From NCBI GenBank assembly GCA_049516875.1, contig JBEKSS010000009.1:62833-126832 (forward strand): a stretch of 64,000 nucleotides of DNA, in the 5' to 3' direction. Positions 1 through 64,000 of the stretch are shown here, one piece after another. Numbering within the stretch: the stretch's first letter is position 1; each line of letters opens with the position of its first letter. Origin of the DNA: Candidatus Bathyarchaeia archaeon. Its GTDB lineage: Archaea > Thermoproteota > Bathyarchaeia > Bathyarchaeales > Bathycorpusculaceae. The notes below the pieces were generated by a model. The model worked only from the letters and a program-made list of their open reading frames with translations. It was not told the DNA's origin and ran no database searches. The position numbers were made by a program, and so were the translations under genes.

Positions 1-51
1 CATCTGGCTTCTTCCAGCGTTCTCAACGCAGACGAAAAGGATTCTTTTCAT
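1..51 (-). CDS. arsC: N-terminus of arsenate reductase/LMW-PTP family protein (runs off window start)
   Basis: Reverse complement reads MKRILFVCVENAGRSQM (CX5R loop), identical to the N-terminus of 36362..36766. Confidence 0.85.
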   Translation of the reverse strand, partial: MKRILFVCVENAGRSQM

Positions 52-331
52 TCTTTCTTCACGTCCGTTGGAATGATGAAACAACGGGTTTAAAGTGTGT
101 CAGCGCGCGCTACGAGTGTCTGGCAAGCAGGGCCCTTATCTGCTCTTCAGTGCTTTTTTTCACCAGACTCGCCACAATATTAGTGAGATGGTCACTAAAT
201 AAACGCTTTTTCCTCATTAAAAGCGCGCGTAAGTCTTATTCGTGCAGCCCCATTTTTCTTGTTTGCTGCAAGAACGCCAAACAGTCAAATAGTCAGAATC
301 CAGTTCTATGCAATGGGACTGTGAGGGAAGA

Positions 332-985
332 ATGCGAAGTGCGAGAGTTGTGTCTTTTGATATGGACGGAACTTTAACCGACATCTCGTTTGCAGATTCC
401 GTGTGGCTGGAGGGAATACCTCGTTTGTACGCCCTTAAGAATGGTCTTGCGTTTGAAGATGCAAAAAACAGTGTGATGAACGAATATAACAAGGTCGGCA
501 GACAGAAGCTTGAATGGTATGATATAAGTTATTGGATAGCCAGGCTGGGCTTGAACGTTTCTCCCAAAGAGGTTTTGAATTCTTATCAACACAGAATCAG
601 GATTTTTCCGGATGCAATTGAGGTTCTGGAGGAGCTTGGGGATAGAGGATTTAGGCTAATCATGGTGACGAATGCCCATAGGGAGTTCGTCGATTTGGAG
701 CTTGAAAAGACGAAGATCATGCAGTATTTTGAACGTGTTTTTTCTCTAACTTCTGATTTTGGACTCGTCAAGAACACGGTTAGCGCTTACATGAAAGTGT
801 GCAACGTTTGCAATGTCTCTCCTGACGAAGTGGTTCACGTGGGTGATGATGAGTGTTTTGATTTTGACGTGCCTAGCAAAATGGGCATGACGGCCTTCTA
901 CCTCGATAGAACAGGTGGACACTCGGGGGAGTTTGTGGTTCGCAGTCTGAAAGAGTTTAGCGGAAAACTCGCAGAGCGTACTTAG
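332..985 (+). CDS. HAD-superfamily hydrolase
   Basis: Motif I FDMDGTL, motif II VTN, motif IV HVGDD..FD; ATG at 332 preferred over 308. Confidence 0.9.
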   Translation: MRSARVVSFDMDGTLTDISFADSVWLEGIPRLYALKNGLAFEDAKNSVMNEYNKVGRQKLEWYDISYWIARLGLNVSPKEVLNSYQHRIRIFPDAIEVLEELGDRGFRLIMVTNAHREFVDLELEKTKIMQYFERVFSLTSDFGLVKNTVSAYMKVCNVCNVSPDEVVHVGDDECFDFDVPSKMGMTAFYLDRTGGHSGEFVVRSLKEFSGKLAERT

Positions 986-1124
986 CGTGCTGAACTGGAT
1001 CGTGCGGTTTTTGATGGTCTTTTGCTGCAAAGCAGCGTTACGTGTGCGTTGCAAACTCGTTTTTTGCGGGGCAGATTGTGATAAGCTAAAATTGTGGTCT
1101 CTAGTTTAGACAAAGGGATGTCTG

Positions 1125-1919
1125 TTGTCGTCTCGACGAAGTCTTGAAAGGTTGAAAGGGAAAGCGCCGCAACTGCTGGTTTTAGCCCTCGTCGCCATTG
1201 TAATTCTAATCATCTTGTTGGAGACCTTGGAAGACACTTTGATCGAGGGAGGCACGTTCAAAGGCACACCTCTTGATATACTGTTGAACGCTGTCATCAT
1301 GCTTACGCGAGACGTTACTGCAGCCGTCTCGTCTTGGGGCTATGCTGGAATCTTCTTGTTGATGTTGCTTGAGGCAAGCTCTCTGCCCGTTCCAAGCGAG
1401 GTTGTACTCCCGTTCTCCGGCTACCTCGTTTCTCTAGGCCAGCTTAACTTGTGGCTAACCATTTTGGTTTCAACTCTTGCAGGAATAACGGGGTCGCTGA
1501 TTGACTACTACGTTGGAATGAAGGGAATAAACCTGCTCACCCGACGGAAAGCTCTGGGCAAACTCCTTCTTAATAAAGCGCGTTTGGAAACGGCCGAGAG
1601 GTGGTTCAGCAAGTACGGCTCCCTCGTTGTGTTTCTGGGCCGCATGATCCCGGGGTTCAGGACGCTGGTGTCTTTTCCAGCGGGGGCGGTAAAAATGTCG
1701 CTGACAAGGTTTATCGCATTCACACTGGCTGGATGTCTAGTCTGGAACGCGTTTCTAACTTACATCGGCGTGTATGTAGGTACTAACTGGCGAGAGGTCG
1801 CTGGTGTATCACACTACATAATCATAGGTGTCGTAGCGGTGATCCTGGTGGCGTTTGTCGTGTTCTTGATCAGAAGAAAAAGGGGAACCTGCGCGCATGC
1901 GTGTTCCGAAAATGGTTAA
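1125..1919 (+). CDS. DedA/SNARE-associated membrane protein; stop codon supplied by the inserted MITE
   Basis: LEASSLPVPSE, GRMIPGFRT and PAG motifs; the last 10 codons lie inside the repeat starting at 1891. Confidence 0.9.
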   Translation: MSSRRSLERLKGKAPQLLVLALVAIVILIILLETLEDTLIEGGTFKGTPLDILLNAVIMLTRDVTAAVSSWGYAGIFLLMLLEASSLPVPSEVVLPFSGYLVSLGQLNLWLTILVSTLAGITGSLIDYYVGMKGINLLTRRKALGKLLLNKARLETAERWFSKYGSLVVFLGRMIPGFRTLVSFPAGAVKMSLTRFIAFTLAGCLVWNAFLTYIGVYVGTNWREVAGVSHYIIIGVVAVILVAFVVFLIRRKRGTCAHACSENG

Positions 1920-2104
1920 AAATGGTATTTATTCTTTTTAGGGCTTTTGGAGGCAGTTTTGAGGCGCGCATCTGTTTTTGACCTACTTGCACTGTCCGTC
2001 TCAACACAGCCAAGACCTACTATCAAGCAAGTCCAAATCAAACGCAGATAGGCAAAAGAAGAATAGAAACCATTTTAGACCAATTTAGGAACAAGCATGC
2101 GCGC
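1891..2104. mobile_element. MITE-like element, copy 1 (family A)
   Basis: Imperfect TIRs GCGCGCATGCGTGTTCCGAAAATGGT...ACCATTTTAGACCAATTTAGGAACAAGCATGCGCGC; non-coding; interior differs from copies 2, 3 and 5. Confidence 0.8.
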
Positions 2105-2106
2105 TA

Positions 2107-3015
2107 CTAGGTTATGGATGCGAGGTATTTTTCCACCATGTGGTGGGGGTGGTAGCTGAGCTTTGCTTTTCTTAGGCCTGGTACTCCGAGGTCTTGTTCG
2201 CGGTTGACGAACTTGAAGCTTCTGAGGGCGTTTTGGCAGAACCATTGGTTGATGAGTTGGTATAGGCCTGTGATTTCGGGGTTGACTTTCTCGAAGTGTA
2301 TGACTGCTGTGTCGTTGTTGAGTGGTTCTGCAATTGTGAAGGCTTCGAGTTTGCCGTCGACGTAGGCGGCGCCGCCGGACACTGCTAGGAGTTCGTAGTT
2401 GTCGAAGATTGTTTTGATTGCCTTGTTTTCTGCTTCAAGGCTTGGGACGGAGTCGCATTTGCGGAGGTTGCACCATTCTGTTTGAAGCTGGAGGCAGTCG
2501 TTCACGACCGTGGCGTTGAGCTTCGCGTACTCGCACTTGTAGGTGGAAACGCAGCGGGTTATGAAGTTGCGTTTTGAATGGTACTTGTCGCCTGGAAGAT
2601 CGGCGAGGTCGCTGGTTAGGTAGACGTAGTCCCAGTCGTCCCTGTCTGGCTCAACGCGAAATCTTTGGCTAAGCTGCTTTGCCTGTTCTGATTCCATGCT
2701 GTAGAAGAGCATCTTGGGGTGATTCTCGGCTGCCGCCTTTTTCATGCTTTCTAGCACTGCGGAGATTGGTTCTTTTGTTAGGGGTGGCAGAAGCACGTTT
2801 TTGCCGTCGCGTATTCTCTTGCGTTGCAGCAGCACTGTTTTGTCTAGGCGTGAGAGCTGGACTGGTCCGGCCTCGTTCCACACGAAGAGGTTTGTGAAGG
2901 TAAGCTCCGACATTTGCGGTTGCATCACTTTGAAGAGTGGGTCGAGAAGGGCTTTGTCCACTATGGTTAGGTTTCGGAACTTGGGGAATTCTGGAAGCAC
3001 ATCGTTTCCGTTCAA
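2107..3015 (-). CDS. DUF2156 / phosphatidylglycerol lysyltransferase C-terminal-like (GNAT fold) protein
   Basis: DYVY, HFEK and VNREQDLGVPGLRKAKLSYHP motifs. Confidence 0.85.
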   Translation of the reverse strand: MNGNDVLPEFPKFRNLTIVDKALLDPLFKVMQPQMSELTFTNLFVWNEAGPVQLSRLDKTVLLQRKRIRDGKNVLLPPLTKEPISAVLESMKKAAAENHPKMLFYSMESEQAKQLSQRFRVEPDRDDWDYVYLTSDLADLPGDKYHSKRNFITRCVSTYKCEYAKLNATVVNDCLQLQTEWCNLRKCDSVPSLEAENKAIKTIFDNYELLAVSGGAAYVDGKLEAFTIAEPLNNDTAVIHFEKVNPEITGLYQLINQWFCQNALRSFKFVNREQDLGVPGLRKAKLSYHPHHMVEKYLASIT

Positions 3016-3084
3016 GGTTCTATTTTCCTGGCAGTCTTGCTTTTCGGATCGAGAGGGTGAATCTCTGGGGACGTTGAAGGCAGG

Positions 3085-3402
3085 CTAGAGTTTCTGGGTC
3101 TGTCTGAAAAGGTTCTGTAGTACCTGTGCGGATGTGAAGAGGGCGCGGTTGCCTCCGACGTAGTATGATACTCTTATAGTTTCGATGATTTCGTCTTTTG
3201 TGGCTCCGAGTTTGAGGGCTCTTCGACCTAGGGCCGTGGCGCCTTGTAATGCGCCGTGTTCCACGTCGATGGCCAAGGCTATCAACACTTTGAACTTCTG
3301 GGGCAGGACCCCTTCGGAAAAGACAAGGTCCTGCAGCCTGTTGTAAGACTCGATAACTTTTGGATCAAATTCACTGTAAACGTCCAAAGGGTTTGCGGAC
3401 AC
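3085..3402 (-). CDS. Carboxymuconolactone decarboxylase/AhpD-like protein
   Basis: LPQKFKVLIALAID...GATKDEIIETI pattern. Confidence 0.8.
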   Translation of the reverse strand: MSANPLDVYSEFDPKVIESYNRLQDLVFSEGVLPQKFKVLIALAIDVEHGALQGATALGRRALKLGATKDEIIETIRVSYYVGGNRALFTSAQVLQNLFRQTQKL

Positions 3403-3639
3403 ATCATCACCTAGAAGCTCATAGTAAGCCCTTCTGGAAATAAAGCTTCGTCAATGGAAACTGTCAACTTAATGGACATTGACTGATTTTGTTTGCAACG
3501 TCTTCTTGAAGCACGCGCGCTGCTTGTTTTTGAACATAAGACCCAGCGCGCGCTTGGAGGCAAGTGTGGCGGATTCATGGTTTTGATTAGTGTTAATAGT
3601 GGTCCTGCTTCTATCTTAAAGCTGTAGTTGGAGGTTCGA

Positions 3640-3906
3640 TTGTTGCCTTACGTTAAGCCTGAGAACAGAGTGAAGTACGAGAAGGTTCTTGATGAACTCA
3701 TAGGTACCCTGAAGTCTCTGCCCATGGAGGAGGTGGATGGAGAGCTAAACTATGTTGTGACGAAGATACTCAGGGAAATCTATCCCCTTCGATACTTTCA
3801 CATCAACAAAGCCGTAGGCGTCCTAGAATGCGTCAAGCTCGAATTCTACAGAAGAGTTGCAGCACCGTACGAGGACGAAAAGATCAAAGAATCCGGCGAT
3901 GTGTAA
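3640..3906 (+). CDS. Conserved small hypothetical protein (DUF6899-like, recalled family)
   Basis: GELNY..T, GVLEC.KLEFYRR...PYED.K...GDV pattern; GGAGG upstream. Confidence 0.6.
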   Translation: MLPYVKPENRVKYEKVLDELIGTLKSLPMEEVDGELNYVVTKILREIYPLRYFHINKAVGVLECVKLEFYRRVAAPYEDEKIKESGDV

Positions 3907-3950
3907 GACATCAATCAAACAGCCCATAGAAACCCCTGCTTTCACGTTTG

Positions 3951-4745
3951 TTATTGCCCCGTTCTTGCATTCGCTTTTGTTCGACTTCTTTTTTTAGACT
4001 GGTTCTCCAAGACTTCTACTGCCTTTATGGCGATGCGCATCTCTTCCTTGATTGCCTCTTGAACGCGTTCACCCATCTCTCCGGTCTTTTCGCCAGGCTC
4101 AAATTCGCCCTTCCCCACACCCATTAAGGGTTTGCTATCAACCGCCAAGATGGCTCCAGCCCTCAACCTCTTAAGCTTTGCAAGCGTGAATATCACGGAG
4201 CACTCCATCTCAACAGATAAAACATCAAACCTGCTCCAGCGTTTCAGGCTGTCCATGCTACCATAGAAGGCGTCCGACGTTAAGACAGGACCGAAATGAA
4301 GGTTCCGCTTCGACTCTTGTGCTGCTTGAACCAGTGCTGTGGTCACGTTGAAATCTGCGACGGCAGGATACTCAACTGGCACGTAGTTTCTTGAAGTTCC
4401 GTCGCCGCGTACAGCAGCAGACGCGATAACGATGTCGCCAACCTCTACATCGGGTTGCAGGCTGCCCGTCGTTCCAACCCGTATAAACGTTTCAGCCCCA
4501 ATCCTCGCCAACTCCTCCACAACAATCGCCGCCGACGGACACCCGATTCCCGTTGAACAAGCAGAAACTCCTATGCCATCAACGCTGCCCGTGTACGTCA
4601 CAAGCCCCCGATAATCCCCAACCTTCACACTCTGATCAAAAAAACCCGCAACTCTCTCAACTCTCTTTGGATCTCCCGAAATCAAAACGTACTTAGCAAC
4701 ATCCCCCACCCCACACATGATGTGAGGCTGCAACCGCTTCCTCAT
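3951..4745 (-). CDS. Uridine/purine nucleoside phosphorylase (PNP_UDP_1)
   Basis: GDPKRV, STGIGCPS, RVGTTG and VEME motifs; start at MRKRLQPH. Confidence 0.9.
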   Translation of the reverse strand: MRKRLQPHIMCGVGDVAKYVLISGDPKRVERVAGFFDQSVKVGDYRGLVTYTGSVDGIGVSACSTGIGCPSAAIVVEELARIGAETFIRVGTTGSLQPDVEVGDIVIASAAVRGDGTSRNYVPVEYPAVADFNVTTALVQAAQESKRNLHFGPVLTSDAFYGSMDSLKRWSRFDVLSVEMECSVIFTLAKLKRLRAGAILAVDSKPLMGVGKGEFEPGEKTGEMGERVQEAIKEEMRIAIKAVEVLENQSKKRSRTKANARTGQ

Positions 4746-4946
4746 CAAAATCCCCAAACTCAATACGCAAGACCGCAAATTATGTTTTCTGATAGGGGGT
4801 TCTGTCAGCTGGGTCCCAAGCGAATAGGGTGTCATATAGATTAACCAAAGGGGCTCTTTCTTTTCTGAAAACCGATTCTATTAACTATTAAGGGCTTAGT
4901 GAAAGAAAAAGGGTTGAGTGTTAGCTGGCAAGGCTTCATGCTTGGT

Positions 4947-5271
4947 TTATGTGACAGAGTTCCATATGTTTATCGAGTCTGTTCCGGGCACTTCAAAAGT
5001 CGTAAACTCGGTAAATCGTCGTCATAAATTCCTTGTCTTGCATCACCCTGCTGAAACACTTTTCAACGTCCGCCAAGCTCTCAAACTCCCACATTTCAAC
5101 GTACCCGCCCCAGTTGCCGCCCAGCATTTGAGCAAACATCTTGTACGATTTTACCTCTTTAAACAACTCCGGGCGCTTCTCTTTCCATGCAAAGAATTTC
5201 TTGACGAATGCTGGGAAATCTGCCTGCTTTTCTGGTTTTATCAAGTACGTTTCCACCATGAAAGTAGCCAT
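4947..5271 (-). pseudogene. Small dimeric alpha/beta-barrel-like protein with probable frameshift near 5010
   Basis: ORF 4993..5271 ends IYRVYDF*; a shifted frame continues EFTTFEVPGTDSINIWNSVT* to 4947; strong GGAGG RBS. Confidence 0.5.
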
Positions 5272-5671
5272 CCTCCCACCTCCTCTTCTTGTACGCTGAG
5301 CAATAATTCGAAGCAGTACTAATGGTTTAAGCCTCCATTGTCTATGTCCGAACAGCCAACCAGAATCCGACAGTGCGCGTCAATCATGCCACGCATTTCC
5401 CCATGAGACGTGCACTCAGATCTATCACGAGTGTAAGAATAGATTTGGAACAGAATAGGATCTAATTCTGAGCTAATTCTGAAAAACGCCTTTATAATTC
5501 GCAGGCCATGACGAGTTTGGAGGTTGAGAACAAATCGGCAACACCTATTCCTTCAAAAAGGGCTCGTAAAGGCCCAGAGAAGTCAAGCTTTTTTCGTCTC
5601 TCCTTTCTCCTCCTACTGCTCTGGGCCCTTGCGAGAACTCGAGAAGGAGTGGGTTATGCTGATGCATCGAG

Positions 5672-5854
5672 GTGGAGAAAATGAACACACAATTGCTGCT
5701 CGAAGAGAAACATGCCGTGCTGAAGAATGAACTCAGCGAGAACTTGCAGAAGAAACATTCTTTGGAATTGAAAATCAACGAACAGTTCGAGCAACTGAAA
5801 AGAATAGAGATTTCACTGGAAAGACGCGCTCGTACAACAGCAGACGAGGAGTAG
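5672..5854 (+). CDS. Small coiled-coil hypothetical protein
   Basis: 60-aa ORF with heptad Leu/Glu/Lys pattern. Confidence 0.4.
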   Translation: MEKMNTQLLLEEKHAVLKNELSENLQKKHSLELKINEQFEQLKRIEISLERRARTTADEE

Positions 5855-5869
5855 CAATCTTAGCACGCA

Positions 5870-6040
5870 TTCTTAATAGTTCCAACTCTAGTCTCACTCG
5901 TCAAATACCCAACGGCAAAGGCTGACACGTTGTACGTGCCCGTTTTCAGGCCTTCGGAAATACTTTAATGTCCAGAGCTGTTCGTCAAAGCGCCTCTTGA
6001 GCCGTTGTCACCAGTAGCGGATACAATGGCGCCGGCGCGC
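5870..6040 (-). pseudogene. Fragment of a carboxypeptidase-regulatory-like repeat gene, paralogous to 6175..7527
   Basis: Translates GAIVSATGDNGSRGALTNSSGH*SISEGLKTGTYNVSAFAVGYLTSE versus GARVYAEGDNGSGSAITDSSGHYTLTTGLMTGTYNLTTLAYGYIDSE; begins at GCGCGC 6035-6040. Confidence 0.7.
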
Positions 6041-6174
6041 GCTTTGCTTAAGCGTTGTTTGCTTGTTGATGCTTTGATCTTTGCGATAACGGGCGCGCAA
6101 AACAAACAATCATAAATCAGTCCTTGAAGCTGCAATGTAGCGGTCATAAGCCTTTAATACAGAGATCCCAGAAA

Positions 6175-7527
6175 ATGTTCTTCAGGAGGAAAAGCAAATT
6201 GTCTAAGCGGTGGTTGCTAGCAGATGTCCTAATGTTTGCCATAGCTTTAAGCTTCGCAGCTCAAATATGCATCTTCAATACCACAACGAAACAGAATGCC
6301 GTGGGAATCGTCTACGGCGCCAACGGTCCACTCGGAGGCGCGCGGGTGTATGCAGAAGGAGACAACGGCTCAGGATCCGCCATAACCGACAGTTCCGGAC
6401 ACTACACTCTGACTACGGGCCTGATGACTGGGACTTACAACTTGACAACCTTGGCCTACGGGTACATTGACAGCGAAGTAGACTCCGTAAGCGTAACAGT
6501 TGGCCAAACCACATCAGGCGTGAACTTTGACCTACAGCTTTCCGGCGCAATCTCAGGCATAGTCACTGACGCAGTGAGCCAGAGCCCGATCAACGGCACT
6601 GTAATCTTCGCGAACCTTGCAAACGGTTCTGGAACCTTTGGATTTTTCGGCACCACAGGGACTGATGGGAAATACTTCATGGCGACAAACCTGCCAACCG
6701 GAACGTACAACGTCTCAATGGAAATCGCACCAGACGGATATTTCCGTCAAATGACGACGGCAAACGTCGTTGCGGGAGTTGAAACCAAGAATGTAAACCT
6801 TGCCCTAGCAAGATCGGGAATCCTCTCAGGAAAGGTAGCGGCACCAAACGGCACAGGCCTCTTCGACATTGATGTCATAGCTTCTAATGGCACCACGTAC
6901 TTTGGTACTGCCACAACGGATTCATCAGGCAACTACAGGATTGCCACAGGACTGGGAACAGGCACCTACACCGTGGAAGCTTTCGGTGACGGAAACTTCA
7001 CAACGTACACTGGCACTGTGGCGGTTACTGCTGGCCAAGAGACGAGCGGCATAAACATGGAATTAACCCCCATCACGACGCCTCCGACACCTTCGGGCAC
7101 GATAACCGGACGCGTAACAGACCAGAGCAACAACCCTATTAGATTCGCGTCGGTCACGGCCAGTGGGAGCGGCGGCTTCGGTTCAGGCGATACCGACAGC
7201 AACGGCTACTACAACATCTCAAGCGGATTGGGAGACGGAAACGACTACAACGTCACTGCAACGGCATCAGGCTATTATGATGCATCTTATCCAACTCTCG
7301 TCAGTGTCACAGTCGGCCAGACAACACCCAACATCAACATCCAGATGACCGCGCAGCCAGCACAAACCTTCGGAACCATCACCGGCACCGTTACAGGAGC
7401 TTCAAACCCGATTCCAGAGTTTCAGTACCCATTGATGGCAATGCTCTCACTGACACTCGTAGCTGCGGTAGCAGGCAAACTGATGCTCAAAACGAAACGC
7501 CACAAGAACGCGGACAACGCACCATAA
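6175..7527 (+). CDS. Secreted surface protein with four carboxypeptidase-regulatory-like repeats and PEF-CTERM sorting signal
   Basis: N-terminal hydrophobic segment, repeated T..TD..G.Y...TGL.TGTY.V units, C-terminal IPEF + TM helix + basic tail. Confidence 0.85.
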   Translation: MFFRRKSKLSKRWLLADVLMFAIALSFAAQICIFNTTTKQNAVGIVYGANGPLGGARVYAEGDNGSGSAITDSSGHYTLTTGLMTGTYNLTTLAYGYIDSEVDSVSVTVGQTTSGVNFDLQLSGAISGIVTDAVSQSPINGTVIFANLANGSGTFGFFGTTGTDGKYFMATNLPTGTYNVSMEIAPDGYFRQMTTANVVAGVETKNVNLALARSGILSGKVAAPNGTGLFDIDVIASNGTTYFGTATTDSSGNYRIATGLGTGTYTVEAFGDGNFTTYTGTVAVTAGQETSGINMELTPITTPPTPSGTITGRVTDQSNNPIRFASVTASGSGGFGSGDTDSNGYYNISSGLGDGNDYNVTATASGYYDASYPTLVSVTVGQTTPNINIQMTAQPAQTFGTITGTVTGASNPIPEFQYPLMAMLSLTLVAAVAGKLMLKTKRHKNADNAP

Positions 7528-8314
7528 AATCTCTCCTTTTTTTTGTCAAAAACCCTTTCGCATCCAATATGCGACCCTCGTGCCCCTTGTTACAGCCCAA
7601 AAACAGTTCTCTTTCTCAAATTCTTGAAGAATACTTACATCAAACAATAAGTTTCTATCCGAACAGAAGCTGAACAGCATCTTTTTCCACCTAGAAAATT
7701 CAGTACAGACCCCCTTCAAGTTCTCGCAAGGGCCCGGAGCAGGGGCTTGGAGGAGAAAGGAGAGTGAAAAAGCTTTTCAACTTCTCCGGGCCTTCACGAG
7801 TCCATCTGGAGGGATGGGGCGTTGCTGATTCGTCTCAGCTTCCGATGTTCCCATTGCTCGTGAGCTATTAAGGGGTTTTTCAGAATTAAGTCCAAATCCT
7901 TTCCAAATCTTTTTTACTTCACTTGTGGTTGCAGGTGGCCTTACAAATGTTGAGTAAAAGTGGCTGGAAGGAGTCGGATCCATCCGTACAGCTTGTGCTC
8001 ATCGTCTTCGGTCTCCAACAGTTCCATGATTTCAGGGCAGTGGTAGAGGAATTTTAACCCCTTGTCGGTTGTCTTGGACACAACTGTCTCGTCCAACGAT
8101 GCCTGTCCAGCAGTTTGGTGTCAATCACAAGTTTGAGGTACCCGTTCAGCATAAGGTAACTCAGCCCTGCCTTCCACGTTATATTTACTCTTCAACGCGC
8201 CGTCACGCGCCATTTCGCGCGCGCTTACGATTTGAAGGCGAGAGATCATTAGCAGCGAAGAAACTTTAAGACCTGCGCGCCAACTCTTTTTCAGTGTTGG
8301 AGGAAATCTGACGC

Positions 8315-9208
8315 TTGAGCAAGCAGAAGAAACTCATCGATAGACCCGTTCCGAAACGCCCCCTGGGTTCAACAGGCGAAATGGTGTCTCTGCTGGCCGT
8401 CGGGGGCTATCACATAGGCTCACCCTCTGACCCTCGAGTCGGTGTTGAGATAATTCGGACGGCCATCGATAACGGAGTCAATTTCTTCGACAACGCATGT
8501 TGTTACCACAACGGGAGAAGCGAAGAAATAATGGGACGAGCACTCAGAGAGGGCTACCGAGAAAAAGTGGTTTTGATGACGAAGAACCACGGCCGCGACT
8601 ACGACACGTACAAGAAGCGACTGCAGCAGAGCCTAACCAGGCTCCAAACCGACTGCATAGACGTAGTTCAATTTCACGAAATAATCCAGGAAGGCATACC
8701 TGAAAAACTCTTTAAGGACGGAGCCATCGACGCGGCGGTAGAAGCCAGGAAGGAAGGGAAAATCCGTTTCATAGGCTTCACAGGCCACAAATGGCCAAGC
8801 CTATTCTTGGAAATGCTGCAAAAGAATTTCAAGTGGGACACGGTTCAACTGCCACTGAATGTCTTAGACTATCATTATAGAAGCTTCACGAAAGAAATCC
8901 TGCCCATATTGCTTGAAAAGAAAATCGGAATGATAGGAATGAAAAGCATGGCCGGAGGAGACGCTCTGGAAATCGGCGGCTTAACACCACAGGAGTGCCT
9001 CCGATATTCCATGTCGCTACCAGTATCGACTGTAGTCGTCGGAATGGACTCCATGCAGCTTCTTAAGCAGAACCTTGAAACCGCTTCAAAATTCAAGATG
9101 ATGTCCGACAGCGAAAAATCCGATTTTCGCCAGAAAACTCGGCCGCACGCAGAAAACGGTGAATATGAACTTTACAAGACAAGCACAAGCTACGATAGCG
9201 GGCTCTGA
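8315..9208 (+). CDS. Aldo/keto reductase
   Basis: GVNFFDNA..Y..G.SE, LMTK, QFH and GFTGH motifs. Confidence 0.9.
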   Translation: MSKQKKLIDRPVPKRPLGSTGEMVSLLAVGGYHIGSPSDPRVGVEIIRTAIDNGVNFFDNACCYHNGRSEEIMGRALREGYREKVVLMTKNHGRDYDTYKKRLQQSLTRLQTDCIDVVQFHEIIQEGIPEKLFKDGAIDAAVEARKEGKIRFIGFTGHKWPSLFLEMLQKNFKWDTVQLPLNVLDYHYRSFTKEILPILLEKKIGMIGMKSMAGGDALEIGGLTPQECLRYSMSLPVSTVVVGMDSMQLLKQNLETASKFKMMSDSEKSDFRQKTRPHAENGEYELYKTSTSYDSGL

Positions 9209-9243
9209 CCGACTACGCACGGCATACAGCGTTGTGGCAGGCT

Positions 9244-9834
9244 TTAGGGGTTTCGGTATTTCTCCTCAAGAATCTTGTTCAAGAACCTCTGAGCCTGCCT
9301 TGCCGAAAGCCTTGCATGTTCAAGATCATCTAGCTCTTTTCTCTTCTCCCATTTTGATCCCGCAGCGATTGACCGAATAGTCTCCTTCGTTTCCCAAGGA
9401 AAAACTATCCAGCAAGACGTTTTCTTTTCACGGTAGTCAGGTTCGACAACGCTCCACGGCTTCGTGTACATGGTCACAGTCCTCACTTCCCTTGCTCCTT
9501 CTCTGATGGTGTGCGCTTTTGCCAGTCTCAGGCTCTTCCCCGTGTCCACAACTTCATCAACGACGAGCACTCTCTTACCCGAGACCGCCGTTGACAGTGG
9601 CTGCGTCAGCCTCGGTTGACGCTTCCTCTCGCCGACACCTGTGTAGAATTCGACTCCGATGTTTGCCAGCACAGGAGCACTTAACAGGTCACACAGCACG
9701 CGAGCAGGAACCCAGCCTCCCCTCGAAACACCGACTACCACATCCGGCACAAACCCGCTCCTAACAATCTTTCTGGCCAGACTCAGAAGAACGTTATACA
9801 TTTGGTTCCACGTTAAAACTTCAAACTCTGTCAC
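9244..9834 (-). CDS. Purine phosphoribosyltransferase family protein
   Basis: VSRGG, PRPP motif VLVVDEVVDTGKS, WIVFPWE. Confidence 0.9.
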   Translation of the reverse strand: MTEFEVLTWNQMYNVLLSLARKIVRSGFVPDVVVGVSRGGWVPARVLCDLLSAPVLANIGVEFYTGVGERKRQPRLTQPLSTAVSGKRVLVVDEVVDTGKSLRLAKAHTIREGAREVRTVTMYTKPWSVVEPDYREKKTSCWIVFPWETKETIRSIAAGSKWEKRKELDDLEHARLSARQAQRFLNKILEEKYRNP

Positions 9835-9936
9835 TCGCGTCTTCGTACTCCAGCCACCGTTTTGATAGATTCTGCTAGTCCACGAATTAATAATTATGCA
9901 TGCATTGCGCTCACGGTTTGGTTCGCGTGCTTATTC

Positions 9937-11058
9937 CTAGTCTTCTTCCCATTTGGTTATCCATGAACCTATAACAATGCATGCAACGCCCAGCACGGTG
10001 ATAATAGCAGTGTTAATGATTGCAGTCTGCGACTGTCCGAAAATCATGGATGCTCTGAGTCCGTCACTCACGTAAGTGAGCGGAAGCACCCGCGCGATTG
10101 CCTGCGGGAATAGTGGCATCTGGCTCAACGGGAAGAACGTGCCTGACAGAAACATCATGGGGAAGGTTATCACGTTCGCCGCCGCGTCCGCACCATCAGG
10201 GTCTTTCACGAACCTTGCGATGATCATTCCCAAACCCGTAAACATCAAAGAAGCCATCGCAACCATGAACAACGAAATGGCATCCACAGTCATCTTCATA
10301 CCGAACACCGCCACTCCCAAAATCAGCATAACGGACATACCCAGATAAGTTATCAGAACGTTGTACACGGTTCTGGAAAGTATCCACTCATAACGCTTCA
10401 AGGGCGTGGTTGCCAGCTTGTGGAAGACACCGTTCTGCTTGAACTGAGCACTTATCGAAACCGAAGTGAAAATGCTCGTAGTCATGGCCGTCATTCCGAT
10501 GACTCCTGGCAAAAAGAAGTCAATGTAACCATAACGCTGCGGCGCTATCGTCAAGTCCTGAACATTCAAGAAATTAACACCGTTTGAGAGGCCGAAGTTG
10601 ATGTTTTCAACGATGCTCATCACGATGCTGCGCACTATCGGGCCCGAGGACGTGGATTGATCATATATCAAAGTAACGTTGGCAGCAGTAGCGGTGCCGT
10701 TGGTGAAATAGGCCGATGTAGCATTAGTGCCGAACCCAAACGGGATTACGAGCAGACTGCTCAGCCTGTTCGTTATCGCGTAGTCTGTGGCATTAACTGA
10801 AGAGTCAATCATCTGTATGTTGAAAGGGGCGTCTGTAGCGTTCAGGTAACCTATCAGTCTATCAGACCAGTATGTTGCTTTTCCGCCGACTATGTCTTGA
10901 TTCTGAACGTAAAGGTCGTACTTCGTTGAGGATTGGCTGAAGATAGCTCCGAACAGGAGTATGAGAACGCACGGAAAGGCAATCGTCCAGAAAATGGTGC
11001 TTTTGTTGCGCAGGAAACTTCTGATGCTCGCTTTCAAATCAATTACGACGTGACTCAT
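9937..11058 (-). CDS. ABC-2 type transporter permease
   Basis: Multiple TM helices; PMMFLSGTFFP...P motif. Confidence 0.9.
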   Translation of the reverse strand: MSHVVIDLKASIRSFLRNKSTIFWTIAFPCVLILLFGAIFSQSSTKYDLYVQNQDIVGGKATYWSDRLIGYLNATDAPFNIQMIDSSVNATDYAITNRLSSLLVIPFGFGTNATSAYFTNGTATAANVTLIYDQSTSSGPIVRSIVMSIVENINFGLSNGVNFLNVQDLTIAPQRYGYIDFFLPGVIGMTAMTTSIFTSVSISAQFKQNGVFHKLATTPLKRYEWILSRTVYNVLITYLGMSVMLILGVAVFGMKMTVDAISLFMVAMASLMFTGLGMIIARFVKDPDGADAAANVITFPMMFLSGTFFPLSQMPLFPQAIARVLPLTYVSDGLRASMIFGQSQTAIINTAIITVLGVACIVIGSWITKWEED

Positions 11059-11999
11059 ATGGTGCCCTCCTCCTCTCCCAGAGTTTCCCCAGTTAGGTTC
11101 AGAAACACGTCCTCAAGGCTCGAGCGTCTGAGCTGCAGTTCGCCGAACGGAATGTCGCTGCTGCTTAGACTGTGCAGCACTTCCGAGACTGCCACACCAT
11201 GATTCAGATGAACGATTACGTCTCCCGTTGGCCCGTCATAGTTCGCTTTTACACCCAGCTTCTCTATATTCGGAACAGCCTTCGGACTCGTCTTCTTCAG
11301 TATAAGCATGTTCCTCTTGCCATACTCAGAAATAAGCCCCTGAGGCGTATCCATCGCAACGATACTACCGTTGTGAATGATGCCCACTCGACTGGCGAGA
11401 ATCTCAGCCTCCTCCATGTAGTGCGTCGTCAAGAAAACGGTCTTTCCCTGCTTGTGAAGCCCGTCGATAAGATGCCAGACGCCGTGTCGCGCCTTCGGAT
11501 CCAACCCCGCAGACGGCTCGTCCAAGAAAAGCACTTCAGGATTATTAACCAACGCGACGGCTATACCCAAACGCTGCTTCAAACCGCCTGACAAGTGTTT
11601 AAACAGGACGTTTCGCTTATCTTCCAAATCCACGAGTTTTATCAAACCGTCAACATCCGGACGACTGTTAAACATCCCAGCATAATACTGAATCGTCTCC
11701 TTGACGGTGAGCCTTTCATAAGTGTAGAAGTCCTGCGGCAAAACACCCGTCCTTTTCTTTATCGCCATCTGGTCCTTCGCAATGTCCAACCCGAGGACAA
11801 AGGCTTTCCCACTCGTAGGCTTTCGCAGGCACTCCAACATCTCCACCGTCGTTGTCTTACCCGCACCGTTAGGCCCCAGAAAAGCGAAGATCTCACCTCG
11901 ACCAACGGTAAAAGAAATACCGTTAACCGCAATTAAGTCGCCATAGCGTTTGGTAAGTCCTTCCACTTGAATAGTACTGTCATTGCTCAAACTTGTCAC
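11055..11999 (-). CDS. ABC transporter ATP-binding protein
   Basis: GPNGAGKTT, LSGG, FLDEP, TTHY. Confidence 0.95.
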   Translation of the reverse strand: MTSLSNDSTIQVEGLTKRYGDLIAVNGISFTVGRGEIFAFLGPNGAGKTTTVEMLECLRKPTSGKAFVLGLDIAKDQMAIKKRTGVLPQDFYTYERLTVKETIQYYAGMFNSRPDVDGLIKLVDLEDKRNVLFKHLSGGLKQRLGIAVALVNNPEVLFLDEPSAGLDPKARHGVWHLIDGLHKQGKTVFLTTHYMEEAEILASRVGIIHNGSIVAMDTPQGLISEYGKRNMLILKKTSPKAVPNIEKLGVKANYDGPTGDVIVHLNHGVAVSEVLHSLSSSDIPFGELQLRRSSLEDVFLNLTGETLGEEEGTI

Positions 12000-12200
12000 T
12001 TCCAGTGATTACCCGCCTTCGACATGGACTCCGTTATCTTAAACTTTTCTGTGACCTCCCAGGAAAGAACGCGTTCCTCAGGCCTAATTCTCTGTGAACG
12101 TGCATCGGTCGACAGGCGCACACAAACTGCCGCAAGTATTTTATACAAGAGTTTCCGAAGTTGCTTGCAGACAGAGAAGAGCCAAGATTCTGGGAAAAAC

Positions 12201-12497
12201 ATGTCAATCCCACCTGAGATCGCCTGGATAATCCCCGTTGTCCTACCATTCATCATAGGCCTGCTCGTGGGCGCCGTGCTCAGGAAAGCCATGAAGCTCC
12301 TCATACTCGTAGTCGCACTAATCATCATCCTCGTCGCAACCGGAATCTTGAGCATAACCTTCACCGGTCTCTTCGCCCAAGCCATGCAGTTCTTGCCCAA
12401 GCTCTACGACGTCGGACACGGATGGCTCAACGTCCTACCCTATACTTCCATTTCATTCTTGATTGGCGTCGCACTGGGATTTCTGTTCTCGAAGTAA
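12201..12497 (+). CDS. Small membrane protein (FUN14-like)
   Basis: MSIPPEIAW..., GLLVG...RKAMK, three hydrophobic segments. Confidence 0.65.
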   Translation: MSIPPEIAWIIPVVLPFIIGLLVGAVLRKAMKLLILVVALIIILVATGILSITFTGLFAQAMQFLPKLYDVGHGWLNVLPYTSISFLIGVALGFLFSK

Positions 12498-12737
12498 CGC
12501 GTGCACGACAGTGCTGCTCAATCCAGCTCAAGACATCGTCCTTCGGCGCGCGCTACAAGTCCGATGACTCAGGGTCCGTACGGCGGCACCTACTCTGTCA
12601 TGCAGACCAGTCTGGCAACAATCTTGTTTCTTGGTTTGGTGCTTTCTTTCCTCGGTGTCCTTATCGCAGAATTCGCAAGTAAAATTCGGAAGAGAGTAAT
12701 GTCCTAACCCAGGAAACGCGCGTCATGCCAACCACAA

Positions 12738-14987
12738 TTGATGAGACTGTCAAAGCAACCGTTAATAGGCAATAAGACAGAAATCAACTACGGGATGCCT
12801 GATCTACCTTCGAAAGCAGTAAACGGTTCTTCTGGAGATGCAGCGAGAATGAGCAGTGAAACGCCTTCGAATGAAATTAAGATTGAGACCAACGGCTCTT
12901 TTTTGCTGGGCAGAACCAGGAAAGATGATTCTCCGGTTGAGTTGCCAGTGCATGCTTTTAAGCGTCACTTCATGGCCCTCGGAGGCAGCGGTTCGGGCAA
13001 AACCGTGCTGTGTAAATGCGTCATCGAAGAGGCTGTGCGGAACAACATTCCAGTCCTCATAATCGACCCCCAAGGAGACATTTCCTCTCTCGCCATAAAG
13101 GGCAATCCTGAAGAACTGGAAGAACATGGAACATCCTTGGAGATTCAAGAAGAATTCTTCTCAAGGGCAAGGATAGCGATTTTCACTCCTGCCAGCAATA
13201 AGGCCATCCCCATAAGTGTCAACCCGTTCAAATCCCCCTCACAAGACATTCCTCACGAAGAAGCCGTTCAAGCTATCGACCTCACGGCTACTTCTCTGAC
13301 AAGCTTTCTCGGCTACGATCTGAACACGGACGCTGGAAAAGGCGCCAAAGCGTACATGTTCACCATACTTGAACACCTGTGGCAACAGGGGCAGAGAATC
13401 AGCGACATGAGCCACCTGGCGCATCTGGTCCTAAACCCCCCAGCAAAAATCGCGGCGACCCTCAACAGTCTTGTGGCCAAAAAAGAACCGGAAGAGATTG
13501 CGCGGAAGCTGCATTTTCTGACGGTTGGAACTTCATCATTGATGTTTCAGATGGGAGTTCAGATTGACATCAGTCTGTTCTTGGACAACAGCGACGGAAA
13601 GGTGCCAGTGAACATAATCTACCTGAATACATTAGCGTCTGAAAATGATAAGCAGTTCTTCTTGGCGACTCTCTTCAAAGAGCTCTATTGTTGGATGCTG
13701 AAGAACCCCTCAAACGATTTGAGGATGCTGTTTTACGTTGACGAAATCTCCCCTTACATCCCACCTTACCCAAGAAACCCGCCTCCAAAAAACGCGTACA
13801 CCCTTCTCTTCAAACAAGCAAGAAAATATGGTATAGGACTTGTAGCGGCCACACAAAACATCACAGACATAGACTACAAGGCTTTAGCGCAGGTCAACAC
13901 GTGGTGTCTGGGCCGCATGATGACAACCCAGGACATTGCCAGAGTCCAGAAAATCATTCAATCAATAGACCCAGCGCACGCTGACACTGTTCTGCGGAAA
14001 CTGCCAAGCCTGCGAACGGGCGAATTCCTCTTGCTCTCCCCCGACTTCTACGATGACGTCGTCGATTTTAACGTTCGCTGGTTGGCGACCAAACACTTGA
14101 CACTGGACGAAAGAGACCTCTCACAATACGTGCCCGCGGAATCAAGGATGTTCTTCGAAAAACACTTGGAAACGAAAATCACTAAGAAGTGGACCGCAGC
14201 CGCGCATTTTGCACCCTCCACGACTCTGGAGGAGAGAACCCGGCGATTTCTCTATTCAGCAAGAAAAGCAGTCTCAGCAGACTCTGTCGCCAGAAACTTG
14301 AAGACAAGTCTCGCAGACACGGAAAAAACTCTCCACAAGCTCGTCAACACCAGAATCGCAAGAAAAGGTCGGACCAAAGGCCGCAGTAAATACTTGTACT
14401 GGCTCTCAGAATTCAACCTCGACCCTTCCAGAGACATCAACGGAGAAGTCCTGACGATTCCTGCACGCATCACTCAGGTCGAAGCTTCCAAAAGAGCCAA
14501 TTCCATGCTTCAGGGCAGCTCGTACCGCAAGGAGGAAGAAATCTACGATGCCGAGCTCTCGTACATCCCCATCTGGAGAGTCACCGCGACCCGCGAAGCA
14601 ACCAGACTGCTCCTCCTCAAGAAAGAAGAAACACACACATACTACGTGAGTGCACAAACAGCTGCCATAATATCACTCGAGAAAAAAGAGATAGTCTTTC
14701 ACAAGCTGATGACGAGCGCCACCGAGAAACTGAGAAACCTGGACGAAGATGAACACATCACGTTCGTGCCCAAAATGCCCGGCGAAATTGAAAAGTTTCC
14801 ACAGATAAAACTTGGCATTGATAGAGCATATCAAACGCTAGAATTGAAGATAGGCGTCAAGCCGGTTTCAACAGAAATGATATTACTGCCAGTCTGGAGC
14901 CTGAAAGTGCAGCACAAAAAGAAAAAGACGAAACGCACCATCAGCATGGATGCAGCCACAGGCCGCTCGTTGTCTGGACATTTCTAG
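12738..14987 (+). CDS. HerA/FtsK-like (DUF87) ATPase with C-terminal HTH-like and accessory domains (true start may be 12795 or 12849)
   Basis: Walker A GGSGSGKT, IIDPQGD, Walker B FYVDE, ARKYGIGLVAATQ. Confidence 0.85.
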   Translation: MMRLSKQPLIGNKTEINYGMPDLPSKAVNGSSGDAARMSSETPSNEIKIETNGSFLLGRTRKDDSPVELPVHAFKRHFMALGGSGSGKTVLCKCVIEEAVRNNIPVLIIDPQGDISSLAIKGNPEELEEHGTSLEIQEEFFSRARIAIFTPASNKAIPISVNPFKSPSQDIPHEEAVQAIDLTATSLTSFLGYDLNTDAGKGAKAYMFTILEHLWQQGQRISDMSHLAHLVLNPPAKIAATLNSLVAKKEPEEIARKLHFLTVGTSSLMFQMGVQIDISLFLDNSDGKVPVNIIYLNTLASENDKQFFLATLFKELYCWMLKNPSNDLRMLFYVDEISPYIPPYPRNPPPKNAYTLLFKQARKYGIGLVAATQNITDIDYKALAQVNTWCLGRMMTTQDIARVQKIIQSIDPAHADTVLRKLPSLRTGEFLLLSPDFYDDVVDFNVRWLATKHLTLDERDLSQYVPAESRMFFEKHLETKITKKWTAAAHFAPSTTLEERTRRFLYSARKAVSADSVARNLKTSLADTEKTLHKLVNTRIARKGRTKGRSKYLYWLSEFNLDPSRDINGEVLTIPARITQVEASKRANSMLQGSSYRKEEEIYDAELSYIPIWRVTATREATRLLLLKKEETHTYYVSAQTAAIISLEKKEIVFHKLMTSATEKLRNLDEDEHITFVPKMPGEIEKFPQIKLGIDRAYQTLELKIGVKPVSTEMILLPVWSLKVQHKKKKTKRTISMDAATGRSLSGHF

Positions 14988-15237
14988 AAGGAACTAGCGC
15001 CGTGGTCACTTTGGAGATTTTGGACCGCAAAAGGCACGAGAGTTTCCGTTGTAGTTATGCTTAAAGCTTATCGAGCGCGCACTAGAAACTGGGAAGTTAT
15101 AGTCTTATTACTCCGTTCCTATTGAACTGTAGTCACGAGGCCCTTGGCTTGCTTCAGGTCTGAGTAATGAACTGTAAGAGTGTGCAAACGTCATGAGGCA
15201 TCTGGGAAACGAAAGGAATGGTTAGCGGTGATGGCTT

Positions 15238-15888
15238 ATGCCAGAGGCGTTTAAGGGATTTGCAGCGCGTTTGTACGCGTTTGCAACGAGAAGGATCTCT
15301 TTGTTCAGGGACTTTGACATCACAATAGCGGACGAGATTTTGAAAAAAGTCGCATTGGGGACGGTTCTGGATGTGGGGACTGGCCCAGGACATCTTCTTG
15401 TCAAGATAGCTATCAGAAATCCATCCTTGGAAGCAGTTGGACTTGATGTCTCACGGGATATGATTAGGATAGCTCGCGCAAATGCAAAGAGGGCAGACTT
15501 GGACAATGTGCAGGTTCTCGTGGGCGACGTTGCAGAAATCGGCATGCAAAATGAATCTGTGGATCTTGCTGTGGCAACGCTGAGCTTCCATCATTGGTTA
15601 AAACCAGCCAAGGCGTTCGAAGAGCTCCACAGAGTCTTGAAAAGCGGAGGAGAAGTCTGGATATACGAGGTAAACAGTGACCTGACATCACAAAGCGAAA
15701 CATGGGTGAAAACCAAGTACAACCCAATCATAAGAAAAGTTGCACCCATAGTCGTGAGAATGTTAAGTAGGCACTCCATCACAGTTGAGAATGCCCAGGC
15801 AATTCTCAGAGATAAGAAGAACAGGTTTGCCCATGCCAAGGTTGAGCAACTCGAACCTCTGCTCGTAAAGATGATATTGACTAAGTGA
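15238..15888 (+). CDS. Class I SAM-dependent methyltransferase
   Basis: VLDVGTGPG, GLDVS, FHHW...RVLKSGG. Confidence 0.9.
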   Translation: MPEAFKGFAARLYAFATRRISLFRDFDITIADEILKKVALGTVLDVGTGPGHLLVKIAIRNPSLEAVGLDVSRDMIRIARANAKRADLDNVQVLVGDVAEIGMQNESVDLAVATLSFHHWLKPAKAFEELHRVLKSGGEVWIYEVNSDLTSQSETWVKTKYNPIIRKVAPIVVRMLSRHSITVENAQAILRDKKNRFAHAKVEQLEPLLVKMILTK

Positions 15889-16187
15889 GCACAGCCCGCG
15901 CCTATTCAAGCTACATTCGTCCAAAGCGCGCTAAATCCTTTGTAATAATCGCGCGCGTGGAAAATTCCAAACAGACTGGGTTTTCATGATCTGCATGGTG
16001 GATGCTTCCAATGAATCCAATGATATGTTTCCAGATGGCATGCGTGCACATGCTTGGCTATATGGGGCCATATCATTTAGTACCAGTTAAAACCACTTAC
16101 TGCTTTACGTTTTTTATTCCATAGTGTTCATGTATCTTAGGGTGCTCCCAAAACTATTTAAATGCTCCAATTTACAGGTCCAACTGG

Positions 16188-17681
16188 TTGAAGTTGCTCA
16201 CGCATACTTATACGATGGATATACGAGGTCCCGACAAGAACCGTTTAATTCTCGGTTTGAAAACCGCCACATTCTTAGCAGCAGTTCTCGTTGTCTTTCG
16301 CCAAGACTTAGCAAAGGTGGTAGTTGACGCTTTGCAGAACGAGTCCACAACTTACGTGCTGGCTATACCCTTTCTCTTCGCCTACCTGATCTACCGTAAA
16401 AGAAAAATGTTGAGAGCGGTGATGCCGCTTGAGAGTCAGGCTCAGCCAAAAGTCTTCGGATTCTTCGCGACGATCGTCGGAGTGCTTCTCGCCTCAATAG
16501 CATTGCTGTTCTATTGGTTTGGTTCATACACGTTCACGCCTCTGGAATATCACATGTTGACCCTGCCAATCTTCGCCGCTGGCCTAACCCTAATCCTTTT
16601 CAACACACAAACACTCAGAGAATTAGCGTTCCCCTTGGCTTTCCTAATACTCTTGACGCCGCCATCAGAAATACTCAGCAATGTTGGTCCAGCTTTTTCA
16701 GTGATAAGCTCAGAAGCCTCTTATGCCTTCATACGGTTTGTAGGCATACCGTCAACTCTCACGAGTGAGTATGGCAACCCGGTAATCCAGTTGGCCAGGT
16801 CGGGCGGCCAGACGCTGGGCTTCGCCGTCGACGTAGCTTCCTCGGGCATCGGCAGCCTGCTAGGATTTCTGGTCTTTGTGGTTTTTATCGGTTACATCAT
16901 CCGGGACAAACCGTGGAAGAAACTTGCGCTGTTTCTCATTGGGTTTCCACTTATTTATGTGCTGAGCATAGCGAGAATAGCCACGATTCTCCTGATAGGC
17001 TACAACTTCGGGAGAGACGTGGCAATAGGGCTTTTCCTCCCGCTGGGCGGATTGATTCTCATATTCCTCGGAACCCTCCTGTTGCTCGTTCTCTCAGATA
17101 GAGTCTTCCACACCCAGATATTCTCCAGACCATCGCAAGAGTGCTTAGCATGCAGCATACCGCTCATAGCCGACCGAACCTTCTGCTTTTCCTGCGGCAG
17201 AATCCTGAAACCTGCAACTGCCGAATTCCACAAAACCGACGTGGTGAAAATAGCTGCAATAATTACTGTCCCAGTTCTATTAATGGGGCCGATTGTAACA
17301 TCGTCGCAAGCAGTTCTGGTCCTGTCTCAGCACAGCTTGTACGTTGCAGCGACAATATGTGCATTGCTTCCGAGCGTCGCAATTTTATACATTATTGAAA
17401 AGAGAGAACAGAATAAAGCAGATGCCCGATTCTATCAAAAGCTGTCAACGCGAAATAGGCAAGTCATCGACACGGTCTTAGAAACAGAAAAAACCACGAT
17501 ACCCACCTTGCGCGCAATCGCCGCCACATACCAAAAGAAGACAGGCGAACCGCTCAAAGATGAAGAAATGCTACAAGGGCTCTACCATGCAGAAAGAACA
17601 GGCATAATAGAAGGCGACATAGCCAATGTCCAGGACGAGCCAACACAAGTATGGAGAGGCCAACTGAAACTTTCTAAGTGA
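16188..17681 (+). CDS. Exosortase/archaeosortase family protein, apparently lacking catalytic Cys and His
   Basis: Multi-TM protein; VDVASSG where ACSG is expected; IARI; CxxC...CxxC zinc ribbon. Confidence 0.75.
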   Translation: MKLLTHTYTMDIRGPDKNRLILGLKTATFLAAVLVVFRQDLAKVVVDALQNESTTYVLAIPFLFAYLIYRKRKMLRAVMPLESQAQPKVFGFFATIVGVLLASIALLFYWFGSYTFTPLEYHMLTLPIFAAGLTLILFNTQTLRELAFPLAFLILLTPPSEILSNVGPAFSVISSEASYAFIRFVGIPSTLTSEYGNPVIQLARSGGQTLGFAVDVASSGIGSLLGFLVFVVFIGYIIRDKPWKKLALFLIGFPLIYVLSIARIATILLIGYNFGRDVAIGLFLPLGGLILIFLGTLLLLVLSDRVFHTQIFSRPSQECLACSIPLIADRTFCFSCGRILKPATAEFHKTDVVKIAAIITVPVLLMGPIVTSSQAVLVLSQHSLYVAATICALLPSVAILYIIEKREQNKADARFYQKLSTRNRQVIDTVLETEKTTIPTLRAIAATYQKKTGEPLKDEEMLQGLYHAERTGIIEGDIANVQDEPTQVWRGQLKLSK

Positions 17682-17710
17682 ACAGACGCAGAAAAAGGGT
17701 GCGGGGTGTT

Positions 17711-20700
17711 TTATCGACGTTTGCGTTTGTACATTCGAAAAGCGCCTAGTGCTGCGAAACAACCAGCCAAGCCTAAGATTGTTCCAAACAGGTATTCTGG
17801 GATCAGGGAGAATCCTGCCGTAGTCACGATCTTGTTGTTGTACAAAGCGTCAACGTCGGCATCGTACTTGCCGTTGCCATTAACGTCGACCAGAATATCA
17901 TACTTTCCAGGAGTCAAAGACTTGTTCCATACAGCGGTCAGATTAATGTTTCCCGAAGAGTCCGAAGACACAGAGGTCACGGTGCCTTGAATCCTAGCGG
18001 GGATTGTCATACCGTCAACCCATGCTGTGTCATTCACGACGTAAATGTTGTATGTCTGGTTTGGCGCATAGCCTGTTCCAGTGACATAAACCGTTTCGTC
18101 AGAATTGAAAACATCTTTCTGCGCACCTGTACCGTCACAACTTCCGATGGTAGGCCGTTCCCGAACCTGCCAGTTCCAGGTTATGGTTGAGTTCTCGGTT
18201 ATGGTAAAAGTCACAAAAGAGCCACTGCCGCTAGACGGAACAGAACCAGAACCAACCCACCCAGTACAAGTCCAAACCTGACCTGCTTCAGTCACTGGAC
18301 TCGTAACACTACAAGTAACCGAGCTACCATCGCCGTAGGGGTTATTACCAACACCCGGACTCGGACTATCATGGGCAGAAGAAACAGTCAAGTTCCACTG
18401 AACAGGCGGAGTCACAACCCAGCTCCAAGTTATGGTTGAGTTCTCGGTTATGGTAAAAGTCGTAGAAGTGTCACTACCGCTAGAGGGGACATAGAAGCGA
18501 TCGCCAACACCCGGACTAGGACTGCCATGAGCAGACACAACACCTAAGTTCCACTGAACAGGCGGAGTCACAACCCAGCTCCAAGTTATACTCGAATTCT
18601 GAGTTATCGAGAACGTCACAGAAACACCGCTACCGCTAGAAGGAACAGAACCAGAACCAACCCACCCAGTGCAGGTGTAGGAAACACCAGCCTCAACCAC
18701 AGGACTAGAAACACTACAAGTAACCGAAGCACTATCATTATACAGGTAATCGCCAACAGCCGGACTCGGACTGCCATGGGCAGAAGAAACAGTCAAGTTC
18801 CACTGAACAGGCGGAGTCACAACCCAGCTCCAAGTTATGGTTGAGTTCTCGGTTATGGTAAAAGTCGTAGAAGTGTCACTACCGCTAGAGGGGACAAGGT
18901 AATCGCCAACAGCCGGACTCGGACTGCCATGGGCAGAAGAAACAGTCAAGTTCCATAGAACAATCTGCCAATTCCAAGTTATGCTCGAATCCTGAGAAAT
19001 CGTGAAGGTCACGGAAGAGTCAGAACCACTGGACGGAACAGAACCCGTACCCGTCCAACCAGTACAAACGTAAGCAACACCGCCTTCGGTCACCGGACTG
19101 GTTACACTGCATGTAACAGAGTCACCTTCATCATAGAGGTGATCGCCAACAGCCGGACTGGGATTGTCATGAGCAGAAAAAACGGTCAACGTATGCTGAA
19201 CAGCGTTACCATGCCAATTCCAAGTGATAGTTGAATCCTGAGTTACTGTGAAAGTCACGGAAGAGTCAGAACCACTGGACGGAACAGAACCCGTACCCGT
19301 CCAACCAGTACAGGTCCAAACGGTACCACTCTCAGTCACCGGACTAGAAACACCACAAGTAACCGACGTCCCATCATTGATAATGTGGAGTCCGTTGCCG
19401 GGGTTGGGGCTGTCATGAGCAGAAGAAACGGTTAACCTGCGCTGAACAACCTGCCAGTTCCAAGTTATGCTCGAGGTCCCCGTTATCGTGAAGGTGACAG
19501 ACGATGAACTGCCGGAGGATGGAACGCTTCCTGTTCCAGTCCAGCCAGTGCAAATGTAGTGAGTACCAGACCCGTCCGACACAGGAGAAGTGACAGACTC
19601 GATTATGCTTGAGCCGGAGTCAAACCACCAGCTCAAGGGAGTTGGCGAGTCGTAAGGAGAAGAAACAGTGAGGTAATACTGGGTCTTCCAGTTCCAAGAT
19701 ATGCTTGACGGCGCAACAATCGTGAACGTCACAGACGTCGCAGAACCAGAAGCAGGAACACTTCCCGCACCAGACCAACCCGTGCAAACGAACTGAATGC
19801 CAGAACCACCGGACACAGGAGATGTCACTGAATCGGTTATGCTAGAACCAGAGTCAAACCACCCGCTCAAGGGAGTTGGCGAGTCGTAAGGAGAAGAAAC
19901 AGTGAGGTAATACTGGGTCTTCCAGTTCCAAGTGATGCTCGATGGCGTAGCTATAGTGAAGGTTATGGATGAAGCGGTTCCGGATGCAGGAACACTTCCT
20001 GTTCCAGTCCAGCCAGTGCAAACGTACTGAGTGCCAGAACCGCCAGAAACCGGAGAAGTAACAGACTCGGTAATGCTTGAACCCGAGTCAAACCAACTGC
20101 TCACAGGAGAAGGCGAATCGTGCGGAGAGGAGACAGTGAGGTAGTATTGGGTTTTGTAGTTGCTGATTATGTTTCCGTAGGTTGTGATTGTTATGGAGCC
20201 GCTTTGGACAGAGGATAAGCCGCTTGTGCTTGTCCAAAGGTACTGCTTGGTGGTTGAGCCTACGACGAGGGGTGATTGGAAAGCGAAACTGTGGGTCGAG
20301 CCCACGCTCCAAGAGAATGACACGGGTAGTTGCAGTCTAGAGTAGCTGACCGAGTCGATGATAACCACGGTTCCCGTAAAGTCAGAGCTAACTCCCACTT
20401 TATCAAACGTGACTTGATTCTGAATTATATAGTTTCCGACGACGTTTCCCGAAGCTGTCACTGTTAGTGTTCCGCTTTGGAGAGGTGACAGCCCCGAGGT
20501 TGAACTCCAAACGTATTGCTTACTGCCCACGATTAGCGGTGACGCAAACGAGAAACTGTGGCTGGACCCACTGTCCAACCATAAGGAAACAGGGAGACTG
20601 CTTACACCATAATTAACGCTGTCAACGCTTGCTACCGCGCCCGCAAAGTCCGAGCCAACGCCAGTCTGGTCGAACGTCACTTGATACTGGGTCTTCCAGT

Positions 20701-22495
20701 TCCAGGTTATGGTTGAGGGCGCACCAATCGTGAAGGTAACAGACGAGCCACTGCCTGAGACAGGAACGCTTCCCGTCCCAGTCCAACCCGTACACGCGTA
20801 CTGGGTTCCAGCGCCACCGGACGCCGGAGACGTGACAGACTCGGTAATGCTCGACCCAGAGTCAAACCAGCCGCTCAACGGAGTGGGCGAATCATGCGCA
20901 GAAGTCACGGTCAAATAGTACTGCGTCTTCCAGTTCCAAGTTATACTTGAGGCTGCGGTTATGGTAAAAGGGACAGACGAAGAAATGCCGGACGCAGGAA
21001 CACTTCCCGTACCTGTCCAGCCCGTACAAACGTACTGGGTTCCTGAAGGACCGGGCGTTGGAGACGTGACTGACTCAGTTATGCTTGAGCCGGAGTCGAA
21101 CCAGCCGCTCGCAGGAGTGGGCGAATCGTACGGGGAAGTGACGGTCAAATAGCACTGAGTCTTCCAGTTCCACGTGCACGTTGTGTAGGCATTAAGCGTA
21201 GATGAGCCGGTGGAGCTTGAGCCTGCACTGCCTCCAGAGCTTAGGCTTCCCGTACCTGTCCAGCCCGTTGTCTCATATTGGATTCCCGTTCCGTCAGAAA
21301 CTGGTCTTGTGATAGTCGATGATACACTAGACCCAGCATTGTACCATCCTGCTCCAGTTGGATTGTCATAGGTAGATGAAACGCTGAAGTAGTATTGAAG
21401 CTGGAAGACGGCGGTGTAGGTCGTGACTGCTGTTGGCGACACCGAGTGTGATTGAGCCCCAGAATCGCTCCAGCTTGAATAGATATATTGGCTTTGTCCA
21501 GATACTAAGGTAACAGGAGAGTTTGCGGCTATCGTGTGGGATGAGCCACTGTCCCACCAAGGAGTCGTGTATGGAGTTGTCACAGCACCTCCATCAACAG
21601 TAACGTAGCCACTTCCAGTGGCAGGCGAACTTGTAATCGTGTGCTGATACTGAGTCTCGTAGCTGCCAGTAACCGTTCCAGACGAATGAACAGGCGAAGA
21701 CACACCTGTAACACCCGTTGAGACATACTGCTTACCCGAGCCCGCCGGAACAGGGCTGGTGTACGAGAAAGTTGTCCCATCATCAACCCAGATGGCACTC
21801 GACGGAAAAGTACTGTAAGTATACGTGCTGCTGCCCACCGTAAGAACCGTACCAGAAGCATCACTGCTCAACCCACTCTGCTGGAAAGTCACACTCCACT
21901 GAGTCTTATAGGTTGCCGAATAAGTTCCCGCAGCCATTATGGGCGAGGCACCTGAACTGCCCGTCTCAACGAACTGCTTACCTGAACCGCCTGAAACAGT
22001 AGCCGTCCAACTGAAAGTCGTACCGCTGTCAACGTAAACGCTACTCGGCAAAGCATTGTAAGCATAGTTTGTTCCTCCCAACGTGAGAACAGTGTTGCTA
22101 CCAGCATCGCTGTCTAACCCAGTTGCCGTGAAAGTCACCTGGTATTGAGTCTTGTAAGTGGCTGCGTCTGTCCCTGAAGCCGTTATAGGCGAAGCAAGAC
22201 CTGAATCTCCAGTCTCGACGAACTGCTTGCCAGAACCGCCTGAGACTGTGGATGCCCACGTGAAGGTGGTTCCCTCGCTGTCAACCTCAAAGTTAACAGG
22301 CAAAGTGTTCCAAGCATAGTTTGTTCCTCCTAACGTGAGAACAGTGTTGCTACCAGCATCGCTGTCTAACCCAGTTGCCGTGAAAGTCACCTGGTAGGGG
22401 GCCTGCGTGCGCGCTTCTCTTAGAGTCGTTAACATCAACAGTGTGAAGAGAACTAGCGAGACAAAAAGAAATGCGTAGAACCTTCTGTGTTTCAT
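17711..22495 (-). CDS. Large Ser/Thr-rich repeat surface protein (about 76-aa beta repeats) with PEF-CTERM-like IPEY anchor
   Basis: Signal peptide; many LTVSS...SP.P..GW.DSG...CTGWTGTGSVP...ITWNWKTQY repeats; DVNGNGKYD; IPEY + TM + RKRR. Confidence 0.9.
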   Translation of the reverse strand: MKHRRFYAFLFVSLVLFTLLMLTTLREARTQAPYQVTFTATGLDSDAGSNTVLTLGGTNYAWNTLPVNFEVDSEGTTFTWASTVSGGSGKQFVETGDSGLASPITASGTDAATYKTQYQVTFTATGLDSDAGSNTVLTLGGTNYAYNALPSSVYVDSGTTFSWTATVSGGSGKQFVETGSSGASPIMAAGTYSATYKTQWSVTFQQSGLSSDASGTVLTVGSSTYTYSTFPSSAIWVDDGTTFSYTSPVPAGSGKQYVSTGVTGVSSPVHSSGTVTGSYETQYQHTITSSPATGSGYVTVDGGAVTTPYTTPWWDSGSSHTIAANSPVTLVSGQSQYIYSSWSDSGAQSHSVSPTAVTTYTAVFQLQYYFSVSSTYDNPTGAGWYNAGSSVSSTITRPVSDGTGIQYETTGWTGTGSLSSGGSAGSSSTGSSTLNAYTTCTWNWKTQCYLTVTSPYDSPTPASGWFDSGSSITESVTSPTPGPSGTQYVCTGWTGTGSVPASGISSSVPFTITAASSITWNWKTQYYLTVTSAHDSPTPLSGWFDSGSSITESVTSPASGGAGTQYACTGWTGTGSVPVSGSGSSVTFTIGAPSTITWNWKTQYQVTFDQTGVGSDFAGAVASVDSVNYGVSSLPVSLWLDSGSSHSFSFASPLIVGSKQYVWSSTSGLSPLQSGTLTVTASGNVVGNYIIQNQVTFDKVGVSSDFTGTVVIIDSVSYSRLQLPVSFSWSVGSTHSFAFQSPLVVGSTTKQYLWTSTSGLSSVQSGSITITTYGNIISNYKTQYYLTVSSPHDSPSPVSSWFDSGSSITESVTSPVSGGSGTQYVCTGWTGTGSVPASGTASSITFTIATPSSITWNWKTQYYLTVSSPYDSPTPLSGWFDSGSSITDSVTSPVSGGSGIQFVCTGWSGAGSVPASGSATSVTFTIVAPSSISWNWKTQYYLTVSSPYDSPTPLSWWFDSGSSIIESVTSPVSDGSGTHYICTGWTGTGSVPSSGSSSSVTFTITGTSSITWNWQVVQRRLTVSSAHDSPNPGNGLHIINDGTSVTCGVSSPVTESGTVWTCTGWTGTGSVPSSGSDSSVTFTVTQDSTITWNWHGNAVQHTLTVFSAHDNPSPAVGDHLYDEGDSVTCSVTSPVTEGGVAYVCTGWTGTGSVPSSGSDSSVTFTISQDSSITWNWQIVLWNLTVSSAHGSPSPAVGDYLVPSSGSDTSTTFTITENSTITWSWVVTPPVQWNLTVSSAHGSPSPAVGDYLYNDSASVTCSVSSPVVEAGVSYTCTGWVGSGSVPSSGSGVSVTFSITQNSSITWSWVVTPPVQWNLGVVSAHGSPSPGVGDRFYVPSSGSDTSTTFTITENSTITWSWVVTPPVQWNLTVSSAHDSPSPGVGNNPYGDGSSVTCSVTSPVTEAGQVWTCTGWVGSGSVPSSGSGSFVTFTITENSTITWNWQVRERPTIGSCDGTGAQKDVFNSDETVYVTGTGYAPNQTYNIYVVNDTAWVDGMTIPARIQGTVTSVSSDSSGNINLTAVWNKSLTPGKYDILVDVNGNGKYDADVDALYNNKIVTTAGFSLIPEYLFGTILGLAGCFAALGAFRMYKRKRR

Positions 22496-23094
22496 TTCTT
22501 TTCTTGACTCCTTCTCCCTTTAATCAACAAGTACTGGGTCTTCCAGTTCCAAGTCATACTTGAGGGCTGTGTTATCGTAAAGTCTACGGATGTCACAATT
22601 CCAGAGGGTGGAACATCCCCGGTACCTGTCCAGCCCGTGCAGACGTACTGAGTGCCAGAACCGCCAGAAACCGGAGAAGTAACAGACTCGGTAATGCCAG
22701 AACCAGAGTCATACCAGCCACTCGCAGGAGAAGGCGAATCGTACGGGGAAGTGACGGTCAGGTAATACTGGGTCTTCCAGTTCCAAGTTATACTCGAATC
22801 CATCGTTATAGTGAACGTGACGGATGAATCCGTGCCAGAAGGAGGAACACTGCCACTTCCAGACCAGCCCGTGCAAACGTACTGGATTCCTAAAGGACCG
22901 GGCGTTGGAGACGTAACACTGCAAGTAACAGAGTCATTATCATTGTACGTGTTAGGCCCAACAGGAGGGTTCGGATTGTCGTAGTCGGAAGAAACCGTCA
23001 ACGTCCACGTTCCCTGCGCGCGCGTTGCAAAGTACATTAAAGCAGAGAAAATGAAAAGGATCAGCAAAGATGTAACTACTATTCTTTTCCTCAT
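22492..23094 (-). CDS. Short or truncated paralog of the repeat surface protein (signal peptide + 2 repeats)
   Basis: Same repeat unit, no anchor; overlaps the next gene by ATGA. Confidence 0.75.
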   Translation of the reverse strand: MRKRIVVTSLLILFIFSALMYFATRAQGTWTLTVSSDYDNPNPPVGPNTYNDNDSVTCSVTSPTPGPLGIQYVCTGWSGSGSVPPSGTDSSVTFTITMDSSITWNWKTQYYLTVTSPYDSPSPASGWYDSGSGITESVTSPVSGGSGTQYVCTGWTGTGDVPPSGIVTSVDFTITQPSSMTWNWKTQYLLIKGRRSQEKK

Positions 23095-23318
23095 TCTACT
23101 TTCTTCTTTAATCTTTACGGTTTACGAATAGTTGTTGTATCATTGTTTCACTGTTTTAACGTTTTCTTCCAAGAATCAACTGAAGCAGTATGGTGTGCGC
23201 TGAGAAAGGCATGATCCGGAAGTGGGCAGCGCAGGCAACAGTCGGTGAAAAATCATCATGATAGTTTAGACGACGCGTCAACGAGCTCTTTTCTGCGAGG
23301 CGCGCGCCGATCAAGTTC

Positions 23319-23855
23319 TTAGTGTTGGATAACTCGATTGCTTGCTGTGAGGATGGATTCTATGAAGGCTGATTTTGCTTCTGTGTAACCTAAACGATCT
23401 GTCCCGTACTTTATAGCCAATCTCTTCTTCAGATTGAAGTACGCTTGAGCTATCTGAGGGTTTTTCCTAAGAAAATCGCGGAACACTATGTGTTTTTTCC
23501 AGTGTTCACTATTGAACTTGACAAGGTGCAGATGGTATCCGACACTGTGTGAGCCCTTTCCCAAACAGTAATACCATTCTGTGTTATCTGGTTGCGGCGT
23601 GACATCTTTGTAGCCGACGCTTTCCAATGGCGAGATGCATTGATTCGCTTCATCAACGCTGTTGACACCCGCCATTATGTCGATGATGTTCTTCCCACCT
23701 AATTTAGGCACTGCCGTACTGCCGACATGTTCGAACGCGCAGATTCTGTGCTCAAGAACTCTGCGAACAAACGCTTTCTCCTTCTCGTAAAGTGTCCGCC
23801 ACTGCGGATCATAATCAACGATGATTACTGCGCTAGGCAACCCTTTTCCCAGCAA
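23319..23855 (-). CDS. GrpB/UPF0157 nucleotidyltransferase-fold protein
   Basis: YDPQW, EHVGSTAVP..GKNIIDI, HLH, FRDFLR, YTEAKS. Confidence 0.9.
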   Translation of the reverse strand: MLGKGLPSAVIIVDYDPQWRTLYEKEKAFVRRVLEHRICAFEHVGSTAVPKLGGKNIIDIMAGVNSVDEANQCISPLESVGYKDVTPQPDNTEWYYCLGKGSHSVGYHLHLVKFNSEHWKKHIVFRDFLRKNPQIAQAYFNLKKRLAIKYGTDRLGYTEAKSAFIESILTASNRVIQH

Positions 23856-23937
23856 TCAAGATTGTTTGAGGAACAGAAAAGTCTTTGGTCTTGTGCAAGC
23901 ATCGCTGGAAGCGCTCGCATTGGCGATATTCGGCATA

Positions 23938-24054
23938 GCGCGCGCTAAGTAAGTCATTCCTTTTATTGTTTTTGTTTGTTTGCATGGGGGCTGAGAGAAA
24001 GAAAGAGAGAATGAGAAGTAGAAAGAAGTGTGTGTTTGGGATAAGACTTTACCC
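23938..24054 (+). repeat. Family B dispersed element: GT/GA-rich flank plus GGGATAAGACTTTACCC core (24038-24054)
   Basis: Flank GAGAAAGAAAGAGAGAATGAGAAGTAGAAAGAAGT matches the reverse complement of about 43020-43055. Confidence 0.75.
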
Positions 24055-24108
24055 TTTCTCTCTCTCATCACAACCACGGAGTATGTTTCGCCGGATTATT
24101 CCCGCGAT

Positions 24109-24831
24109 TTAGCTGGTTGCCGTGACATTGATGTAGGTTTCAGCCCAAAATGGAGGAAGGTAAGAGGACAAGCTAGGGTAGAAACGAGGGTCCGGTACGA
24201 AGGCGTCTACAACGTATGTGCCCGGAGTAACACGTAAAGAAGATTCTGGATAAATGACTGTCTGGTTCCACACGAATGTTCTTGTTAGGCTTTGGCCGGG
24301 GGGAATTGTGAGCGTCGTCTGACTTTGGTTAAGTGGAACAGTATACCACATTTCGAGGCCCTCTTCAGGACTATCAGCGATATAATATGTATTCCACACT
24401 TCGACTATGACGGGAGGATCTACGATAGAAGAGAAGGAGTGGGGTATGTAGCCTAGGTTTGTCAAGGTCACTGTGATGTGGACGTCTTCGGTCAGCGCGT
24501 AAATAGACTTGTCTGTTGAGACTGTGAAAGACCATTTCGGGGTGCCAATGACCCAGGCTGCGTGGGTGGCTCCTGAAGACGCGATTATCAAACCGAAAAT
24601 GAGAACAAGAAACTTTCTCCAGCTGAGCCTTTGATTACTTAGCAGATGATCTAAAGCAAAAACGAAAGTGAAAATCCAAGCAAACGCTAGAATAGGATAC
24701 GCCCATACGTACTGCATTTCTTGATAGAGATTTACTTCTTGATAAACTGTCATTGCAAGACTTGCACCCGTCAAGATGCAGACAGACGCACTAAACACCA
24801 GAAGGCTGAGTCTGAAGCTCATTCTCTTCAC
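24109..24831 (-). CDS. Membrane protein with C-terminal Ig-like (BsuPI-like) domain
   Basis: Three TM helices, then VSTDKSIY...ITVTLTN...PGQSLTRTFVWNQ...PGTY. Confidence 0.65.
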   Translation of the reverse strand: MKRMSFRLSLLVFSASVCILTGASLAMTVYQEVNLYQEMQYVWAYPILAFAWIFTFVFALDHLLSNQRLSWRKFLVLIFGLIIASSGATHAAWVIGTPKWSFTVSTDKSIYALTEDVHITVTLTNLGYIPHSFSSIVDPPVIVEVWNTYYIADSPEEGLEMWYTVPLNQSQTTLTIPPGQSLTRTFVWNQTVIYPESSLRVTPGTYVVDAFVPDPRFYPSLSSYLPPFWAETYINVTATS

Positions 24832-25029
24832 TTTTTCAGAGACGTCTCACGGAATTTAAACTTTTGGACGCACCACGTGCGCTGGAAACGCAATAATGCC
24901 GATTTTTCGTCAATGTTCACCCGTCCACAGGTCAAGCGCGCGCAGAATGGGTTGAACTCGATGTCTGTCTGTGTCTCTCAGAGAGAGGTAGTATATAGGT
25001 GAAAGAAGCAGAGATAGAGGTTTGGGTTT

Positions 25030-25048
25030 GGGGATAAAACTTTACCCC
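25030..25048 (+). repeat. Family B palindromic core GGGGATAAAACTTTACCCC
   Basis: Flanked by the complementary arms GGTTTGGGTTT and AACCAACAACC. Confidence 0.8.
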
Positions 25049-25129
25049 AACCAACAACCGACGACGCGCGCGCACTTTCATATCTGCAGGAGGAATCACT
25101 CAGCGCACGTGCTATTCGCTTGTGCAGCT

Positions 25130-25828
25130 TCAAACTTTTTCAGGTGTGATGTTTAGCCATATCTTTCGTTTTAGACCTCCAAAGGAGGTGAGGCTTGTGA
25201 CAAGCAAAGTGCCCGCCAGGATGAGATTTCCCAAGGTGGCAGATGCAGGGTTTTGTGCAATATAGAGGCTGACACATACAAAAATGTAGAAAGACAAAAG
25301 ACCCGTGAGGCATTGAGTCGCGTGGATGATTTTTCGTGCTTGATAAGCCTTTGATTTCAAGACACTTAGAACGGATCTCAACCGTTTGGAGATATCGGAA
25401 AGATCATCTAAGATAAGAGTCAAACCGCCTAAAACAAAGAATCGTCCAACATTAGTCGCTAGGCTAGCGTTGCGTGCCGTGAATAGACTGACTAGAGGAA
25501 CGGATGTGGACATCTTTAGCATAATAGCGGATAAAACCAAGACCACGAACCCATAAACGTAGTGATGAAACCATAACCTTCCAGTTTTCATTCTACCAAC
25601 GCTCATGGCCGGAAAAATGTTTACAATTGAAGCTAGAATTATCACCCAGAAAAGGGAACCATCAACCAGATACGGCGGATAAAGCTTCCAATTAGCCTCA
25701 TAAAAACCCGCCAAGAGTCCGATTGCATACACTATGCACAGAAGGCAATTGAAAGTCAAGACCAAACTAAACAGTTTTCTTCCACAGACCGAGACAAGGC
25801 TAACCACTGAATCGGCACCACTCCGCAA
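25130..25828 (-). CDS. Multi-pass membrane hypothetical protein
   Basis: About 6 hydrophobic segments; FHHY.YG and LILDD motifs. Confidence 0.7.
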   Translation of the reverse strand: MRSGADSVVSLVSVCGRKLFSLVLTFNCLLCIVYAIGLLAGFYEANWKLYPPYLVDGSLFWVIILASIVNIFPAMSVGRMKTGRLWFHHYVYGFVVLVLSAIMLKMSTSVPLVSLFTARNASLATNVGRFFVLGGLTLILDDLSDISKRLRSVLSVLKSKAYQARKIIHATQCLTGLLSFYIFVCVSLYIAQNPASATLGNLILAGTLLVTSLTSFGGLKRKIWLNITPEKV

Positions 25829-26097
25829 TCTTCAAACTGGCATAATAAATTCGTGAATCCGTCTAATAGCTGTTTTTGTAAACCAAATCATTAAGTCTCA
25901 TTTTAGCACGCGCTAAAAAGCCAATTGCTTCTTGGCCTGCGTTCAAAACAAACCCATTTAGAATAAACTTCTATGCGGACACCCACCGGTCCACTTGAAA
26001 CTGCAAATGGATCTTGCTTTGAGCGCGCGCGAATTTTGGTAGAATTCTGTAAAAAGTTTATAGTCCAATCTTCGAGGCACATTGTGTAGGAGTAGGA

Positions 26098-26274
26098 ATG
26101 AAAACCATTAAAATCCCAAATGAAACATTCGAATTCTTAGCGTACGTTGCGCGGCAAGACGTAACGTTACCGCCTCTTCTCGTTGATTACCTAAAATGGG
26201 ACCGTTACACAAAAGAAGAGGTCAAAGCCCATCTTCACGTATTGGACAGCACATGCAACAAAGTCCGCGTTTAA
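26098..26274 (+). CDS. 58-aa putative DNA-binding (RHH/antitoxin-like) protein, copy 1
   Basis: MKTIKIPNETFEFLAYVARQ...; near-identical copy at 37918..38094; AGGA RBS; below the ORF-track cutoff. Confidence 0.6.
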   Translation: MKTIKIPNETFEFLAYVARQDVTLPPLLVDYLKWDRYTKEEVKAHLHVLDSTCNKVRV

Positions 26275-26324
26275 ATACTGCAAGACTTCAAAATCATTTG
26301 ATGAAGTCTGAAGTTTTCTTTAAT

Positions 26325-26590
26325 CGTCGTGTGTGTGTTTGTTATGTGTGCATGTTTTAGTTATGTGTGTGAGGAGAGAGAGTAAGAGTATTAGAGTAAG
26401 AGTATGAGAGAGAGAGAGAAAGAGAGAAAGATAAAACTTTACCCCAACCAACCAATTTCACGGTCACTCGCTCTGCCAGTCACTCAAGCTCTCAATCACT
26501 CGCTTTGCCAACCTGCTCCTCTACTCCTACACCTACCTATACCTATACCACCACACCACACACGCACACGGCGTGAGTGTGAAGGAAGGG
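26325..26590 (+). repeat. Long family B element: microsatellite-like flank, core (26430-26445) and CA-rich tail
   Basis: 26430-26590 is the inverted homolog of 42053-42220; terminal CACGGCGTGAGTGTG is also inverted at about 50013-50027. Confidence 0.75.
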
Positions 26591-26627
26591 CAGGCTAAAA
26601 CGCGGGGGCCTAGAAGAGTATTAGTAA

Positions 26628-27226
26628 TTGGTAAAGCACAATTCTAGTGAAGAGTGGAACTCTGAACTTCATCCGCCGGACCGGTCTCAAAGAAGTCATA
26701 TCCGATGGGCAAACCGAGAGGGATGTGATGAGTATCAAATCTTGCTTAACCGTATGCCATTAATCAACAGGCTTCCCGTAGATACAACTTGGTCGAGGGT
26801 AGAGTCGAGAAGGAAGACTTGCCCTCATTGAGGCTTATCAATGAGATTTCGTGGATTGATCTTTCATTCTCCACTGGAGACATACCAATAGCCGCGCGCA
26901 ATGTGGAGATTCATAGCAGGGTCAAGTTGCCGCTCCCGCGGGGGGTCATAACTGACGGGCTAACGCGGCAGCAATATTCCGATAGATTGGTGCAGAGTTT
27001 ATCCGAATTTAGAAGCCAAGCCGCGGCCACAGGTCACAATCTAAGGTTAATTCTGATGAGCTGTCGTCAAGGTGGGCCATTCACGATCCTAGAGGGAAAT
27101 CACACGGCAATGGCATTATATTTTAGGCATTTCATCGATGAGCCTCAGATTCAGTATCCTGCGCATTATGCGTACCTGGGCGTTTCCTTTGATATGGTTA
27201 ATTATCAGTTTTTTCACAGCTCCTAG
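26628..27226 (+). pseudogene. Probably frameshifted hypothetical gene (ParB/Srx-like ILEGNH motif)
   Basis: ORF 26628..26831 (...DTTWSRVE) joins ORF 26789..27226 (VEKEDL...) by a 1-nt shift near 26804. Confidence 0.4.
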
Positions 27227-27316
27227 CATGTCACGCGCTAAAGAGTGAAAAGGCGCGCGCATTCGGATTTGTTGGTGCGTGCGCATGGACTGTTTCAAAA
27301 AGCAAGTGCGCCTGCT

Positions 27317-28084
27317 TCAGCGCAATAGGTTTAGAAGTTGCTCTGCATCCTTTGGAGGGTAGCCTGAATAGTACTTGCTGAAATATCCAAAAACCTCCAA
27401 TTGCCTATCCAAGAAACTCTTCACCTGAACTGCCCACTTTCTAATGTCTTCTGTTCTGTCAACTTCGACCTTACACAAAGTTCCATTCACCTTTCTTCTA
27501 TCTCCTTTCAACCTCACGTAGACAAAATCGGTCGCTACCTCCTCCTCAGGGACAGGCTGACCAACTAAAACCAGAGCCACACCGTTCTCTCTGAGAAGAG
27601 AGTTCAACTTTTCTCCCAGCAAGCCTTTGTTTCTCACTTCAACGGCGTAGCGAAAGCCTTTCGGCAAGGTGGATAAAAACTCTCGCAGAGTTGGAAAATG
27701 CTTGGGTCCAAATGAGCGGGGGAACTGGAGCAGGAGCGGTCCGAGCTTGTTCTGCAAATGGGACATTCTGGAAATGAAGGTGTCCACCTCTCTTTCACAA
27801 TCCCGCAGCATTTTGACGTGAGTTATGATTCTGGGAAACTTTGCTGAGAACAAGAAACCCTCAGGCGTCTGTTTTCTCCAAGCCTTCACCGTGCTTGCCG
27901 AGGGAATCCTGTAGAACGTGTTGTCTAATTCCACAGAGTCAAAGTGTTTCGCATATTCGGCCAGAAACGCTGCGGGCTTGAGGCCACGTGGATAGAAGTC
28001 GCCGACCCAGAACCAGTAGCTCCAGCCCATCGTGCCAATGTGTAATTTTCCTATTCTGCCTCTTTTGCCCTCAGAACTAGCCAC
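27317..28084 (-). CDS. DUF72 domain protein
   Basis: IGT.GWSY..W...FYP, VELDNTFYRIP, FSAKFP..ITH, LLQFP, AVEVR. Confidence 0.9.
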   Translation of the reverse strand: MASSEGKRGRIGKLHIGTMGWSYWFWVGDFYPRGLKPAAFLAEYAKHFDSVELDNTFYRIPSASTVKAWRKQTPEGFLFSAKFPRIITHVKMLRDCEREVDTFISRMSHLQNKLGPLLLQFPRSFGPKHFPTLREFLSTLPKGFRYAVEVRNKGLLGEKLNSLLRENGVALVLVGQPVPEEEVATDFVYVRLKGDRRKVNGTLCKVEVDRTEDIRKWAVQVKSFLDRQLEVFGYFSKYYSGYPPKDAEQLLNLLR

Positions 28085-29451
28085 TGTTTCTCCCCCGCCT
28101 TCTTAAACCGCGCCAACACATACCTGCCGCGTAATCTCTGGCCGTGCAGAGTGAACTCCACCAGGTTATCACTCCAAACCTTCGTCTCGTACGTCCCACT
28201 GTCAAATATCTTCACCGTTCCAGCTCCATACTGCCCTTCCGGTATTGTTCCCTCAAAACTCCGATATTCCAGCGGGTGATCCTCCGTTTCCACGGCAAGC
28301 CTCTTCTCCCCCGGCTGCTCAGGCATTCCCCTCGGAACAGCCCAGCTTTTCAACACCCCGTTCTTCTCCAGTCGCAAATCGTAATGAAGCCTTCTCGCGT
28401 GATGCTCCTGAACAACAAAAGTTCGTCCCCCCTCGTTGCTAACCGTCCCTGATGGTTCCGGTGTGACCGCAAAGTCCCTTCTTGAAACGTACGGTTGCAG
28501 GCTACCCTGCATTATCTGATCCAACGTGCACTCGGAAGGAAGCTTGTCATCCCTAATTCCAAGAAACCTAGCCATGCGCAGTCTGCCATCTTTGGTAACG
28601 TTTTGATAAGCCACTTGGCAAACGGTCTCAGGCTTCAACCAGACTATCTCTTCTTGAGCATCGACCCCCTCGAGAGTCTTATCCTCGACTCTGAGAGGTT
28701 CAAACGTTTTCAACAGCGATTCCATGTTTTTTTGACTGAAGCCAGTTCCCACCTTACCCACGTAGACGGGTCCCGCCTTGCCAAACAGTCCCAAAACCAG
28801 TGCCCCAAACGTCGACTCTCTCGCTCCTTTGCCGATTGTGTAGCCAAAAATGACGCAGTCGCACGTCAGGATTGGTTTGATTTTCAACCAGTTCGTGCTT
28901 CTGGCTCCAGGTTCGTACGTGCTGTCCTTTTTCTTGGCCATCACGCCTTCCATGCCCTTCGCCAAGGCAGCCTTGTAGTATGCCTCTCCCTCTGTTTCCA
29001 CGTATGCGGACAACACAACGTAGCTTCCTTCGCGCACGTACTCTTTCAAAAGCCCTTTTCTCTCGATCAGTGGAAGCTGAACAAGAGGGTTCCCGTCTTT
29101 CTCGAGTATGTCGAAAACTATGTAGGTTGCGGGTGACGTTAGCCGCAAGTACTTGACGTTTTCAATGGAAGAGGTCTTGCTTCTCTCCGAGAGCGCTTGA
29201 AAGTCAGCCTTGCCTCCCTTTATGACGACTATTTCGCCGTCGATCACCGAGTTCTCTGTTAGGCTTTTCAGCTCTTCTAGCTCTGGAAAATTGTATCGCA
29301 GTTCTCTGTCGTTTCTGCTTCTTATGCTGAGTCCACCGTTAACGTAGCTTATGGCCCTTATGCCGTCCCATTTGACTTCGAATATCCAGTCTTCTGAATT
29401 GAAAGGTTTTTCAGTGTGCTGGGCAAGCATCGGCCTGTAGTGTTGTCTCAT
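28051..29451 (-). CDS. ligD: NHEJ ATP-dependent DNA ligase fused to a C-terminal 3'-phosphoesterase domain
   Basis: FEVKWDGIR, IDGEIV, FDIL, EGVMAK, WLKIK; PE motifs FVVQEHHARRLHYDLRLE, SWAVPRG, EDHPLEY..FEG.IP.GQYGAG. Confidence 0.92.
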   Translation of the reverse strand: MRQHYRPMLAQHTEKPFNSEDWIFEVKWDGIRAISYVNGGLSIRSRNDRELRYNFPELEELKSLTENSVIDGEIVVIKGGKADFQALSERSKTSSIENVKYLRLTSPATYIVFDILEKDGNPLVQLPLIERKGLLKEYVREGSYVVLSAYVETEGEAYYKAALAKGMEGVMAKKKDSTYEPGARSTNWLKIKPILTCDCVIFGYTIGKGARESTFGALVLGLFGKAGPVYVGKVGTGFSQKNMESLLKTFEPLRVEDKTLEGVDAQEEIVWLKPETVCQVAYQNVTKDGRLRMARFLGIRDDKLPSECTLDQIMQGSLQPYVSRRDFAVTPEPSGTVSNEGGRTFVVQEHHARRLHYDLRLEKNGVLKSWAVPRGMPEQPGEKRLAVETEDHPLEYRSFEGTIPEGQYGAGTVKIFDSGTYETKVWSDNLVEFTLHGQRLRGRYVLARFKKAGEKQWLVLRAKEAE

Positions 29452-30257
29452 TGTTTCTTCAGCTGATTGAGCGTTTCCTGCAGGGCTGCCATGAGCTCTT
29501 TGGCTTCCTCTTTCACGGGTTTTTCAGCGACTATTGTTTCACCCTTGAGCTTCTTTGCAATGAGCTTTCGAATCCTCTCCTCGTAAGTGTCCTCATATTC
29601 CGTTATGTCGAATTCGCCTGAAAGATCGTTTATTATCTTCACGGCAAGGTCCAGTTCTTTCTTCTCGGGTTCCTTGAGTCGTTTCAGCTCTTCGGAGTTG
29701 TTCGGATCTGAAATCTCGTACGCGTATCGAAGCGTGGTCAAGACTAGCGCTCCCTTGTAGGCGTGCAACAAGACAGGATACTCTTTCGTTCTCAGAGTGA
29801 TTCTTCCCGCGCCGGCCTTGTGCGTTTTCTGCAGGGCTGTCAAGAGTAAGCTGTAGGCTTCATCACTCTTGTCGGGCGTGAGCACATAGGATCTTTCGAA
29901 GTATATCGGGTCGATAGAGAGGTAGTCCACAAACTTGTCGATGCGGATTTTTTGGCTGGACTGTGGCCTCGCCGCGTCAAGCTCCCCTTTCTGGAACACT
30001 ATGAAGCGGTTCTTGCTTACCTCGTAGCCTCTCACAGTGTCTTCCCAAGGAACCACCATGTTATCCTTGACGCAAACCTTCTGATACCTCAACGGTTGTC
30101 CATCTTGTTTGTGAAGGAACCTGAAAGAAAAAGCCTTGTCAAACGTCATCGTGTAAAGCTTAACCGGCACGTTGACCAGCCCGATTGTCACGGCTCCACT
30201 CCAAAACGGCCTTTTCGGAATTCGAACATTTGGTTCTTCAATTGGTTCTTCCATCAA
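29448..30257 (-). CDS. ku: Ku protein (NHEJ end binding)
   Basis: WSG..TIGLVNVPVKLY, VRGYEV, IDPIYFERSY, LMAALQETL. Confidence 0.93.
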   Translation of the reverse strand: MMEEPIEEPNVRIPKRPFWSGAVTIGLVNVPVKLYTMTFDKAFSFRFLHKQDGQPLRYQKVCVKDNMVVPWEDTVRGYEVSKNRFIVFQKGELDAARPQSSQKIRIDKFVDYLSIDPIYFERSYVLTPDKSDEAYSLLLTALQKTHKAGAGRITLRTKEYPVLLHAYKGALVLTTLRYAYEISDPNNSEELKRLKEPEKKELDLAVKIINDLSGEFDITEYEDTYEERIRKLIAKKLKGETIVAEKPVKEEAKELMAALQETLNQLKKQ

Positions 30258-31111
30258 TTCACACTCTTCTCAAGTCTCTGCCTACCGTCAAGCATTCCCT
30301 TCCAAGGGTTGCTCTCAGACTTGGCAATAGTGAACAAAGTGAAACTCTCTGGCTTTAATCCTTTTTTGACTTCGCTCCAGTCTAATGGCATAGAAACGGT
30401 TGCTTGAGGAGTAGCCCTCAGACTGTACGGACAGATCATAGTTCTACCATGAGAATTCTGCCTGTAATCAATGTAAACAGTTCCGGGCTCTTTGGACTGG
30501 GAAACTTCCGAGACAACGGCTGGAGACTCTCGGGCCAAGTACTTTCCGACTTGGTGCACGTATTCCCTTGTCTGAGCAAAGGTGTACTCTCGAACTATGG
30601 GAACAAGAATGTGCAATCCCTTTTTTCCAGAAGTCTTCACGTAAGATCTAAGACCCAAGCCGTCAAGCTTCTCCTTCAGCGTCAACGTCACGGCGACAGT
30701 GTCGTTCATGCTCGCCGGCGGCTCCGGATCGATGTCAAAGACCATAAGGTCGGGCTTCTCGAAGGCGTCTATTTTTGAGAGTGTCATGTGAAGCTCTAGG
30801 GCCGCGAGGTTGGCAAGCCAAACAAGTGTGTCTAGGTCATTGCACACAACGTAGTTTATTTCCCGCTCGGCTGCTTCGGAATGTTTCTTGAACGTCTTCA
30901 CCCAAGCAGGAGTGCCCTGAGGCATGTCCTTTTCGTAGAAGCCCTCCTTGTCGACGCCGTTGGGAAACCGCGTCAGAACTGTCGGCCTGTTGGCAAGGAT
31001 GCCTAACATTCTGGAGGCCATTCTGATGTAGTGTTGGATCACCTGCGCTTTCGTCACTATTACCTCTGGATAAAGTATTTTGTCCAAGTTCGTGAACTCT
31101 ACCCTAGTCAA
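30254..31111 (-). CDS. ligD: Stand-alone LigD polymerase (AEP superfamily)
   Basis: TNLDKILYP, RFPNG, FYEK, VFDIDP, KTSGKKGLH, YIDY.QN..G.T...PYSLR. Confidence 0.92.
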   Translation of the reverse strand: MTRVEFTNLDKILYPEVIVTKAQVIQHYIRMASRMLGILANRPTVLTRFPNGVDKEGFYEKDMPQGTPAWVKTFKKHSEAAEREINYVVCNDLDTLVWLANLAALELHMTLSKIDAFEKPDLMVFDIDPEPPASMNDTVAVTLTLKEKLDGLGLRSYVKTSGKKGLHILVPIVREYTFAQTREYVHQVGKYLARESPAVVSEVSQSKEPGTVYIDYRQNSHGRTMICPYSLRATPQATVSMPLDWSEVKKGLKPESFTLFTIAKSESNPWKGMLDGRQRLEKSVN

Positions 31112-31501
31112 CTTCTCCAGGCAGACTCACCCTCTGAGTTGAATATGTATCTCTTCGTCCGGATATTTGTGCGTGTTACCGCTCAATAGCACGCCCTGCG
31201 AGTCAGGCATCTGTATATGACCAAATCCTTTTGAAAATAAGAAATTATCGTTGAAGAACCAGAAGACAATTACTAGTACGAGTAGCGCCACCAAGAAAAC
31301 GATATCTTTGGTTGGAAAATGTCTTTCTGTTACTAACTTCTCTGTGGATTCCGCTTTGTCTCTAAGTTCTGCATACTTAAGATTGACCGCTTCTAGCTTT
31401 TCTCGTGAATTGTAACGCGCGGGCGATGTTTGCTTTGTTCCCGTGAAACGGGCTCTCGCACTGCTTAATAGTCTGCAGAACGGTATCTCTGATTGATTAG
31501 A

Positions 31502-32407
31502 ATGGCAGGTTTCAGAAGAATCGATAGAATCTTGAAAGGCAAGTCGACTCTTGAAGGCGCAGGCGTCAAGCTAAAACGTGCATTTGGTCCTCATGAAGTT
31601 CCTTTGCTGGACCCGTTTTTGCTTCTTGACGATTTTCACTCCAATAACCCGGACGACTATTTGGCGGGTTTTCCTTGGCATCCCCATCGAGGTATAGAAA
31701 CAGTGACCTACGTGCTTGAGGGCATGGTTGAGCACGGAGACAGCATGGGAAACAGGGGCGTGATACGTTCGGGCGATGTGCAGTGGATGACAGCGGGCAA
31801 CGGCATCATCCATCAGGAAATGCCGAAGGGTTCCGAGGGTGGGCTGATGTGGGGCTTCCAGCTTTGGGTGAACCTGCCCGCGTCGCACAAGATGGACGAC
31901 CCGACGTACAGGGGCATAACGAGAGGCGAGATCCCTGAGGTCGAGGTTAATCCAGGCGTCAGAGTCAAGGTAATCTGCGGCGAATTGAAGGGAAACAGGG
32001 GGCCCGTTCAAGGTCTCACGGTGGACTGTGAATACTTGGACGTGATGTTGGAACCGAACGCTCAACTCGAACACTCCACTAAGAAGGGACACGGAGCCTT
32101 TGCTTACGTAATCGGTGGAAGAGGCTACTTCGATCAACAGAGATCAAACCCAATCGACGCAGAACAGGTCGTCGTCTTCAGCGGAGGCGAAAAAGTCAAG
32201 ATTAGCACAGGGGACAATAGTCTGCGGTGCCTCATGATATCGGGAAAGCCTGTAGGTGAACCGGTAGCTTGGCTTGGGCCCATCGTTATGAACACCCAGG
32301 AAGAGCTGAGAACTGCGTTCAGCGAACTCGACCGAGGCACTTTCCTGAGAAACCCAAAGGCCGCGAGGAACCCGCCTGAACTGCACCCGACCTATTACAA
32401 AAGATAA
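31502..32407 (+). CDS. Pirin family protein
   Basis: DPFLLLDDF, GFPWHPHRGIETVTY, WMTAG.GI.HQE, GPIVMNT. Confidence 0.95.
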   Translation: MAGFRRIDRILKGKSTLEGAGVKLKRAFGPHEVPLLDPFLLLDDFHSNNPDDYLAGFPWHPHRGIETVTYVLEGMVEHGDSMGNRGVIRSGDVQWMTAGNGIIHQEMPKGSEGGLMWGFQLWVNLPASHKMDDPTYRGITRGEIPEVEVNPGVRVKVICGELKGNRGPVQGLTVDCEYLDVMLEPNAQLEHSTKKGHGAFAYVIGGRGYFDQQRSNPIDAEQVVVFSGGEKVKISTGDNSLRCLMISGKPVGEPVAWLGPIVMNTQEELRTAFSELDRGTFLRNPKAARNPPELHPTYYKR

Positions 32408-32606
32408 GGAACAGCAAGCAAGCTGGCACGGAATCGATTCGAGAATCTGCTGGCCCGCCCCAAACAGACACATCAGGAATGGCGCAAGATTAGGTCAGAG
32501 ATCTTAGCGTGGTGTGGAATATAGATTGAATTGGGATTTGGGGTTTTTCGATCAGCGTGAACACAGACTGGAAAGTCTTTAAAGGCCTAGTCAATTAGAA
32601 TGGAAG

Positions 32607-32996
32607 TTGGTGGTGCAGATGGAGTATGTTAAGACTGATAGGGCACCTTCGCCGGTTGCGTGTTATTCTCAGGCTGTGAGGGCGGGTGACTTGCTTTTCG
32701 TTGCTGGCCAGGTGCCTTTGGATCCTAAGACCAAGAAGCTGGTTGAGGGTGGCATTGAGGCTCAGGCGAGACAGGCTTTGGAGAACGTCAAAGCGATAGT
32801 TGAGGCTGCTGGTTCGTCTCTTGAGAAGGTGGTCAAGGTGACGGTTTTCTTGAAGGATATGAAGGATTTCAAGAAGATGAACGACGTGTGCTGCACGTAT
32901 TTTATGAAGGACCTTCCGGCTCGAACCACGGTTCAAGCACAGCTAGCCGTGCCGGAATTGCTCATAGAAATCGAAGCCACAGCCTGCTTCACATAG
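32607..32996 (+). CDS. RidA/YjgF/YER057c family protein
   Basis: YSQAV, AGQVPLDP, PARTTV, IEIEA. Confidence 0.93.
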   Translation: MVVQMEYVKTDRAPSPVACYSQAVRAGDLLFVAGQVPLDPKTKKLVEGGIEAQARQALENVKAIVEAAGSSLEKVVKVTVFLKDMKDFKKMNDVCCTYFMKDLPARTTVQAQLAVPELLIEIEATACFT

Positions 32997-33027
32997 AAGC
33001 GCGTGCACATCTGTGAATAGCTGGTTT

Positions 33028-33045
33028 GGATAAGACTTTACCCCC
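33028..33045 (+). repeat. Family B palindromic core
   Basis: GGTTTGGATAAGACTTTACCCCCAAACC. Confidence 0.75.
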
Positions 33046-33205
33046 AAACCCCCCAACTTTTGGTTTATGCATGGCACGCGTCAAGAATGGTATTTCACGT
33101 TTTTGATTTTCTCACGCGTCTAGACAGACTTAAATTACGATTGCCTTAAGAATATGTGAAGGACAGGCGATAAATGCCATATTTGCACTATTACGAAGGA
33201 GAAAG

Positions 33206-33430
33206 TTGATAATGAAGTTTGGAAGCAAATTCCACCTGGCATTGGACATTTTCCTTTTCGCCATAGGCCTCGCGACCATAATCCTAGCTATCAACGAAGC
33301 CACTGTAGATGCTCTTGATCGCATGGGTTCAAACTATTGGCTTGCATACTCCGCAACCATCTCTGGAATTGCAACGCTTCTCTTGACCTCACGCCAGCAC
33401 CCTGCTCGGAAGACTGGTACGCGCAATTAG
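33206..33430 (+). CDS. Small two-TM membrane protein
   Basis: Two hydrophobic helices; AGGAG RBS. Confidence 0.5.
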   Translation: MIMKFGSKFHLALDIFLFAIGLATIILAINEATVDALDRMGSNYWLAYSATISGIATLLLTSRQHPARKTGTRN

Positions 33431-33634
33431 AGCAAAACACGAAAGAAATGAAGTCACGCTTAGCGCGCAAGAAAAGCTTTGGTTGTAAGTGCGACATTGT
33501 TAGCGCGCGCATTTCAATTTGTTACAATTGATGGTTCTTTCAACATTCTGCAAAACTGCTCGATATCACAATTTGTTACAGTCCGGTCGTCAAAAGAATT
33601 TCGCGGGGTCAGTATTGCTCTTAGCGCGCGATGC

Positions 33635-35560
33635 TTATCCTTTAATCTTGGCTAGAGGCTTTGACTTACTCAGCAACAGTAAAGCGGAATTGATTACCAC
33701 TGATATGCATCCGGCTTCTGCAAGAACAACGGCTAGTACTGGATTTAAGATGCCAAAAGCGGCTAAACTCAATGCGACTATGTTCCAGATAAAGGCGTAA
33801 ACTATGTTTCCCTTCATTCTGTTAAACGCCTTCCGACTCAGGCTAATCGCATATTCAACCTTTGTCAAGTCGTCTCCAAGCAGAGCCACGTCAGCAGTCT
33901 CAACAGCCACATCGCTGCCAGCCGCACCCATCGCAAACCCAACATCAGAATTAGCCAACGCAGGAGCATCATTCACACCGTCACCAACCATCGCAACAAC
34001 ATTGCCTTTTTTCAGTTCCCCAATGACCGCAACTTTCTGTTCAGGTAAAAGCTCAGCATGGTACTCATCAACCCCGATCTGCTCAGCGATAGATTTGGCA
34101 GTCCGCATGTTATCGCCAGTTATCATAACGGTTTTGACTCCTAAGCGCTTAAGCCTCTGTATAGCTTCCAAAGAATTCTCCCTAACTGTGTCAGCCACAA
34201 CGATTATGCCGATAACATGTTTGTCTAGTGCTACGGGAATGGCTGTTTTCCCCTCGCTTTCAACTCGATTCATCAATTGATTCGCTTCTTCTGAAATCTC
34301 CGTTTCTATCATCTTAGTTCCAATTAGGATATGCTTGTTTCCGTAATGGGCGTCCACGCCATGCCCTGGAATAGTTTTGAAGTCTGTGGGGTCAGGAATT
34401 GTCATGCTCATCTCAGTTGCCTTAGCGATGATGGCTTTGGATAGAGGTTGTTCTGAGAATTTCTCAGCAATTGCTGTATACTTAATTACGTCCGCTTCAG
34501 AGTAATTACCGAAGGTTTTTATCTCAACAACCTTGGGTTCGCCGATGGTTAACGTGCCAGTCTTGTCGAATGCGACCAGCTTAACGTCCTTTAGCTTTTC
34601 GATGTGTGTGCCACCCTTGATTATTATGCCGTTCATGCTGGCATTACCGATGGTTGCAGCTACAGCGACAGGAACAGCTATTGAAAGCGCGCAAGGACAT
34701 GCGACTAATAGAACAGTTACGGTTCTTGCCAGTGCCACCTCAAACCCAATTGTGAAATAGCTGGCGGCAAATACAACAGATGCCAAAACTGCCATGATTG
34801 GCAAGAAGTAAGTGGTAAATCGGTCTGCAACGTTCTGTATGGGTGCTTTTTTCTCTTGAGCTTCTTCGACTAGTTGAATGAGGTGGGCAAGTGTAGTGTC
34901 CTCAGCGGTTTTTCCAACTTTGATTTCTAATGCTCCATGTTCATTGAGTGTGCCAGCAAATGTGCGGTCCCCTACTGTCTTTTCTGCTGGAATTGATTCG
35001 CCAGTTATGGTTGCTTGGTTGACTGTGCTGTGTCCGGAAATTACTGTTCCGTCAACGGGTATTTTGTCGCCTGGTTTGACTAAGACGATTTCGCCTATCT
35101 TGACCTCGTCTATGGGTATTTCAGCTTCTGCGCCGTCTCGACGTATGCGAGCTGTGGTGGGGCTCATCTTCATGAGATTCTCAAGCGCACCTCTTGTTCT
35201 ATGGATGATGTAGTCTTCAAGGGTCATACCTGCGAGTATTATGAACGCCACTATTGCTGATGCTGTGAGGTAACCAACTGCTTCTGCTGTGCCAGTGGCT
35301 GATGCTGAGGGTAGGACGAGACCAGCTACTACAGAAATAAAGATGGCAATAGTTGCAAACAATTGGGCAGTGACATTCCCATGCCGCAGGGATCGAATGC
35401 CGTGCAAATAGATGCGGTAGCCTAAGGCAACGGCGATCAAAGTCAAAGCAATGCTAATTTCATGCGCATAAGTTACTTGAGTTCCAGATATTAGGGCGCC
35501 TGCTAAAGCGAATAGTCCAAGTAGAATTACTAGAATTACGCCTTTGATGTGTTCTCTCAT
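33635..35560 (-). CDS. Heavy-metal-translocating P1B-type ATPase
   Basis: TGES, CPC, DKTGTLT, TGD, GDGVNDAP. Confidence 0.95.
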   Translation of the reverse strand: MREHIKGVILVILLGLFALAGALISGTQVTYAHEISIALTLIAVALGYRIYLHGIRSLRHGNVTAQLFATIAIFISVVAGLVLPSASATGTAEAVGYLTASAIVAFIILAGMTLEDYIIHRTRGALENLMKMSPTTARIRRDGAEAEIPIDEVKIGEIVLVKPGDKIPVDGTVISGHSTVNQATITGESIPAEKTVGDRTFAGTLNEHGALEIKVGKTAEDTTLAHLIQLVEEAQEKKAPIQNVADRFTTYFLPIMAVLASVVFAASYFTIGFEVALARTVTVLLVACPCALSIAVPVAVAATIGNASMNGIIIKGGTHIEKLKDVKLVAFDKTGTLTIGEPKVVEIKTFGNYSEADVIKYTAIAEKFSEQPLSKAIIAKATEMSMTIPDPTDFKTIPGHGVDAHYGNKHILIGTKMIETEISEEANQLMNRVESEGKTAIPVALDKHVIGIIVVADTVRENSLEAIQRLKRLGVKTVMITGDNMRTAKSIAEQIGVDEYHAELLPEQKVAVIGELKKGNVVAMVGDGVNDAPALANSDVGFAMGAAGSDVAVETADVALLGDDLTKVEYAISLSRKAFNRMKGNIVYAFIWNIVALSLAAFGILNPVLAVVLAEAGCISVVINSALLLLSKSKPLAKIKG

Positions 35561-35817
35561 TGGATTTCCTCTCTTGATACTATCTCAATTTGGTAGCCGA
35601 GCTTTTCAATGCGTTCAGTGATCTTGGAGAGACTGATTTTTTGTGCGTCGTATTCTATTGTGACCTTACCTGTTATCTCGTCAACTTTAACTTTTGAGAT
35701 TCCGTTTAGCCTGGCTATTGCATGTCTGAGATTATCTGCTTCATAATCAGTTGCACATGTGCGGCATCCAGTACAATCTCTTTTTGAGGCGTTCAGGATA
35801 ACTTTCTCAATATTCAT
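35557..35817 (-). CDS. Heavy-metal-associated (HMA) chaperone
   Basis: DCTGCRTC and ferredoxin-like pattern ending KLGY. Confidence 0.8.
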   Translation of the reverse strand: MNIEKVILNASKRDCTGCRTCATDYEADNLRHAIARLNGISKVKVDEITGKVTIEYDAQKISLSKITERIEKLGYQIEIVSREEIQ

Positions 35818-35904
35818 TGGCTCACCAAAAACAGGTAGTCATATTCAAGAATTTAAATCTATTGTTATAATCCCCGTGTTTCGCACAAGTATGCCCTTAA
35901 AAAA

Positions 35905-36291
35905 TCAAAAGATGTTTAGTTTACGCATGCCTTCAAAAAGTTCAGGATTAGCTATGCTATAGAAAACCCATTTTCCTTCTTTCCTGTCCTTCACCAACCC
36001 AACATTCTCTAGAATCCTCAGATGATGTGAAGCGGTAGGCTGAGTTAAATCAAGCGCAACCATGACTTCACAGACACACATCTCACGGGATGATAGCAAG
36101 CCTAAAATTCTAAGCCTAATGGAGTCTGCAAGAGCTTTCAAGACCTTGCTCTTAGCTTCACTGTTTTCCGAACTTATGCCTTTATTGGCTAGTTCCTTTA
36201 ATTCGTCAGCGTATTCTGAGGCAGTTTCGCAAGAGCAAATTCCTGATTCGGCTAACCGTTGTAATCTCTCACCTATTTTTGATGCAGCCAT
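35905..36291 (-). CDS. ArsR/SmtB metalloregulator
   Basis: KALAD..RLRIL, EMCVCE, TQPTASHHL, RKEGKW. Confidence 0.92.
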   Translation of the reverse strand: MAASKIGERLQRLAESGICSCETASEYADELKELANKGISSENSEAKSKVLKALADSIRLRILGLLSSREMCVCEVMVALDLTQPTASHHLRILENVGLVKDRKEGKWVFYSIANPELFEGMRKLNIF

Positions 36292-36361
36292 ATCTTTTCA
36301 AATAACCAATAATAGCAACGTATTTAAATATGTTTTTTTGTTCCCTTGTTAAGGGACCAAG

Positions 36362-36766
36362 TTGAAGCGAATACTTTTTGTTTGTGTTGAGAATGCTGGC
36401 AGAAGCCAGATGGCAGAGGCCTTCACCAACAAATACGGAAAGGACAAATTTATCGTTTCTAGCGCCGGCAACAAGCCAGCAGACAAAGTCAACCCCATAG
36501 TAGTGGAAGCCTTGAAAGAGAAGGGCATCGACATATCAATGAATAAACCAAAGCTGCTCACTTTCCAGATGGCCCAAGACGCTGATTTGATTGTTACCAT
36601 GGGCTGCAATGACAATGGAATTTGCCCCGGGCCATTCTTCAAACCAACAATTGATTGGAAACTTGAAGACCCGAAGGGAAAGCCAATCGAGAAAGCAAGA
36701 GAGATCAGAGATGACATTGAGCGACGGGTCCAGAAGCTAATAGCGGAAGAGAGTAAGAATAACTAA
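36362..36766 (+). CDS. arsC: Thioredoxin-type arsenate reductase (LMW-PTP fold)
   Basis: CVENAGRS, TMGC.....CP, W.LEDP. Confidence 0.9.
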   Translation: MKRILFVCVENAGRSQMAEAFTNKYGKDKFIVSSAGNKPADKVNPIVVEALKEKGIDISMNKPKLLTFQMAQDADLIVTMGCNDNGICPGPFFKPTIDWKLEDPKGKPIEKAREIRDDIERRVQKLIAEESKNN

Positions 36767-36893
36767 ATGGGCGCGCTAACAGACTCTCATTTCAGAGGGA
36801 GCTGCTCTTGCTGAACAGTGACGAGAGCTTAGGAAAGTATATAATGGCCCTCTAATGGGAGAAAGTTGACAATGATAGCGAGGATAGGAGACT

Positions 36894-37637
36894 GTGGGTT
36901 TCTCCAACGTTTACGAGGATGCTAAGCGCGCAGAAGCGTATTCTAAGCTGGAGTTTCCAGGCACCTACTACTTAGCCTACAGGGATCTGCCCAAAATCAT
37001 TCGTCGGTACGTCAGGGGAAGAAAAGCCATTGATTTTGGATGCGGCACCGGACGTTCCACGAGGTTTCTGGAGAAGCTGGGGTTTGATGTTTTCGGCGTT
37101 GATGTGTCAGAAGACATGCTGAAAAAGGCAAGAGAACTCGACCCCAAAGGAGACTATCGACTCACGAAGGACGATGACTTCAGCCAGTTCGAGAGACAAG
37201 CCTACGACCTCGTGTTATCGGTTTTTACGTTTGACAACATTCCCACGATGCAGAACAAGGTCAGAATATTCACGCAACTTGGACGTTTGCTGAGAAACCA
37301 GGGAAGAATCATCAGCGTAGTCTCCTCACCAGAAATATACGTGCATGAATGGGCATCTTTCTCAACCAAGGATTTTCCAGAGAACAAACACGCAAAAAGC
37401 GGAGACACCGTAAAAATAATCCAGACAGACACAGAAGACAAGAGACCAGTAGAAGACATCGTCTGGACAAACGAATCCTACAAAGAAACCTACGAAACAG
37501 CCAGACTACAACTCATCAAGACCTACAAACCACTTGCAAAGAAGAATGAACCATACAAATGGGTCAACGAAACGAAGATAGCCCCCTGGACCATATACGT
37601 GCTGAAGAGAGAAGAAGGCAGGAACAATGCACGGTAA
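36894..37637 (+). CDS. Class I SAM-dependent methyltransferase
   Basis: IDFGCGTGRS, GVDVS..ML. Confidence 0.9.
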   Translation: MGFSNVYEDAKRAEAYSKLEFPGTYYLAYRDLPKIIRRYVRGRKAIDFGCGTGRSTRFLEKLGFDVFGVDVSEDMLKKARELDPKGDYRLTKDDDFSQFERQAYDLVLSVFTFDNIPTMQNKVRIFTQLGRLLRNQGRIISVVSSPEIYVHEWASFSTKDFPENKHAKSGDTVKIIQTDTEDKRPVEDIVWTNESYKETYETARLQLIKTYKPLAKKNEPYKWVNETKIAPWTIYVLKREEGRNNAR

Positions 37638-37917
37638 AACGTAAAAGATACCATGGCGCGTGTTTGATCTTGTGCGCACATCTATATCCGGGTATCCCCA
37701 GATCCGGCGAACCCCAAGCCTGAGAGCCCTTCTTCCGTGCCAAGTCTACATAAGTCTTATAAAAACTACACTCGTAAAGGCTGTGAACAGTGAAAAACAT
37801 GGGAAACAGCAGAACAAGAACGATGGCGTCAATTCTACTCACCTGCTTCGCGCGCGCTCCGTTTGCGAAACAAAACATTTTTACAGGGTGCAATACTTTT
37901 TTTCAGGAATAGTAGGA

Positions 37918-38094
37918 ATGAAAACCATTAAAATCTCAGATGAAACATTCGAATTCTTAGCGTACGTTGCGCGGCAAGACGTAACGTTGCCGGCTCTCCT
38001 CGTTGATTACCTAAAATGGGACCGCTACACGAAAGAAGAGATCAAAGCTCACCTTCACGCATTGGACAGCGCATGCATCAAAGTCCGCGTTTAA
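37918..38094 (+). CDS. 58-aa putative DNA-binding protein, copy 2
   Basis: MKTIKISDETFEFLAYVARQ...; duplicate of 26098..26274. Confidence 0.6.
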   Translation: MKTIKISDETFEFLAYVARQDVTLPALLVDYLKWDRYTKEEIKAHLHALDSACIKVRV

Positions 38095-38178
38095 ATCCTG
38101 CAAGACTTCACAGCCACCACAAGCTTATGCTTAGCTAGGAAAATATTGTTTGCAGCTATGGAGAGCTTGTTTCGAACG

Positions 38179-39075
38179 TCACGTCCTGTCCCTGGTCAGC
38201 TCACTCGTGACATTGAGAACTTTCGACTTTCCTAGCGTTTTGTCGTTTTCTGCAGTTCGTTTGTGTTCTATGGTCCCTTGCAATGTTGTTTGGAGAAAAT
38301 CTTTGTCCCCAATGCGAATACGCGTCGCAGTCAAACTACCGTTATATAAGGTGCCATCTTTGCGTTTCAATCGCACCAAAAAATCAACTACAGTAGCATG
38401 TCGTCTGAGGTCTTCAATTAACTCCTTCCTCTGTTTAGGATTTGCGCATAACTCGGTTAGGTTGATCTTTTCAAGCTCTACTTTGGAGTATCTAGTAAGG
38501 GTTCGCATAGCTCTATTGGTGTCAACCACGACTCCGTCGAGAGATAATATGCCAATACCAATGGGGCTCTGTTCAAAGAGAAGCCGATAGCGTTCCTCAC
38601 TTTCTCGCAAAGCTTCTTCTGCTTTTCTAATTTTCACAGCTTGGCATATACCATGCGCTAGTTCGCCATAGACTGTTTCTGGCTCACCTAGCTTGTTGAA
38701 GTATCCATCGGCACCAAGGTTCAATGCTTTGATAGCTAATTCTTCTCTGCCTTTTCCAGTAAATATAATAAAAGGAATTTTGTCACCTTTCTGCCTTAGT
38801 TCTTTGAAAAACTGTAAACCGTCTTTTCCAGGCATCATATAGTCTGAAACAATCACATCGTATGCTTTCATCTTCATCTTACGTTTGACTACATCAACAG
38901 AAGAAGCAGTCTCCACCACGAAGTTGCCGTGCAATTCCAAACATTGTTTCGCGACCTTTAAAAAACCAGTGTCATCATCAACATGCAAGACCTGTATCAC
39001 TTCCACTTTAGTTGATGCCTTCATGGCAGACTTTTCTCTTGAATCTAGCCGCACGACTATCTGACTCCTAATCAT
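38179..39075 (-). CDS. Response-regulator receiver + PAS domain protein
   Basis: HVDDD, VSDY.MP.KDG, FTGKG, GADGY..K, ESEERYRLLFE PAS. Confidence 0.9.
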   Translation of the reverse strand: MIRSQIVVRLDSREKSAMKASTKVEVIQVLHVDDDTGFLKVAKQCLELHGNFVVETASSVDVVKRKMKMKAYDVIVSDYMMPGKDGLQFFKELRQKGDKIPFIIFTGKGREELAIKALNLGADGYFNKLGEPETVYGELAHGICQAVKIRKAEEALRESEERYRLLFEQSPIGIGILSLDGVVVDTNRAMRTLTRYSKVELEKINLTELCANPKQRKELIEDLRRHATVVDFLVRLKRKDGTLYNGSLTATRIRIGDKDFLQTTLQGTIEHKRTAENDKTLGKSKVLNVTSELTRDRT

Positions 39076-39328
39076 AACACGAGCGTATGGCCACGAGCGC
39101 GCGCTTCGGGCCTAGCATGTTTCTAAGCGCCATTGAGAACGTGTTTGGCTTTGCAGGGATTTCTTGAAAGGCGCATCCTTTCTTTCCCAGATAGTCGTAG
39201 ATGATACCTGTGTTTATATCTCCGAAAATGTATCCGATATTTTTGTCAACGACCCGCAATAGTAAGCCATCGAATTTGTCCAACCTCTGTGCCTCTTTCT
39301 GATAAATGATACTTCCTACAAGCGCCAC
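39068..39328 (-). CDS. Small archaeal signalling-associated hypothetical protein, possibly 3'-truncated at GCGCGC 39097
   Basis: IFG......IYDYL...EIP.KP..FS.AL..MLG pattern. Confidence 0.5.
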   Translation of the reverse strand: MALVGSIIYQKEAQRLDKFDGLLLRVVDKNIGYIFGDINTGIIYDYLGKKGCAFQEIPAKPNTFSMALRNMLGPKRALVAIRSCYD

Positions 39329-39467
39329 TCGTTTATTTCACTTTCGGCAACTATTTTTCGATTTTGTGACCAATTGCAAAATCGTGTGTCTCTCTTCATT
39401 ACGCATGAATTTTCTTATTGGAGAAAAACAACAAGAATTTTGACTAAATGTAAAAGGAGGCGATCTA

Positions 39468-39665
39468 ATGAAACTGAAAGCTCTGGCACTGGTCCTATTG
39501 GTTTTTTCTGCAATGTTCGCAACCTGTTTCGCAGTTATGGTGACACGCTCTCAAGCAACTGAACAGAAAACTGACGTCATCGCTTCTCCTCCATTGGTTC
39601 TTGTAGATAATGAAACAATAGTCACGCCCAATAGACCTATTGATACACCTGGCGGGCCTACATAA
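39468..39665 (+). CDS. Small secreted peptide (65 aa)
   Basis: GGAGG RBS, signal peptide, Pro-rich C-terminus RPIDTPGGPT. Confidence 0.6.
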   Translation: MKLKALALVLLVFSAMFATCFAVMVTRSQATEQKTDVIASPPLVLVDNETIVTPNRPIDTPGGPT

Positions 39666-39727
39666 GTAATAAGAACAGAAGCGGATAGAATCTAGAGCAG
39701 AACTGGTACAGAACGAAGGAGAATGCT

Positions 39728-40846
39728 ATGCACAAAGAGCTAACAACTCTTGACATCAAAATCTTACGCGCACTGTGGGAGATTGGTCCAAGAAACCTTT
39801 CAAGAGTCGCACGAACCGTAGGGGTCCACCGCAGAACGCTGGAGTCGCGAATAGAAAACATGAAGGCGGACCCCGTTTTTTTTCTGAGAATGCACGCATC
39901 GGTCTATCACACAAACATTGGTTTGAGAAAGGCTGTGGTTTTCCTAGAAGCAAATCCTGGAATGGAGCAGCTTCTTTTCGATTGCCTAGCCTTTAATGAA
40001 TTTTGGCTCTATGTTTGCCGATCTTACGGAATAGGTGAAGGCTGCACAGCAGTCTATGCAGTGCCGGCGGAGCATTGCCATGAACTTGAAGAGTTCATTT
40101 ATGAATTGAAACGCTTAGATGTGGCCAGGGACGTTCACATTTATTGGTCCACATGTTTTCAGGGTGGAAGGATAACGCTGAACTGGTTTGACAATAAGTC
40201 GGGTAGATGGGCGTTTACTTGGGATGAATGGGTAAAGGAAGTTCAAACACAGAAGACAGATCTGCCCTACACGTTAGTAGAGTCCAAATCCTATGTTAAC
40301 CGTGGAGATGAAATCGACATCAAGATGCTTGAAAACCTAGAATATGATGCAACCAGAAACTTAACTGAAATAGCGAGGGATCTCGGGATTAGTCGTCAAC
40401 TGGCACGCTTTCATTATAAAGAGCACCTCTTAGGAAGAAACCTAATCGAGGGTTATGAAGTGTTCGTCATGCGTTACGGCAGCTCTCCTTCGGTCATGGT
40501 CTACTTCGCGATAACTTTCCACAGCTACGAAACATTTGCCAAATTTGCCAGATCTCTTCTAGACAAGTTTTTCGTACTCACAATGGGAAAAAACCTTGGA
40601 GAAAACTGTCTCATAGTGGAGGTCTTTCTTCCACCTGAAGAGTTCAGAAGATTCATTGAAATCCTGTCAACCCTGACAAGAATGAAGCTCGTGAAAGGTT
40701 ACAATTATGCAATACAAGACTTGAGGATAAGATGCCGACAGACAATTTCACCTTCACTCTTCAAGGAAGACGCGTGGGTTTACGACCACAAGATCTTCAT
40801 AGAGGCGGTGCGGCAGAAGGTTTCAAATTCCTTTCAAGGAGAATAG
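39728..40846 (+). CDS. Tandem Lrp/AsnC-like winged-helix transcription regulator
   Basis: Two HTH modules (LDIKIL..L...GPRNLSRVAR; IDIKML..L..DA.RNLTEIARDLG). Confidence 0.8.
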   Translation: MHKELTTLDIKILRALWEIGPRNLSRVARTVGVHRRTLESRIENMKADPVFFLRMHASVYHTNIGLRKAVVFLEANPGMEQLLFDCLAFNEFWLYVCRSYGIGEGCTAVYAVPAEHCHELEEFIYELKRLDVARDVHIYWSTCFQGGRITLNWFDNKSGRWAFTWDEWVKEVQTQKTDLPYTLVESKSYVNRGDEIDIKMLENLEYDATRNLTEIARDLGISRQLARFHYKEHLLGRNLIEGYEVFVMRYGSSPSVMVYFAITFHSYETFAKFARSLLDKFFVLTMGKNLGENCLIVEVFLPPEEFRRFIEILSTLTRMKLVKGYNYAIQDLRIRCRQTISPSLFKEDAWVYDHKIFIEAVRQKVSNSFQGE

Positions 40847-41062
40847 CATGCGCTTTGCCTACCTTTTGTTTCACAAACCTTGGCGCGCGCACTAATACTT
40901 GGAATAACAAATTGAAGGAACGCCAGTCAGGCAAGTCTTCTCTGAACGCTCGATTTTCTTCAACCATCGCTAAACCATACCCCAATATTGAAAGTGCGTA
41001 CGGAGTTAGAACACAGTACTTGAATATTCTCTAGAGTGCTATCCTCCGAGTTTCCGTCTTTA

Positions 41063-41246
41063 GCGCGCATGCGTGTTCCTAAAATGGTCAAAAATGGCCA
41101 TAATTCCGTTTTTCACATTTCTGCCAGTGCTTAAGAAGACAGTTACTCAAAGAAATCAAGAACAGACACGAAGCCCAAAGCCGTCCCTAGATCATGAAGG
41201 GCGAATAAAAACCATTTTAGGCCAATTTCGGAACAAGCATGCGCGC
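41063..41246. mobile_element. MITE family A, copy 2
   Basis: TA-GCGCGCATGCGTGTTCCTAAAATGG...CCAATTTCGGAACAAGCATGCGCGC-TA. Confidence 0.85.
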
Positions 41247-41471
41247 TACTTGGACGTTATCGTCCGTGAGGTCGTTCTCCACTTTTTGTTTGAGGAGTCT
41301 TTCTCCCTCTTTGGTCATTCGCCATATTGAAGGGTTAGATTTCTCGAAATGTTGCTGGGCCATTAGTCTAAGCTCAGTGATTCGGTTGATATCGGAGAAG
41401 GCTGCTTCTCTAATGATGAAGCTGCTCATAGAGACCACGTATGACTGCACATGAACTAGGATTTTAGGCAT
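41247..41471 (-). pseudogene. GNAT acetyltransferase N-terminal fragment truncated at the MITE
   Basis: IIREAAFSDINRITEL...NVQVA, then the frame runs into the MITE. Confidence 0.6.
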
Positions 41472-41530
41472 TTGTTAGTGCGTTAATAAATCGCGCGCGG
41501 TTTGGAAAATGGGTCGCGCATGCTGTGAAA

Positions 41531-41830
41531 TCAAAGAGGGATTGGCATAGGCATGCCGTTTCTTGCTTCCTCAACTATCGGGAGCACTTGTTTCAGTTCT
41601 CTGAAGTACTTGAGCACGGTTATGCCTCTTGGAGTTATGGCGAATACTGTTCTGCTTTTTCCAACGGTCCTTTCCTCAATCAGGTTTTGCTTAGTCAGAA
41701 AGTCCAAGTATTCTTTCAGGACTTTGCAGTTGACGTTCGCTTTATACATTACATGCGTCAGTTTCAATGGTCCACGACGGGATAGCACTTGAAGAATGTC
41801 TACATACATCTCGAGTTTGGAACGTCTCAT
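41531..41830 (-). CDS. Archaeal winged-helix (HTH_45-like) regulator
   Basis: MRRSKLE..VDIL, LTHVMYKANVN, ITPRG. Confidence 0.85.
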   Translation of the reverse strand: MRRSKLEMYVDILQVLSRRGPLKLTHVMYKANVNCKVLKEYLDFLTKQNLIEERTVGKSRTVFAITPRGITVLKYFRELKQVLPIVEEARNGMPMPIPL

Positions 41831-42052
41831 AATTCTACCCTTCGCGTATGTGTCTTCCACAAGTTGGAACAAGGGGTATAAACCGTTTATGAATCAGAAA
41901 CTATGGTTCATAATCACATATTGCCGCGCCAACAGAAGTTTTCATCGCATCTTTGCAACATGTTTCTGTTCATACTGAACCCCTGGACAACCTGAACTTG
42001 GAATAGTTATTGCAAATATGTATTTCGAAACCGTATTTTGACAGCGCGCACT

Positions 42053-42220
42053 CGTCCTTGTCACACTCACACTCCGTGTGCGTGTGTGGTGTGTGTGGGT
42101 AGGTATAGGTAGGTAAGGGTAGGAGTTGGCAGTGGCAGTGACCGAGAGTTTGAGTGATTGGCAGAGTGAGTGACCGTGAAATTGGTTGGTTGGTGGTTGG
42201 TTGGGGCAAAGTTTTATCCC
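42053..42220 (-). repeat. Long family B element, inverted (core 42203-42220)
   Basis: Reverse complement aligns with 26430-26590. Confidence 0.8.
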
Positions 42221-42372
42221 ACACGCACAGAGATCTCAACAATCCCAAAAAGCTTCTGGAGGAATCCGACAAGAAACGTCGGCAATTCAGGAGCAGAGAA
42301 CCATCCAAGCATAGGCGCGCGCATTTTTTATAGACGTAAGTACAAAGTCTAACGCGTTGAGGAGGATGAATT

Positions 42373-42504
42373 GTGCCAAAAGGTAAGAAACAGAAAGCTA
42401 CAGATCATAAACAGCACATGAAATTGCAGAGAGAAAAGGAACTGAAAAGGAAAGAGAAACGAAACACTCAACTCCCTGCAGAATACACCAAAGGCAAAGA
42501 ATAG
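42373..42504 (+). CDS. 43-aa basic protein
   Basis: GGAGG RBS; MPKGKKQKATDHKQHMKLQREKELKRK...; its stop overlaps the MITE start. Confidence 0.45.
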   Translation: MPKGKKQKATDHKQHMKLQREKELKRKEKRNTQLPAEYTKGKE

Positions 42505-42684
42505 CGCGCATGCGTGTTCCTAAAATGGTCAAAAATGGCCATAATTCCGTTTTTCACATTTCTGCCAGTGCTTAAGACAGTTACTCAAAGAAATCAAGAA
42601 CAGATACGAAGCCCACAACCTTCCTTAAATCATGAAAGGCGAATAAAAACCATTTTAGGCCAATTTCGGAACAAGCATGCGCGC
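42504..42684. mobile_element. MITE family A, copy 3
   Basis: Near-identical to 41063-41246; TA on both flanks. Confidence 0.85.
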
Positions 42685-42976
42685 TAGTTTGGTTGACTGG
42701 AGCACGCGCTCTAATATACTTGTCATAGCTTGTCTGCAGTAACTAGGTGTCCTTTTCCCTTCGAACGTGCTCTCTCAGCGTGCAGCGCATCTCGTTCCAA
42801 ACGGAACGTGCGTTGCGCCTCCAATTGAGGTCCTCTTCTCCATCATACTCTTGCTTGAGAAGACGAACAAAGAATGCAATGAAATCAGCAACTACGTTTC
42901 CCCACACCAAGATTTCCACCCCAATGGACATCAGATTCTGTATTCTATCTTACATTATACCTTGTCCCAGAATTAT

Positions 42977-43137
42977 GGGTTTAGGGTTTGGGGGTAAAGT
43001 TTTATCCCAAAACCCATCTACTTCTTTCTATTTCTTATTCTCTCTTTCTTTCTCTTACTACCCACATATAAACAAGCAAAAACAAACAAAAACAAGCAAA
43101 AACAAACAAACAAAAAACACCTTTACAGACGCGCGCA
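42977..43137 (-). repeat. Family B element, inverted (core 42990-43008) with GA-rich and CAAA-repeat flank
   Basis: Inverted homolog of 23938-24054; ends at CGCGCGC. Confidence 0.75.
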
Positions 43138-43664
43138 GCAAGTAGAACTTATTAGGTTCTTCGAATGTCTCACTAGATAGGTGTTCAAGAAGTGCAGATG
43201 ATTGCGATTTTTTTTTCCTCTGTTTGTAATCTCGATATTGGCATTTCTGATAGCCACGGTGTTGCTGTGGCGAAGGGGAAAAACCATAGAAGCTCTCTTA
43301 GTCTGGAACTCTGTTTTTGTATTTCATTGCACTGATATTGCTTTTCAGATAAGTGCGTGCGCGCTAAGTTAAGTTACCTAATCTGGTCATAAAACCTTCT
43401 GAACGGCGTGCTTATTCTGTTTCTTCGTCCCAATCTTCATCATCGGATTCTGTTTCTTCATCCCAATTTTCAGCTTCTTCTATCATAGTTATTCACCACC
43501 TTCATTCTCAGCGAAGCACAAGCATAGTCAACTAGCATTAAACTTTGTGAATACGAAATATTCATCAAGAATGAAGATTTCAAGCCAGCTATCCCACGAC
43601 AGTTAACAAGAAGGCAAATCCCACAAGGAGTTAACAGTTACCATGCGCACGTGTCCCAGTGTTT

Positions 43665-44477
43665 CTATGCAACACGTTTCTTCCCAAGTGCGGGCTTCAT
43701 GGCGATGAAGAATAGACGCTGCACTTCCGTTGGTGGGACGTCTCCTTGTTGTCGCCCAAATCCAGGATATACTGCCTTGAAGCTCCAACCGGTTTTCTCG
43801 AAAATGTCAATCAGTTCGTGAAGGCTCCAGAGACGAGTGTCGGATGTGACTTGCTTTTCTAGGACGAAGTTTTTGTCATCTTTTTGAACTAAATAGGTCC
43901 AAGTGGTTCCTACGCGTGAAGTTTTTGCATCAAATGTCCTGTCTTCCAAGACTATCAGATTCTCGTAGCGAGAAAATCCGCGCGACTGAAAATTCCTAAC
44001 AATCCAATCTCTATTCGCGATCTCCAAGGCAAAAAATCCTTTAGACCGAACAAGACTGCAACACTGACGTAGAATGTCAGCATTAGTCTCGTCATCATAA
44101 TATCCAAAAGAAGTCTCGAGATTAATGATACCGTCGAATTTCTCTCTGGCAAGCACTGCACCGATTCTGCGCATGTCCGCTACTTTGAAACGCACTTTGT
44201 CAGCGACTTGATGGCTTTTGGCCCTTTTTTTGGCGAGTTGGATGTAGTAGGGCGACAGGTCCGTTCCTACGACGCTTATGCCTCTTTTTCCAAGCTCGAT
44301 TGAATGTCTACCGATGCCACAGTTTAGGTCCAAGATTCTTTGGGGCTTGAATCCTTCCTCACCAAGATATTTCAGAAAAAGGTCAACCTCGTCGCCTGCA
44401 ATCGAAACGCGTTCTTCTAGGGCTTTAACAAAGAGTTCAGGATGATTCACGAAAAGATCTTCTGTCCAATGAATCAT
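43665..44477 (-). CDS. Class I SAM-dependent methyltransferase
   Basis: ILDLNCGIGRH, GTDLS, ADMR, TSFGY. Confidence 0.9.
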   Translation of the reverse strand: MIHWTEDLFVNHPELFVKALEERVSIAGDEVDLFLKYLGEEGFKPQRILDLNCGIGRHSIELGKRGISVVGTDLSPYYIQLAKKRAKSHQVADKVRFKVADMRRIGAVLAREKFDGIINLETSFGYYDDETNADILRQCCSLVRSKGFFALEIANRDWIVRNFQSRGFSRYENLIVLEDRTFDAKTSRVGTTWTYLVQKDDKNFVLEKQVTSDTRLWSLHELIDIFEKTGWSFKAVYPGFGRQQGDVPPTEVQRLFFIAMKPALGKKRVA

Positions 44478-45360
44478 AAACTTCTTCCTCCAAACATTAG
44501 TAGAATACTTTACGTATTTCAAAATTGTCTCTCTCAATCTGATTTTTCTCGCGTGCAGGAAATTGCGTTAGGCGCGCGGGCAGCTGATTTTGATTCAAAC
44601 GTAAAAAATCCAAGAGCACATGTATGTTCGCTAGATACCGAAAGAAAACTTTGAATGTAAGTTTTATATCGTCTTGTATCACTCAATAAAGGTAAGGTGC
44701 GTCATGCGCAGTCCTTTCCCCGTTAATTTGCATACAACTTTTGTTTGCATGACGCATCTCAACAATTCCGAACGAGCCATACGCACTTTCTGAATTTTCC
44801 GTTTCGAGCCCATAACAGATTTTTCTTTTGATGCCTATGGATAGATTTGATAAATGGCAAGTCCGTTCGGAAAAACAGACAAAAAGTCACTTTTTTCTCG
44901 TATTCCTCTTTGAGTCATGGTTTGCTGGGTTTTTTCGGCGTGTAAATTGTCCAATATCCATTTTTTTCAAAGTCTTTCCTTTGTAACTTATGTTCCTTAC
45001 GAATGCTTTCTAAAAGACAAAAAGAGGCTTCATCGAGTCTGGTTCTCTTAATCTTTAATGCACAGCCTTCATACTTATTATCATCTGGATTTGGGATAGT
45101 TAATCGCTTGATTTCATTTCCATTCTTATCTTTAAGATGGCACTCAAGAAGTTTCTTCCTTACCTCATGTACTTCTTTAAATCCAACATAATCCCTAGTT
45201 TGTCTTCTGTTGTTGTGCCGATTTAAAGATTTAAAGAAATTTGGAACTAAGCGCGCTTAGCGCGCGCTTCTCTTGCTTGAGGGACGGCAAATTTGATCGC
45301 ACAAGTTCTAGTGCGTCAAGGCTAAAAGAAGGGTGCGCATCATAGGTCTTTGGGAAGGAT

Positions 45361-45735
45361 ATGGCTGGGACAATTTGGGTCTATGTGAAAGGGGAACAGA
45401 AGCCAACTGCTGAGAACGCTCTCGTCTATGCTAAGTCTGGGCATTCATGTTCTGGCACGAAATCTGCGCTCGTATACAAGAAGGAGCATGTCTTGCCAGA
45501 ATCCCACAGGCAGATGGTAAGTACCGCAAGAAAAGTGGCTGAAGAAAAAGGAATGAGGCTTCAGATCTGCGACGTATCCTCGAGAAGAGGCAGCCTGAGA
45601 GCGCGACTTGCACATGTTAGCAAAACACCGACAGTGATCGTTGGGAATAGAAGAATTGTCGAGAACATCACAGAAGAGAAATTGTCGTCGATTCTGGAGC
45701 GAACACGCTCTGCACAACCGATTGACACACACTAG
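45361..45735 (+). CDS. Hypothetical protein (possible thioredoxin-like fold)
   Basis: 124-aa ORF; KTPTVIVG motif. Confidence 0.55.
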   Translation: MAGTIWVYVKGEQKPTAENALVYAKSGHSCSGTKSALVYKKEHVLPESHRQMVSTARKVAEEKGMRLQICDVSSRRGSLRARLAHVSKTPTVIVGNRRIVENITEEKLSSILERTRSAQPIDTH

Positions 45736-45837
45736 CGTTCACTGAGTGCATTATCAGTCCTTTAAGGAACCGTCCGATGATGTCGAAACCATTCAGCTGA
45801 CTCTCCAATCTCTCCTTGTGAGTGTCGGTACGAAGTA

Positions 45838-46000
45838 GCGCGCAGGTGTGTTCCTAAATTCCCTTTTCAACTGTGATAGAGTTCTGTCGCGCCTTCCGAA
45901 CCGTGCCCCCCGTGCCCCAAGACATTTCGCCACCCATAGACGAAGCAAAGCCAGAAGCATAAGCTATCTCGCAAACGAATTTAGAAACAGGCATGCGCGC
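45838..46000. mobile_element. MITE family A, divergent copy 4
   Basis: TA-GCGCGCAGGTGTGTTCCTAAATTC...GAATTTAGAAACAGGCATGCGCGC; unrelated interior. Confidence 0.7.
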
Positions 46001-46025
46001 TTTTTTTGTTTGTGTGTTTGGGTTT

Positions 46026-46043
46026 GGGATAAAACTTTACCCC
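46026..46043 (+). repeat. Family B palindromic core
   Basis: TTTGGGTTTGGGATAAAACTTTACCCCAACCAAACCAAACC. Confidence 0.8.
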
Positions 46044-46115
46044 AACCAAACCAAACCTGCTCTCCGCAAGTGATAAGAATTCAGTGGAAGACATAATGAT
46101 GAAGGTGCACATTTC

Positions 46116-46622
46116 GTGACTGGAGAGCGCAATGACTATTCACATTATACTGGGATTTTGTCAAATCTGGTTGGTGGTTTGTATTTTGCTGCTGGTTTCA
46201 CTTTCACCGCCATAACCCTGCTACTCACTTTTCAGACCCAGACAAGCCTCTTCTTTCAGATCACGCTCTTTCTAATGAATATCCTAGTCGAACTGTCCTA
46301 CTTCTTGGCACAATGGTACACAGTGCATTCAACCCTTTATGCAGCCATTCCGCCCCTCACAGGATTTGCCATGATTGCAAATTACTTGACGTTTTTGGTT
46401 GCAAGTCTGGCGACGATGGTGCCAACGCTTCTTTTCTTTGTTTATGGGTTTGTCTATTTGGGATTAGCATCGGTGATTGCATGGATAGCGATGCGTCTGA
46501 GGGCTTATGCCTACATTGCTTTAGTGGAGAACAGTGCAACGATATCTGTGCCAACTGCTATCATCGGTTTTCATGCTGAGAACGCTCTGCGTTGTGCAAA
46601 TCTTCCTCTTTTCTTTCTTTGA
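46116..46622 (+). CDS. Membrane hypothetical protein (C-terminus uncertain, overlaps abiEii)
   Basis: Four hydrophobic helices; AGGTG RBS. Confidence 0.5.
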   Translation: MTGERNDYSHYTGILSNLVGGLYFAAGFTFTAITLLLTFQTQTSLFFQITLFLMNILVELSYFLAQWYTVHSTLYAAIPPLTGFAMIANYLTFLVASLATMVPTLLFFVYGFVYLGLASVIAWIAMRLRAYAYIALVENSATISVPTAIIGFHAENALRCANLPLFFL

Positions 46623-47556
46623 TTTGTTGAAGTGTCCACAGAACTGCAGGATATTCCGCTAGTTGTTCATGGAATAGTCCAGCGTTGTCAATAATGTTTG
46701 GTTTGAAGATTTTCTCATCGTAGAACTTGTCTATTGCTTCGATTTCACTTTTCTTGATGCTGGCCAGATGCACTTTAGTGAACTTCTGAACTTCTCTTGT
46801 TATTTTGGCAAAATCGTATTGTGAGAGTTTCTCTGTTTGCAGTAGGTTTCTCAGGCTGGAGTCTATTGGAATCTGCGCAGCCAGTTCGGGGTTGATTTCG
46901 TGCATTCTTGGTTTTTTATGGGTTAGACTTTCAACGATTGCACATTTGCGGAAGATGTTGTGGTCGAATTTCATTTTGGTTATTTGATACGTGTCGAAAA
47001 GGTCTCGAGGTGTTGTTCTATAGAGCAGAGTACACCATTTGTTTGCGAACAGTTCTTCTCTCATTGGAGTTCTCGTCTTGAATGTTTCATGTGTTCCTAT
47101 GTGTTTGAAATCTGCTGAGATGTCGGTTTTGAGAATTGGGGTTCGGCGGAGGTATCCTATTTCTATTTTGAAGTTGTCTTCAGAGCCATGAGCATTGACG
47201 TACCTGACAGTGAATCGTGTGAGCGGATAGCTTGCGTTTATGGCGATGTCCGTCTGGTCGTATTCTTGTCTGTAGATTAGATCTTTCAGCCGTTCGTCGA
47301 TTTCCTTTCGTATCTCTCCCCAGTCTGCATTGTTTGTATGTCGGTAGTTGAAGTCGAGGTCTATGGACAATCGCAGTACTTCTGGTGAGTAGATGAATGT
47401 GAGAGCTGTTCCGCCGTAAAGTGATAGGCGGTCTGAAAGGTATTTCACAGCCGAGATGTCCTCTAGCAGATCCGAGATTCGGCATGCCTTTTCTATTTCT
47501 TTGGGGCTGAACCCGTATTGCAGCGTCAACGCATCAAAATCGTATTTCTTCTTCAC
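46561..47556 (-). CDS. abiEii: AbiEii-family nucleotidyltransferase toxin (type IV TA)
   Basis: GGTAL...RLSIDLD, KIEI, K...L..R..PRDLFD. Confidence 0.88.
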   Translation of the reverse strand: MKKKYDFDALTLQYGFSPKEIEKACRISDLLEDISAVKYLSDRLSLYGGTALTFIYSPEVLRLSIDLDFNYRHTNNADWGEIRKEIDERLKDLIYRQEYDQTDIAINASYPLTRFTVRYVNAHGSEDNFKIEIGYLRRTPILKTDISADFKHIGTHETFKTRTPMREELFANKWCTLLYRTTPRDLFDTYQITKMKFDHNIFRKCAIVESLTHKKPRMHEINPELAAQIPIDSSLRNLLQTEKLSQYDFAKITREVQKFTKVHLASIKKSEIEAIDKFYDEKIFKPNIIDNAGLFHEQLAEYPAVLWTLQQIKERKEEDLHNAERSQHENR

Positions 47557-48372
47557 TCAGATGCCTCTCAGTTGTTCCTCGAAGGCTTCTGGAATGTACA
47601 GGTTCCATCTTCTGTTGAGGCTGCCTTTTTTTCCATGGACCAAGTATTGTGGTGGACCTCTGATTTCAATCTCGATTTTGCTCAGCGCAGTGTCGGTAAT
47701 GTGTTCATAGAACGGTGATCTCTCTCTCAAAAGGTCCACGATGAAGCCGATTCGCCTAGGAAGACTCCTCTTCTGTTGCTGAAGGGTTAGGCTAATCAGT
47801 TTTTCAACGTCGAGTCCGTGGAGATTTTCTAGACTTTTTATGCATTCTTCCCATCCTCCGGCATATTGAACTCTGTCGATGCATTCAATGAACGTCCTTT
47901 CTTTGCTACTCACTCTCAAAAGGCTGCTTCCATAGGGTTTCTCTACTACCTGTGATGTCGTGTCTTTGACGAATAATGGTCTGAAGATGAACCGTTTGTA
48001 ACCGAATGGATCGAACCTGTCTTTCGAGTTGACGCATACGTAGGCTTCGTTGAAAGCAGAGTAGGCGCAGCCGTAGTATTCCAAAGCGGTGTGGAAGCCC
48101 AAGTAGTATTCTTTTCTGATTTTGGAGGCGATTAGAAGTTTATCTGGTTCGTACTTTTCTGTTTTTTCAAGCGGAGATAGAACAGCATACAACCCCTTCC
48201 GGATTGCCAGGAGTTTGTGAGCTTCGATCAATCTTTTGACATATTTTCGATAGATGTATTTGCGGTTTGCAGGTCCTTCGATTACGCTTGATGATGCTTG
48301 TACAATTTCGTCAAAGCTTGCTATTTTCATGGGGAGAAGAGCTTTGTAGAGCGCTTCAGTTTTGTTCACCAT
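47557..48372 (-). CDS. abiEi: AbiEi-family antitoxin/transcriptional regulator
   Basis: N-terminal wHTH with IRKGLY, YLGFHTALEYYG, ERTFIECIDR; abuts the toxin. Confidence 0.85.
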   Translation of the reverse strand: MVNKTEALYKALLPMKIASFDEIVQASSSVIEGPANRKYIYRKYVKRLIEAHKLLAIRKGLYAVLSPLEKTEKYEPDKLLIASKIRKEYYLGFHTALEYYGCAYSAFNEAYVCVNSKDRFDPFGYKRFIFRPLFVKDTTSQVVEKPYGSSLLRVSSKERTFIECIDRVQYAGGWEECIKSLENLHGLDVEKLISLTLQQQKRSLPRRIGFIVDLLRERSPFYEHITDTALSKIEIEIRGPPQYLVHGKKGSLNRRWNLYIPEAFEEQLRGI

Positions 48373-48386
48373 AGCCTTTTCGCTTT

Positions 48387-48502
48387 TTTAACGTGGTTAC
48401 CCATTTTATGGCATACTGCATTAAAAATATTTAAAGCTTGCTAAGCCAGCAGCTACACAGAAATTTAACGTAGTTACCCATTAATGGGCATACAACATTA
48501 AA
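48387..48502. promoter_or_regulatory. Two 39-bp imperfect palindromic repeats upstream of abiEi (putative operators)
   Basis: TTTAACGTGGTTACCCATTTTATGGCATACTGCATTAAA (48387-48425) and TTTAACGTAGTTACCCATTAATGGGCATACAACATTAAA (48464-48502), with a TATTTAAA box between them. Confidence 0.7.
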
Positions 48503-48822
48503 TTCGTGAAAAGCAAGCGACTACGCACATCTTGGATAGTCAACTATCCAAATATCGCATATTTTGGACAACACTCTAACCGACAAGTCGCGGTTCTATG
48601 TCCCGAATTGCACGCTCCGACCATGTTCTTCGAATTTTCACGATTAACGTGATTTCAGGTTCATTACGTATAAGGAACAAACAATAGTTAACACGCTGAT
48701 AGTAGCGAACTTCTGCACCCTGCCACACTATTTGTTCAGAACATAACACGCCTACAAGGTCAAACCTAACGCGCGCTCAGGCGGCCGCTTCACGTTTCGC
48801 ATCCGGCACTCTCGGCAGCTTA

Positions 48823-49003
48823 GCGCGTATGCGTGTTCCTAAAATGGTCAAAAATGGCCATAATTCCGTTTTTCACATTTCTGCCAGTGCTTAAGACAGT
48901 TACTCAAAGAAATCAAGAACAGACACGAAGCCCAAAGCCGTCCCTAGATCATGAAGGGCGAATAAAAACCATTTTAGGCCAATTTCGGAACAAGCATGCG
49001 CGC
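48823..49003. mobile_element. MITE family A, copy 5
   Basis: Near-identical to 41063-41246; TA on both flanks. Confidence 0.85.
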
Positions 49004-49149
49004 TACACGCAACGAATGCTTTTGAACGTGTGCTCTGTATGTGGTCTGTGAAGCGGTACTAGATTCTGGAACATGATGTACTAAAGCTTAGGATAAAATC
49101 CAACGGATGCATTGTTTAACATAAGAGAAGATGAATTTGGGGTTTAAGA

Positions 49150-49905
49150 ATGAGTGAAAAGAAGTTTGATGTTAGTGGGAAGCTTCTGATTGTACTAGGC
49201 CTAGCCGTATTGTTATTCTCTTTGAGTGCCAAATCCGTCAGTGCTCAAGTTGGTGAGGTTGCGCTCAAGCCGACAGACGATGCCTATGTTGATTCTGGCA
49301 ACCCAAACTCAAGCTATGGCGAGCGGAACTATCTTCAAATCACGAATTACAATAGTGGAATCAACAGTGCCTACGCGAGCATAGTATGGCTGAAATTCAA
49401 TTTGTCTTCTGTTCCAGACGGGGCAGTGATTGATGGGGCAATACTTCAGCTGCGCACATCCAGCATTACTGGATCATTCAGTGTTAATGCTTATTCAGGC
49501 TCTGATTTCCTGAATGCGTCTGCTGTTGTTTCTTGGACAGAATTGACATTGACATATTCCAACATGCCTAGCTACAACACGACATCAATGGACTCAGTAT
49601 TAGTTGCAACCAATAATCAATGGTATAATTGGAGCGTAGTTGACGCCGTCAGAGACGCTTTGAATAGCACCGCCAGAACAGTAACAATGATCTTGCTTGA
49701 TCCCTCTCCTTCTGGCCTCGTCTCATCAATTTCGTTCAATTCTAAGGAATTTTCCATCTCAGATTATGCTCCTACACTAACTGTCCATTGGAGTGGGGTT
49801 GTGCCAGAGTTTCCATCATTTCTTATTCTGCCATTGTTCATGATAGCAACACTACTAGCGGTCATGGTTTACAAAAAGAAAGGCGTGAGAACAAGCCAAA
49901 GTTAG
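49150..49905 (+). CDS. Secreted DNRLRE/CBM96-like protein with VPEF-CTERM anchor
   Basis: Signal peptide, DDAYV....P...YG, LKFNLS, W.E..LTY.N.P, F.SKE, VPEF + TM + KKK. Confidence 0.8.
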   Translation: MSEKKFDVSGKLLIVLGLAVLLFSLSAKSVSAQVGEVALKPTDDAYVDSGNPNSSYGERNYLQITNYNSGINSAYASIVWLKFNLSSVPDGAVIDGAILQLRTSSITGSFSVNAYSGSDFLNASAVVSWTELTLTYSNMPSYNTTSMDSVLVATNNQWYNWSVVDAVRDALNSTARTVTMILLDPSPSGLVSSISFNSKEFSISDYAPTLTVHWSGVVPEFPSFLILPLFMIATLLAVMVYKKKGVRTSQS

Positions 49906-50002
49906 ACAGAACCTAGAGGAAACGCTCAGAAGACAAAAAAATCTTTAATCCGCACAGCAACAGAAAACAAGGCTAATTTTTTTCCGTATTTCGAGCGCGC
50001 GC

Positions 50003-50050
50003 CCTTCACTCACACACTCACGCCGTGGGTTTGGGGGTAAAGTTTTATCC
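50003..50050 (-). repeat. Internally deleted family B element, inverted (core 50033-50050)
   Basis: Terminal CCTTCAC..ACTCACGCCGTG joined directly to GGGGGTAAAGTTTTATCC. Confidence 0.7.
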
Positions 50051-50291
50051 AACCAACCAAATTTGACGTGGCGCTGACAAACAATGTAGGTGTGAGAGCT
50101 AATACCTACATTGTTTTAGTGGAGAGCAGAGCATTAGAGCTGTTATCCTCATTTCGTCTGTTGATGTACGTTCGTCGATGGATGTTGCAAAAACCTCCGC
50201 AGTACCAAGAATCTGCATGCAATCATTGAAAACGTTATTCATGAAAAGGCTTTTCAGATACTTAATGGTACTTAGATTTCAGTCTGATAGC

Positions 50292-53200
50292 ATGTCAAAC
50301 ACATCTAGCGTCGATGCAATCCTGACTGAGGCTAACATAAAAGAAAAAGAGTATAATTGGCTAGGCGCGGCTGAGACTTACGCGAAAGGATTGGACTCAA
50401 TATCAGCACAGAACTTCTCAAGCTCAGGCGATCTTCACGAGCGTTTAGGCTATGCCTTTCGCAAAGCAGCGATGCAGGCCGAAGATGTGAACGAGTTCAA
50501 GAACAGTATGAACAAGGCTGCTGTTCACTATGGTAAGGCTCTTGAGGCTTATGAAAGGATCAGTGACTCTGAGACGGCGAACGCCAAAGGTCTTCGATGT
50601 GATGCTGCCAAAGCTTACGTTGAGCATTGGTTGGCGTCTGACAGTTTTGAAAAGAAGAAATGGTTGGATGAATGTTGGAAGCTCGCAACTGGGAGTATGC
50701 GAACATTCGAAAAGGGAGAGGAACGAAGTGAATTTGTGAAAACATACGTCCAACTTTCAGACGCAGCGATTTTTCTGTTTACTCGCGAACCCGATTTCAA
50801 ATCCCGCGAAAAGGTAATACAAGAGGCAGTGGAGTCAGGCGAGAAGGCAATAGAATTCCTCTCAACTTCGGGAGATGCTTGCCAACTTGCGATGGCTTAC
50901 GCGCGAACCGTTGTTTTTCTAGGAGTTTTCAGCTATAACTTCAGAGACATTAATGAAAGGGAGAAATATCGACAGGAAGGCCTCAACTATTGGGGCAAGG
51001 CCAAGCAGCTTTCTGAAGAAATAGCGATGACCGAGTCTGTGTACCCTGTTTTTGGAGGCCAAGTTTTCTTCGGCTTGGAAGGCGCCGACGAAGCGTTTGA
51101 AAACTGTACGAAAGCATTAGAGTACGGCAGAAAGATGAATGACAAGTTCATTATCGGTTGCGCATTAGATTGGCTCGTCTACCACACTGCCTGGAAGCTT
51201 CCGGGAACCGATGATCCAGTTGAGAAAGAACGCGCCATTGAAAGGTGTCTGAAATATGCAGAGGAATCACTGTGCGAGCTCAGCAAGGTGCCCTTCGTAA
51301 GCCCCCGCGGCGATCTTGCCTGGACCAAATCAATTGAAACCATGCGTCTCCTTCTTCAACATGACGTTGAGACTGATCTGAAGAAAAAAAGAGTCTTAGA
51401 TGAAGAGGCTTTCCAGTGGGGTCTGCGCAATCGAAAAATGTGGGAAGAATCTGGTTATCCGGAAATCATGATGAGTTGGTATGGTGGGGCAGCCATGCTT
51501 CGCCAAAGGCTCGCCAAATTCGAAACAGACCCTGCGGATAGAAAAAAAGGTCTTGAAGAAGCCCTCGCTTACATAAATAAAGCCATAGGAATTCAAGAGG
51601 GACTTGTCCCCCTTCAATACTGGAACATTGGTATCTCGCGAAGTTCGTTGGGAAACGTAGAATCTGAACTCGCTGAAGTGACCGAGGACTCGGAGAAAAA
51701 GAAGGCTTTGCTTAGAGCCGCACTGGCCGACAAGCAGAAAGCCATAGAATTGTGCATCAGAGAATTGACGTACATGACGAAGAAAGGCTCGGGAACCTCT
51801 CTCTTCGCAACCGTAGGAGCACTGCAATATGGATATGCACACGCCCTTGTCCGTTTGTACGAGTTAACGGGCGAAAAGGAGCTTTTGAAAAAAGCGGTAC
51901 AGAGTTATGACGCTTCAACCGAATCCTATCAAAAGCTCAGCTTGATGAGTAGAATAGCGGAGAATTGTTGGAGAAGAGCACAAGTATATGACAAGCTTGG
52001 AGAGCATTTGGCAGCCTCTCAGGATTTTGAGTGCGCAGCACGGAGCTACGCTTCGGCATTAGAGAAGTTCCCACAGCTCAAAGCCTTCTACAATGACCAC
52101 GCCCTGTACATGCAGGCTTGGAGCGAAATTGAAAAAGCAAGATTTCACCATCAGAAACAAGAATATAACCTGGCAGAAGAGCATTTTGACAAAGCCGCCG
52201 GTCTTCACAAATCTTTGAAACGATGGAACTATCTCGCACCAAACTATTCCGCTTGGGCAAAGCTTGACGAAGCAGAAGAACTGAGCAGAAAAGAGAACAG
52301 TGAAGAAGCTCTTCAGGCCTTCGAAACAGCTTCTGCGCTTTTGGAGGAAACCAGTAAGTCTCTGGAGAACCAGTTGCCAACGATCGAGGACGCCGAGGAA
52401 AAAGAGATGGCAGCAGAAATGTTGAAGGCTACAGGCCTGAGACATCAATACTGCGCAGCACGAGTCGCAGTTGAAGAAGCCAAGATCTTTGACAAGAAGG
52501 GAGATCACTTGTCAAGCTCCGAGAAGTACAGTTCGGCAGCTGAAATCCTTGAGGGTATACAGGAGGCTGTAGAAACAGAGCGGGACAAAAAGGAGTTCAA
52601 ACTTATCGCAACACTCTCTCAAGCTTGGGCAAAGATGACGTTGGCTGAAGCCGAGGAATCGCCAGGTTTGTACGCGGAAGCATCTCAGCTCTTTGAGAAG
52701 GCCAAAGAACTGAGCCCTAACGAGAAAGCAAAGACGCTAGCTTTAGGACACAGTCGCTTCTGCAGAGCACTTGAAGCTGGAATGGAATTTTCCGACACGG
52801 CGGACGAAAAACTCCACAATATCGCCGTTCAGCAATTGGAAAGCGCTGCAAAATACTACGTGAAAGCTGGCATTCAGAGCGCTTCGGAATATGCCAAAGC
52901 AACCGAGCTGCTTCTAGACGCTTACTCAAACATCAACAACGCAAAGAAAGAAGCTGACCCTGAAAGAAAAACAAAACTGTTTGCGATGGCCCAAAAAATC
53001 CTACAAACTTCCGCGGGCTCTTTCATGAAAGCTGAACATCCAGAAAAGAGAGAGCAGGTTCTGAGACTCCTTGACAAAGTGAAAGAAGAACAAGAATTGG
53101 CTATGTCCCTCAGTGAGGTATTACACACTCCTGCAATTGTCTCTACAACAACCGCATTCAGTACGCCTACTCCGAATCATGAGAATGCAGTGGGTATTGA

Positions 53201-53606
53201 GAAGTTTGAGAACGCCAACATACAGGCAAACATTATTTCCCGCCAAAAACAGCTAAACGTGGGTGAAAATTTGGACTTAGAGATAGAGCTCGTCAATGCA
53301 GGAAAAGGGCCTGCGCTGTTGATCAAAATCACCGAGCTCATTCCGAAAGGCTTCGAATTGGCTGAAAATCCCGAAGCCTACAGAGTGGAGGACAGCTACT
53401 TGAACATGAAGGGAAAACGAGTTGACCCCTTGAAGACCGTAGAAGTGAAGCTTAAGCTCAAGCCGAAAGTTCAAGGCGAGTTCTCACTCAAACCCACGGT
53501 ACTGTATCTCGACGAAAATGGACAGTACAAGTCAAATCAGCCTGAGCCGCTGACTTTAACGGTCACGGAGCTTGGAATCAAGGGCTGGCTCAAAGGAGAA
53601 AGATGA
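50292..53606 (+). CDS. Large TPR-like helical repeat protein with C-terminal Ig-like domain
   Basis: About 1000 aa of Ala-rich helical repeats; C-terminal L.VGE...LEIELVNAGK...PTVLY. Confidence 0.8.
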   Translation: MSNTSSVDAILTEANIKEKEYNWLGAAETYAKGLDSISAQNFSSSGDLHERLGYAFRKAAMQAEDVNEFKNSMNKAAVHYGKALEAYERISDSETANAKGLRCDAAKAYVEHWLASDSFEKKKWLDECWKLATGSMRTFEKGEERSEFVKTYVQLSDAAIFLFTREPDFKSREKVIQEAVESGEKAIEFLSTSGDACQLAMAYARTVVFLGVFSYNFRDINEREKYRQEGLNYWGKAKQLSEEIAMTESVYPVFGGQVFFGLEGADEAFENCTKALEYGRKMNDKFIIGCALDWLVYHTAWKLPGTDDPVEKERAIERCLKYAEESLCELSKVPFVSPRGDLAWTKSIETMRLLLQHDVETDLKKKRVLDEEAFQWGLRNRKMWEESGYPEIMMSWYGGAAMLRQRLAKFETDPADRKKGLEEALAYINKAIGIQEGLVPLQYWNIGISRSSLGNVESELAEVTEDSEKKKALLRAALADKQKAIELCIRELTYMTKKGSGTSLFATVGALQYGYAHALVRLYELTGEKELLKKAVQSYDASTESYQKLSLMSRIAENCWRRAQVYDKLGEHLAASQDFECAARSYASALEKFPQLKAFYNDHALYMQAWSEIEKARFHHQKQEYNLAEEHFDKAAGLHKSLKRWNYLAPNYSAWAKLDEAEELSRKENSEEALQAFETASALLEETSKSLENQLPTIEDAEEKEMAAEMLKATGLRHQYCAARVAVEEAKIFDKKGDHLSSSEKYSSAAEILEGIQEAVETERDKKEFKLIATLSQAWAKMTLAEAEESPGLYAEASQLFEKAKELSPNEKAKTLALGHSRFCRALEAGMEFSDTADEKLHNIAVQQLESAAKYYVKAGIQSASEYAKATELLLDAYSNINNAKKEADPERKTKLFAMAQKILQTSAGSFMKAEHPEKREQVLRLLDKVKEEQELAMSLSEVLHTPAIVSTTTAFSTPTPNHENAVGIEKFENANIQANIISRQKQLNVGENLDLEIELVNAGKGPALLIKITELIPKGFELAENPEAYRVEDSYLNMKGKRVDPLKTVEVKLKLKPKVQGEFSLKPTVLYLDENGQYKSNQPEPLTLTVTELGIKGWLKGER

Positions 53607-53742
53607 CCGAAAACTAGTTTTGCGGAATCTGAGGGCGCGCTATTCCTTCACACTCTGCGATCGCGCTAAGCGCGCGCGTGATAAACAACACTTTTAAGTT
53701 ATTTGATGCTAATTAAGAAAGCAATTCCGAGTTGTTGAAACC

Positions 53743-54243
53743 ATGAAAATGAGAATGATAAAACTACGCCCTGAATTCCTCATAGAAACATTGCAGGGAA
53801 AAGCATCTTTCACTTCCAACCTGCCAGACAATATTGAACTATTAGATATTAAGTACGACTTTTTTTCCAAGCAAGTATCAGCAATCATAAGAAGCGACAG
53901 TTTTGAAGACGTTGTAGAATCCTATCCACCTCCAGAATTCAATGTCATCTATACGACAAACCCCAAAGCCGAATCTCAGCCCACAACAAACTCCAAACCT
54001 GAATTTAAGCCCACAGAGAAAACGCCGGTTCAGCCAAGTCAAGACACAAGCGCAATAGAAAAAGAATTCAGCCCAGAGCAGCGCAATTTGCTGAGTTTCA
54101 CAGTAGACGGAGAATACGTCACAATAAAGCCAAACCAATACTTGAAGAATGAGTGGGATGAAATTAACGATACTGTGAGAAGTTTAGGTGGTAAATGGAC
54201 GAAAGGCGACAACTTCAGCTATTGGGCAATTCGACGAACTTAG
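53743..54243 (+). CDS. Hypothetical protein
   Basis: 166-aa ORF with upstream TATA-like element; C-terminal LGGKW....SYW domain. Confidence 0.65.
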   Translation: MKMRMIKLRPEFLIETLQGKASFTSNLPDNIELLDIKYDFFSKQVSAIIRSDSFEDVVESYPPPEFNVIYTTNPKAESQPTTNSKPEFKPTEKTPVQPSQDTSAIEKEFSPEQRNLLSFTVDGEYVTIKPNQYLKNEWDEINDTVRSLGGKWTKGDNFSYWAIRRT

Positions 54244-54615
54244 CAAGCATAAAGCAAAGTACACAAGACTAGTTTCTTCAGCTGACCAACTAGCCTTTTT
54301 TTCATCATTCATAGAACTTACGAGATATCCTTTTACCCCTCTCAACGCAACCGCAACTATTTTTTATCTTTCGAATGTTTTGCTGGAAGCGAAACCTGCT
54401 TTTTCTCTTTTCTTTTCAGTTCTTTCTCTCGCTGTAATTTTTTATGCTGCTCTAAACCTGCAGCTTTCTTTTCTTTTCTTGACAAAAGCTCATCAACCTT
54501 AGCAGGCAATAGAAGCATTACGTTACTTCCTGCTATGGCCTGAACCCACTATTCAGCCCTGAAAGTAACTGTTTTTTCCACCACAGCTCCCGTCGTCGTC
54601 AAGGTTGGTTGGTTT

Positions 54616-54636
54616 GGATATAACTTTACCCCCCCC
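54616..54636 (+). repeat. Family B palindromic core adjoining the left end of the Cas1 element
   Basis: GGTTGGTTTGGATATAACTTTACCCCCCCCAA. Confidence 0.7.
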
Positions 54637-54712
54637 AAGAAAACCTGAGCTTGATTCGTGGAGCTCTGAGCTTGGGGGTGACGCGTGCTCGCGATAGAAG
54701 AGCAGAAGTCAG

Positions 54713-54848
54713 CTTGGTATGCGAGCACGCTGTTTCTGCTCGTGGTAACATCTATAGTGCAACTGGTACGTAGTAGTACCGTAAGAACGCTAAGAACGGT
54801 AAGTACGTATATAGGGTACTGCCGAAGGCTAGCTGAAGGCTGAAAAGA
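54713..54848 (+). repeat. Left terminal inverted repeat (visible matched part)
   Basis: 54713-54752 is the exact reverse complement of 63961-64000; 54751-54778 is the exact reverse complement of 63879-63906; TAAGAAC tandem units and AGGCTGAAAAGA are shared further inward. Confidence 0.92.
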
Positions 54849-54860
54849 AGGGTGAAGTGG

Positions 54861-55067
54861 CTAGTCTTTTCTTACGATAAATATGACAAGAACAACGTAC
54901 ATGGCAATGAACAAACCTAAGACTATAGTGCCGCCAAGTGCTTGGTCTTGAGGAATTCCTTTTGGATAAATATAGGCTTCGTAGCAATCCGTCCAGTAGT
55001 TGCCTAAAATACCTAACACCACACCCAACGAGAAAAGCAAGATTTCTTTTAGGCTGTTTTTAGGCAT
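54861..55067 (-). CDS. Small two-TM membrane protein
   Basis: 68 aa with two hydrophobic helices; inside the element. Confidence 0.55.
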   Translation of the reverse strand: MPKNSLKEILLFSLGVVLGILGNYWTDCYEAYIYPKGIPQDQALGGTIVLGLFIAMYVVLVIFIVRKD

Positions 55068-55249
55068 ATTGAGTCAGGAGAACCTAATGCTGAATTACGT
55101 ATTATCTCTTACTATTGAAACGCAAGATGAGAAAAACAAAGGTCTAATATTTTTCTATTTCTAGTCATAATTCAGAAACGGAGCCTTCCTAAGGCACGGA
55201 ATAAGGTTAAAGTAGTCCAATAGCCTTTATTAGCTAGGAGGAGGCTAGA

Positions 55250-56275
55250 ATGAAGAGTAAAACCACGAAGATAGCCCTAGAAGGCTTCGGATCGTACTTG
55301 GGAATGCAAAGAGGCTCTTTCGTAGTCCGAGACAAGGACGGAAAAGAAGAGAGGTATCCATTGTTTGAGAGTGAGATAGGAGAAGTGCGTATCAGGAGCG
55401 GTAATACCGTAAGTGCAGGAGCGTTAGCAAGTATCGGGTTCTGGCAGATAGATTGTCTGCTCCTGAGCGGTAGAGGTCGTCCGATAGCGATCCTCAGGTC
55501 TCTAGATGACGACAGTCACGTTTCGACTAGAATAGCCCAGTACGAGTCCTTAAAGAACGGCAAGTTTTCGGATATAGCCAAGCAATTCGTCTTATCAAAA
55601 ATAGAAGGACAGAATGAGCTTCTGAAGAAGTACGGTCTTAGACGATTAGACTATTCTCACATCGAGAAGATCAAGAGTATTCAGGAGAGCGATATTCGAG
55701 CGTTAAGAGTCAAGCTTACAAATATAGAAAGCCATTGTTCAAGGCTCTATTTCAACCAAGTGTTCGGAATGTTCTCAGAGTTGTTGAGACCTAGCGGTAG
55801 AAAAGCATTCAAAGCCTACGATGGAATAAACAACCTCTTCAACTTGGCATACGAGGTTCTCTCTTGGAAGGTTCATCTTGCTCTCCTTAAAGCGAGACTA
55901 GAACCATTTCTAGGCTACTTGCACAGTCTGGCTTGGAGTAAGCCTTCTCTTGTGTGCGATTTCAAAGAGCTTTATCGGTACTTGATGGACGACTTCGTTA
56001 TCCAGTACGCTAAGAAACTGGGGCCCAGAGACTTTATCTTGAAGACAGAAGAATATGCGAACCGCAAGGGAAAGCGAGAATACATCAACGACCTTAAGAC
56101 TAGAGGCTTTATGAAAATGCTTGATGACTGCTTTCTTTCTGAAGTTGAGGTTCCTAGAGTTAGAATAGGCAAGAAACAAGAACTGGAGACGCTGATAAAC
56201 GAAGAGGCTCTGCTGTTCGCTAGCTATCTGAGGAATGAAAAACAGACGTGGATTCCTCGGACAGTGGAACTATGA
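55250..56275 (+). CDS. cas1: Solo Cas1 integrase (putative casposase)
   Basis: G.YLG, TRIAQY, SKIEGQ, IESHCSRLYF (Glu), NNLFNLAY, PFLGYLH (His), SLVCDFKELYR (Asp/Glu); GGAGG RBS; no cas2 or array nearby. Confidence 0.92.
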   Translation: MKSKTTKIALEGFGSYLGMQRGSFVVRDKDGKEERYPLFESEIGEVRIRSGNTVSAGALASIGFWQIDCLLLSGRGRPIAILRSLDDDSHVSTRIAQYESLKNGKFSDIAKQFVLSKIEGQNELLKKYGLRRLDYSHIEKIKSIQESDIRALRVKLTNIESHCSRLYFNQVFGMFSELLRPSGRKAFKAYDGINNLFNLAYEVLSWKVHLALLKARLEPFLGYLHSLAWSKPSLVCDFKELYRYLMDDFVIQYAKKLGPRDFILKTEEYANRKGKREYINDLKTRGFMKMLDDCFLSEVEVPRVRIGKKQELETLINEEALLFASYLRNEKQTWIPRTVEL

Positions 56276-56613
56276 GGCTAGTTCCTTCCAGAAAAGTCTG
56301 TGAGAAGTTCTGGATTACCTACGACTTTAAAGGTTGCCAGAAGGCTGTAGACTTTCTAACTCGGCACTACGGAATAAGAAGGATGAAGATCGTACTAGAC
56401 GGCAAGAAAGTGCACAAGAAGAGTTGGTTAGCCTGTTACTACTACGACCAGCATACCGCTTACTTTAAGAAGAGAGGCTTGACCAAACGTTACGTTCTGC
56501 ATGAACTTTACCATCACATCGTAAACGCGAAAGGTCTTGAAACATCTTCAAGAGAAGAAGAAAAACAAGCTAGCGCGTATTCTTGCAATTTTGCAAGAAA
56601 GGCTAGAGGCTAA
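56272..56613 (+). CDS. Small zincin-like (HExxH) metallopeptidase, translationally coupled to cas1
   Basis: VLHELYHH...EEEKQA; ATGA overlap with the cas1 stop. Confidence 0.7.
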   Translation: MRLVPSRKVCEKFWITYDFKGCQKAVDFLTRHYGIRRMKIVLDGKKVHKKSWLACYYYDQHTAYFKKRGLTKRYVLHELYHHIVNAKGLETSSREEEKQASAYSCNFARKARG

Positions 56614-56712
56614 GGAGAACAAGAATTAGAGACGCTGATAAACGAGCGCGCGCGCACGCTTTCTGGAAAATTTTAAATTGAGTTTCGCACCTAATGGGAA
56701 GTGGGTGGAAGT

Positions 56713-57195
56713 ATGGTCGAGTTGCCCAACTGGGAGAAAATAGTCGTGCCTCAACGTCATGGCACAGGATGCGTGCCAACTGGTTATGAATGGATGTTGC
56801 GGTATTTAGGCACCAAAGGCGTAAACTTCGATACTTTTCAGGAGGATTTCGACCTTCAATACTCTGGCGAAGGTAAGAACAATTTTCAAGATGTGGCACG
56901 AAAGGTGAAAACAACATATCCCGATGTTAACATCAGTATCAAATCCTTCGATATTGGCAAGGAGAAGCTCGAATTTATTGCCACCTTAGTCAGCAATGCT
57001 GTTCCTTGTTTGTTATCAGTGGCAAAAACACCAGTGGGAGGAGACTGGCATATTGTTCCAGTCGTCTCAATCGATGACACATCGGTCAAGGTTATTTGGA
57101 CAGGCAATCAAACTACGATGTTTGCGAAAACCGAAATAATCCATCGGCACGACAATTGGCCAGGCGGAAAAGATATCGCTTGGATTGAACGATGA
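56713..57195 (+). CDS. Papain-fold (C39-like) cysteine peptidase
   Basis: PQ.....C motif (QRHGTGC) and WHIVPVV.ID. Confidence 0.6.
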   Translation: MVELPNWEKIVVPQRHGTGCVPTGYEWMLRYLGTKGVNFDTFQEDFDLQYSGEGKNNFQDVARKVKTTYPDVNISIKSFDIGKEKLEFIATLVSNAVPCLLSVAKTPVGGDWHIVPVVSIDDTSVKVIWTGNQTTMFAKTEIIHRHDNWPGGKDIAWIER

Positions 57196-57252
57196 GATGC
57201 GAAACAAAAAAAGAGAGCGCGCGCGCCATATCTCTCTCGCGCGCTTCTTATT

Positions 57253-57942
57253 TCACCCTTTCTTGCTCATTATTTGCTTGTAAAGCTCTTTTGTAATTAT
57301 CCCGTTTTCGTAAGCCAGTTTGGCGTTCTCAGGAAGATGTTCCGAAAATGCCTTTGACAGGTTTTCAAGTACAGGAATCACGGAATCTTGAGCTTGTTTC
57401 AATATTTTTTTAGGGACATCTACGATAGTTCGACACACAGGCTCTATTTTCTTTTTATACCCTTCAGCGTATTCGAGCCAGTACTTGGCATCCTTACGCT
57501 TCATGTCAGATGGAGACAACCATCTTCCCTTTCGATAGTCAACATATAGACCTTGCAGTCTTAGGTTCCATATCTCTCCAGCAAGGGAATCGACATCTCT
57601 CTCCATTTCCTCGAAGTCTTTGACATCTAGAGGTCTATCGGGTTTCTGAGGTCCTTTTTCTATTGCCCTTCCAATGAACTCCATAATCTGCACACCCATA
57701 AACGCGTCAAGCTTTGCGCTATGCTGATTCACACGGTTAAGCTCGTCAGGTTTCGAAGACTCGATTCTGGACAGAGCATACATGAAGGCTTTGCTTGTTT
57801 CCTCAATTGCAGAATAAGCTAGGAATACTGAGTGCCCATAACTCCTTCGACGAAACAATATTTCGGCATCTTCGATAAGCTTATTGACGTTATCAAAACA
57901 CAACTCTACTCCTTTCTTCAACTTACTCTTAGGGACTTCCAT
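57253..57942 (-). CDS. abiV: AbiV-family (HEPN) abortive infection protein
   Basis: N...LIEDAEIL....SYG.S.FLA..AIEE..K, H..K, R..GLYVD......SP. Confidence 0.8.
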   Translation of the reverse strand: MEVPKSKLKKGVELCFDNVNKLIEDAEILFRRRSYGHSVFLAYSAIEETSKAFMYALSRIESSKPDELNRVNQHSAKLDAFMGVQIMEFIGRAIEKGPQKPDRPLDVKDFEEMERDVDSLAGEIWNLRLQGLYVDYRKGRWLSPSDMKRKDAKYWLEYAEGYKKKIEPVCRTIVDVPKKILKQAQDSVIPVLENLSKAFSEHLPENAKLAYENGIITKELYKQIMSKKG

Positions 57943-58141
57943 AGCGATTATTCCCCGAAGTTATTGGTGAAACTATCCATAAAAGACTTCGCGCGCTGAG
58001 GACTATTGTCTGAGAAAAGACCGTGAAAGACAAAGGACCAGATTCACTTTAACCTCAGACTCTCTCTATTCCTCTGGAATGTTGTATTGACAAACTCTTT
58101 TTAACCTTTCATAACAGCCGCCTATTTTGTGGCGAACAAGA

Positions 58142-58327
58142 ATGGCGAACCCTTTGTCCGATTGTTGCTTGACAAGACTCTGTGACATGTGCGGCAAATA
58201 CATTCAGGGAGCAAACTACCATTGCCCAAAATGCGATATTTGCATTTGCTTCGGTTGTGGAGTGAGAATGCAGAGCAAAGAGAATTATCCGCTTAAATGC
58301 CCAATGTGCGACGAGAAACTTCAATAG
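58142..58327 (+). CDS. Small Cys-rich zinc-finger protein
   Basis: CDMC, CPKC, CFGC, CPMC. Confidence 0.65.
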   Translation: MANPLSDCCLTRLCDMCGKYIQGANYHCPKCDICICFGCGVRMQSKENYPLKCPMCDEKLQ

Positions 58328-58359
58328 CGCGCGCTTGGAGACTGGCTGTTCACATCCGT

Positions 58360-59388
58360 TTAACCTTTGCGTGGAAAGAGGTAAGCCACGACCGCAACTA
58401 CAACACTCACAATCAAGGCAATGTCTTTCCAGTGTTCGTCTAGGAATTTCCTTGCGGATTTCTTGGAGGGCAATGCGATTGCTTGGCGGTAGAAACTTCT
58501 CTTGGACTCTTGAATGGACTCATCTATGAGGGGTCTGTTCTCTGTGGTGGCAACTTCAAGGCCAGTGCTGGCTACAAACCACTTCAGCAAAGTCTCGCCA
58601 ATTGTCTTGATTTCCTTAGGATCCGGTCTCATTGGAATATCATTTACTACCGAATGCATGACCAAGACTCCATCTGTTCTACCATCTGCTGGTCGGAGGA
58701 GGAATTGCAGGACAGATTTCTTGTTTCCGTAGGTTTTGACAAAGTATAGGCTATTTGACGTTTTTCTGCTTAGTGTTAGGTTAAAATCTTCTTCGAGCTT
58801 CTTCAGTTGCTCCATTACTATGTTCACATCAGCATTTGCAGTAAAACTCATCGCAGAACCGTTCAGCACAAGTCGGTACCCACACTTTTTGACAATTGGA
58901 ATAGCGAGGGCAACAGAAAATGCGACAAGGAAGCCTAAGAAAACTGAAACTCCTAGTGCGGAGCTTATCCTCTCATTGCTTTGATAAGTTGTAAATGCTG
59001 TGTGCGTTGGGTCGAAGTAAAGAATCATGGTTTCAAAGAACATGAAAGAAAAAACGTAAATGCGCAAGCCATCGATTGTAAAGCGCGGGGCTCTAATCCA
59101 CAAAGCTGGAGGAAAAGCGGAGATGAGCGGAATGACAAAAAGCGTAGATATGCCAGTTTCTCCAAAGGACAGCGAAGTTGAGCTGAAGATGTATGCAAGG
59201 AAATAAATTAGGCACGCAATCGCCAGTCCATATGCTAAGCCAAAACTGATAGAAAATAAGCGATGGTGCGAGAAAAGCCAGTTTGACTTTTGCAATTGCA
59301 GTTTTTCCTCTAGATTAATTTTCTCTTCTTTAAGAATCTTCACTTCCTCTTTGATGCTGTCCATGTCGTCTTTATTCTTATCTTTCAA
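58360..59388 (-). CDS. Membrane protein (coiled coil + about 4 TM + soluble domain + C-terminal TM)
   Basis: Hydrophobicity pattern; long ORF. Confidence 0.7.
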   Translation of the reverse strand: MKDKNKDDMDSIKEEVKILKEEKINLEEKLQLQKSNWLFSHHRLFSISFGLAYGLAIACLIYFLAYIFSSTSLSFGETGISTLFVIPLISAFPPALWIRAPRFTIDGLRIYVFSFMFFETMILYFDPTHTAFTTYQSNERISSALGVSVFLGFLVAFSVALAIPIVKKCGYRLVLNGSAMSFTANADVNIVMEQLKKLEEDFNLTLSRKTSNSLYFVKTYGNKKSVLQFLLRPADGRTDGVLVMHSVVNDIPMRPDPKEIKTIGETLLKWFVASTGLEVATTENRPLIDESIQESKRSFYRQAIALPSKKSARKFLDEHWKDIALIVSVVVAVVAYLFPRKG

Positions 59389-59545
59389 ATTTTATCACTT
59401 CTGATTCTTGTTTCTGTCAGGAACGATACTATCTTGCTGGAATTGCGCTGAATAAACCTATTTTGCAAACGCCCTTCATATCTGTAGTTTGAATCTTGCT
59501 TATTTAGACTTGTGCTGGCACATGCTGAATAATTGCTAGCGCGCG

Positions 59546-59656
59546 CTTATTCGAATCCAAAAGCGTCGATTAATGTGACGGTCGGGAGAAAGTTATCGGC
59601 ATACCAGCCGTCGTTAAGGCTCTTGGTCGTGCCAAGGGTGATATTGCCGAAGTCCA
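59546..59656 (-). pseudogene. Start-less 3' gene fragment between two GCGCGCGC sites
   Basis: Reads LDFGNITLGTTKSLNDGWYADNFLPTVTLIDAFGFE*. Confidence 0.4.
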
Positions 59657-59694
59657 GCGCGCGCCAGTATTCATTAAACGTTAGAGTGCGCGCA

Positions 59695-60261
59695 CTATTC
59701 GTGGTTACTTTGATTCTGTGATTCCTTCTCTTTCTCCTTCTTGATCTTTCGAATCATGGCTCTCTTTTCAAAGAACCTTTCAATTCTTGAATTTTTTAAG
59801 TAATTAGAAATCGCACGACCATCGCTCTTTGCTTCCGCCATAACTGGACGGATTTCCTCGCGTAGTTCGTCTGGTACATCCTCAAGAGTAAATTCCTCTT
59901 TTTTATCAGGCACTGCTACGCCCATTATTGTTCTTGTTGGTGGCTCAGGTTTTGGCTGAATCGCTTTCACAGCGTTCCGTATTTTTTCAGTCGTGCTCTT
60001 CTTAGGCTGATGCTTCTTATCTTCCATTTCTTGACGCACCTCGTCTTCCAGAATCTCTTTTCTTGACCTATGCTTGTTTCTCTCTTCCTGTTCGTACTTC
60101 TCTTTCAAGTCAAGCATTTCTCTGGAAGCTCGCACTCCGCTACTCGCTCTCGGCAATTTCGCTTTACGGTATTGTTGGCTTTCGTCGTCAATTATGAAAG
60201 ATTTTCCAATCTGGCGGGAAGTTCCATGCGTTCGCTTTCTCCATTTCCGTTTATGAGACAT
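59695..60261 (-). CDS. Basic/charged hypothetical protein (element core operon)
   Basis: Co-directional overlapping operon; ends at GCGCGC 59688. Confidence 0.6.
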   Translation of the reverse strand: MSHKRKWRKRTHGTSRQIGKSFIIDDESQQYRKAKLPRASSGVRASREMLDLKEKYEQEERNKHRSRKEILEDEVRQEMEDKKHQPKKSTTEKIRNAVKAIQPKPEPPTRTIMGVAVPDKKEEFTLEDVPDELREEIRPVMAEAKSDGRAISNYLKNSRIERFFEKRAMIRKIKKEKEKESQNQSNHE

Positions 60262-60493
60262 ACTTCATGTTCTCCTTGTTCTTTATTCTCGTGCGTTCTA
60301 GCCTACGCCTTTCTTTATGCATTTTATCGTCCGTTTCAAGTTGAGCAAAAGCGACCTTAATGTTAGGTGGTTCATTCTCTTTCTCTTGCAAATGTCCGAC
60401 TTCACGAGATAACACAACCAGCACTTTATCCACTCTTTTTGAATCTCGTTCTAGCTGAGCTAGACGCTCCGCTACAGTCTTTCGTTTGTGCAT
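60251..60493 (-). CDS. Small coiled-coil hypothetical protein
   Basis: GGAG RBS; overlaps its neighbour. Confidence 0.5.
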   Translation of the reverse strand: MHKRKTVAERLAQLERDSKRVDKVLVVLSREVGHLQEKENEPPNIKVAFAQLETDDKMHKERRRLERTRIKNKENMKYVS

Positions 60494-60512
60494 TTAGAAA
60501 ACACTCCTTTGT

Positions 60513-60773
60513 CTAGGTGATTACGTTTACCACTTTTACGTCGCCAACTATAGCGAGAACTCTGCGTATTTCTTCTTGCCAGTAAGCACGAAAGCCTACG
60601 AAATTAGTGTCAAGCTCAGGAATACGTCTAACCTTTATCTTTATGATTGCAAAAACAGCAACCATTTCCGTAGGTGGTGGTTGGTTATGTTCGGTATTCC
60701 GAGATTGCAATTCGTTCAGTTCGACTCGTTCACCTTTCTTTTCATTTTCAGCAACCATTTTACGCACCTCCTT
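60513..60773 (-). CDS. Hypothetical protein (start uncertain, probably near 60760)
   Basis: GGAGG upstream of MVAENE...; part of the operon. Confidence 0.45.
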   Translation of the reverse strand, partial: KEVRKMVAENEKKGERVELNELQSRNTEHNQPPPTEMVAVFAIIKIKVRRIPELDTNFVGFRAYWQEEIRRVLAIVGDVKVVNVIT

Positions 60774-61215
60774 CCGATCCAAGTCTCCGATTATCCGCCC
60801 AAAATGTAGCATATTCCCAACAGCCTTCACTATCGCCATTAGGAATGTACTTGTAAAAGACTGGATAGCTCTTTTTGCGGTTCTTCAGGTTAATCCTTTC
60901 CTCTATCGTTCCGTACTTCCGCATCCAAACGAATTTCTTGTTCACGAGTCCAGCTTTTAGAACGTTTTCCAGATGGCAGAGAATCTCTTGCCAAGAGAGA
61001 TGCTTTCCGAATATGCTTGTAAAATTGGCTAGACGGTTTCCATCTAGGTCAAGTTGATAAGGCTCGCTACTTTTCATTATCAGAACGCTCCCGATATTGT
61101 AAAATCTTGAGTATTTTTTGCAATATTCTACAAGATAGGACGGTAACGCCAAGTCACTATCCAACATGAGGAATCTGTCTGTGCTCCAGCCTACAATCGG
61201 ATATCCTTCGTTCAT
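60760..61215 (-). CDS. Possible small AEP (primase-polymerase)-like protein
   Basis: hhhDhD (FLMLDSD), KSS...N.hhF and distal R.. K; the expected His is absent. Confidence 0.4.
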   Translation of the reverse strand: MNEGYPIVGWSTDRFLMLDSDLALPSYLVEYCKKYSRFYNIGSVLIMKSSEPYQLDLDGNRLANFTSIFGKHLSWQEILCHLENVLKAGLVNKKFVWMRKYGTIEERINLKNRKKSYPVFYKYIPNGDSEGCWEYATFWADNRRLGSEGGA

Positions 61216-61228
61216 TCACCCCACCCCC

Positions 61229-61570
61229 TCAAGAAGGTACGCTAACATCATAATTCTCTACTCTTCTGATCCTAACCCAATCAGTTCCTCCAAGAAGAAC
61301 TGCAAAGTCTGGATAAGCCTCGCCTTTTACGTGGACAGGCATTTGATGATCTTCTTTCATTTTTGAACAGACTATTCTTATGTATGTAGCAAGAAGCTTA
61401 CGGTCACGCCACAGCTTTTCACTAATCTTCACTTTGTACTCGAAGCCTCTTAATCCACCGTTTGCATCTCTGTATCTTCCGTAGAACCTAACGTACCTTC
61501 GAGAAGTCTTGACTTTAATTCTCCTGCGGAGAGGAAGTGGTTTAAACTCTGGAATGTTTCTTCCTCGCAT
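61229..61570 (-). CDS. Basic hypothetical protein
   Basis: Arg/Lys-rich; GGGGGT RBS. Confidence 0.55.
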   Translation of the reverse strand: MRGRNIPEFKPLPLRRRIKVKTSRRYVRFYGRYRDANGGLRGFEYKVKISEKLWRDRKLLATYIRIVCSKMKEDHQMPVHVKGEAYPDFAVLLGGTDWVRIRRVENYDVSVPS

Positions 61571-61940
61571 ACTCAACCCCCCCACTCAAAGCTTCTAACA
61601 GCTTTGTCTGACGTTTCTCTTCATGGAGAATTTCGTAAAGGACTTCCACTACGTCCTTATCCTTAGCAGAAGCCATATCCTCTTCTAGAGCCTTCTTCAC
61701 AGGCTTGGAGAATTTCTGTTTAAGTTGCAATACTCCTGTTCTTCTATTAGGATCAGCCTCATCATCTAACTCTTGTAATTTGGCTAGAATTTCTCTACGT
61801 TCTTCTGGAGACTTTGTATGCTCTAGTCTCATACGAAGATCATGTCTCTTATGACAACGAAGCATTATCACTCTACTACGTTCTTTCTGCTCTTTTTCAG
61901 CTTCACTATGATGAAGCGGAATACTATCTGGTAAGCTCAT
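61542..61940 (-). CDS. Coiled-coil hypothetical protein
   Basis: GGAGTGA RBS; part of the operon. Confidence 0.55.
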   Translation of the reverse strand: MSLPDSIPLHHSEAEKEQKERSRVIMLRCHKRHDLRMRLEHTKSPEERREILAKLQELDDEADPNRRTGVLQLKQKFSKPVKKALEEDMASAKDKDVVEVLYEILHEEKRQTKLLEALSGGVEYARKKHSRV

Positions 61941-61946
61941 TTTTCA

Positions 61947-62186
61947 TCACTCCTTTTTGTTCTTTCTCGAAATATTCAAAACAGTGCGTAGACCCATAGC
62001 TTTGTTGATGTCAGCGAGCAAGTATTCGCTTATTTCTACTATCACTTTTCTTCCAAGCTTATCACATCCAATCCTCTTCTTGGCAGTTATAGTAACCCAG
62101 TTGCAATTGCTAATCGACTCTTCCTCTTCCTTTTCTTCTGGTGGGTCAACTTTCACTATTTTGTATGATGCTCCATTTATTCGCAT
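61947..62186 (-). CDS. Small hypothetical protein (possible AbrB-like beta fold)
   Basis: GAGGTG RBS before MRINGASY; ITAKKRIG..KLGRKV. Confidence 0.45.
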   Translation of the reverse strand: MRINGASYKIVKVDPPEEKEEEESISNCNWVTITAKKRIGCDKLGRKVIVEISEYLLADINKAMGLRTVLNISRKNKKE

Positions 62187-62266
62187 GTTTATCACCTCAC
62201 CTTTTTTTCTTTCCATTCCTTCAGAGCTTCCGCTATCACAACTCGCTTTTTCACAAGTGTTCACCT

Positions 62267-63283
62267 TCAAATTTTAAATGGGATTTTATAGTCAGGATTA
62301 AGCTTGTACTTAAACCAACGGTGAGGAGTTTTCCGTATCTCTATTATAGCACCAATTTTTATCAACCTTGAGATACTCTCCCTTACAGTTCCTTCCCAAT
62401 ATCTTCCATGCCATTCCTTCATCATTTCTGAAACGTATATTGATGGTTCTCTCAACTCCTGCCTACTGAAAAGAACACGTATGATGTCTTTATCAATCTC
62501 ACATAACTGAATCTCTTTCTTCTTATACGTGTGTTCAAATATGAATTTCATTGCATTTCCGTTATCTTCAAGTTTTGCAGTAAAAGGCTCTATGTCCAAA
62601 GGAATCCTCCTTTGCACAGGTCGGATATACAATCTCTCAAGATTGGACTTAGCTTTCGATCCTAATACAAAGTAAGTATCAACCTGTTGAAGTATCGCGG
62701 AACTTCCCATGCTCAAATTTCCAATGTTCTCAGTTGACATCATTTCGTCAACGCCTACTATAGACTTTGACGATACGTGATGAAGAAGAATTACCGTCCT
62801 TCCGTTACGTATGACTTGCTCTTTAAATTTCGACAGTACGTTCATATCTTCTGTTGCATTTGGATTCAAGTCTCCGCATACTCTATGCAAGCAATCTATG
62901 ATTATGACTTTAGCCTTTTCACACTTGTTTATCGCACGGACAAGAGAACCGTCGTCAAGATAACACCGCTTAGTCGGTTCAATGTATAGGTTGCATATTT
63001 TCGGTATCTTAATCAACCCTTTGTCTAAAGCCTTGAGCCTTACGATCAAGGTTCTGTCTGGAGTGTCTTGGTCTATGAGCAATACGTTTGACAATAGAGT
63101 TTTCCTTCCCATAAAGTTAGAGCCGCGAATAATGCACTCTGCAAGATACTCTGCCAAGAAAGACTTTCCAACACCTTCTTTTGAAATAAATGCAGTAAGA
63201 GAATCCGCTGGTATTATATCCTTTACCAGAAATCTCTGCGATTTGATAGGCTGATTATGATCAAATGATTCCAAATTTGTCAC
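62267..63283 (-). CDS. AAA_25 / RepA-type (RecA-fold) helicase-like ATPase with C-terminal wHTH
   Basis: Walker A SKEGVGKS, LLIDQD, Walker B IIIDC, LLHH..K, GSSA....VD. Confidence 0.8.
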   Translation of the reverse strand: MTNLESFDHNQPIKSQRFLVKDIIPADSLTAFISKEGVGKSFLAEYLAECIIRGSNFMGRKTLLSNVLLIDQDTPDRTLIVRLKALDKGLIKIPKICNLYIEPTKRCYLDDGSLVRAINKCEKAKVIIIDCLHRVCGDLNPNATEDMNVLSKFKEQVIRNGRTVILLHHVSSKSIVGVDEMMSTENIGNLSMGSSAILQQVDTYFVLGSKAKSNLERLYIRPVQRRIPLDIEPFTAKLEDNGNAMKFIFEHTYKKKEIQLCEIDKDIIRVLFSRQELREPSIYVSEMMKEWHGRYWEGTVRESISRLIKIGAIIEIRKTPHRWFKYKLNPDYKIPFKI

Positions 63284-63336
63284 TACCTTATTCTTTTGTG
63301 AAGAGACTTAAGTCAAGTATTACAAAATCTGCAATA

Positions 63337-63525
63337 TTATCTGATGTCAATACCGTTCCGCTTTACGTCTTTTGAGACTACGTCCATAATGTAGCTAGAC
63401 CGAGACAAGAATCCTCTTCTCTTCTTGACTCTATCTACAGCCCTCAATTCTCTAAGGCTCATAGCCACACTAATCGGTATCTTTATGTCTACTGGATTTT
63501 CCTCACGAATGAACCGTTTTTTCAT
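63337..63525 (-). CDS. Ribbon-helix-helix (CopG-like) DNA-binding protein
   Basis: ISVAMS..EL..VD.......SRSSYI; GGAGG RBS; first gene of the operon. Confidence 0.7.
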   Translation of the reverse strand: MKKRFIREENPVDIKIPISVAMSLRELRAVDRVKKRRGFLSRSSYIMDVVSKDVKRNGIDIR

Positions 63526-63805
63526 TTTTCAAAACCTCCGAAAAATTCTCCCTGCGATTCAGGGTCTCCCCCTTAGAAACTTTTAGGCTCGGCTTCTTTC
63601 TCGCCGAGCGAGTCTCTATACTACAGAGGGGGATACTAACTAATAAGCCCTTCCGATATACCTAGAGATATACTCCATTAAACTCGTTTTTGGCACTTGC
63701 GTAGGAAAATGCCTTCTAAGACTCGCCAAGAACGCTAAGGAATAAAAAACTTCGACCTTGAAAGCCGTTTTGAAGCCTCTTTTCCGAAATCCAGCCTTTT
63801 CCTAT

Positions 63806-64000
63806 CTTTTCAGCCTACCCTCCTACTCTATATAGATCCAACATTACCTTAGGGTTCTTAGGGTTCTTAGCTCCCGACTACTACTACGTACCAGTTGCAC
63901 TATAGAGTACTGATCATAGTGCTAAAGCTTACTGCTAAGCCTTCTCTACGCTGCTGCTCGGATGTTACCACGAGCAGAAACAGCGTGCTCGCATACCAAG
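63806..64000 (-). repeat. Right terminal inverted repeat (truncated by window end)
   Basis: Exact 40-bp and 28-bp inverted matches to the left end, separated by an extra 54 bp (63907-63960). Confidence 0.9.

Follow-up and report, generated by a model that had tools for sequence, protein, structure and literature searches.

GCGCGC runs of a bathyarchaeal genus: mostly probable termini or excision remnants of genus-only mobile elements

Why does one short palindrome, GCGCGC, recur between the genes of a peat archaeon (Candidatus Bathyarchaeia), and do its copies belong to a system for shuffling gene cassettes? The stretch analysed here, referred to as the window, comprises 64,000 nucleotides and contains 89 overlapping GCGCGC matches, whereas 100 dinucleotide-preserving shuffles gave a mean of 10.92 (standard deviation 4.35, maximum 23) and none reached 89. 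Merging of the GCGCGC and (GC)n matches yields 62 runs, 54 noncoding and eight coding according to our own crude gene caller, which predicts 2363 genes and assigns 79.7% of the genome and 67.3% of the window to coding DNA; this split varies with the choice of start codon, and the runs at 22409..22414, (GC)3, and 23016..23023, (GC)4, are noncoding per the caller while lying in the 5'-extended part of the longest ORFs (17711-22495 and 22492-23094). A first-pass annotation, which proposed an integron-like system, had estimated about 50 intergenic copies and roughly half a dozen coding ones, and these figures agree with ours. It also placed the motif outside operons, and indeed the four-gene end-joining block at 27317-31111 and the transporter block at 9244-12400 have no runs inside. 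Genome-wide, noncoding DNA has 707 runs (1.43 per kb) and coding DNA 258 (0.13 per kb). The coding count is that expected from a first-order Markov model (336 matches observed, 358 expected), while GCGCGC is the noncoding word with the highest over-representation, 12.8-fold for the 6-mer and 81-fold for the 8-mer. The noncoding runs comprise 381 (GC)3, 285 (GC)4, 39 (GC)5 and two (GC)6. They are clustered, often in pairs.

The excess is genome-wide and genus-specific. Five genomes of the genus (G000 to G004) contain 447, 168, 460, 253 and 646 copies of (GC)4. Among 26 other relatives searched, 23 have 0-14, the range also seen in most sister genera within the family, and the remaining three have 30, 53 and 227; the genome with 227 also holds 209 copies of the reversed control word. 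In alignments of G002 and G004, eight noncoding runs are common to both genomes and nine are found in a single genome, at a noncoding identity of 91.6%. The neutral expectation for a retained hexamer is 0.916^6 = 0.59, and the runs appear to evolve about neutrally. Point differences within the aligned blocks are mostly CpG transitions.

The distribution along the genome is uneven, with a mean of 5.6 runs per 20-kb bin, a variance of 26.6, and 12 of 110 bins empty. Two run-free bins were compared with relatives: three relatives align with one of them as an uninterrupted collinear block, and in the other collinearity extends over the first half. Run-dense bins are mosaics, the pieces of which are 92-98% identical to scattered contigs of relatives, as against 79-88% for core DNA. 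The runs clump in these mosaic regions and are missing from the collinear core, and are not equally frequent between conserved housekeeping genes. A tie to variable mosaic DNA and rearrangement junctions, and not a housekeeping signal, is supported.

Where does the motif come from? A clade of IS5/IS1182-type insertion sequences (IS) of about 1.1 kb, together with derived MITEs of 160-480 bp, has GCGCGC as the outermost hexamer of its inverted repeats. This agrees with the earlier description of GCGCGC as the terminus of MITE family A: of 44 MITE termini detected in the genome, 39 carry exactly (GC)3 and 29 are flanked by TA, and among nine paired copies (18 loci fetched from G004, G002 and G001) TA flanks 14 of 18 ends. 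In G002:C7, a 1,082-bp element carries an intact 328-aa ORF between 28-nt inverted repeats (GCGCGCATGCGTGTTCCTAAAT..). The transposases, which score under NCBIfam cut-offs, would belong to the IS5/IS1182 superfamily by virtue of their DUF772 and DDE_Tnp_1 domains (E 5e-12 and E 2e-22 in a split copy in G002:C1). A second IS type, with repeats GCGCGCTGGCTTGTCCCTAAATT, is found in G000:C7, G001:C6 and G003:C2. IS copies are under-assembled in metagenome bins, and every genome compared is one; full-length copies are TA-flanked on only three of eight sides. The repeat word GCGCGCATGCNTGTTCC, with at most one mismatch, has 41, 5, 31, 4 and 59 matches in the five genus genomes and none in the 26 others, save one 1-mismatch match. 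In contrast to the GCGCGC ends of the genus, a related IS in the motif-poor G023 ends in CGTGCYAGGG...

Five MITE copies are present in the window. Four are of family A: 1891..2104 (ends GCGCGCATGCGTGTTCC... and ...GGAACAAGCATGCGCGC, with an internal (GC)3 at 1964-1969); 41063..41246 and 42504..42684, both flanked by TA on each side; and 48823..49003, whose left end has decayed to GCGCGT and whose right one, GCGCGC-TA, is intact. The copy at 45838..46000 has variant ends (GCGCGCAGGTGTGTTCC and GCGCGCATGCCTGTTTC). The MITEs sit at synteny breaks themselves: the left flank of 1891..2104 matches G004:C22 and the right flank G004:C16, synteny with L157 (a 94% relative) ends exactly at the left TA of 41063..41246, and homology to G002:C16 ends at the left GCGCGC of 42504..42684. 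In a contig of sequencing run X5, the right end of the fourth family A copy, at 49003, is joined run to run to 33503, which lies in a pair TA-(GC)3 and TA-(GC)4, 40 bp apart (33463..33510); X5 also has a contig joint from 36766 to 41247.

Three allele states were observed at element sites. Occupied sites read TA-GCGCGC...GCGCGC-TA. Where G004:C1 has TA|GCGCGC-MITE, G002:C5 and G003:C1 have a plain TA without a GC run. The MITE-free sequence TA-GCGCGCGC-TA was seen twice, in a 99.4%-identical contig of sequencing run X8 that lacks the MITE at 41063..41246, and in G000:C12 compared with G004:C33. The never-occupied site is plain TA at one locus and would mostly be so across the family, and TA-GCGCGCGC-TA may represent an excision scar, if the MITE-free state is the derived one at these two loci. 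The palindrome reported earlier at 23936-23947 is indeed present, as a (GC)4 at 23938..23945 with TA on both sides (TAGCGCGCGCTA), and is the identical word to the two MITE-free alleles.

The balance of this evidence tilts modestly towards the runs being transposon ends and excision scars, and not an integron-like system; the majority of copies would probably be termini or remnants of the genus-only elements. Insertion would take place mostly at TA, as shown for one site and extrapolated to the family. Upon loss of an element, both TA copies and four bases of each end would stay behind at the donor site, giving TA-GCGC-GCGC-TA; a length spectrum that stops at about (GC)4 fits two such 4-base remnants, as does the predominance of (GC)4 (23, against nine (GC)3) among runs with TA on both sides. 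We know of no documented case of 4-base retention per end by IS5-type transposases. The account of Stowaway/mariner excision in PMC4561436 describes sites where both copies of the target-site duplication (TSD) persist with small remnants of the element termini and where repair is mainly by non-homologous end joining (NHEJ), a product that the proposed scar resembles. Insertion-tolerant intergenic DNA would accumulate element ends and solo (GC)3-(GC)4 scars over time, while genes and tightly packed conserved operons would stay run-free because selection removes insertions there. Elements bordering acquired or rearranged segments may promote deletions, inversions and transfers, and the runs would mark junctions for this reason; the element would depart later and its scar remain. 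Most runs would then be passive traces of mobile-element traffic that decay neutrally and are not read by the cell. The near-neutral conservation, the clustering in mosaic DNA, the enrichment of runs at breakpoints and the derived deletion at 39097 (both described below) count in favour of this reading. MITE excision footprints had been listed as an alternative to the integron-like system, and this idea fits best once extended to autonomous IS and element termini. The suggested link to Ku/LigD end-joining is weak: Ku is encoded in G000, G002, G004 and the motif-poor G010, and was not found in the motif-rich G003 or in G001 (77% complete).

Several observations count against the scar reading. 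Simple insert-and-excise cycles at TA predict far more runs with TA on both sides than the 33 of 707 noncoding runs observed (another 249 have TA on one side), a shortfall that is softened, not removed, by the incomplete TA flanking of the IS copies. The two flanks are independent (23 (GC)4 with TA on both sides, 19.0 expected). A recognisable terminal repeat adjoins just 47 of 965 runs genome-wide, and G003 has 253 (GC)4 yet only four repeat-word matches. In four differences between G002 and G004 the short allele has a GC palindrome (ATAGCGCGCGCT, CGCTCGCGCGC, GCACGCGTGC and TGCGCGC..) and the long allele (158-425 bp) has no element remnant. Finally, a 576-bp single-gene segment of G002, without inverted repeats, is exactly centred in the GCGC|GCGC of G004 with no duplication.

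Such alleles support a different order of events, in which (GC)3-4 runs come first and the DNA breaks there, through a non-B structure or a palindrome-reading nuclease. Fragments, IS and MITEs among them, would enter the runs without target duplication, and resection would explain run-less alleles. Besides the 576-bp segment, the MITE at 41063 is centred without duplication in the 8-mer of the X8 allele, and in five short-versus-long differences the run is in the short allele and missing from one or both ends of the long one. The clustering and pairing of runs also fit. A further case is the (GC)4 at 39097..39104, which marks a derived deletion of about 190-213 nt. The small gene at 39068..39328 (minus strand), whose reading frame runs into it, encodes 86 aa, whereas the intact form in L153 and L159 has 111 aa and the full-length protein is kept in 23 of 29 relatives; of the four gene breaks proposed earlier, the one examined, at 39097, is a real truncation, and the deletion begins at a TCGCGCGTG present in the long allele, at its left breakpoint. 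The Pfam domains scanned in neighbouring genes are full length. However, one insertion site is a plain TA in two outgroup genomes, TA flanks MITE ends at 66-78% per side and solo runs at only about 22-25%, the source of some 700 neutrally decaying runs is left without a reason, and target duplication is the norm for DDE elements with inverted repeats of 28-38 nt. A C5 methyltransferase was searched for and not found in the five genus genomes, N4/N6 methyltransferases compared across genomes have no genus pattern, and no nuclease was identified. We consider that pre-existing fragile or target sites are an unlikely source of the pattern.

Are the runs instead the crossover sites of a dedicated, integron-like cassette system? 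In this proposal modules bounded by the 6-8-bp core are excised, inverted and inserted by a recombinase or transposase that reads it; in one version, the IS transposase uses solo scars as pseudo-ends. Breakpoints are enriched at runs. Between G002 and G004, 14 of 92 breakpoints are within 3 bp of a run, about nine times the 1.7% of random noncoding positions, and ten of 23 structural events have such a breakpoint (binomial P ~7e-7). In the window, 54 homology-block ends were listed by hand from comparisons with same-genus genomes, outside 20001-26999 and 56001-64000 and leaving aside MITE-only matches, paralogue matches with an identity under about 74%, and repeats within 17.7-20 kb. Ten of the 54 are within 5 bp of a run, compared to 4.2% of random noncoding positions and two of 94 called gene ends; within 60 bp the figures are 20 of 54, 27.6% and 19 of 94. 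The assertion that the motif marks nearly every module junction is thus overstated, although enrichment at close range stands.

Run-bounded modules range from 0.5 to 16 kb, and the runs earlier placed at 27253, 33624/36771 and 49995/53635 are present, with homology breaks at or near them. An 11.4-kb stretch at 15930-27289, absent from G004 and G002 (where the empty site reads ..CCAAAGCGCC|TGTTC..), has two (GC)3 runs at its left edge (15926..15956) and a (GC)4 at its right edge (27253..27260), just outside the end-joining block, whose genes (27317..31111, minus strand; Ku, and a LigD-like ligase and phosphoesterase) are 83-84% identical and syntenic in those genomes. The metal module at 33630..36770 (P-type ATPase, minus strand; 94-95% identical in G004 and G002) lies between a (GC)3 at 33624..33629, where G004 reads GCACGC, and a (GC)3-TA at 36771..36776; a (GC)3 within the ATPase gene (34687..34692) is kept in G004, G002 and G003. 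At the right edge, G003 carries a (GC)4 10 bp past the corresponding stop codon, in other surroundings, and in G004 and G002 the module is placed elsewhere, next to the 3' end of a tRNA, and this end is partly repeated there. A single-gene module encoding a winged-helix protein (41503..42040, minus strand), with three paralogues in the genome, has (GC)3 runs 5 bp to its left (41493..41498) and 4 bp to its right (42044..42049), whereas its 95% identical counterpart in G004:C14 has motif-free flanks. A gene for a 1142-aa protein (50224..53608, plus strand), 92% identical in G003 only, has a (GC)4 upstream (49995..50002) and a (GC)3-TA after it (53635..53640), and GCGCGC lies 26 nt past the homology break in both genomes. 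The (GC)4 at 53670..53677 starts a module of 0.6-0.85 kb (53670-54278), the counterpart of which in G004:C13 is 610 bp long with A-GCGCGCGC-G at each side. Run-bounded segments are also found between G004 and G002 at C2 52851 and 84175, and a segment at about 6171-7888, inverted relative to both genomes, has one edge at a (GC)4 and (GC)3 pair (6035/6093; 6035..6098) and the other near a second (8217/8275; 8217..8280). The contig joints in X5 point the same way.

Set against this, the flanks of the core show no conservation or palindromy past two bases on either side, and the same module may be motif-edged in one genome and motif-free in another. In 13 of the 23 events no breakpoint has a run within 3 bp, and other events show repeats and duplications of their own. 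No tyrosine recombinase is encoded on the window's contig, C9 (ten Phage_integrase matches lie elsewhere in the genome), and no Y1 transposase was found in the genome. To our knowledge, known site-specific recombinases, like DDE transposases when they bind, need sites longer than 6-8 bases. The cassette system first proposed is therefore unsupported and quite improbable.

A functional signal, whether for a chromatin or insulator protein particular to the genus or for 3'-end formation/termination, seems more doubtful still. Convergent spacers have 2.02 runs per kb and divergent ones 1.18, with an excess in the 40 nt following stop codons and a depletion in the 40 nt preceding starts. However, the depletion is also expected of insertion scars if selection removes promoter hits, only 20-29% of spacers carry a run, and no fixed spacing to stop codons was found; the empty bins, two of which were collinear with relatives over all or the first half of their length, the near-neutral conservation and the scarcity in sister genera do not suit a signal either. 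Least probable of all is a HIP1-like iterated palindrome arising from methylation-dependent mismatch-repair bias: the motif is a GC-rich, lineage-specific palindrome, strongly over-represented in noncoding DNA, and most point differences are CpG transitions, but such a bias would also reach coding DNA, where there is no excess, the genus genomes yielded no C5 methyltransferase, and close genomes differ at the edges of replaced segments and by multi-base replacements, not stepwise.

Other runs of the window accompany smaller differences. A (GC)3 and a (GC)4, 31 bp apart (3515..3553), lie in a spacer that is wholly different in G000, G002 and G004. A (GC)4-TA at 12546..12553 lies in about 220 bp absent from G004 and G002, which have GCGCGC directly after the preceding stop codon instead. 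The (GC)3 at 15075..15080 bounds on the right some 85 bp that G004 does not have, and homology to L154, a 92% relative, stops inside the (GC)4 at 40883..40890. Runs within called genes are (GC)3 at 6338..6343, 17510..17515 and 36926..36931 (a methyltransferase gene), and (GC)4 in an ORF at 37850..37857. Noncoding (GC)3 runs lie at 223..228, 26894..26899 (per the caller), 43131..43136, 43359..43364 (followed by TA), 44572..44577, 48771..48776 (47 bp left of a MITE) and 57991..57996. Noncoding (GC)4 runs lie at 103..110 (TA on the right), 23300..23307, 24936..24943, 25066..25073, 26023..26030, 42315..42322, and, preceded by TA, 58327..58334 and 59539..59546; a noncoding (GC)5 is found at 56646..56655. 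Pairs are formed by (GC)3-TTA-(GC)4, with the runs 3 bp apart (45251..45267), by (GC)5 and (GC)3, 13 bp apart (57217..57244), and by (GC)4 and (GC)3, 24 bp apart (59657..59693).

How strong is the excess of GCGCGC, and where does it lie? The source genome (G000), of which the window is C9:62833-126832, is a metagenome bin of 2.43 Mb with 47% G+C and 20 contigs, and the data sets that hold the window sequence are metagenomes from peat, wetland and freshwater sediment. Genes were called with a crude codon-usage ORF picker (2363 genes, 79.7% coding), on which all coding and noncoding figures depend. The window contains 89 overlapping matches to GCGCGC, compared with 10.9 ± 4.4 in dinucleotide-preserving shuffles; these form 62 separate runs of alternating GC, written (GC)n, of which 54 are noncoding though 67% of the window is called coding. 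The sites named in the first-pass annotation were found as it had described them, including the 12-base palindrome at 23936-23947, the MITE ends and the operons free of runs. Across the whole genome, 707 runs are noncoding and 258 are coding (1.43 versus 0.13 per kb), and every sizeable contig has some. The noncoding bias first noticed by eye holds against a Markov background: the excess is real and significant, the 6-mer being over-represented 12.8-fold and GCGCGCGC 81-fold in noncoding DNA, where they are the top over-represented words, while coding DNA stays at its base-composition expectation (336 GCGCGC observed, 358.5 expected at order 1). Noncoding runs comprise 381 (GC)3, 285 (GC)4, 39 (GC)5 and 2 (GC)6.

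The excess is a trait of the genus. The five same-genus genomes (G000-G004) hold 447, 168, 460, 253 and 646 copies of GCGCGCGC, and 23 of the 26 other genomes from the family and order have 0-14; the exceptions are G018 with 227, G024 with 53 and G013 with 30, and in G018 the 227 copies stand beside 209 copies of the reversed control word. A universal archaeal promoter or terminator role for the runs is thereby excluded. According to a survey of prokaryotes (PMC4060949), alternating-GC words are suppressed in general, which on that account makes this genus an outlier.

The palindrome is the terminus of mobile elements. MITE family A consists of short non-autonomous elements with GCGCGC ends (for example window 41063-41246). 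It has 44 detectable termini in G000, 39 of which start with exactly (GC)3 and 29 of which are flanked by TA; in nine paired copies, detected among 18 loci fetched from G004, G002 and G001, TA was found at 14 of 18 ends. The family comprises 22 bracketed copies of 72-480 bp, which are short, multi-copy and without an ORF, and have inverted repeats in common with an autonomous element: their repeat is that of an insertion sequence (IS) on G002 contig C7. Two further MITE candidates in the fetched G002 DNA proved to be coding false positives.

A pattern search with a word of the terminal repeat (the repeat word) detected pairs about 1.07 kb apart in G002. The IS on G002:C7 is 1,082 bp long, with 28-nt inverted repeats (GCGCGCATGCGTGTTCCTAAAT..) and an intact ORF of 328 aa; in another G002 copy, on C1, the transposase is split into a DUF772 ORF (PF05598, E 5.4e-12) and a DDE_Tnp_1 ORF (PF01609, E 1.7e-22, profile positions 8-199 of 200, G002:C1 ORF2). 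A second IS type, on G000:C7, G001:C6 and G003:C2, has a transposase 44-50% identical to the first and repeats reading GCGCGCTGGCTTGTCCCTAAATT. The arms of the full-length copies (G000:C7, G001:C6, G002:C7 and G003:C2) measure 23-38 nt, are 74-100% complementary and lie 1026-1067 nt apart. The length of about 1.1 kb, the single transposase gene (328 aa, or two ORFs), the DUF772 and DDE_Tnp_1 domains and the 23-38-nt terminal repeats all resemble the IS5 and IS1182 groups. However, the termini here are the palindrome GCGCGC, and the repeat word is limited to one genus among the 31 genomes searched. The nearest NCBIfam models are IS1182 (142.1 bits, cut-off 270) and IS5_4 (102.8 bits, cut-off 140); since both types score under these curated thresholds, the elements are divergent relatives, placed only at the level of the IS5/IS1182 superfamily.

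The repeat word has 41, 5, 31, 4 and 59 matches in G000 to G004, respectively, and none in the other 26 genomes except one chance match with one mismatch. A related IS in the motif-poor genome G023 ends in CGTGCYAGGG.., and a distant relative in G005 reads TA-CCGCGCAGGC...GCCTGCGCGC-TA. The shared termini and the co-occurrence within the genus thus identify the palindrome as the tip of a genus-specific IS clade. No multi-copy transposase emerged from an all-against-all comparison of the called G000 proteins, in which the top families were GNAT acetyltransferases, TBP, Alba-like proteins and MFS transporters. An IS630-type DDE_3 transposase (Tc1/mariner/IS630) was rejected as partner of the MITEs: PF13358 has no match in G000-G003, and the single copy, on G004:C58, has no GCGCGC repeats. 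This contig (L134, 1927 bp) repeats its start at its end, so is circular or tandem, and could represent contamination or an independent element.

How could a transposon tip be written into a genome hundreds of times? Three allele states are seen. At one locus, G002:C5 and G003:C1 read ..CACC(C)TA followed directly by AAAAAGG.., a plain TA free of GC runs, where G004:C1 has ..CACCGTA joined to the GCGCGC end of a MITE; the former is the never-occupied site. The occupied state is TA-GCGCGC...GCGCGC-TA. The element-free state occurs twice: a contig of metagenome data set X8, 99.4% identical to the window, spans 41064 to 41241 and reads TA-GCGCGCGC-TA, and G000:C12 reads ..GAGTTA-GCGCGCGC-TAAAC.. 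where G004:C33 carries a MITE (left flank 90% identical). No orthologous site of the latter MITE was found in G002, G003 or G001.

On balance we lean towards reading the runs as ends and excision scars of this genus-specific IS/MITE clade that build up neutrally in mobile DNA tolerant of insertions. Insertion of an element and its subsequent loss would write the palindromic tip into noncoding DNA as a (GC)4 scar; the TA(GC)4TA alleles would then be derived from the occupied state, with four bases presumably retained from each element end. Because the element ends are themselves palindromic, all such scars read as one word and build a genome-wide iterated palindrome. Among runs with TA on both sides, 23 are (GC)4 and 9 are (GC)3, and the footprint structure TA-GCGCGCGC-TA would explain both this dominance and the drop in run length past (GC)4. 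A GCGC target with a 4-bp duplication is disfavoured by the plain TA of the never-occupied site. Loss of the element through microhomology of its terminal (GC)3 predicts (GC)3 as the commonest product between TAs, in contrast to the 9 against 23 observed and to the two element-free alleles, which are both (GC)4.

The elements resemble Stowaway and mariner elements in being short, non-autonomous, TA-flanked and bounded by inverted repeats. As described in PMC4561436, a mariner/Stowaway footprint retains the two target copies with a few bases from either end of the element, sealed by NHEJ, which matches the TA-GCGC-GCGC-TA of the two alleles here. They differ in their transposase, which is of the DUF772 and DDE_Tnp_1 type and not Tc1/mariner/IS630, and in that flanking by TA is not strict.

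Which share of the roughly 700 noncoding runs would have arisen as scars? A recognisable repeat lies beside only 47 of the 965 runs, and just 33 of the 707 noncoding runs have TA on both sides, the two sides being statistically independent. If every run were a clean scar of insertion and excision at TA, several times more TA-TA sites would be expected. The target rule is evidently loose, since full-length IS copies are TA-flanked on just 3 of 8 sides, yet a gap in TA-TA sites still remains. Segments between nearby runs fall into 17 families in 58 of 369 cases, about 21 show inverted repeats, and most pairs of runs bracket no repeat. TAG stop codons were dismissed as the source of the TA flanks, as a called stop accounts for only 12 of the 367 sides flanked by TA.

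The runs in G000 have no fixed distance to genes; their density is 2.0 per kb in convergent spacers and 1.2 per kb in divergent ones, they are common in the first 40 nt past stops and scarce in the 40 nt ahead of starts, and only 20-29% of spacers carry one. Just outside the core, T and then A are favoured (T in 50% at +1); otherwise, nothing around it is conserved or palindromic, and no extended palindrome or hairpin was found, flank complementarity at ±1 to ±15 being 0.24-0.32, the background level. Rfam gave no match at gathering thresholds in the window or contig C18.

Are the runs maintained? G002 and G004 are 94-95% identical, and about 430 kb was fetched from them, of which 116 kb was aligned. 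Noncoding identity in these alignments is 91.6%, and the 17 noncoding runs, a small sample, divide into 8 shared and 9 found in a single genome, a shared fraction near the neutral value of 0.916^6 = 0.59. These alignments give no indication that the runs are required by the cell. New runs did not appear as clean small insertions in alignable DNA (0 of 9 indels of at least 4 bp hold one); runs that differ between the two genomes lie at the borders of replaced segments or arise as replacements of several bases.

The runs are strongly clumped, with a mean of 5.6 per 20-kb bin, a variance of 26.6 and 12 of 110 bins empty. Two empty bins, two dense bins and the window were compared with three or four same-genus genomes. 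The empty bin at 40-60 kb of contig C3 is a single collinear block, 81-88% identical to its relatives. The window and both dense bins (C14:40-60 kb and C4:40-60 kb) are each a mosaic, made of pieces of 0.2-4.7 kb. Many of these pieces match scattered contigs of relatives, often small ones, at 92-98% identity, which is higher than in core DNA; they were therefore exchanged recently. In the other empty bin, C5:20-40 kb, the first 10 kb is collinear and the remainder is specific to G000 and without runs, which counts against a simple rule that variable DNA is motif-rich. This stretch of about 10 kb (C5:29900-40000; L130, 9853-20000) holds no GCGCGC run and, one weak match aside, has no counterpart in G002, G003 or G004; lineage-specific DNA is therefore not always motif-rich.

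The link between runs and junctions is real. In the window, 10 of 54 hand-listed ends of homology blocks lie within 5 bp of a run. The same holds for 4.2% of noncoding positions drawn at random and for 2 of the 94 ends of called genes. G002 and G004 show 23 structural differences of 20 bp or more, with 92 breakpoints in all; 14 of these are no more than 3 bp from a run, whereas random noncoding positions come that close in 1.7% of cases. At least one breakpoint coincides with a run in 10 of the 23 events, where 6.5% per event is expected (binomial P ~7e-7). The first-pass annotation had asked whether synteny breaks map to the motif: the enrichment bears this out in part, but in 13 of the 23 events no breakpoint has a run, and duplications or repeats of their own mark several events. 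One of the four gene break points that it had listed, at 39097, turned out to be a truncation. The (GC)4 run there lies where an ORF of 86 aa diverges from a homologue of 111 aa (two metagenome contigs, 88-90% identical). The long form is covered to 95-100% by 23 of 29 database relatives, and forms of 71-86 aa match the window; since most relatives have the long form, the deletion in the window allele (about 190-213 nt) is derived, and the run lies where its ends meet. In the long allele, TCGCGCGTG is already present at the left breakpoint.

Whole modules give further examples. The 11.4-kb stretch at 15930-27289 is absent from G004 and G002 and has runs at both edges, the empty site reading CCAAAGCGCC followed by TGTTC. 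G004 and G002 both carry the metal-ATPase module of 33624-36767 at 94-95% identity, but beside a tRNA; no tRNA was found in the window. The module from 53670 is edged on both sides by A-GCGCGCGC-G in G004:C13. One and the same module can be motif-flanked in one genome and not in another. A single IS clade marks, and probably drives, the mosaic part of the genome in this uncultured archaeal genus.

An alternative, which we regard as unlikely, sees the runs as points of breakage or entry and not as scars. In four differences between G002 and G004, a segment of 158-425 bp stands against a short GC palindrome with no element remnant, and the spacers at these filler events differ in each of G000, G002 and G004. 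Moreover, a 576-bp segment with a DsrE-like gene and no inverted repeats lies exactly between the halves of a GCGC-GCGC site of G004. These cases lend some weight to that alternative, and to the bolder idea that scars can still serve as ends. Still less probable, and in our judgement a long shot, is the proposal that solo (GC)3-4 runs remain active as a minimal 6-8-bp cassette-exchange system born of transposon scars. Each run being a self-complementary copy of the tip, a transposase or end joining would take any two of them as compatible ends, and a gene or block between two runs could be excised, inverted or inserted at another run. Such activity would account for the 576-bp segment, the run-bounded modules, run-to-run contig joints and the GC-palindrome fillers at deletion junctions. 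If it is true, scars that still act as ends would constitute a new, very small mechanism of cassette exchange.

Known systems of repeated short sequences fit less well; tests of their defining features place the present system outside integrons, REP/RAYT systems and HIPs of the cyanobacterial type. HIP1 is also frequent inside genes, and has been reported at deletion borders. In Elhai 2015 (PMC4390886), HIPs (HIP1 = GCGATCGC; cyanobacteria) are tied to cognate methyltransferases, with a repair bias proposed as their maker. The runs are likewise a lineage-specific, GC-rich palindrome with hundreds of copies per genome, but their excess is only noncoding, the word is a transposon terminus and no C5 methyltransferase was found: PF00145 has no match above the cut-off in the five same-genus genomes, with one sub-threshold match in G002 (E 7.8e-4, 19.4 bits). 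A BssHII-like m5C restriction-modification system is unsupported for the same reason. Methyltransferases of PF01555 (N6_N4) are present in 28 of the 31 genomes, and their occurrence does not follow the genus. REPs are imperfect palindromes of 20-40 bp. They share with the runs an extragenic, lineage-specific distribution of hundreds of copies, as singlets and pairs and often past convergent genes; in contrast, only 6-8 bases are shared among the runs, and G000 has no Y1 transposase.

The integron-like mechanism of the first-pass annotation found no support. Single genes or small modules are indeed edged by a repeated short sequence and vary between close genomes, but there is no attC-type imperfect inverted repeat of 55-140 bp and no adjacent integrase (PF00589 has 10 matches in G000, none of them on the window contig C9). 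Genes between runs in the window lie on both strands, some modules carry their own upstream spacer, and the edge motif is not kept between genomes. Nor was any nuclease, methyltransferase or recombinase found that tracks the motif, a check which the first-pass annotation had proposed. Ku was rejected as a correlate, being present in G010 with 7 (GC)4 and not found in G003 with 253. It was found in only 4 of 31 genomes (G000, G002 and G004, three of the five of the genus, and G010 from another genus), so the end-joining operon is patchily distributed.

Accumulated excision scars are familiar from plants and animals. We found no literature report of them at such a scale in a prokaryote, and literature searches on the motif between archaeal genes, on footprints of MITEs in archaea and on insertion sequences of Bathyarchaeota gave no description of the phenomenon. 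We know of no settled explanation for the cyanobacterial HIPs. PMC4390886 offers no more than a model. A palindromic transposon tip that is inserted and lost, and so writes one word hundreds of times, offers a testable origin for a highly iterated palindrome and suggests a route worth checking for the cyanobacterial HIPs. In practice, accessory DNA in these metagenome bins could be mapped cheaply from the density of runs, and the TA(GC)4TA word could mark past occupancy by an element.

Several further observations concern the variable DNA. The 11.4-kb stretch includes, at 16188-22495, a gene of the exosortase/archaeosortase kind (EpsH, E 7e-28) and, next to it, a gene for a protein of 1594 aa with internal repeats and no Pfam match. 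In G004:C2:25941-32082 (L003) and G002:C5:230405-236541 (L004), the metal-ATPase module adjoins the 3' end of the tRNA, followed by a partial copy; this is the pattern of a putative integrated element with a tRNA gene as attachment site. Contigs of data set X5 cover window 33001-53000 at 200-600-fold word depth, with the metal module, the large gene and the MITE flanks rearranged (for example, 43010 joined to 50213 with 15 letters between, and 33061 to 43312 with 11 letters between); this sample includes a close relative that is more abundant and has its island rearranged. Contigs of other data sets end at 46014-46049 and 50025-50060. Low-complexity stretches of the CACTCACAC or GTGTGTGG type recur next to several runs (window 42050-42260, 50003-50030 and 53641-53665; also L095 and G000:C1:47900), together with the word GGGG(T/C)AAAGTTTTATCCC, and are probably another repeat family. 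An insertion of 1,483 bp in G002:C5 relative to G004:C2 (local position 82814) has inverted repeats of about 30 nt (GGTTCTGTTAACTTGTC...) and a 9-bp direct duplication (CAGTTTGTC), and is a different transposon with no relation to the motif.

Two other words are repeated in G000. The word TTGCGGAAAAGTTATAGC(T/C)GAA lies upstream, and at times also downstream, of six paralogous GNAT acetyltransferase genes (C15:34200-37100, C4:14300-15100, C1:47900, C10:85300 and C4:170000-170800), and looks like a shared promoter or a small gene-borne repeat. A second palindrome, GAGTACTC, is counted 96 times on both strands of noncoding DNA against 8.9 expected, a 10.8-fold excess, and its noncoding density is 10.7-fold that of coding DNA.

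Follow-up and report, generated by a model that had tools for sequence, protein, structure and literature searches.

Short imperfect palindromes as possible recombination sites bounding mobile gene cassettes in Bathyarchaeia

The window analysed here, the whole 64,000-nt stretch of a 2.43-Mb Candidatus Bathyarchaeia genome (G000), possesses nine dispersed copies of the core GGGATAAAACTTTACCCC and, at its right-hand end, a cas1 gene enclosed by long terminal inverted repeats (TIRs). All nine match at three mismatches or fewer (three exact, two with one mismatch and four with two), while the shuffled window gave a mean of 0.04 matches and none of 100 shuffles reached nine. A pattern search of the window recovered the cores within 2 nt of the positions given by the first-pass annotation, and all on the strands it had named. 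The features are as follows.

24038..24055, plus strand: core 1, two mismatches; left flank GT/GA-rich, right flank CT-rich
25031..25048, plus strand: core 2, exact; both arms; 82 nt beyond the stop codon of ORF 25130-25828 (minus strand)
26428..26445, plus strand: core 3, two mismatches; left flank GA-rich, right arm AACCAACC
33027..33044, plus strand: core 4, two mismatches; preceded at 31 nt by the RidA-like gene 32607-32996
42203..42220, minus strand: core 5, one mismatch; right arm only
42991..43008, minus strand: core 6, exact; junction point in population variants
46026..46043, plus strand: core 7, exact; both arms
50034..50051, minus strand: core 8, one mismatch; 166 nt before ATG 50217 of a surface-protein gene of 1129-1142 aa
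54615..54632, plus strand: core 9, two mismatches; 79 nt outside the TIR of the Cas1 element
54633..54711, no strand: spacer from core 9 to the TIR, containing GCGTGCTCGC at 54683-54692
54712..54778, plus strand: left TIR of the Cas1 element, 40 + 28 nt in the window
55250..56275, plus strand: cas1 (PF01867, 127.6 bits; TIGR00287, 125.5 bits), outside the repeat family
63879..64000, minus strand: right TIR of the Cas1 element, truncated where contig and window end

The cores had been described as intergenic throughout. This holds for seven of the nine, which lie outside crude ORFs of at least 90 aa, but those at 42203 and 42991 fall in putative ORFs (112 and 132 aa) extending across the low-complexity arms. 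Across G000, seven of 57 cores are inside ORFs of at least 90 aa, while such ORFs span 83% of the genome. A block of 96% homology with G004:C22 starts 25 nt to the right of core 2 (25031..25048), and a canonical BRE/TATA-like site is found 20 nt to the right of core 7 (46026), ahead of ORF 46116-46622. No Rfam family was hit in the window.

At the Cas1 element, core 9 ends at 54632, the G-run begins at 54674 and the 40-bp inverted match at 54713. The gap from core 9 to GGGGGTGAC, first put at less than 40 bp, comes to 41 nt, while the distance of about 80 bp to the TIR is borne out at 79 nt. An independent metagenome contig from another assembly (L038; 9,346 nt) carries the complete element with both TIRs and breaks off at window positions 54712/64001, where both ends cease to be inverted copies. 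Its TIR is perfect over 122 nt, 54 nt more than in the window, and the 3' ends of the element read ...CCAAGC, unlike the core. Since L038 ends at these positions, the 79-nt spacer and core 9 lie outside the inverted repeat, and the Cas1 element does not end in the core at 54615. No core was found within the TIR or at its ends, the other contigs of G000 hold no inverted copy of the spacer (54633-54712), and the right junction of the element was not found in scans of three sequence collections. No PolB was seen among the ORFs scanned. The GCGTGCTCGC motif of the spacer (54683-54692) is an inverted copy of GCGAGCACGC (54721-54730) within the TIR. The left flank and arm of core 9 recur in G002:C4 beside an inverted core, and the spacer (54633-54711) is homologous to DNA on the right of cores in G002:C5 and G004:C22.

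The nine repeats are members of a family of short, imperfect palindromes spread across the lineage. G000 has 57 copies of this core family and other genomes have 4-44, clustered in islands, and the motif is carried by 52 of 151 genomes of the same taxonomic family. Among GTDB genomes, 112 or more stretches carry it, and the titles of all except one name Bathyarchaeia or Bathyarchaeota. An island of 8.9 kb with seven cores occupies a chromosomal site that is without a core in two relatives. Assemblies of Bathyarchaeia genomes tend to break near cores.

The profile built from 185 instances seeded on the central 11-mer shows the arms kkkkTkGGATA and TACCCCmAmmm flanking AAACTT, with the spacer and the inner arm positions most conserved; conservation of the right arm is inflated in this profile, as the pattern used to retrieve the GTDB loci demanded part of that arm. 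This 11-6-11 layout is the plan of dif, which is described as two 11-nt inverted repeats with a 6-nt spacer (PMC8371274, PMC2958812). The core accordingly has the two imperfect inverted arms of 11 nt and the 6-nt spacer of an Xer/dif-type site. A complete site comprises an 11-nt G/T-rich arm ending in GGATA, the spacer AAACTT, and TACCCC plus an A/C-rich arm. The idea of hairpins usually extended by complementary arms stands for five of the nine window cores, which have both arms, while the rest are one-armed. By composition, a G/T-rich left arm is combined with an A/C-rich right arm in five, with the right arm alone in three and the left alone in one. In G000 both arms are present in 15 of 57 copies, the right in 38 and the left in 27. 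Folding as single-stranded DNA was clearly better than in shuffles (z <= -2) for three of the nine window cores.

Homology between genomes begins and breaks off at cores. Among eight pairs of cassettes examined, with 1,500-nt flanks included in the alignments, four from different genomes aligned only from core to core at 91-95% identity, and their outer flanks were unrelated (L084/L108, 94.6% over 698 nt; L091/L119, 94.7% over 750 nt; L137/L108, 90.8% over 610 nt; L029/G000:C12, 93.7% over 504 nt). A core-bounded cassette may thus stand beside unrelated neighbours. A homologue elsewhere covering at least 70% was found for 27 of 142 core-bounded units, and of the 40 hits, which include reciprocal hits and one duplicate locus, 19 were core-bounded on both sides, 11 on one and 10 on neither. 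Units between neighbouring cores have a median length of 978 bp and hold mostly one ORF. The scanned cassettes include defence genes (AbiE, Shedu, TIR and restriction-modification) as well as surface proteins, GNAT acetyltransferases, flavodoxins and regulators. When neighbouring cores under 5 kb from each other are paired and duplicates removed, 88 of 123 pairs share direction (p 2e-6), a tendency that is weak in G000 alone (16 of 28 pairs), and the gene strand within units is random relative to the cores (49 same, 59 opposite). With homology ending at cores, the broader suggestion of the first-pass annotation is upheld: mobile units end at the remaining copies, and the island serves mobile DNA as a landing zone.

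Rearranged joints are also found at core 6 of the window. The DNA on the left of 42991-43008 has three right-hand partners at 43009-43011 in population variants, and in other peat and wetland populations this left side is joined to 50213 or 53694 and not to 43009. The joint 43010>50213 (depth 1450, side of 255) is not a simple excision, as 15 other letters stand between the two sides. Moreover, some units are bounded by direct cores that have ordinary outer arms and inverted (CCTT)n/(AAGG)n inner arms, as in G000:C1 (82027/84540) and G004:C1 (L025 17155/3682), and a third hybrid-site unit in G076 (L180 4861/7098) has inverted CCT-rich/GGA-rich inner arms. Both hybrid sites of a unit have 13 nt in common. 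In four pairs the core is flipped against the same flank (window 54615 and G002:C4; G000:C1:84540 and L025 17155; G000:C15:34231 and C1:47932; L091 and L119).

It is quite possible, although we would not yet call it probable, that the cores are recombination sites bounding mobile gene cassettes in Bathyarchaeia islands and proviruses, with an Xer-like candidate enzyme. The sites would bound small mobile cassettes, typically of about 1 kb and one gene in either orientation, in variable islands and proviruses, and the core would be the crossover site of site-specific recombination. A cassette, circular or linear, with one site or two half-sites may recombine with a resident site and so come to lie between two co-oriented hybrid sites, whereby arrays would grow and reshuffle. 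The nearly symmetric spacer would permit occasional antiparallel exchange, which flips the core against its flank. The enzyme would most likely be an Xer-like tyrosine recombinase, a type present in multiple copies in the islands. The island tyrosine recombinases match best the archaeal XerA model NF040815 (94-103 bits, under the 220-bit cut-off), and some lie 61-142 nt from a core. Several observations speak against this reading. No recombinase is tied to the site: a tyrosine recombinase occurs in just four of 80 core-centred loci, the window's own contig has no Xer-like integrase, and the integrase family is independent of the motif, being found in 26 of 31 relatives with or without it. A search for polymorphisms in which a segment flanked by two cores is cleanly inserted or excised gave none (five indels found, none at cores), and flipped cores are not predicted by simple parallel exchange. 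Both arms are seen in only 15 of the 57 G000 copies, so many would be half-sites, and co-orientation in that genome taken alone is weak. Short conserved repeats combined with ordinary homologous recombination could also give the same mosaic boundaries.

Cas1 offers another route to such arrays. The landing-zone idea can be extended to a Cas1-solo, casposase-like integrase that targets the core. Its staggered cuts, some 13-14 bp from one another (ATAAAACTTTACC), would leave gaps whose repair copies the core with every integration, yielding co-oriented arrays whose 'spacers' are gene cassettes. The motif and a Cas1 hit occur together in 24 of 151 genomes, the motif only in 28, Cas1 only in 23 and neither in 76 (odds ratio 2.8, Fisher p 0.005, uncorrected for kinship or genome size), and a Cas1 hit is present in all 12 genomes with at least 20 cores as compared with 35 of the 139 others. 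Five of the 11 Cas1 hits of the genus are within 1.1 kb of a core, and five of 80 core-centred 8-kb loci have Cas1 where about 1% is expected from copy number. The 13 nt shared by hybrid sites come near the 14-15 bp that casposases duplicate, and the core ends in ACCCC, while the A. boonei casposon has the 3' end TCCCC with T-5A tolerated (PMC6614799). Against these points, 28 of the 52 motif genomes lack Cas1 and 23 Cas1 genomes lack the motif, bigger genomes carry more cores and more Cas1 and so confound the association, and many Cas1 hits are C-terminal fragments. The window's Cas1, which has 1,985 relatives, belongs to an element with ends unlike the core, 79 nt away from it. Its nearest relative (G076, 86% identical) shares with the window only the gene and about 100 nt and sits in a core-bounded unit without TIRs, which makes cas1 look like cargo. 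An involvement of Cas1, statistically tied to the cores yet cargo-like, is possible, and we consider targeting of the core by Cas1 unlikely. The only mapped casposase, that of A. boonei, depends on determinants 9-15 bp upstream from where it integrates, and the known range of such determinants reaches to about 15-24 bp (PMC6614799); core 9 ends 79 nt before the TIR, outside this range. The motif as a leader-like target of Cas1, one of the options first raised for it, is unlikely in view of this distance, of the 28 of 52 motif genomes and 75 of 80 loci without Cas1, and of the seven-core island at a site without a core in two relatives. The first-pass annotation had also weighed a motif equally common in relatives lacking this Cas1 and with no positional link to it; the counts agree with this by half, as the association and the proximity of five of 11 hits speak otherwise. 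A bolder form, in which the Bathyarchaeia Cas1-solo is a cassette integrase that inserts genes at the core and duplicates it, cas1 itself being one cassette, seems improbable to us. If true, the islands would be giant CRISPR-like arrays, a living intermediate between casposons and CRISPR adaptation.

The core may alternatively be a protein-binding palindrome (operator, insulator or bidirectional BRE/TATA-like element) travelling with accessory genes, the mosaic edges being formed by ordinary homologous recombination or gene conversion at the sole sequence that cassettes share. Against the promoter profile of G000 the core scores 5.9 bits one way round and 7.3 bits the other (the 54th and 72nd percentiles among best hits in real upstream regions; for random 75-nt segments the 95th percentile lies at 6.9 bits), in one population variant it lies 21 nt before ATG 50217 in the geometry of a leaderless promoter, and six copies have a strong canonical BRE/TATA 4-20 nt downstream. 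Gene conversion between near-palindromes would also account for the flipped cores. We nevertheless regard this as rather unlikely. The gene context of 101 classified cores (29 convergent, 26 divergent, 24+22 tandem; intergenic background 26/23/51%) shows neither a bias to gene starts nor a shortage at convergent gene ends. Cores have neither promoter-like nor terminator-like placement, with no fixed orientation or distance to starts, unlike a true conserved promoter of G000 used as control, which lies 31-64 nt before the start in 15 of 22 copies with a co-directional downstream ORF. Furthermore, 11 of 57 cores have no ORF start (at least 60 aa) within 260 nt on either side, canonical promoters near cores are not enriched (7.9% versus 8.7% in controls), and co-orientation of neighbours independent of gene strand is not predicted.

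A REP- or MITE-like selfish miniature palindrome spreading alone into intergenic DNA would explain copies that are intergenic, clustered, multi-copy and neutral to orientation and context, some of them hairpins, but is very unlikely, since G000 (97% complete) has no hit to the Y1/RAYT transposase (PF01797), no target-site duplications were seen around cores, no orthologous intergenic region was found with and without a copy, and the exact core-to-core homology is left unexplained. To read the core as the place where the Cas1 element truly ends, with the remaining copies as termini of relic or non-autonomous casposons, is almost certainly wrong: the core and a homologous spacer recur by unrelated left flanks in G002:C5 and G004:C22 as if moving together, yet the inverted repeat stops at 54712 in L038, TIRs have no core, an inverted spacer is absent from the other G000 contigs, and the elements around Cas1 in G003, G004 and G076 share only cas1 with that of the window.

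If the cores are recombination sites, then Bathyarchaeia, abundant uncultured archaea of peat, soil and sediment, would own a system for exchanging cassettes akin to integrons or dif modules, of which we found no description for archaea in the open-access literature searched. The core offers a substrate of 28-40 bp for testing two protein groups with no known role so far in Bathyarchaeia, the Xer-like integrases with their multiple copies and the Cas1-solo clade, which is widespread, and cores may serve in practice as markers for the edges of accessory modules.

Among known systems, REP/RAYT elements are likewise short, clustered, intergenic imperfect palindromes, but G000 has no Y1 transposase and, to our knowledge, REPs do not bound exchangeable cassettes. 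Integron attC sites are co-oriented imperfect palindromes separating mostly single-gene cassettes of about 1 kb. They have conserved ends and a variable centre, whereas the Bathyarchaeia core has a conserved centre and variable ends, with gene orientation random to the site, and no intI/attI platform was found next to core arrays. As in casposons (Aciduliprofundum boonei, Methanosarcina mazei, Nitrosopumilus), cas1 within long TIRs adjoins core 9, and the ACCCC end of the core resembles the TCCCC 3' end that A. boonei's casposase requires (PMC6614799); however, the core is 79 nt outside the TIR and the TIR ends are unrelated to it. The archaeal chromosomal dif/XerA system shares the layout of imperfect inverted arms of 11 nt and a 6-nt spacer (PMC2958812, PMC8371274). 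Chromosomal dif is single-copy near the replication terminus, whereas the core is multi-copy (38-57 per genome, with 57 in G000) and island-clustered. The pdif sites flanking a module are inverted, whereas neighbouring Bathyarchaeia cores are mostly direct (88 of 123 pairs). Moreover, pdif sites are on plasmids, while the Bathyarchaeia sites are archaeal and chromosomal or proviral, their arms are low-complexity and often one-sided, and an Xer role is inferred only. Nevertheless, in Acinetobacter pdif modules, many dif-like sites per replicon bound modules of one or a few accessory genes, with toxin-antitoxin and resistance-type genes among them and no dedicated recombinase gene in the module, and the same module occurs in differing contexts with homology ending at the sites, as in the four cassette pairs described here (PMC6449649, PMC13141974, PMC7399989).

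The core repeats are real and form a lineage-wide family of dif-like sites at the boundaries of exchangeable gene cassettes. The first-pass annotation had counted nine dispersed copies, and GGGATAAAACTTTACCCC, allowing at most three mismatches, was matched nine times in the window at the same places and on the same strands (0.04 matches expected; none of 100 shuffles reached nine). The whole assembly to which the window belongs (G000, 2.43 Mb) holds 57 copies, 48 of which have a neighbouring copy within 5 kb where a uniform spread predicts about 12, and seven of which lie inside ORFs of at least 90 aa, although such ORFs make up 83% of the genome. The same annotation described the copies as hairpins, usually with complementary arms. 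This suits some of them, but a G/T-rich left arm together with an A/C-rich right arm occurs only in 5 of the 9 window copies and 15 of the 57 genome copies, and only three of the nine window cores fold better than shuffles as single strands; the hairpin is therefore rejected as the defining property. The conserved feature of the family is an asymmetric centre. A profile of 185 core instances, seeded on the central 11-mer only, has an 11-6-11 layout, which is the plan given for dif sites in passages of two papers (PMC8371274, PMC2958812). An Rfam scan of the window returned no matches at gathering score, and the window contains no tRNAs.

The distribution was surveyed with a 17-mer of the core, allowing at most one mismatch, and with the reversed pattern as control. 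All five genomes of the genus are positive (38, 4, 16, 11 and 24 copies), as are 52 of 151 sampled genomes of the family (maximum 44 copies), while the reversed control gave zero in every one of these 151; the 17-mer is absent from all 12 genomes of other families in the order. An exact search of GTDB genomes with the core and part of its right arm yielded at least 112 stretches, and among the matches listed all except one are titled Bathyarchaeia or Bathyarchaeota. Arm-bearing cores are also found on seven IMG/VR contigs, next to Shedu, TIR-domain and type I restriction genes, a MEDS regulator and one HK97-type capsid gene; four further IMG/VR matches without arms look like chance matches.

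That the cores act as cassette junctions is well supported. The genes of the window's island are scattered as separate blocks over different contigs (C) in the remaining four genomes of the genus, among them G002, G003 and G004:

Homology blocks of the window in other genomes of the genus (window positions)
25073-25913, homology block in G004:C22, 96%
50224-53608, homology block in G003:C1, 92%
53670-54612, homology block in G002:C4, 96-99%, flanked there by two cores

The homology to G002:C4 ends 2 nt short of the window's ninth core. For population variants, we aligned to 41000-60999 the contigs of four further runs from peat, wetland and sediment, with the likeness threshold lowered to 90. 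One variant joint leads from the left of the core at 42991-43008 to 50213, with 15 other letters in between, at depth 1450 and with a side of 255. Another leads from the left of the same core to 53694 across 27 letters, a joint also found in G002:C4. The run dominated by the strain with the 50213 joint loses depth past about 54.6 kb, indicating that this strain is without the Cas1 element. Five other joints (42228>42989, 43007>46016, 43011>50034, 46042>50024 and 46051>50026) have sides of 21-28 letters, are probably repeat matches and were excluded.

Across all sequences collected we obtained 246 distinct copies, and neighbouring cores less than 5 kb apart are co-oriented in 88 of 123 pairs (p 2e-6; 16 of 28 in G000 alone). 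The median length of the 74 units between co-oriented neighbours is 978 bp, and 42 of them contain exactly one ORF. The ORFs show no strand preference with respect to the cores (49 same, 59 opposite). Homologues elsewhere exist for 27 of 142 core-bounded units. When eight homologous pairs were aligned with flanks of 1,500 nt, four aligned from core to core only (94.6%, 94.7%, 90.8% and 93.7% identity), and in the other four the alignment was limited to the interior or part of the unit. At one locus (L108), the homologues of three adjacent cassettes fall in three different loci, two of which are on different contigs of one other genome; such scatter is what one would expect if mobile modules were delimited by their own recombination sites. 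None of the five indels found is a clean core-bounded one, and the synteny around 'isolated' cores gave no match at one locus (L058) and a match on one side only at two (L059 and L060). A strict arm-pairing score of neighbouring cores is uninformative owing to register slips in the microsatellite arms. We also found that 27290-32437, a Ku/ligase/polymerase block with a pirin gene, is syntenic in G004:C16 and G002:C3 at 78-84%; this stretch has no internal cores and moves as one larger block.

The mechanism we infer is site-specific recombination at the cores, probably by a Xer-like enzyme. Some units have direct cores with inverted inner arms of another type, (CCTT)n ... (AAGG)n or similar, and ordinary outer arms, and ATAAAACTTTACC is common to both hybrid sites of such a unit:

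Hybrid-site units
G000:C1:82027/84540, 2.5 kb
G004:C1, 13.5 kb, contains a full cas1
G076 (a genome of the family)

Hybrid sites of this kind would be the expected trace of integration at a core, either by a tyrosine recombinase (attL/attR-like) or through staggered cuts (duplication). In four comparisons the flank and arm match and the core lies in opposite orientations:

Flipped cores
window 54615 versus G002:C4
G000:C1:84540 versus G004
G000:C15:34231 versus C1:47932
locus L091 versus locus L119, 95% identity

Simple parallel recombination does not account for these flips, which could stem from antiparallel exchange between near-palindromes or from gene conversion. Plain homologous recombination at the cores is a live alternative to site-specific exchange.

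Ten matches to the tyrosine-recombinase family are present in G000, several of them within motif islands; the window's contig has none. Three have the archaeal XerA model as their best match, yet fall below its cut-off. Xer-like recombinases are encoded at G000:C11:3858-4703 and G000:C14:18950-19837, and C10 holds a further candidate (L179:304-1311). The distance to a core is 142 nt for one integrase pseudogene and 61 nt for an intact gene at another locus (L097). The island integrase family was rejected as the specific partner because it occurs in 26 of 31 relatives irrespective of the motif. A serine recombinase site, hinted at by the central AC dinucleotide, was rejected as well, since PF00239 has no match in G000; nor was a Y1 transposase found in this assembly.

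An island of 8.9 kb with seven cores (G000:C1:76723-85587, or 724-9587 of locus L039) is absent from G003 and G004, where the empty sites read straight through and are core-free, indicating that the cores belong to the interior of mobile DNA and are not chromosomal targets. The island has its own imperfect inverted ends of about 13 nt, was inserted between ...GTTCCCnnCCC and GCTA..., at a point between the end of one gene and the promoter that follows, and is flanked on both sides by a CCCnCCC-type repeat. In two other family genomes all cores lie on the same strand across hundreds of kb (G098:C3 1.18-1.70 Mb, 13 of 13 '+'; G076:C3 0.54-0.69 Mb, 8 of 8 '-'), and these runs extend past single arrays. 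Despite their length, replichore polarity was rejected, as orc1/cdc6 are not at the strand switches. A MITE-like element of about 190 bp with inverted ends of about 45 bp (41061-41248, 42502-42686 and 48820-49005) has dozens of further copies, 75-98% identical, spread over all four of the genus's other genomes, and is unrelated to the core.

Cas1-driven insertion at the cores is another live alternative. Among the 151 family genomes, the motif and Cas1 are associated (24 with both, 76 with neither; odds ratio 2.8, p 0.005, ignoring kinship and genome size); 28 genomes have the motif only and 23 Cas1 only. All 12 genomes with at least 20 cores have a Cas1 match, a count that likewise ignores kinship and genome size. 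Within the genus, 5 of 11 Cas1 matches lie within 1.1 kb of a core, and Cas1 is found in 5 of 80 core-centred loci; in G098 a degenerate core is directly adjacent to a C-terminal Cas1 fragment. For the closest Cas1 (G076, 86% identical), similarity to the window is confined to the gene and about 100 nt. The G076 gene lacks TIRs and is located within a core-bounded unit, which counts against a causal role of Cas1; cas1 thus behaves as a cassette itself. The suggestion that the core is a Cas1 target was not confirmed. Besides those in G000 (C1:353285-353644, C1:45124-45363 and C15:4533-4793), C-terminal Cas1 pieces, from about residue 200-260 to the end, recur at more than 20 positions of other genomes; many form an open frame of 90-170 aa without interruption, and they could be a stand-alone mini-gene or a recurrent truncation.

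The ends of the Cas1 element are unrelated to the core:

Features of the Cas1 element (window positions)
55250-56275, cas1, a clear Cas1
54713-54778 versus 63879-64000, inverted repeat of the element, 40 + 28 nt

A 30-mer taken from the TIR retrieved two metagenome contigs. One (L037) has the left flank, core and spacer as in the window; the other (L038, 9,346 nt) has a perfect TIR of 122 nt at its start and end, and its limits correspond to 54712 and 64001. An assembler extends a TIR-to-TIR contig until the two outer flanks diverge, and hence the stop at 54712 places the end of the inverted repeat there, with the 79-nt spacer and the core outside. The earlier idea that the core forms the terminus of the element fails on this point. 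For the casposon of A. boonei, the 3' end is given as TCCCC in a passage of PMC6614799. The window, G000:C9:62833-126832, terminates at the contig end, so that the readable sequence stops at 64000; scans of metagenome, viral and genome collections gave no match for the right junction, and no inverted spacer copy is present on any other G000 contig. Spacer positions 54683-54692 are an inverted copy of ten TIR bases (54721-54730), and the spacer is homologous to DNA right of cores in G002:C5 and G004:C22; together these may mark a relic of an earlier insertion. The left TIR of the window is without a 54-nt segment (54752/54753 versus 42-95 of L038) that the right TIR and both ends of L038 possess, and this gap is a deletion or an assembly collapse. 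At 54523, about 75-77 extra nt are present in L037 and G002:C4, and contigs from two other runs break there.

A role of the core in gene expression is disfavoured by its placement. With a BRE/TATA profile built from G000 itself, the core shows a moderate to weak resemblance both ways round. Despite this weak match, it is placed no differently from random intergenic DNA, and the promoter was rejected as the main function. The gene contexts in G000 are near-equal (17, 13, 12 and 12, with another 3 at contig ends), and 11 of the 57 cores have no ORF start (at least 60 aa) within 260 nt on either side. Among 158 cores of 80 GTDB loci, 28 in ORFs and 29 without an ORF on one side were set aside; the 101 classified are 29 convergent, 26 divergent and 24+22 tandem, against an intergenic background of 26/23/51%. 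As internal control we used a conserved G000 promoter (27 copies). Of the 22 copies that have a co-directional ORF downstream, 15 are found 31-64 nt ahead of its start; core-to-start distances, in contrast, are widely spread. A terminator was rejected because the core has no T-run of five or more and 26 of the 101 copies lie between divergent starts.

The promoter-like box TTTTGCGGAAAAGTTATAGCTGAACC is highly conserved at 27 places in G000 (e.g. C15:34268-34288, C1:47970-47990 and C4:14383-14403), where it precedes by 31-64 nt the starts of 150-180-aa ORFs that form a paralogous family, and three boxes have a core 20-35 nt upstream in either orientation. Moreover, the 120 nt ahead of G000 ORFs are enriched 3.6-fold in GCGCGC (269 occurrences in 1,110 upstream regions), with a broad peak 50-100 nt before starts, and this hexamer often lies within 30 nt of a core (in the window, for instance, at 50000-50010 and 25060-25070).

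We found no description of such a cassette system in archaea in the open-access literature searched. The closest known system is that of the pdif/dif modules of Acinetobacter plasmids, as described in three papers (PMC6449649, PMC13141974, PMC7399989). Compared with that system, the cores of Bathyarchaeia differ in host, replicon, site orientation and arm structure.

Follow-up and report, generated by a model that had tools for sequence, protein, structure and literature searches.

The window, a 64,000-nt stretch of DNA from a Candidatus Bathyarchaeia archaeon, carries at its right-hand end a single integrated copy of a 9,456-bp element with defined ends and a target-site duplication (TSD). 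We consider it highly probable (roughly 0.85) that this region is a casposon mobilised by Cas1 and devoid of a family B DNA polymerase (PolB), and the best explanation of the data is an integrated casposon of the 'family 5' type, which has been published but little studied. The original prediction, made from the letters of the window, had described a PolB-less element bearing Cas1 between terminal inverted repeats (TIRs), and both the TSD and contigs from public sequencing runs support this description.

Ends of the element

The element spans window positions 54629–64000 and 84 nt beyond the end of the contig. Two exact inverted matches, 54713–54752/63961–64000 (40 nt) and 54751–54778/63879–63906 (28 nt), were confirmed at 100% identity where they had been predicted, and when window positions 52000–64000 were simulated 100 times with a first-order Markov model, no exact inverted repeat exceeded 18 nt (mean of the longest, 14). 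The arms are ~223 nt long and imperfect, and the right arm contains a 56-nt insert. Because the window ends where contig C9 ends, the right arm is truncated by the assembly, and the missing end was recovered from Logan contigs of four public peat/wetland runs from four studies (X1–X4). These runs may include the sample from which the genome originated.

A 206-nt Logan contig links 64000 to 54712 on opposite strands (side 84 in X1–X3; in X4 the identical joint is positioned 54752/63960, side 82), and the inverted repeat therefore reaches 54629. Beyond the contig end, the right arm continues for 84 nt as the reverse complement of 54629–54712, and a 28-nt loose end at 54629 leads into right flank sequence in all four runs. 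The 11-nt sequence ATATAACTTTA abuts both ends of the element, so that the contig continuation and TSD foreseen in the original prediction were both found. The TSD of the window is certain for these 11 nt only, its full length being masked by runs of G and C. Contigs of the repeat were roughly twice as deep as those of interior and flank (309.9 vs 161–162 in X4; 373 vs ~200 in X2), interior depth equalled flank depth, and 73–92% of the words sampled from the left junction were present in six runs of six studies. Homology between the window and a genome of the same genus (G402) ends at 54612. Neither G402 nor a strain co-occurring in X4 offered the clean empty-site allele that had been proposed as a check, as both diverge at 54612 and are then unrelated to the right flank; the right-hand neighbour sequence is absent from the genome bin.

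Table 1. Features of the element, in window coordinates.
Feature	Position	Strand	Remarks
Left TSD copy	54616..54628	.	ATATAACTTTA at 54618–54628 certain; 13-bp reading GGATATAACTTTA from 54616; relatives have 13-bp TSDs
Left TIR	54629..54851	.	Imperfect; C-rich start CCCCCCCCAAGAAAAC; outer limit from joint, loose ends and stop of G402 homology at 54612
68-aa hydrophobic ORF	54861..55067	-	Weak Pfam match below cut-off
cas1, 341 aa, 'family 5'-type casposase (assigned by eye)	55250..56275	+	Predicted catalytic E160/H225/D237/E240
Small HExxH protein	56248..56613	+	Invariant VLHE.YHHI; likely start residue 9 (56272)
28-nt direct copy (93%) of cas1 3' end (56175–56202)	56618..56645	+	Just behind HExxH gene
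164-aa ORF	56701..57195	+	Weak Peptidase_C39_2 match, E 0.021, below cut-off
AbiV-family HEPN abortive-infection protein	57253..57942	-	PF18728 E 5.9e-22; TIGR04498 87 bits vs cut-off 27; PADLOC AbiV
66-aa zinc-finger protein	58127..58327	+	Multi-copy: copy on C11 72% identical, more in same-genus genomes
342-aa predicted membrane protein	58360..59388	-	ORF list, Pfam search
Three small ORFs (188, 80, 108 aa)	59695..60839	-	Distal end of leftward operon
Mini-AEP (primase-polymerase-like), 151 aa	60760..61215	-	DxD D19/D21; S50, R107, K111 conserved
118-aa protein	61229..61585	-	Just upstream of mini-AEP
Two small ORFs (132, 107 aa)	61542..62270	-	ORF list, Pfam search
RepA/DnaB-type RecA-fold helicase (AAA_25) with C-terminal winged-helix-like domain	62267..63283	-	PF13481 E 9e-19
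62-aa ORF	63337..63525	-	First gene of leftward operon; no family at E ≤ 1
Right TIR, inner part	63800..64000	.	56-nt insert at ~63905–63960 relative to left arm; outer 84 nt and right TSD past contig end

Cas1 and its family in Bathyarchaeia

Cas1 of the element matches PF01867 (E 6.7e-37) and passes only the generic TIGR00287 model, with all subtype models below their cut-offs. An alignment of 17 family members shows no variation at E160, H225 or D237 and at least 90% conservation of E240; judged from this alignment, the active site is intact, in keeping with the catalytic residues that had been predicted. The protein does not reach the length of casposase chain 6opm (431 residues), which it matches no better than it matches a CRISPR Cas1 (E 5.1e-9 for 6opm vs 3.4e-12 for 4n06). 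By analogy with canonical casposons, Cas1 would act as the transposase that joins the ends. In a tree of Cas1s of the same class, with casposases of families 1–4 left out, a branch of length 1.5 supported at 100/100 parted the 17 family members and one outlier from all seven array-linked Cas1s, and the Cas1 of the window was not nested among the latter. Outside the pair formed by the window and locus L013, the nearest sampled Cas1 was that of locus L055 (sister at 99/95).

The hosts are mesophilic peat/wetland Bathyarchaeia, and the family occurs at very large scale: 1,983 protein clusters were matched at E ≤ 1e-30. Among 401 genomes of the class, 39 further Cas1 rows covered at least 270 of the 341 residues at 45–62% identity, four genomes (G135, G396, G202 and G262) had three full-length cas1 copies each, and cas1 pseudogenes and fragments were numerous. 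Long inverted repeats enclosed cas1 at 7 of 23 other loci as first fetched and at two more when longer DNA was taken, giving nine TIR-bounded relatives. Six of the first seven had flanking direct repeats of 13–15 bp, a length that random window pairs reached in ≤0.3% of 2,000 trials; with one 13-bp repeat each at locus L086 and the G202 element, eight of the nine showed clear 13–15-bp duplications on an A/T-rich, TATA-like box. Canonical casposons, unlike these elements with their A/T-rich box, target the end of a tRNA or EF-2 gene.

PolB was encoded by only one of the nine TIR-bounded relatives (1 of 23 other loci overall), although the original prediction had allowed that all close homologs might carry it. 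This exception, L055, is a 27.4-kb element whose 169-nt TIRs are perfect and whose TSD measures 13 bp; its TIR start is very similar to the C-rich start in the window. Neither Cas2 nor Cas4 adjoined cas1 at any of the 23 other loci, and CRISPR-like arrays were detected at none of 24 family loci vs 7 of 20 loci of the class's other Cas1s in the same scan. The sister element at L086 (14.06 kb, from a different taxonomic family of archaea) is bounded by TIRs and a TSD and has the gene order of the window: cas1, HExxH gene, then mini-AEP, 118-aa gene and helicase.

Genes carried by the element

A Pfam search of 15 ORFs inside the element (the longest of 342 aa) revealed no Cas2, Cas4, transposase, tyrosine/serine recombinase or PolB, and a repeat scan found no CRISPR-like repeats in the window, confirming the absences that had been noted from the sequence.

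The mini-AEP is the family's commonest Cas1 partner and a recurrent core gene, being present at 10 of 24 loci (E < 1e-15) and represented by 519 sequences among 1.84 billion proteins. That this DxD protein is AEP-like, as predicted, is supported by structural matches and by family members: 12 of 71 matched the AEP-like PF24387 (best E 3.5e-7), although the window copy, in which the motif II His is replaced, had no Pfam match. Its structure model (pLDDT 94.9) gave weak matches (all Z < 8), of which seven of the top eight were AEP/PrimPol domains (Z 5.2–6.0) and the first was 2atz HP0184 (Z 6.2), which is not named as a primase. Neither Foldseek (at E ≤ 1e-3) nor comparison of its profile with PDB sequences gave a match. 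Four of the nine TIR-bounded relatives (L063, L064, L067 and L069) have no detectable mini-AEP, and the protein therefore cannot be essential in cis. Within a subgroup (window, L053, L056 and L086), the 118-aa gene is always immediately upstream.

The RepA-like helicase with a winged-helix tail was supported by profile, model and fold comparison. It matches PHROG primase/helicase families, its Walker A and B residues are invariant, and its profile matched RepA 1g8y (E 1.4e-4) together with four weak winged-helix matches over residues 238–324; the model (pLDDT 84.9) had RepA 1nlf as best Foldseek match (E 1e-10, TM by target 0.69). The gene was found in only 2 of the 401 genomes. The neighbourhood of Cas1, HExxH gene, helicase and TIRs, the conservation of which the original prediction had proposed to check, recurs in L086 but is rare. 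Most of the family does not use a helicase module; the recurrent partner is the mini-AEP.

The HExxH gene lies directly 3' of cas1 in the window and in two relatives, and its product is probably a regulator or partner. Any role of the mini-AEP, helicase and HExxH proteins is inferred. The AbiV protein is defence cargo, and the zinc-finger, membrane and C39-like ORFs are likewise cargo. The AbiV gene (57253–57942) was not named in the original prediction. For the 62-aa ORF, predicted to encode a ribbon-helix-helix (RHH) protein, there was no Pfam support at E ≤ 1.

Alternative explanations

The element may have lost PolB secondarily, with the helicase and mini-AEP as plasmid- or virus-derived passengers outside transposition and DNA synthesis left to the host or to PolB-bearing relatives. 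We regard this as unlikely, though several observations favour it. The window/L013 Cas1 pair is sister to the Cas1 of the PolB-bearing L055, one PolB-bearing member also occurs in the family 5 set as described in the available part of PMC9755687, and both the rarity of the helicase and the relatives with no detectable mini-AEP fit passengers. So do the 28-nt copy of the cas1 3' end, probably a recombination scar, and the cas1 3' fragments scattered elsewhere, from which it follows that modules are shuffled by recombination. Against PolB loss, 22 of the 23 other loci have no PolB, and two such elements combine near-perfect TIRs (L067, 271 nt at 100%; L054, 90 nt at 99%) with clean TSDs, suggesting that they moved recently with no PolB in cis. 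Passengers would also find little space in the three mini-AEP-containing elements of only 4.2–4.5 kb, and the order of mini-AEP, 118-aa gene and helicase is kept between the window and L086, the proteins of which are only 35–52% identical.

A domesticated host 'solo' Cas1, lying in an immobile, variable genomic island with TIRs unrelated to its function, is very improbable. The cas1 at L013, 86% identical to that of the window, does sit among ordinary-looking genes (TldD/PmbA, methyltransferase, flavodoxin and PKD), DNA-level conservation between the window, L012 and L013 is limited to cas1, and Cas1-solo group 1 is held to be non-mobile in the part of a review available to us. This reading is already contradicted by the TSDs, found in eight of nine TIR-bounded relatives in addition to the window element, and stands against the several copies per genome, the many decayed copies and the conserved active site. 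Moreover, in four same-genus genomes matches were confined to the part with cas1 and to the zinc-finger gene, which is multi-copy, and the rest of the element was not found.

We give still less credence to a plasmid or provirus that a site-specific recombinase integrated, in which cas1 would be cargo and the cas1 3' repeats would be att-like duplications. The small first gene, RepA-like helicase and AEP module are plasmid- or virus-like, fragments of the cas1 3' end lie behind the intact gene both in L013 and in the window (28 nt in the latter), and at L014 a tyrosine integrase lies 9 kb from a truncated cas1. However, no integrase or recombinase was found among the ORFs of the window element or L086, and the depth equals the chromosomal one, giving no hint of an additional free form. 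Inverted repeats at the ends, together with a short target duplication, are the signature of a transposase rather than of an att pair. Finally, although the right arm sits exactly at a contig end, a fold-back assembly chimera is refuted, within the limits of contig evidence, by the junctions, 84-nt continuation and distinct right flank seen in four runs of four studies and by an interior that is contiguous over 55513–63908 at flank depth.

Relation to known systems

Although a distinct class had been proposed, the element is not a wholly new one: PMC9755687 (Front Microbiol 2022) put forward polymerase-poor, TIR-bearing 'family 5' casposases from hot-spring metagenomes. As far as the accessible text of that paper goes, family 5 rests on six sequences from archaeal hosts (Thermoproteota/Crenarchaeota), most without a DNA polymerase and several with TIRs; its solo Cas1 is ~343 aa (341 aa here) and its neighbours are variable 'hypothetical' genes, as here. 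Compared by eye rather than by computed alignment, Cas1_938 and Cas1_1200 of that set share ~55–60% of the first 100 residues and the C-terminal tail with the window Cas1, which thus appears to belong to family 5. The same text mentions neither a TSD or target site nor a core partner gene or any cargo; the 13-bp TSD on an A/T box, recurrent mini-AEP, helicase-bearing subgroup and defence cargo are described here.

With canonical casposons of families 1–4, as far as the portions consulted describe them (Krupovic et al. 2014, PMC4046053; 2016, PMC4779613), the element shares an integrase of the Cas1 family that retains every catalytic residue, along with TIRs, a short TSD, the lack of a CRISPR array and the presence of several copies per genome; the A. 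boonei casposase has a 15-bp TSD according to the available part of a review. It differs from them in having no PolB, as do 22 of 23 related loci. CRISPR-associated primase-polymerases (CAPPs), in the part of PMC8211822 available, are AEP-type proteins beside Cas1-Cas2 for which gap filling and strand displacement after integration were proposed. CAPPs and the mini-AEP are both AEP-type and genetically linked to a Cas1 integrase, and the proposed gap filling is the job that the mini-AEP may perform here. The CAPPs described there are larger, have demonstrated activity and are encoded beside Cas2 in CRISPR operons, whereas the mini-AEP is a putative domain of ~150 aa that stands alone within a transposon and resembles them only weakly (7nqd, Z 4.5). 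The hexameric helicase RepA of RSF1010 is the best match of the window helicase by profile (1g8y) and fold (1nlf); unlike RepA, the window helicase has an extra C-terminal winged-helix-like domain and is encoded in a Cas1 transposon, and unlike plasmid/phage primase-helicase modules it is accompanied by no identified origin or Rep initiator.

Proposed mechanism and significance

For a Cas1-mobilised casposon, Cas1 (casposase) would bind the C-rich ends of the ~223-bp TIRs and join them to staggered positions ~13 bp apart in the target, which would be an intergenic box that is rich in A/T, TATA-like and in part palindromic. The TSD would then arise as both single-strand gaps are repaired. The helicase and mini-AEP of the leftward operon might supply or recruit the element's DNA synthesis, either for filling gaps at the duplicated target or for copying the element, with a host polymerase presumably performing bulk synthesis; we put forward this replication role tentatively, at somewhat less than even odds. 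For casposases of the 'family 5' type, what is new here is the size of the family, its target and its AEP core gene.

Ends and target-site duplication of the element

The two exact inverted matches (40 and 28 nt; see table) on which the original prediction of a casposon-like element was based were both recovered, and 100 first-order Markov simulations of window 52000-64000 gave no exact inverted repeat longer than 18 nt (mean of the longest, 14). The right arm was cut by the contig end, as the last base of the window (G000:C9:62833-126832) is also the last base of contig C9 (126,832 bases), and the repeat was absent, even in part, from every other contig of the 20-contig genome bin (G000). Words sampled from the left junction (window 54300-55300) were 73–92% present in six runs from six studies, which were wetland and peat metagenomes from 2017–2020, and Logan contigs from four of these runs (X1–X4) were placed on window 53500-64000. 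A 206-nt contig in all four runs extended from 63879 to 64000 and then continued on the opposite strand through 54712 down to 54629; thus, the missing outer part of the right arm is 84 nt long and reverse-complementary to 54629-54712. The side of this joint measured 84 in X1–X3, and in X4 the same joint was placed as 54752/63960 with a side of 82. The contig continuation given in the original prediction matched the first 39 of the 84 added nt. The outer limit of the inverted repeat was exactly 54629, giving an element of 9,456 bp, the arms of which align across ~223 nt apart from 56 nt inserted in the right one.

The left flank terminates in ...GGTTTGGATATAACTTTA at 54628, and the right flank, read on the plus strand from a 28-nt loose end before 54629 and identical in all four runs, is ATATAACTTTACCCCCACCCAAGGCAAT. 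As had been foretold, a target-site duplication (TSD) is present, with an identical 11 nt adjoining both element ends in direct orientation in the contigs of the four runs. Its length in the window is at least 11 bp, with 11 to ~18 possible because G and C runs stand on either side. The 2014 definition of casposons includes terminal inverted repeats (TIRs), which are present here, and a TSD of about 14–15 bp, cf. at least 11 bp in the window and 13–15 bp in eight of nine TIR-bounded relatives.

The repeat contig had about twice the depth of the remainder in X4 (309.9 cf. 161–162) and X2 (373 cf. ~200) as well as in X3 (35.2 cf. 23–27) and X1 (13.4 cf. 6–7), and the depth of the interior equalled that of the flank. 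Such depths are expected of a single integrated element having two arms, and they do not point to a free form, in runs that are perhaps not independent of the source sample of the genome and in contigs, where rare variants are invisible.

Insertion site and flanking sequence

An empty-site allele, which was sought with left-flank DNA in 41 relatives, was not found. The left flank is matched up to 54612 (G402:C4:5740) by a genome of the same genus, G402, and by one X4 contig, both of which then diverge into a box almost identical to the reverse complement of the one duplicated in the window, beyond which lies DNA that G000 lacks. The search for the right neighbour was also negative, as the 28-nt right flank was missing from all other contigs of the bin. 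No tRNA and no Rfam family were found in the region of the insertion site. That the A/T box belongs to the TIR, or is a host promoter, was considered and rejected because the boxes are exact direct repeats and show mismatches as inverted repeats.

Just left of the element lies a non-coding segment of ~95 nt that is conserved in relatives, has an 86% copy elsewhere in G000 and holds a stem-like inverted repeat followed by a T run, with no Rfam match; G402 and contigs from X2–X4 carry an extra ~75-nt insert exactly at 54523. An X4 contig tracks cas1 to 55548 and then has 255 nt of unrelated sequence, so that another arrangement of the 5' part of cas1 exists in that community. Far from the element, three long tandem arrays (periods of 156, 246 and 234 nt; 77–80% matches) are probably a repeat-rich surface protein gene.

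Coordinates of the element, its genes and associated features (window positions unless a contig or locus is named)
Feature	Position	Size	Match or remark
Element	54629-64000 + 84 nt beyond contig end	9,456 bp	
Exact inverted match 1	54713-54752/63961-64000	40 nt	
Exact inverted match 2	54751-54778/63879-63906	28 nt	
Cas1	55250-56275	341 aa	Pfam PF01867, E 6.7e-37
Repeated cas1 3' end	56175-56202 and 56618-56645	28 nt	93%
AbiV-type HEPN protein	57253-57942		PF18728, E 5.9e-22, 78.9 bits (cut-off 27.1); TIGR04498, 87 (cut-off 27)
Zinc-finger gene	58127-58327	66 aa	72% identical copy at C11:31318-31491
Mini-AEP (DxD protein)	60760-61215 (-)	151 aa	
Gene directly upstream of mini-AEP	61229-61585 (-)	118 aa	
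AAA_25 protein	62267-63283		Pfam, E 9e-19; 68.3 bits (cut-off 27)
Non-coding segment left of element	54523-54617	~95 nt	86% copy at G000 C8:3184-3278
Tandem arrays	18348-20152		
cas1 fragments elsewhere in G000	C1:353285-353644, C1:45124-45363, C15:4533-4793, C6:105396-105638, C12:6896-7246, C8:19949-20149		44–65% identity
PolB and cas gene cluster	G000 C1:351000-361200 (L015 8000-18400)		
Second mini-AEP	G000 C2:221084-221551 (L073 10085-10555)		
Sister element in G262	L086 993-15048	14.06 kb	
Truncated cas1 and tyrosine integrase gene	L014 776-1723 and 10034-10600		

Gene content and the predicted helicase

Casposons have so far been defined by a Cas1 paired with a family B DNA polymerase (PolB). 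In agreement with the original prediction, Pfam searches of the element ORFs, the longest of which is 342 aa, revealed no PolB, cas2, cas4, transposase or recombinase, and the element thus lacks the polymerase that makes casposons 'self-synthesizing'. No tandem or CRISPR-like array was found in the region; three PolB genes, one cas2 (on C1) and one cas4 lie on other contigs of the genome. Apart from Cas1, the AbiV-type HEPN protein and the AAA_25 protein, the other 12 tested ORFs inside the element matched no Pfam family at E ≤ 0.001, and a PHROGs search returned nothing for 16 of 17 proteins. The 62-aa ORF that had been called a ribbon-helix-helix (RHH) gene had no Pfam match at E up to 1, leaving that assignment unsupported.

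The AAA_25 protein is a predicted RepA/DnaB-type RecA-fold helicase, as originally proposed, with a Pfam score above cut-off, Walker motifs and a RepA-like modelled fold. Walker A residues G39, K40 and S41 and Walker B D130 were invariant among 12 helicase sequences, and the profile matched RSF1010 RepA in the PDB (1g8y, E 1.4e-4, residues 17-207). The model (pLDDT 84.9), which ends in three helices and two strands, best matched the fold of RepA 1nlf (E 1e-10, TM by target 0.69), followed by DnaB, RadA, T4 gp41, T7 gp4 and Twinkle; PHROGs grouped the protein with phage primase/helicase families, and residues 238-324 gave four weak winged-helix matches (E 0.013–0.074). The helicase is rare (11 clusters in a large protein collection; 2/401 genomes of the class, G000 and G262), and it showed no similarity to the 309-aa protein at the same position in the related locus L053.

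A HExxH gene lies directly 3' of cas1 in the window, L086 and L067 (50–59% identity, invariant VLHE.YHHI). Its likeness to Peptidase_M78-containing clusters in an atlas (score 0.93, 153 shared features, below the tool's bar) makes an ImmA/IrrE-like peptidase only a lead. Directly behind this gene, the 3' end of cas1 is repeated, which is likely the scar of a recombination that swapped cas1 or inserted the HExxH gene; such a scar agrees with the placement of the window and L086 Cas1 proteins in different subclades of the tree. The 66-aa zinc-finger gene also has DNA matches in three genomes of the same genus; it is small, occurs in several copies and moves independently of the element.

Cas1 forms a family apart from the CRISPR Cas1s of the class

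The nearest records of the window Cas1 were from Bathyarchaeia metagenome-assembled genomes (L012, 90%; L013, 86%; L014, 66%, gene truncated). At E ≤ 1e-10 the protein was matched in 126 of 401 class genomes, a count that includes CRISPR-type Cas1s at ~30% identity, and 39 rows outside G000 covered at least 270 of its 341 residues at 45–62% identity, with three full-length copies each in G135, G396, G202 and G262. Many additional rows of the family were pseudogenes or C-terminal fragments. In the large protein collection 1,983 clusters matched at E ≤ 1e-30, the best 120 of which were all at least 59% identical. Among 17 aligned members E160, H225 and D237 were invariant, E240 was conserved in at least 90% and a distinctive C-terminal tail was conserved; the catalytic Glu, His, Asp and Asp/Glu of a casposon Cas1 integrase are therefore all present. 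Among solved structures, the score with casposase 6opm (E 5.1e-9) was no better than that with the CRISPR Cas1 4n06 (E 3.4e-12).

Among NCBIfam models, the window Cas1 passed only the generic TIGR00287 (125.5, cut-off 71.7) and scored far below the cut-offs of all seven subtype-specific Cas1 models. Neither Cas2 or Cas4 beside cas1 nor an array (k-mer scan) was found in any of 24 family loci; as a control, 20 other Cas1 genes of the class were scanned in the same way with only 3 kb of flanking DNA per side, and 7 of them had an array beside them. A maximum likelihood tree of 37 sequences split 17 family members and the long-branched outlier L108 from all 19 others, including seven array-linked Cas1s, by a branch with support of 100/100 and a length of 1.5. 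The expectation that this Cas1 falls outside the CRISPR clade thus held among the Cas1s of the class (the tree covers one class, without casposase families 1–4 or other phyla, and its root is for drawing only). The features of CRISPR adaptation, i.e. adjacent cas2/cas4 with an array and a subtype model or CRISPR-linked clade, were accordingly lacking for the window Cas1. Within the family, the window and L013 were sister to the PolB-bearing L055 (99/95), and L086 grouped with L067 and L063.

Six further cas1 fragments of this type, mostly C-terminal, occur in G000. The loci L013, L060, L070 and L072 also have such 3' pieces close to an intact copy, and all of these seem to be what is left of elements that have decayed or recombined. 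One cluster on C1 groups a cas1 fragment of this family, a 766-aa PolB and a Rad51/KaiC-like gene with a truncated CRISPR-type cas1 (140 aa), cas2, a toxin-antitoxin-like pair and cas4, and may be a decayed adaptation module next to a decayed PolB-bearing casposon; a scan found no CRISPR array anywhere in the G000 assembly. In L014, a complete Bathyarchaeota chromosome, cas1 is truncated at residue 145, a tyrosine integrase gene lies 9 kb away and no N-terminal half of cas1 was found within 10 kb. Use of cas1 3' ends as att sites of an integrase-borne element was rejected, there being no integrase in the window's element or L086.

Related elements share TIRs and an A/T-rich target

The 24 family loci comprised the window, 20 full-length copies with 20 kb fetched around each, and L012–L014. 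In seven loci (L054, L063, L064, L066, L067, L068 and L069) cas1 was enclosed by long inverted repeats (30–271 nt, 88–100% identity), delimiting elements of 3.9–6.4 kb. Three other sets of inverted pairs were not counted as TIRs, as those in L013 (18–38 nt) surround host-like genes, that in L014 (853 nt, 78%) consists of two glycosyltransferase paralogues, and that in L061 is 17 nt at E 0.02. Direct repeats of 13–15 nt (longest shared word) were present at the boundaries of six of the seven elements, a length reached by random window pairs in ≤ 0.3% of 2,000 trials; L069 failed this test and has a palindromic box, the same read either way, at both ends. Every duplication fell on an A/T-rich, partly palindromic box, e.g. 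CTTAAATTTTAAC, with the C-rich TIR start just inside, as in the window.

Locus L086 in genome G262 is a complete sister element whose TIRs match over 52 nt (98%) and 36 nt (94%). The genes on it are cas1, the HExxH gene and cargo (a PLD-like protein and an Eco57I/MmeI-type methylase), followed on the opposite strand by the mini-AEP, 118-aa and helicase genes, and its proteins are 35–52% identical to those of the window. Both of its ends carry GTTAAAATTTAAC, exact as a direct repeat and with a central mismatch as an inverted repeat (in the printed ends; the script window gave 11 of 13). PolB was found in one of the 23 other loci, L055 in G202, which on extension is a 27.4-kb element with a perfect 169-nt TIR and a 13-bp duplication, GGCTAAATTTTAA; its TIR start, CCCCCCCCCTAAAAC, is close to that of the window, CCCCCCCCAAGAAAAC.

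The proposed conserved neighbourhood of Cas1, HExxH, AAA_25 and TIRs was therefore reproduced in L086, but with the helicase in just two of 401 class genomes it is not a general feature. Four same-genus genomes matched only the cas1 segment (65–90% identity) and the multi-copy zinc-finger gene; the remaining element DNA was not found in them. Cargo in relatives included NERD with RelA/SpoT, Mrr with a methylase, type I restriction-modification, PIN and Fic genes.

A small primase-polymerase-like protein accompanies Cas1

The DxD protein belongs to a family (mini-AEP) that was detected at E < 1e-15 by BLAST and HMM in 10 of 24 loci (the window, L053, L054, L056, L057, L058, L061, L065, L066 and L068; split in L061 and L068), a lower bound because most loci were fetched with 4 kb upstream of cas1 only. 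It was also found in L086 and, weakly, in the PolB element L055 (E 2e-6). Three of the elements holding it are 4.2–4.5 kb. The two gene families just upstream of mini-AEP were unrelated by hhalign (probability 0.3%). A word-indexed search with the single protein gave one match; searching 1.84 billion representatives with the profile recovered 519 proteins at E ≤ 1e-3, of which 278 reached E ≤ 1e-10 and 53 reached E ≤ 1e-30; most measured 120–240 aa.

Conserved features of the family were hhhLDxD, ILKSS...YHVVF and TLRVSPK. The DxD of archaeo-eukaryotic primase (AEP) motif I was present (D19 and D21 in at least 90% of 71 sequences, at the end of model strand 17-23), and for motif II (SxH), S50 was invariant but the His was replaced in the window copy, L053, L056 and a further protein, P0001, and kept (YHVVF) in the other five of nine aligned rows. 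The AlphaFold2 model from 71 sequences (pLDDT 94.9, pTM 0.89) had no Foldseek match at E ≤ 1e-3, the best rows being ASFV PrimPol (E 0.033) and, in the viral library, a Pyrobaculum filamentous virus protein (E 0.0096), then viral primases. Among 48,161 chains searched with VIA-align, the top row was 2atz, a Helicobacter protein not named as a primase (Z 6.2), and the next seven were all AEP/PrimPol proteins (ASFV PrimPol, human PrimPol, phage S-2L PrimPol, Pol alpha-primase, LigD polymerase domain, MPXV E5 and RepB'; Z 5.2–6.0, where Z < 8 can reflect a common arrangement). The 'AEP-like' family PF24387 was matched by 12 of 71 members at E ≤ 0.01 (best 3.5e-7), with no other family in more than three, and the profile had chance-level matches only among PDB sequences. 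Thus, the earlier description of the DxD protein as AEP-like stood as regards motif I but not the motif II His; the VIA-align rows and PF24387 in relatives may indicate an AEP fold, the window copy itself having no PF24387 match. With moderate confidence, sequence and model together point to a miniature divergent AEP domain.

G000 has a second mini-AEP gene, which retains the His, on C2; its neighbour encodes a Y-family (IMS/DinB) polymerase, and the 8.5 kb annotated there contain no cas1.

Relation to known casposases

The claim of a distinct class was anticipated: in PMC9755687 (2022), which describes 10 solo Cas1s from hot springs, 'family 5' casposases are proposed for six of them and placed next to subtype I-A Cas1. 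That paper reports PolB on one contig, TIRs in several and 'hypothetical' neighbours, and its authors suggest non-self-replicative transposons. The window Cas1, provisionally assigned to family 5 by eye, shares the traits of length (341 aa, cf. 343.17 +/- 7.05 aa for family 5 in the supplement, where sequences are printed), absence of PolB and TIRs. Compared by eye with the printed Cas1_938, ~58 of its first 100 residues are identical and the C-terminal tail is the same; the Cas1s of L066 and L068 are even closer.

Polymerase-less casposons are not mentioned in the accessible part of a 2023 review (PMC9939771). The nearest functional parallel to mini-AEP with Cas1 is that of CAPPs (PMC8211822), AEP primase-polymerases that bind Cas1-Cas2 and are proposed gap fillers at the repeat after spacer integration. 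The primase of one casposon paper was, in the part available, assigned to an unrelated co-integrated element. Literature outside subscription journals yielded no report of an AEP inside a casposon, of a family 5 target or TSD, or of any of these elements in Bathyarchaeia.

Proposed mechanism and significance

The element has defined ends, a duplication, a single integrated copy and an intact Cas1 active site; it belongs to a family with TIRs and TSDs throughout, and has no PolB or CRISPR parts. By analogy with canonical casposons, Cas1 would attach the TIRs by their 3' ends to the A/T box, at target positions ~13 bp apart. Judging from gene linkage, mini-AEP, here together with the RepA-type helicase, might then provide priming, gap filling or copying in place of PolB. 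Against this step, mini-AEP was undetected in four of nine TIR-bounded relatives, the window copy is without the motif II His and the helicase is rare.

We put forward only tentatively, at a probability of about 0.3, that the family-5 casposons represent a second self-synthesizing type of Cas1 transposon, with mini-AEP standing in for PolB and a RepA-type helicase helping it in one subgroup. The task of the AEP would be to fill the staggered gaps or to copy the element, the CAPP-type Cas1-PrimPol partnership would descend from or repeat such a state, and preference for a TATA-like box would keep a promoter box on both sides of the insertion.

Casposons are favoured as the ancestors of the machinery for CRISPR adaptation; Bathyarchaeia are an abundant uncultured group of peat and sediment. 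The present results show that a very large family of archaeal Cas1s is mobile in the form of compact transposons (4–14 kb, once 27 kb) that almost always lack PolB, and that it has its own target, an A/T-rich palindromic box, with a 13-bp duplication. They also show that its commonest companion is a primase-like protein of 150 aa, whose uncharacterised family has at least 519 sequence clusters. Three questions become directly open to experiment: whether a dedicated polymerase is needed for Cas1 transposition, whether an AEP can substitute for one, and what guides Cas1 to its target when neither Cas2 nor a leader sequence is present. For their hosts, these elements ferry defence genes (AbiV, restriction-modification, NERD, PIN and Fic) among Bathyarchaeia.
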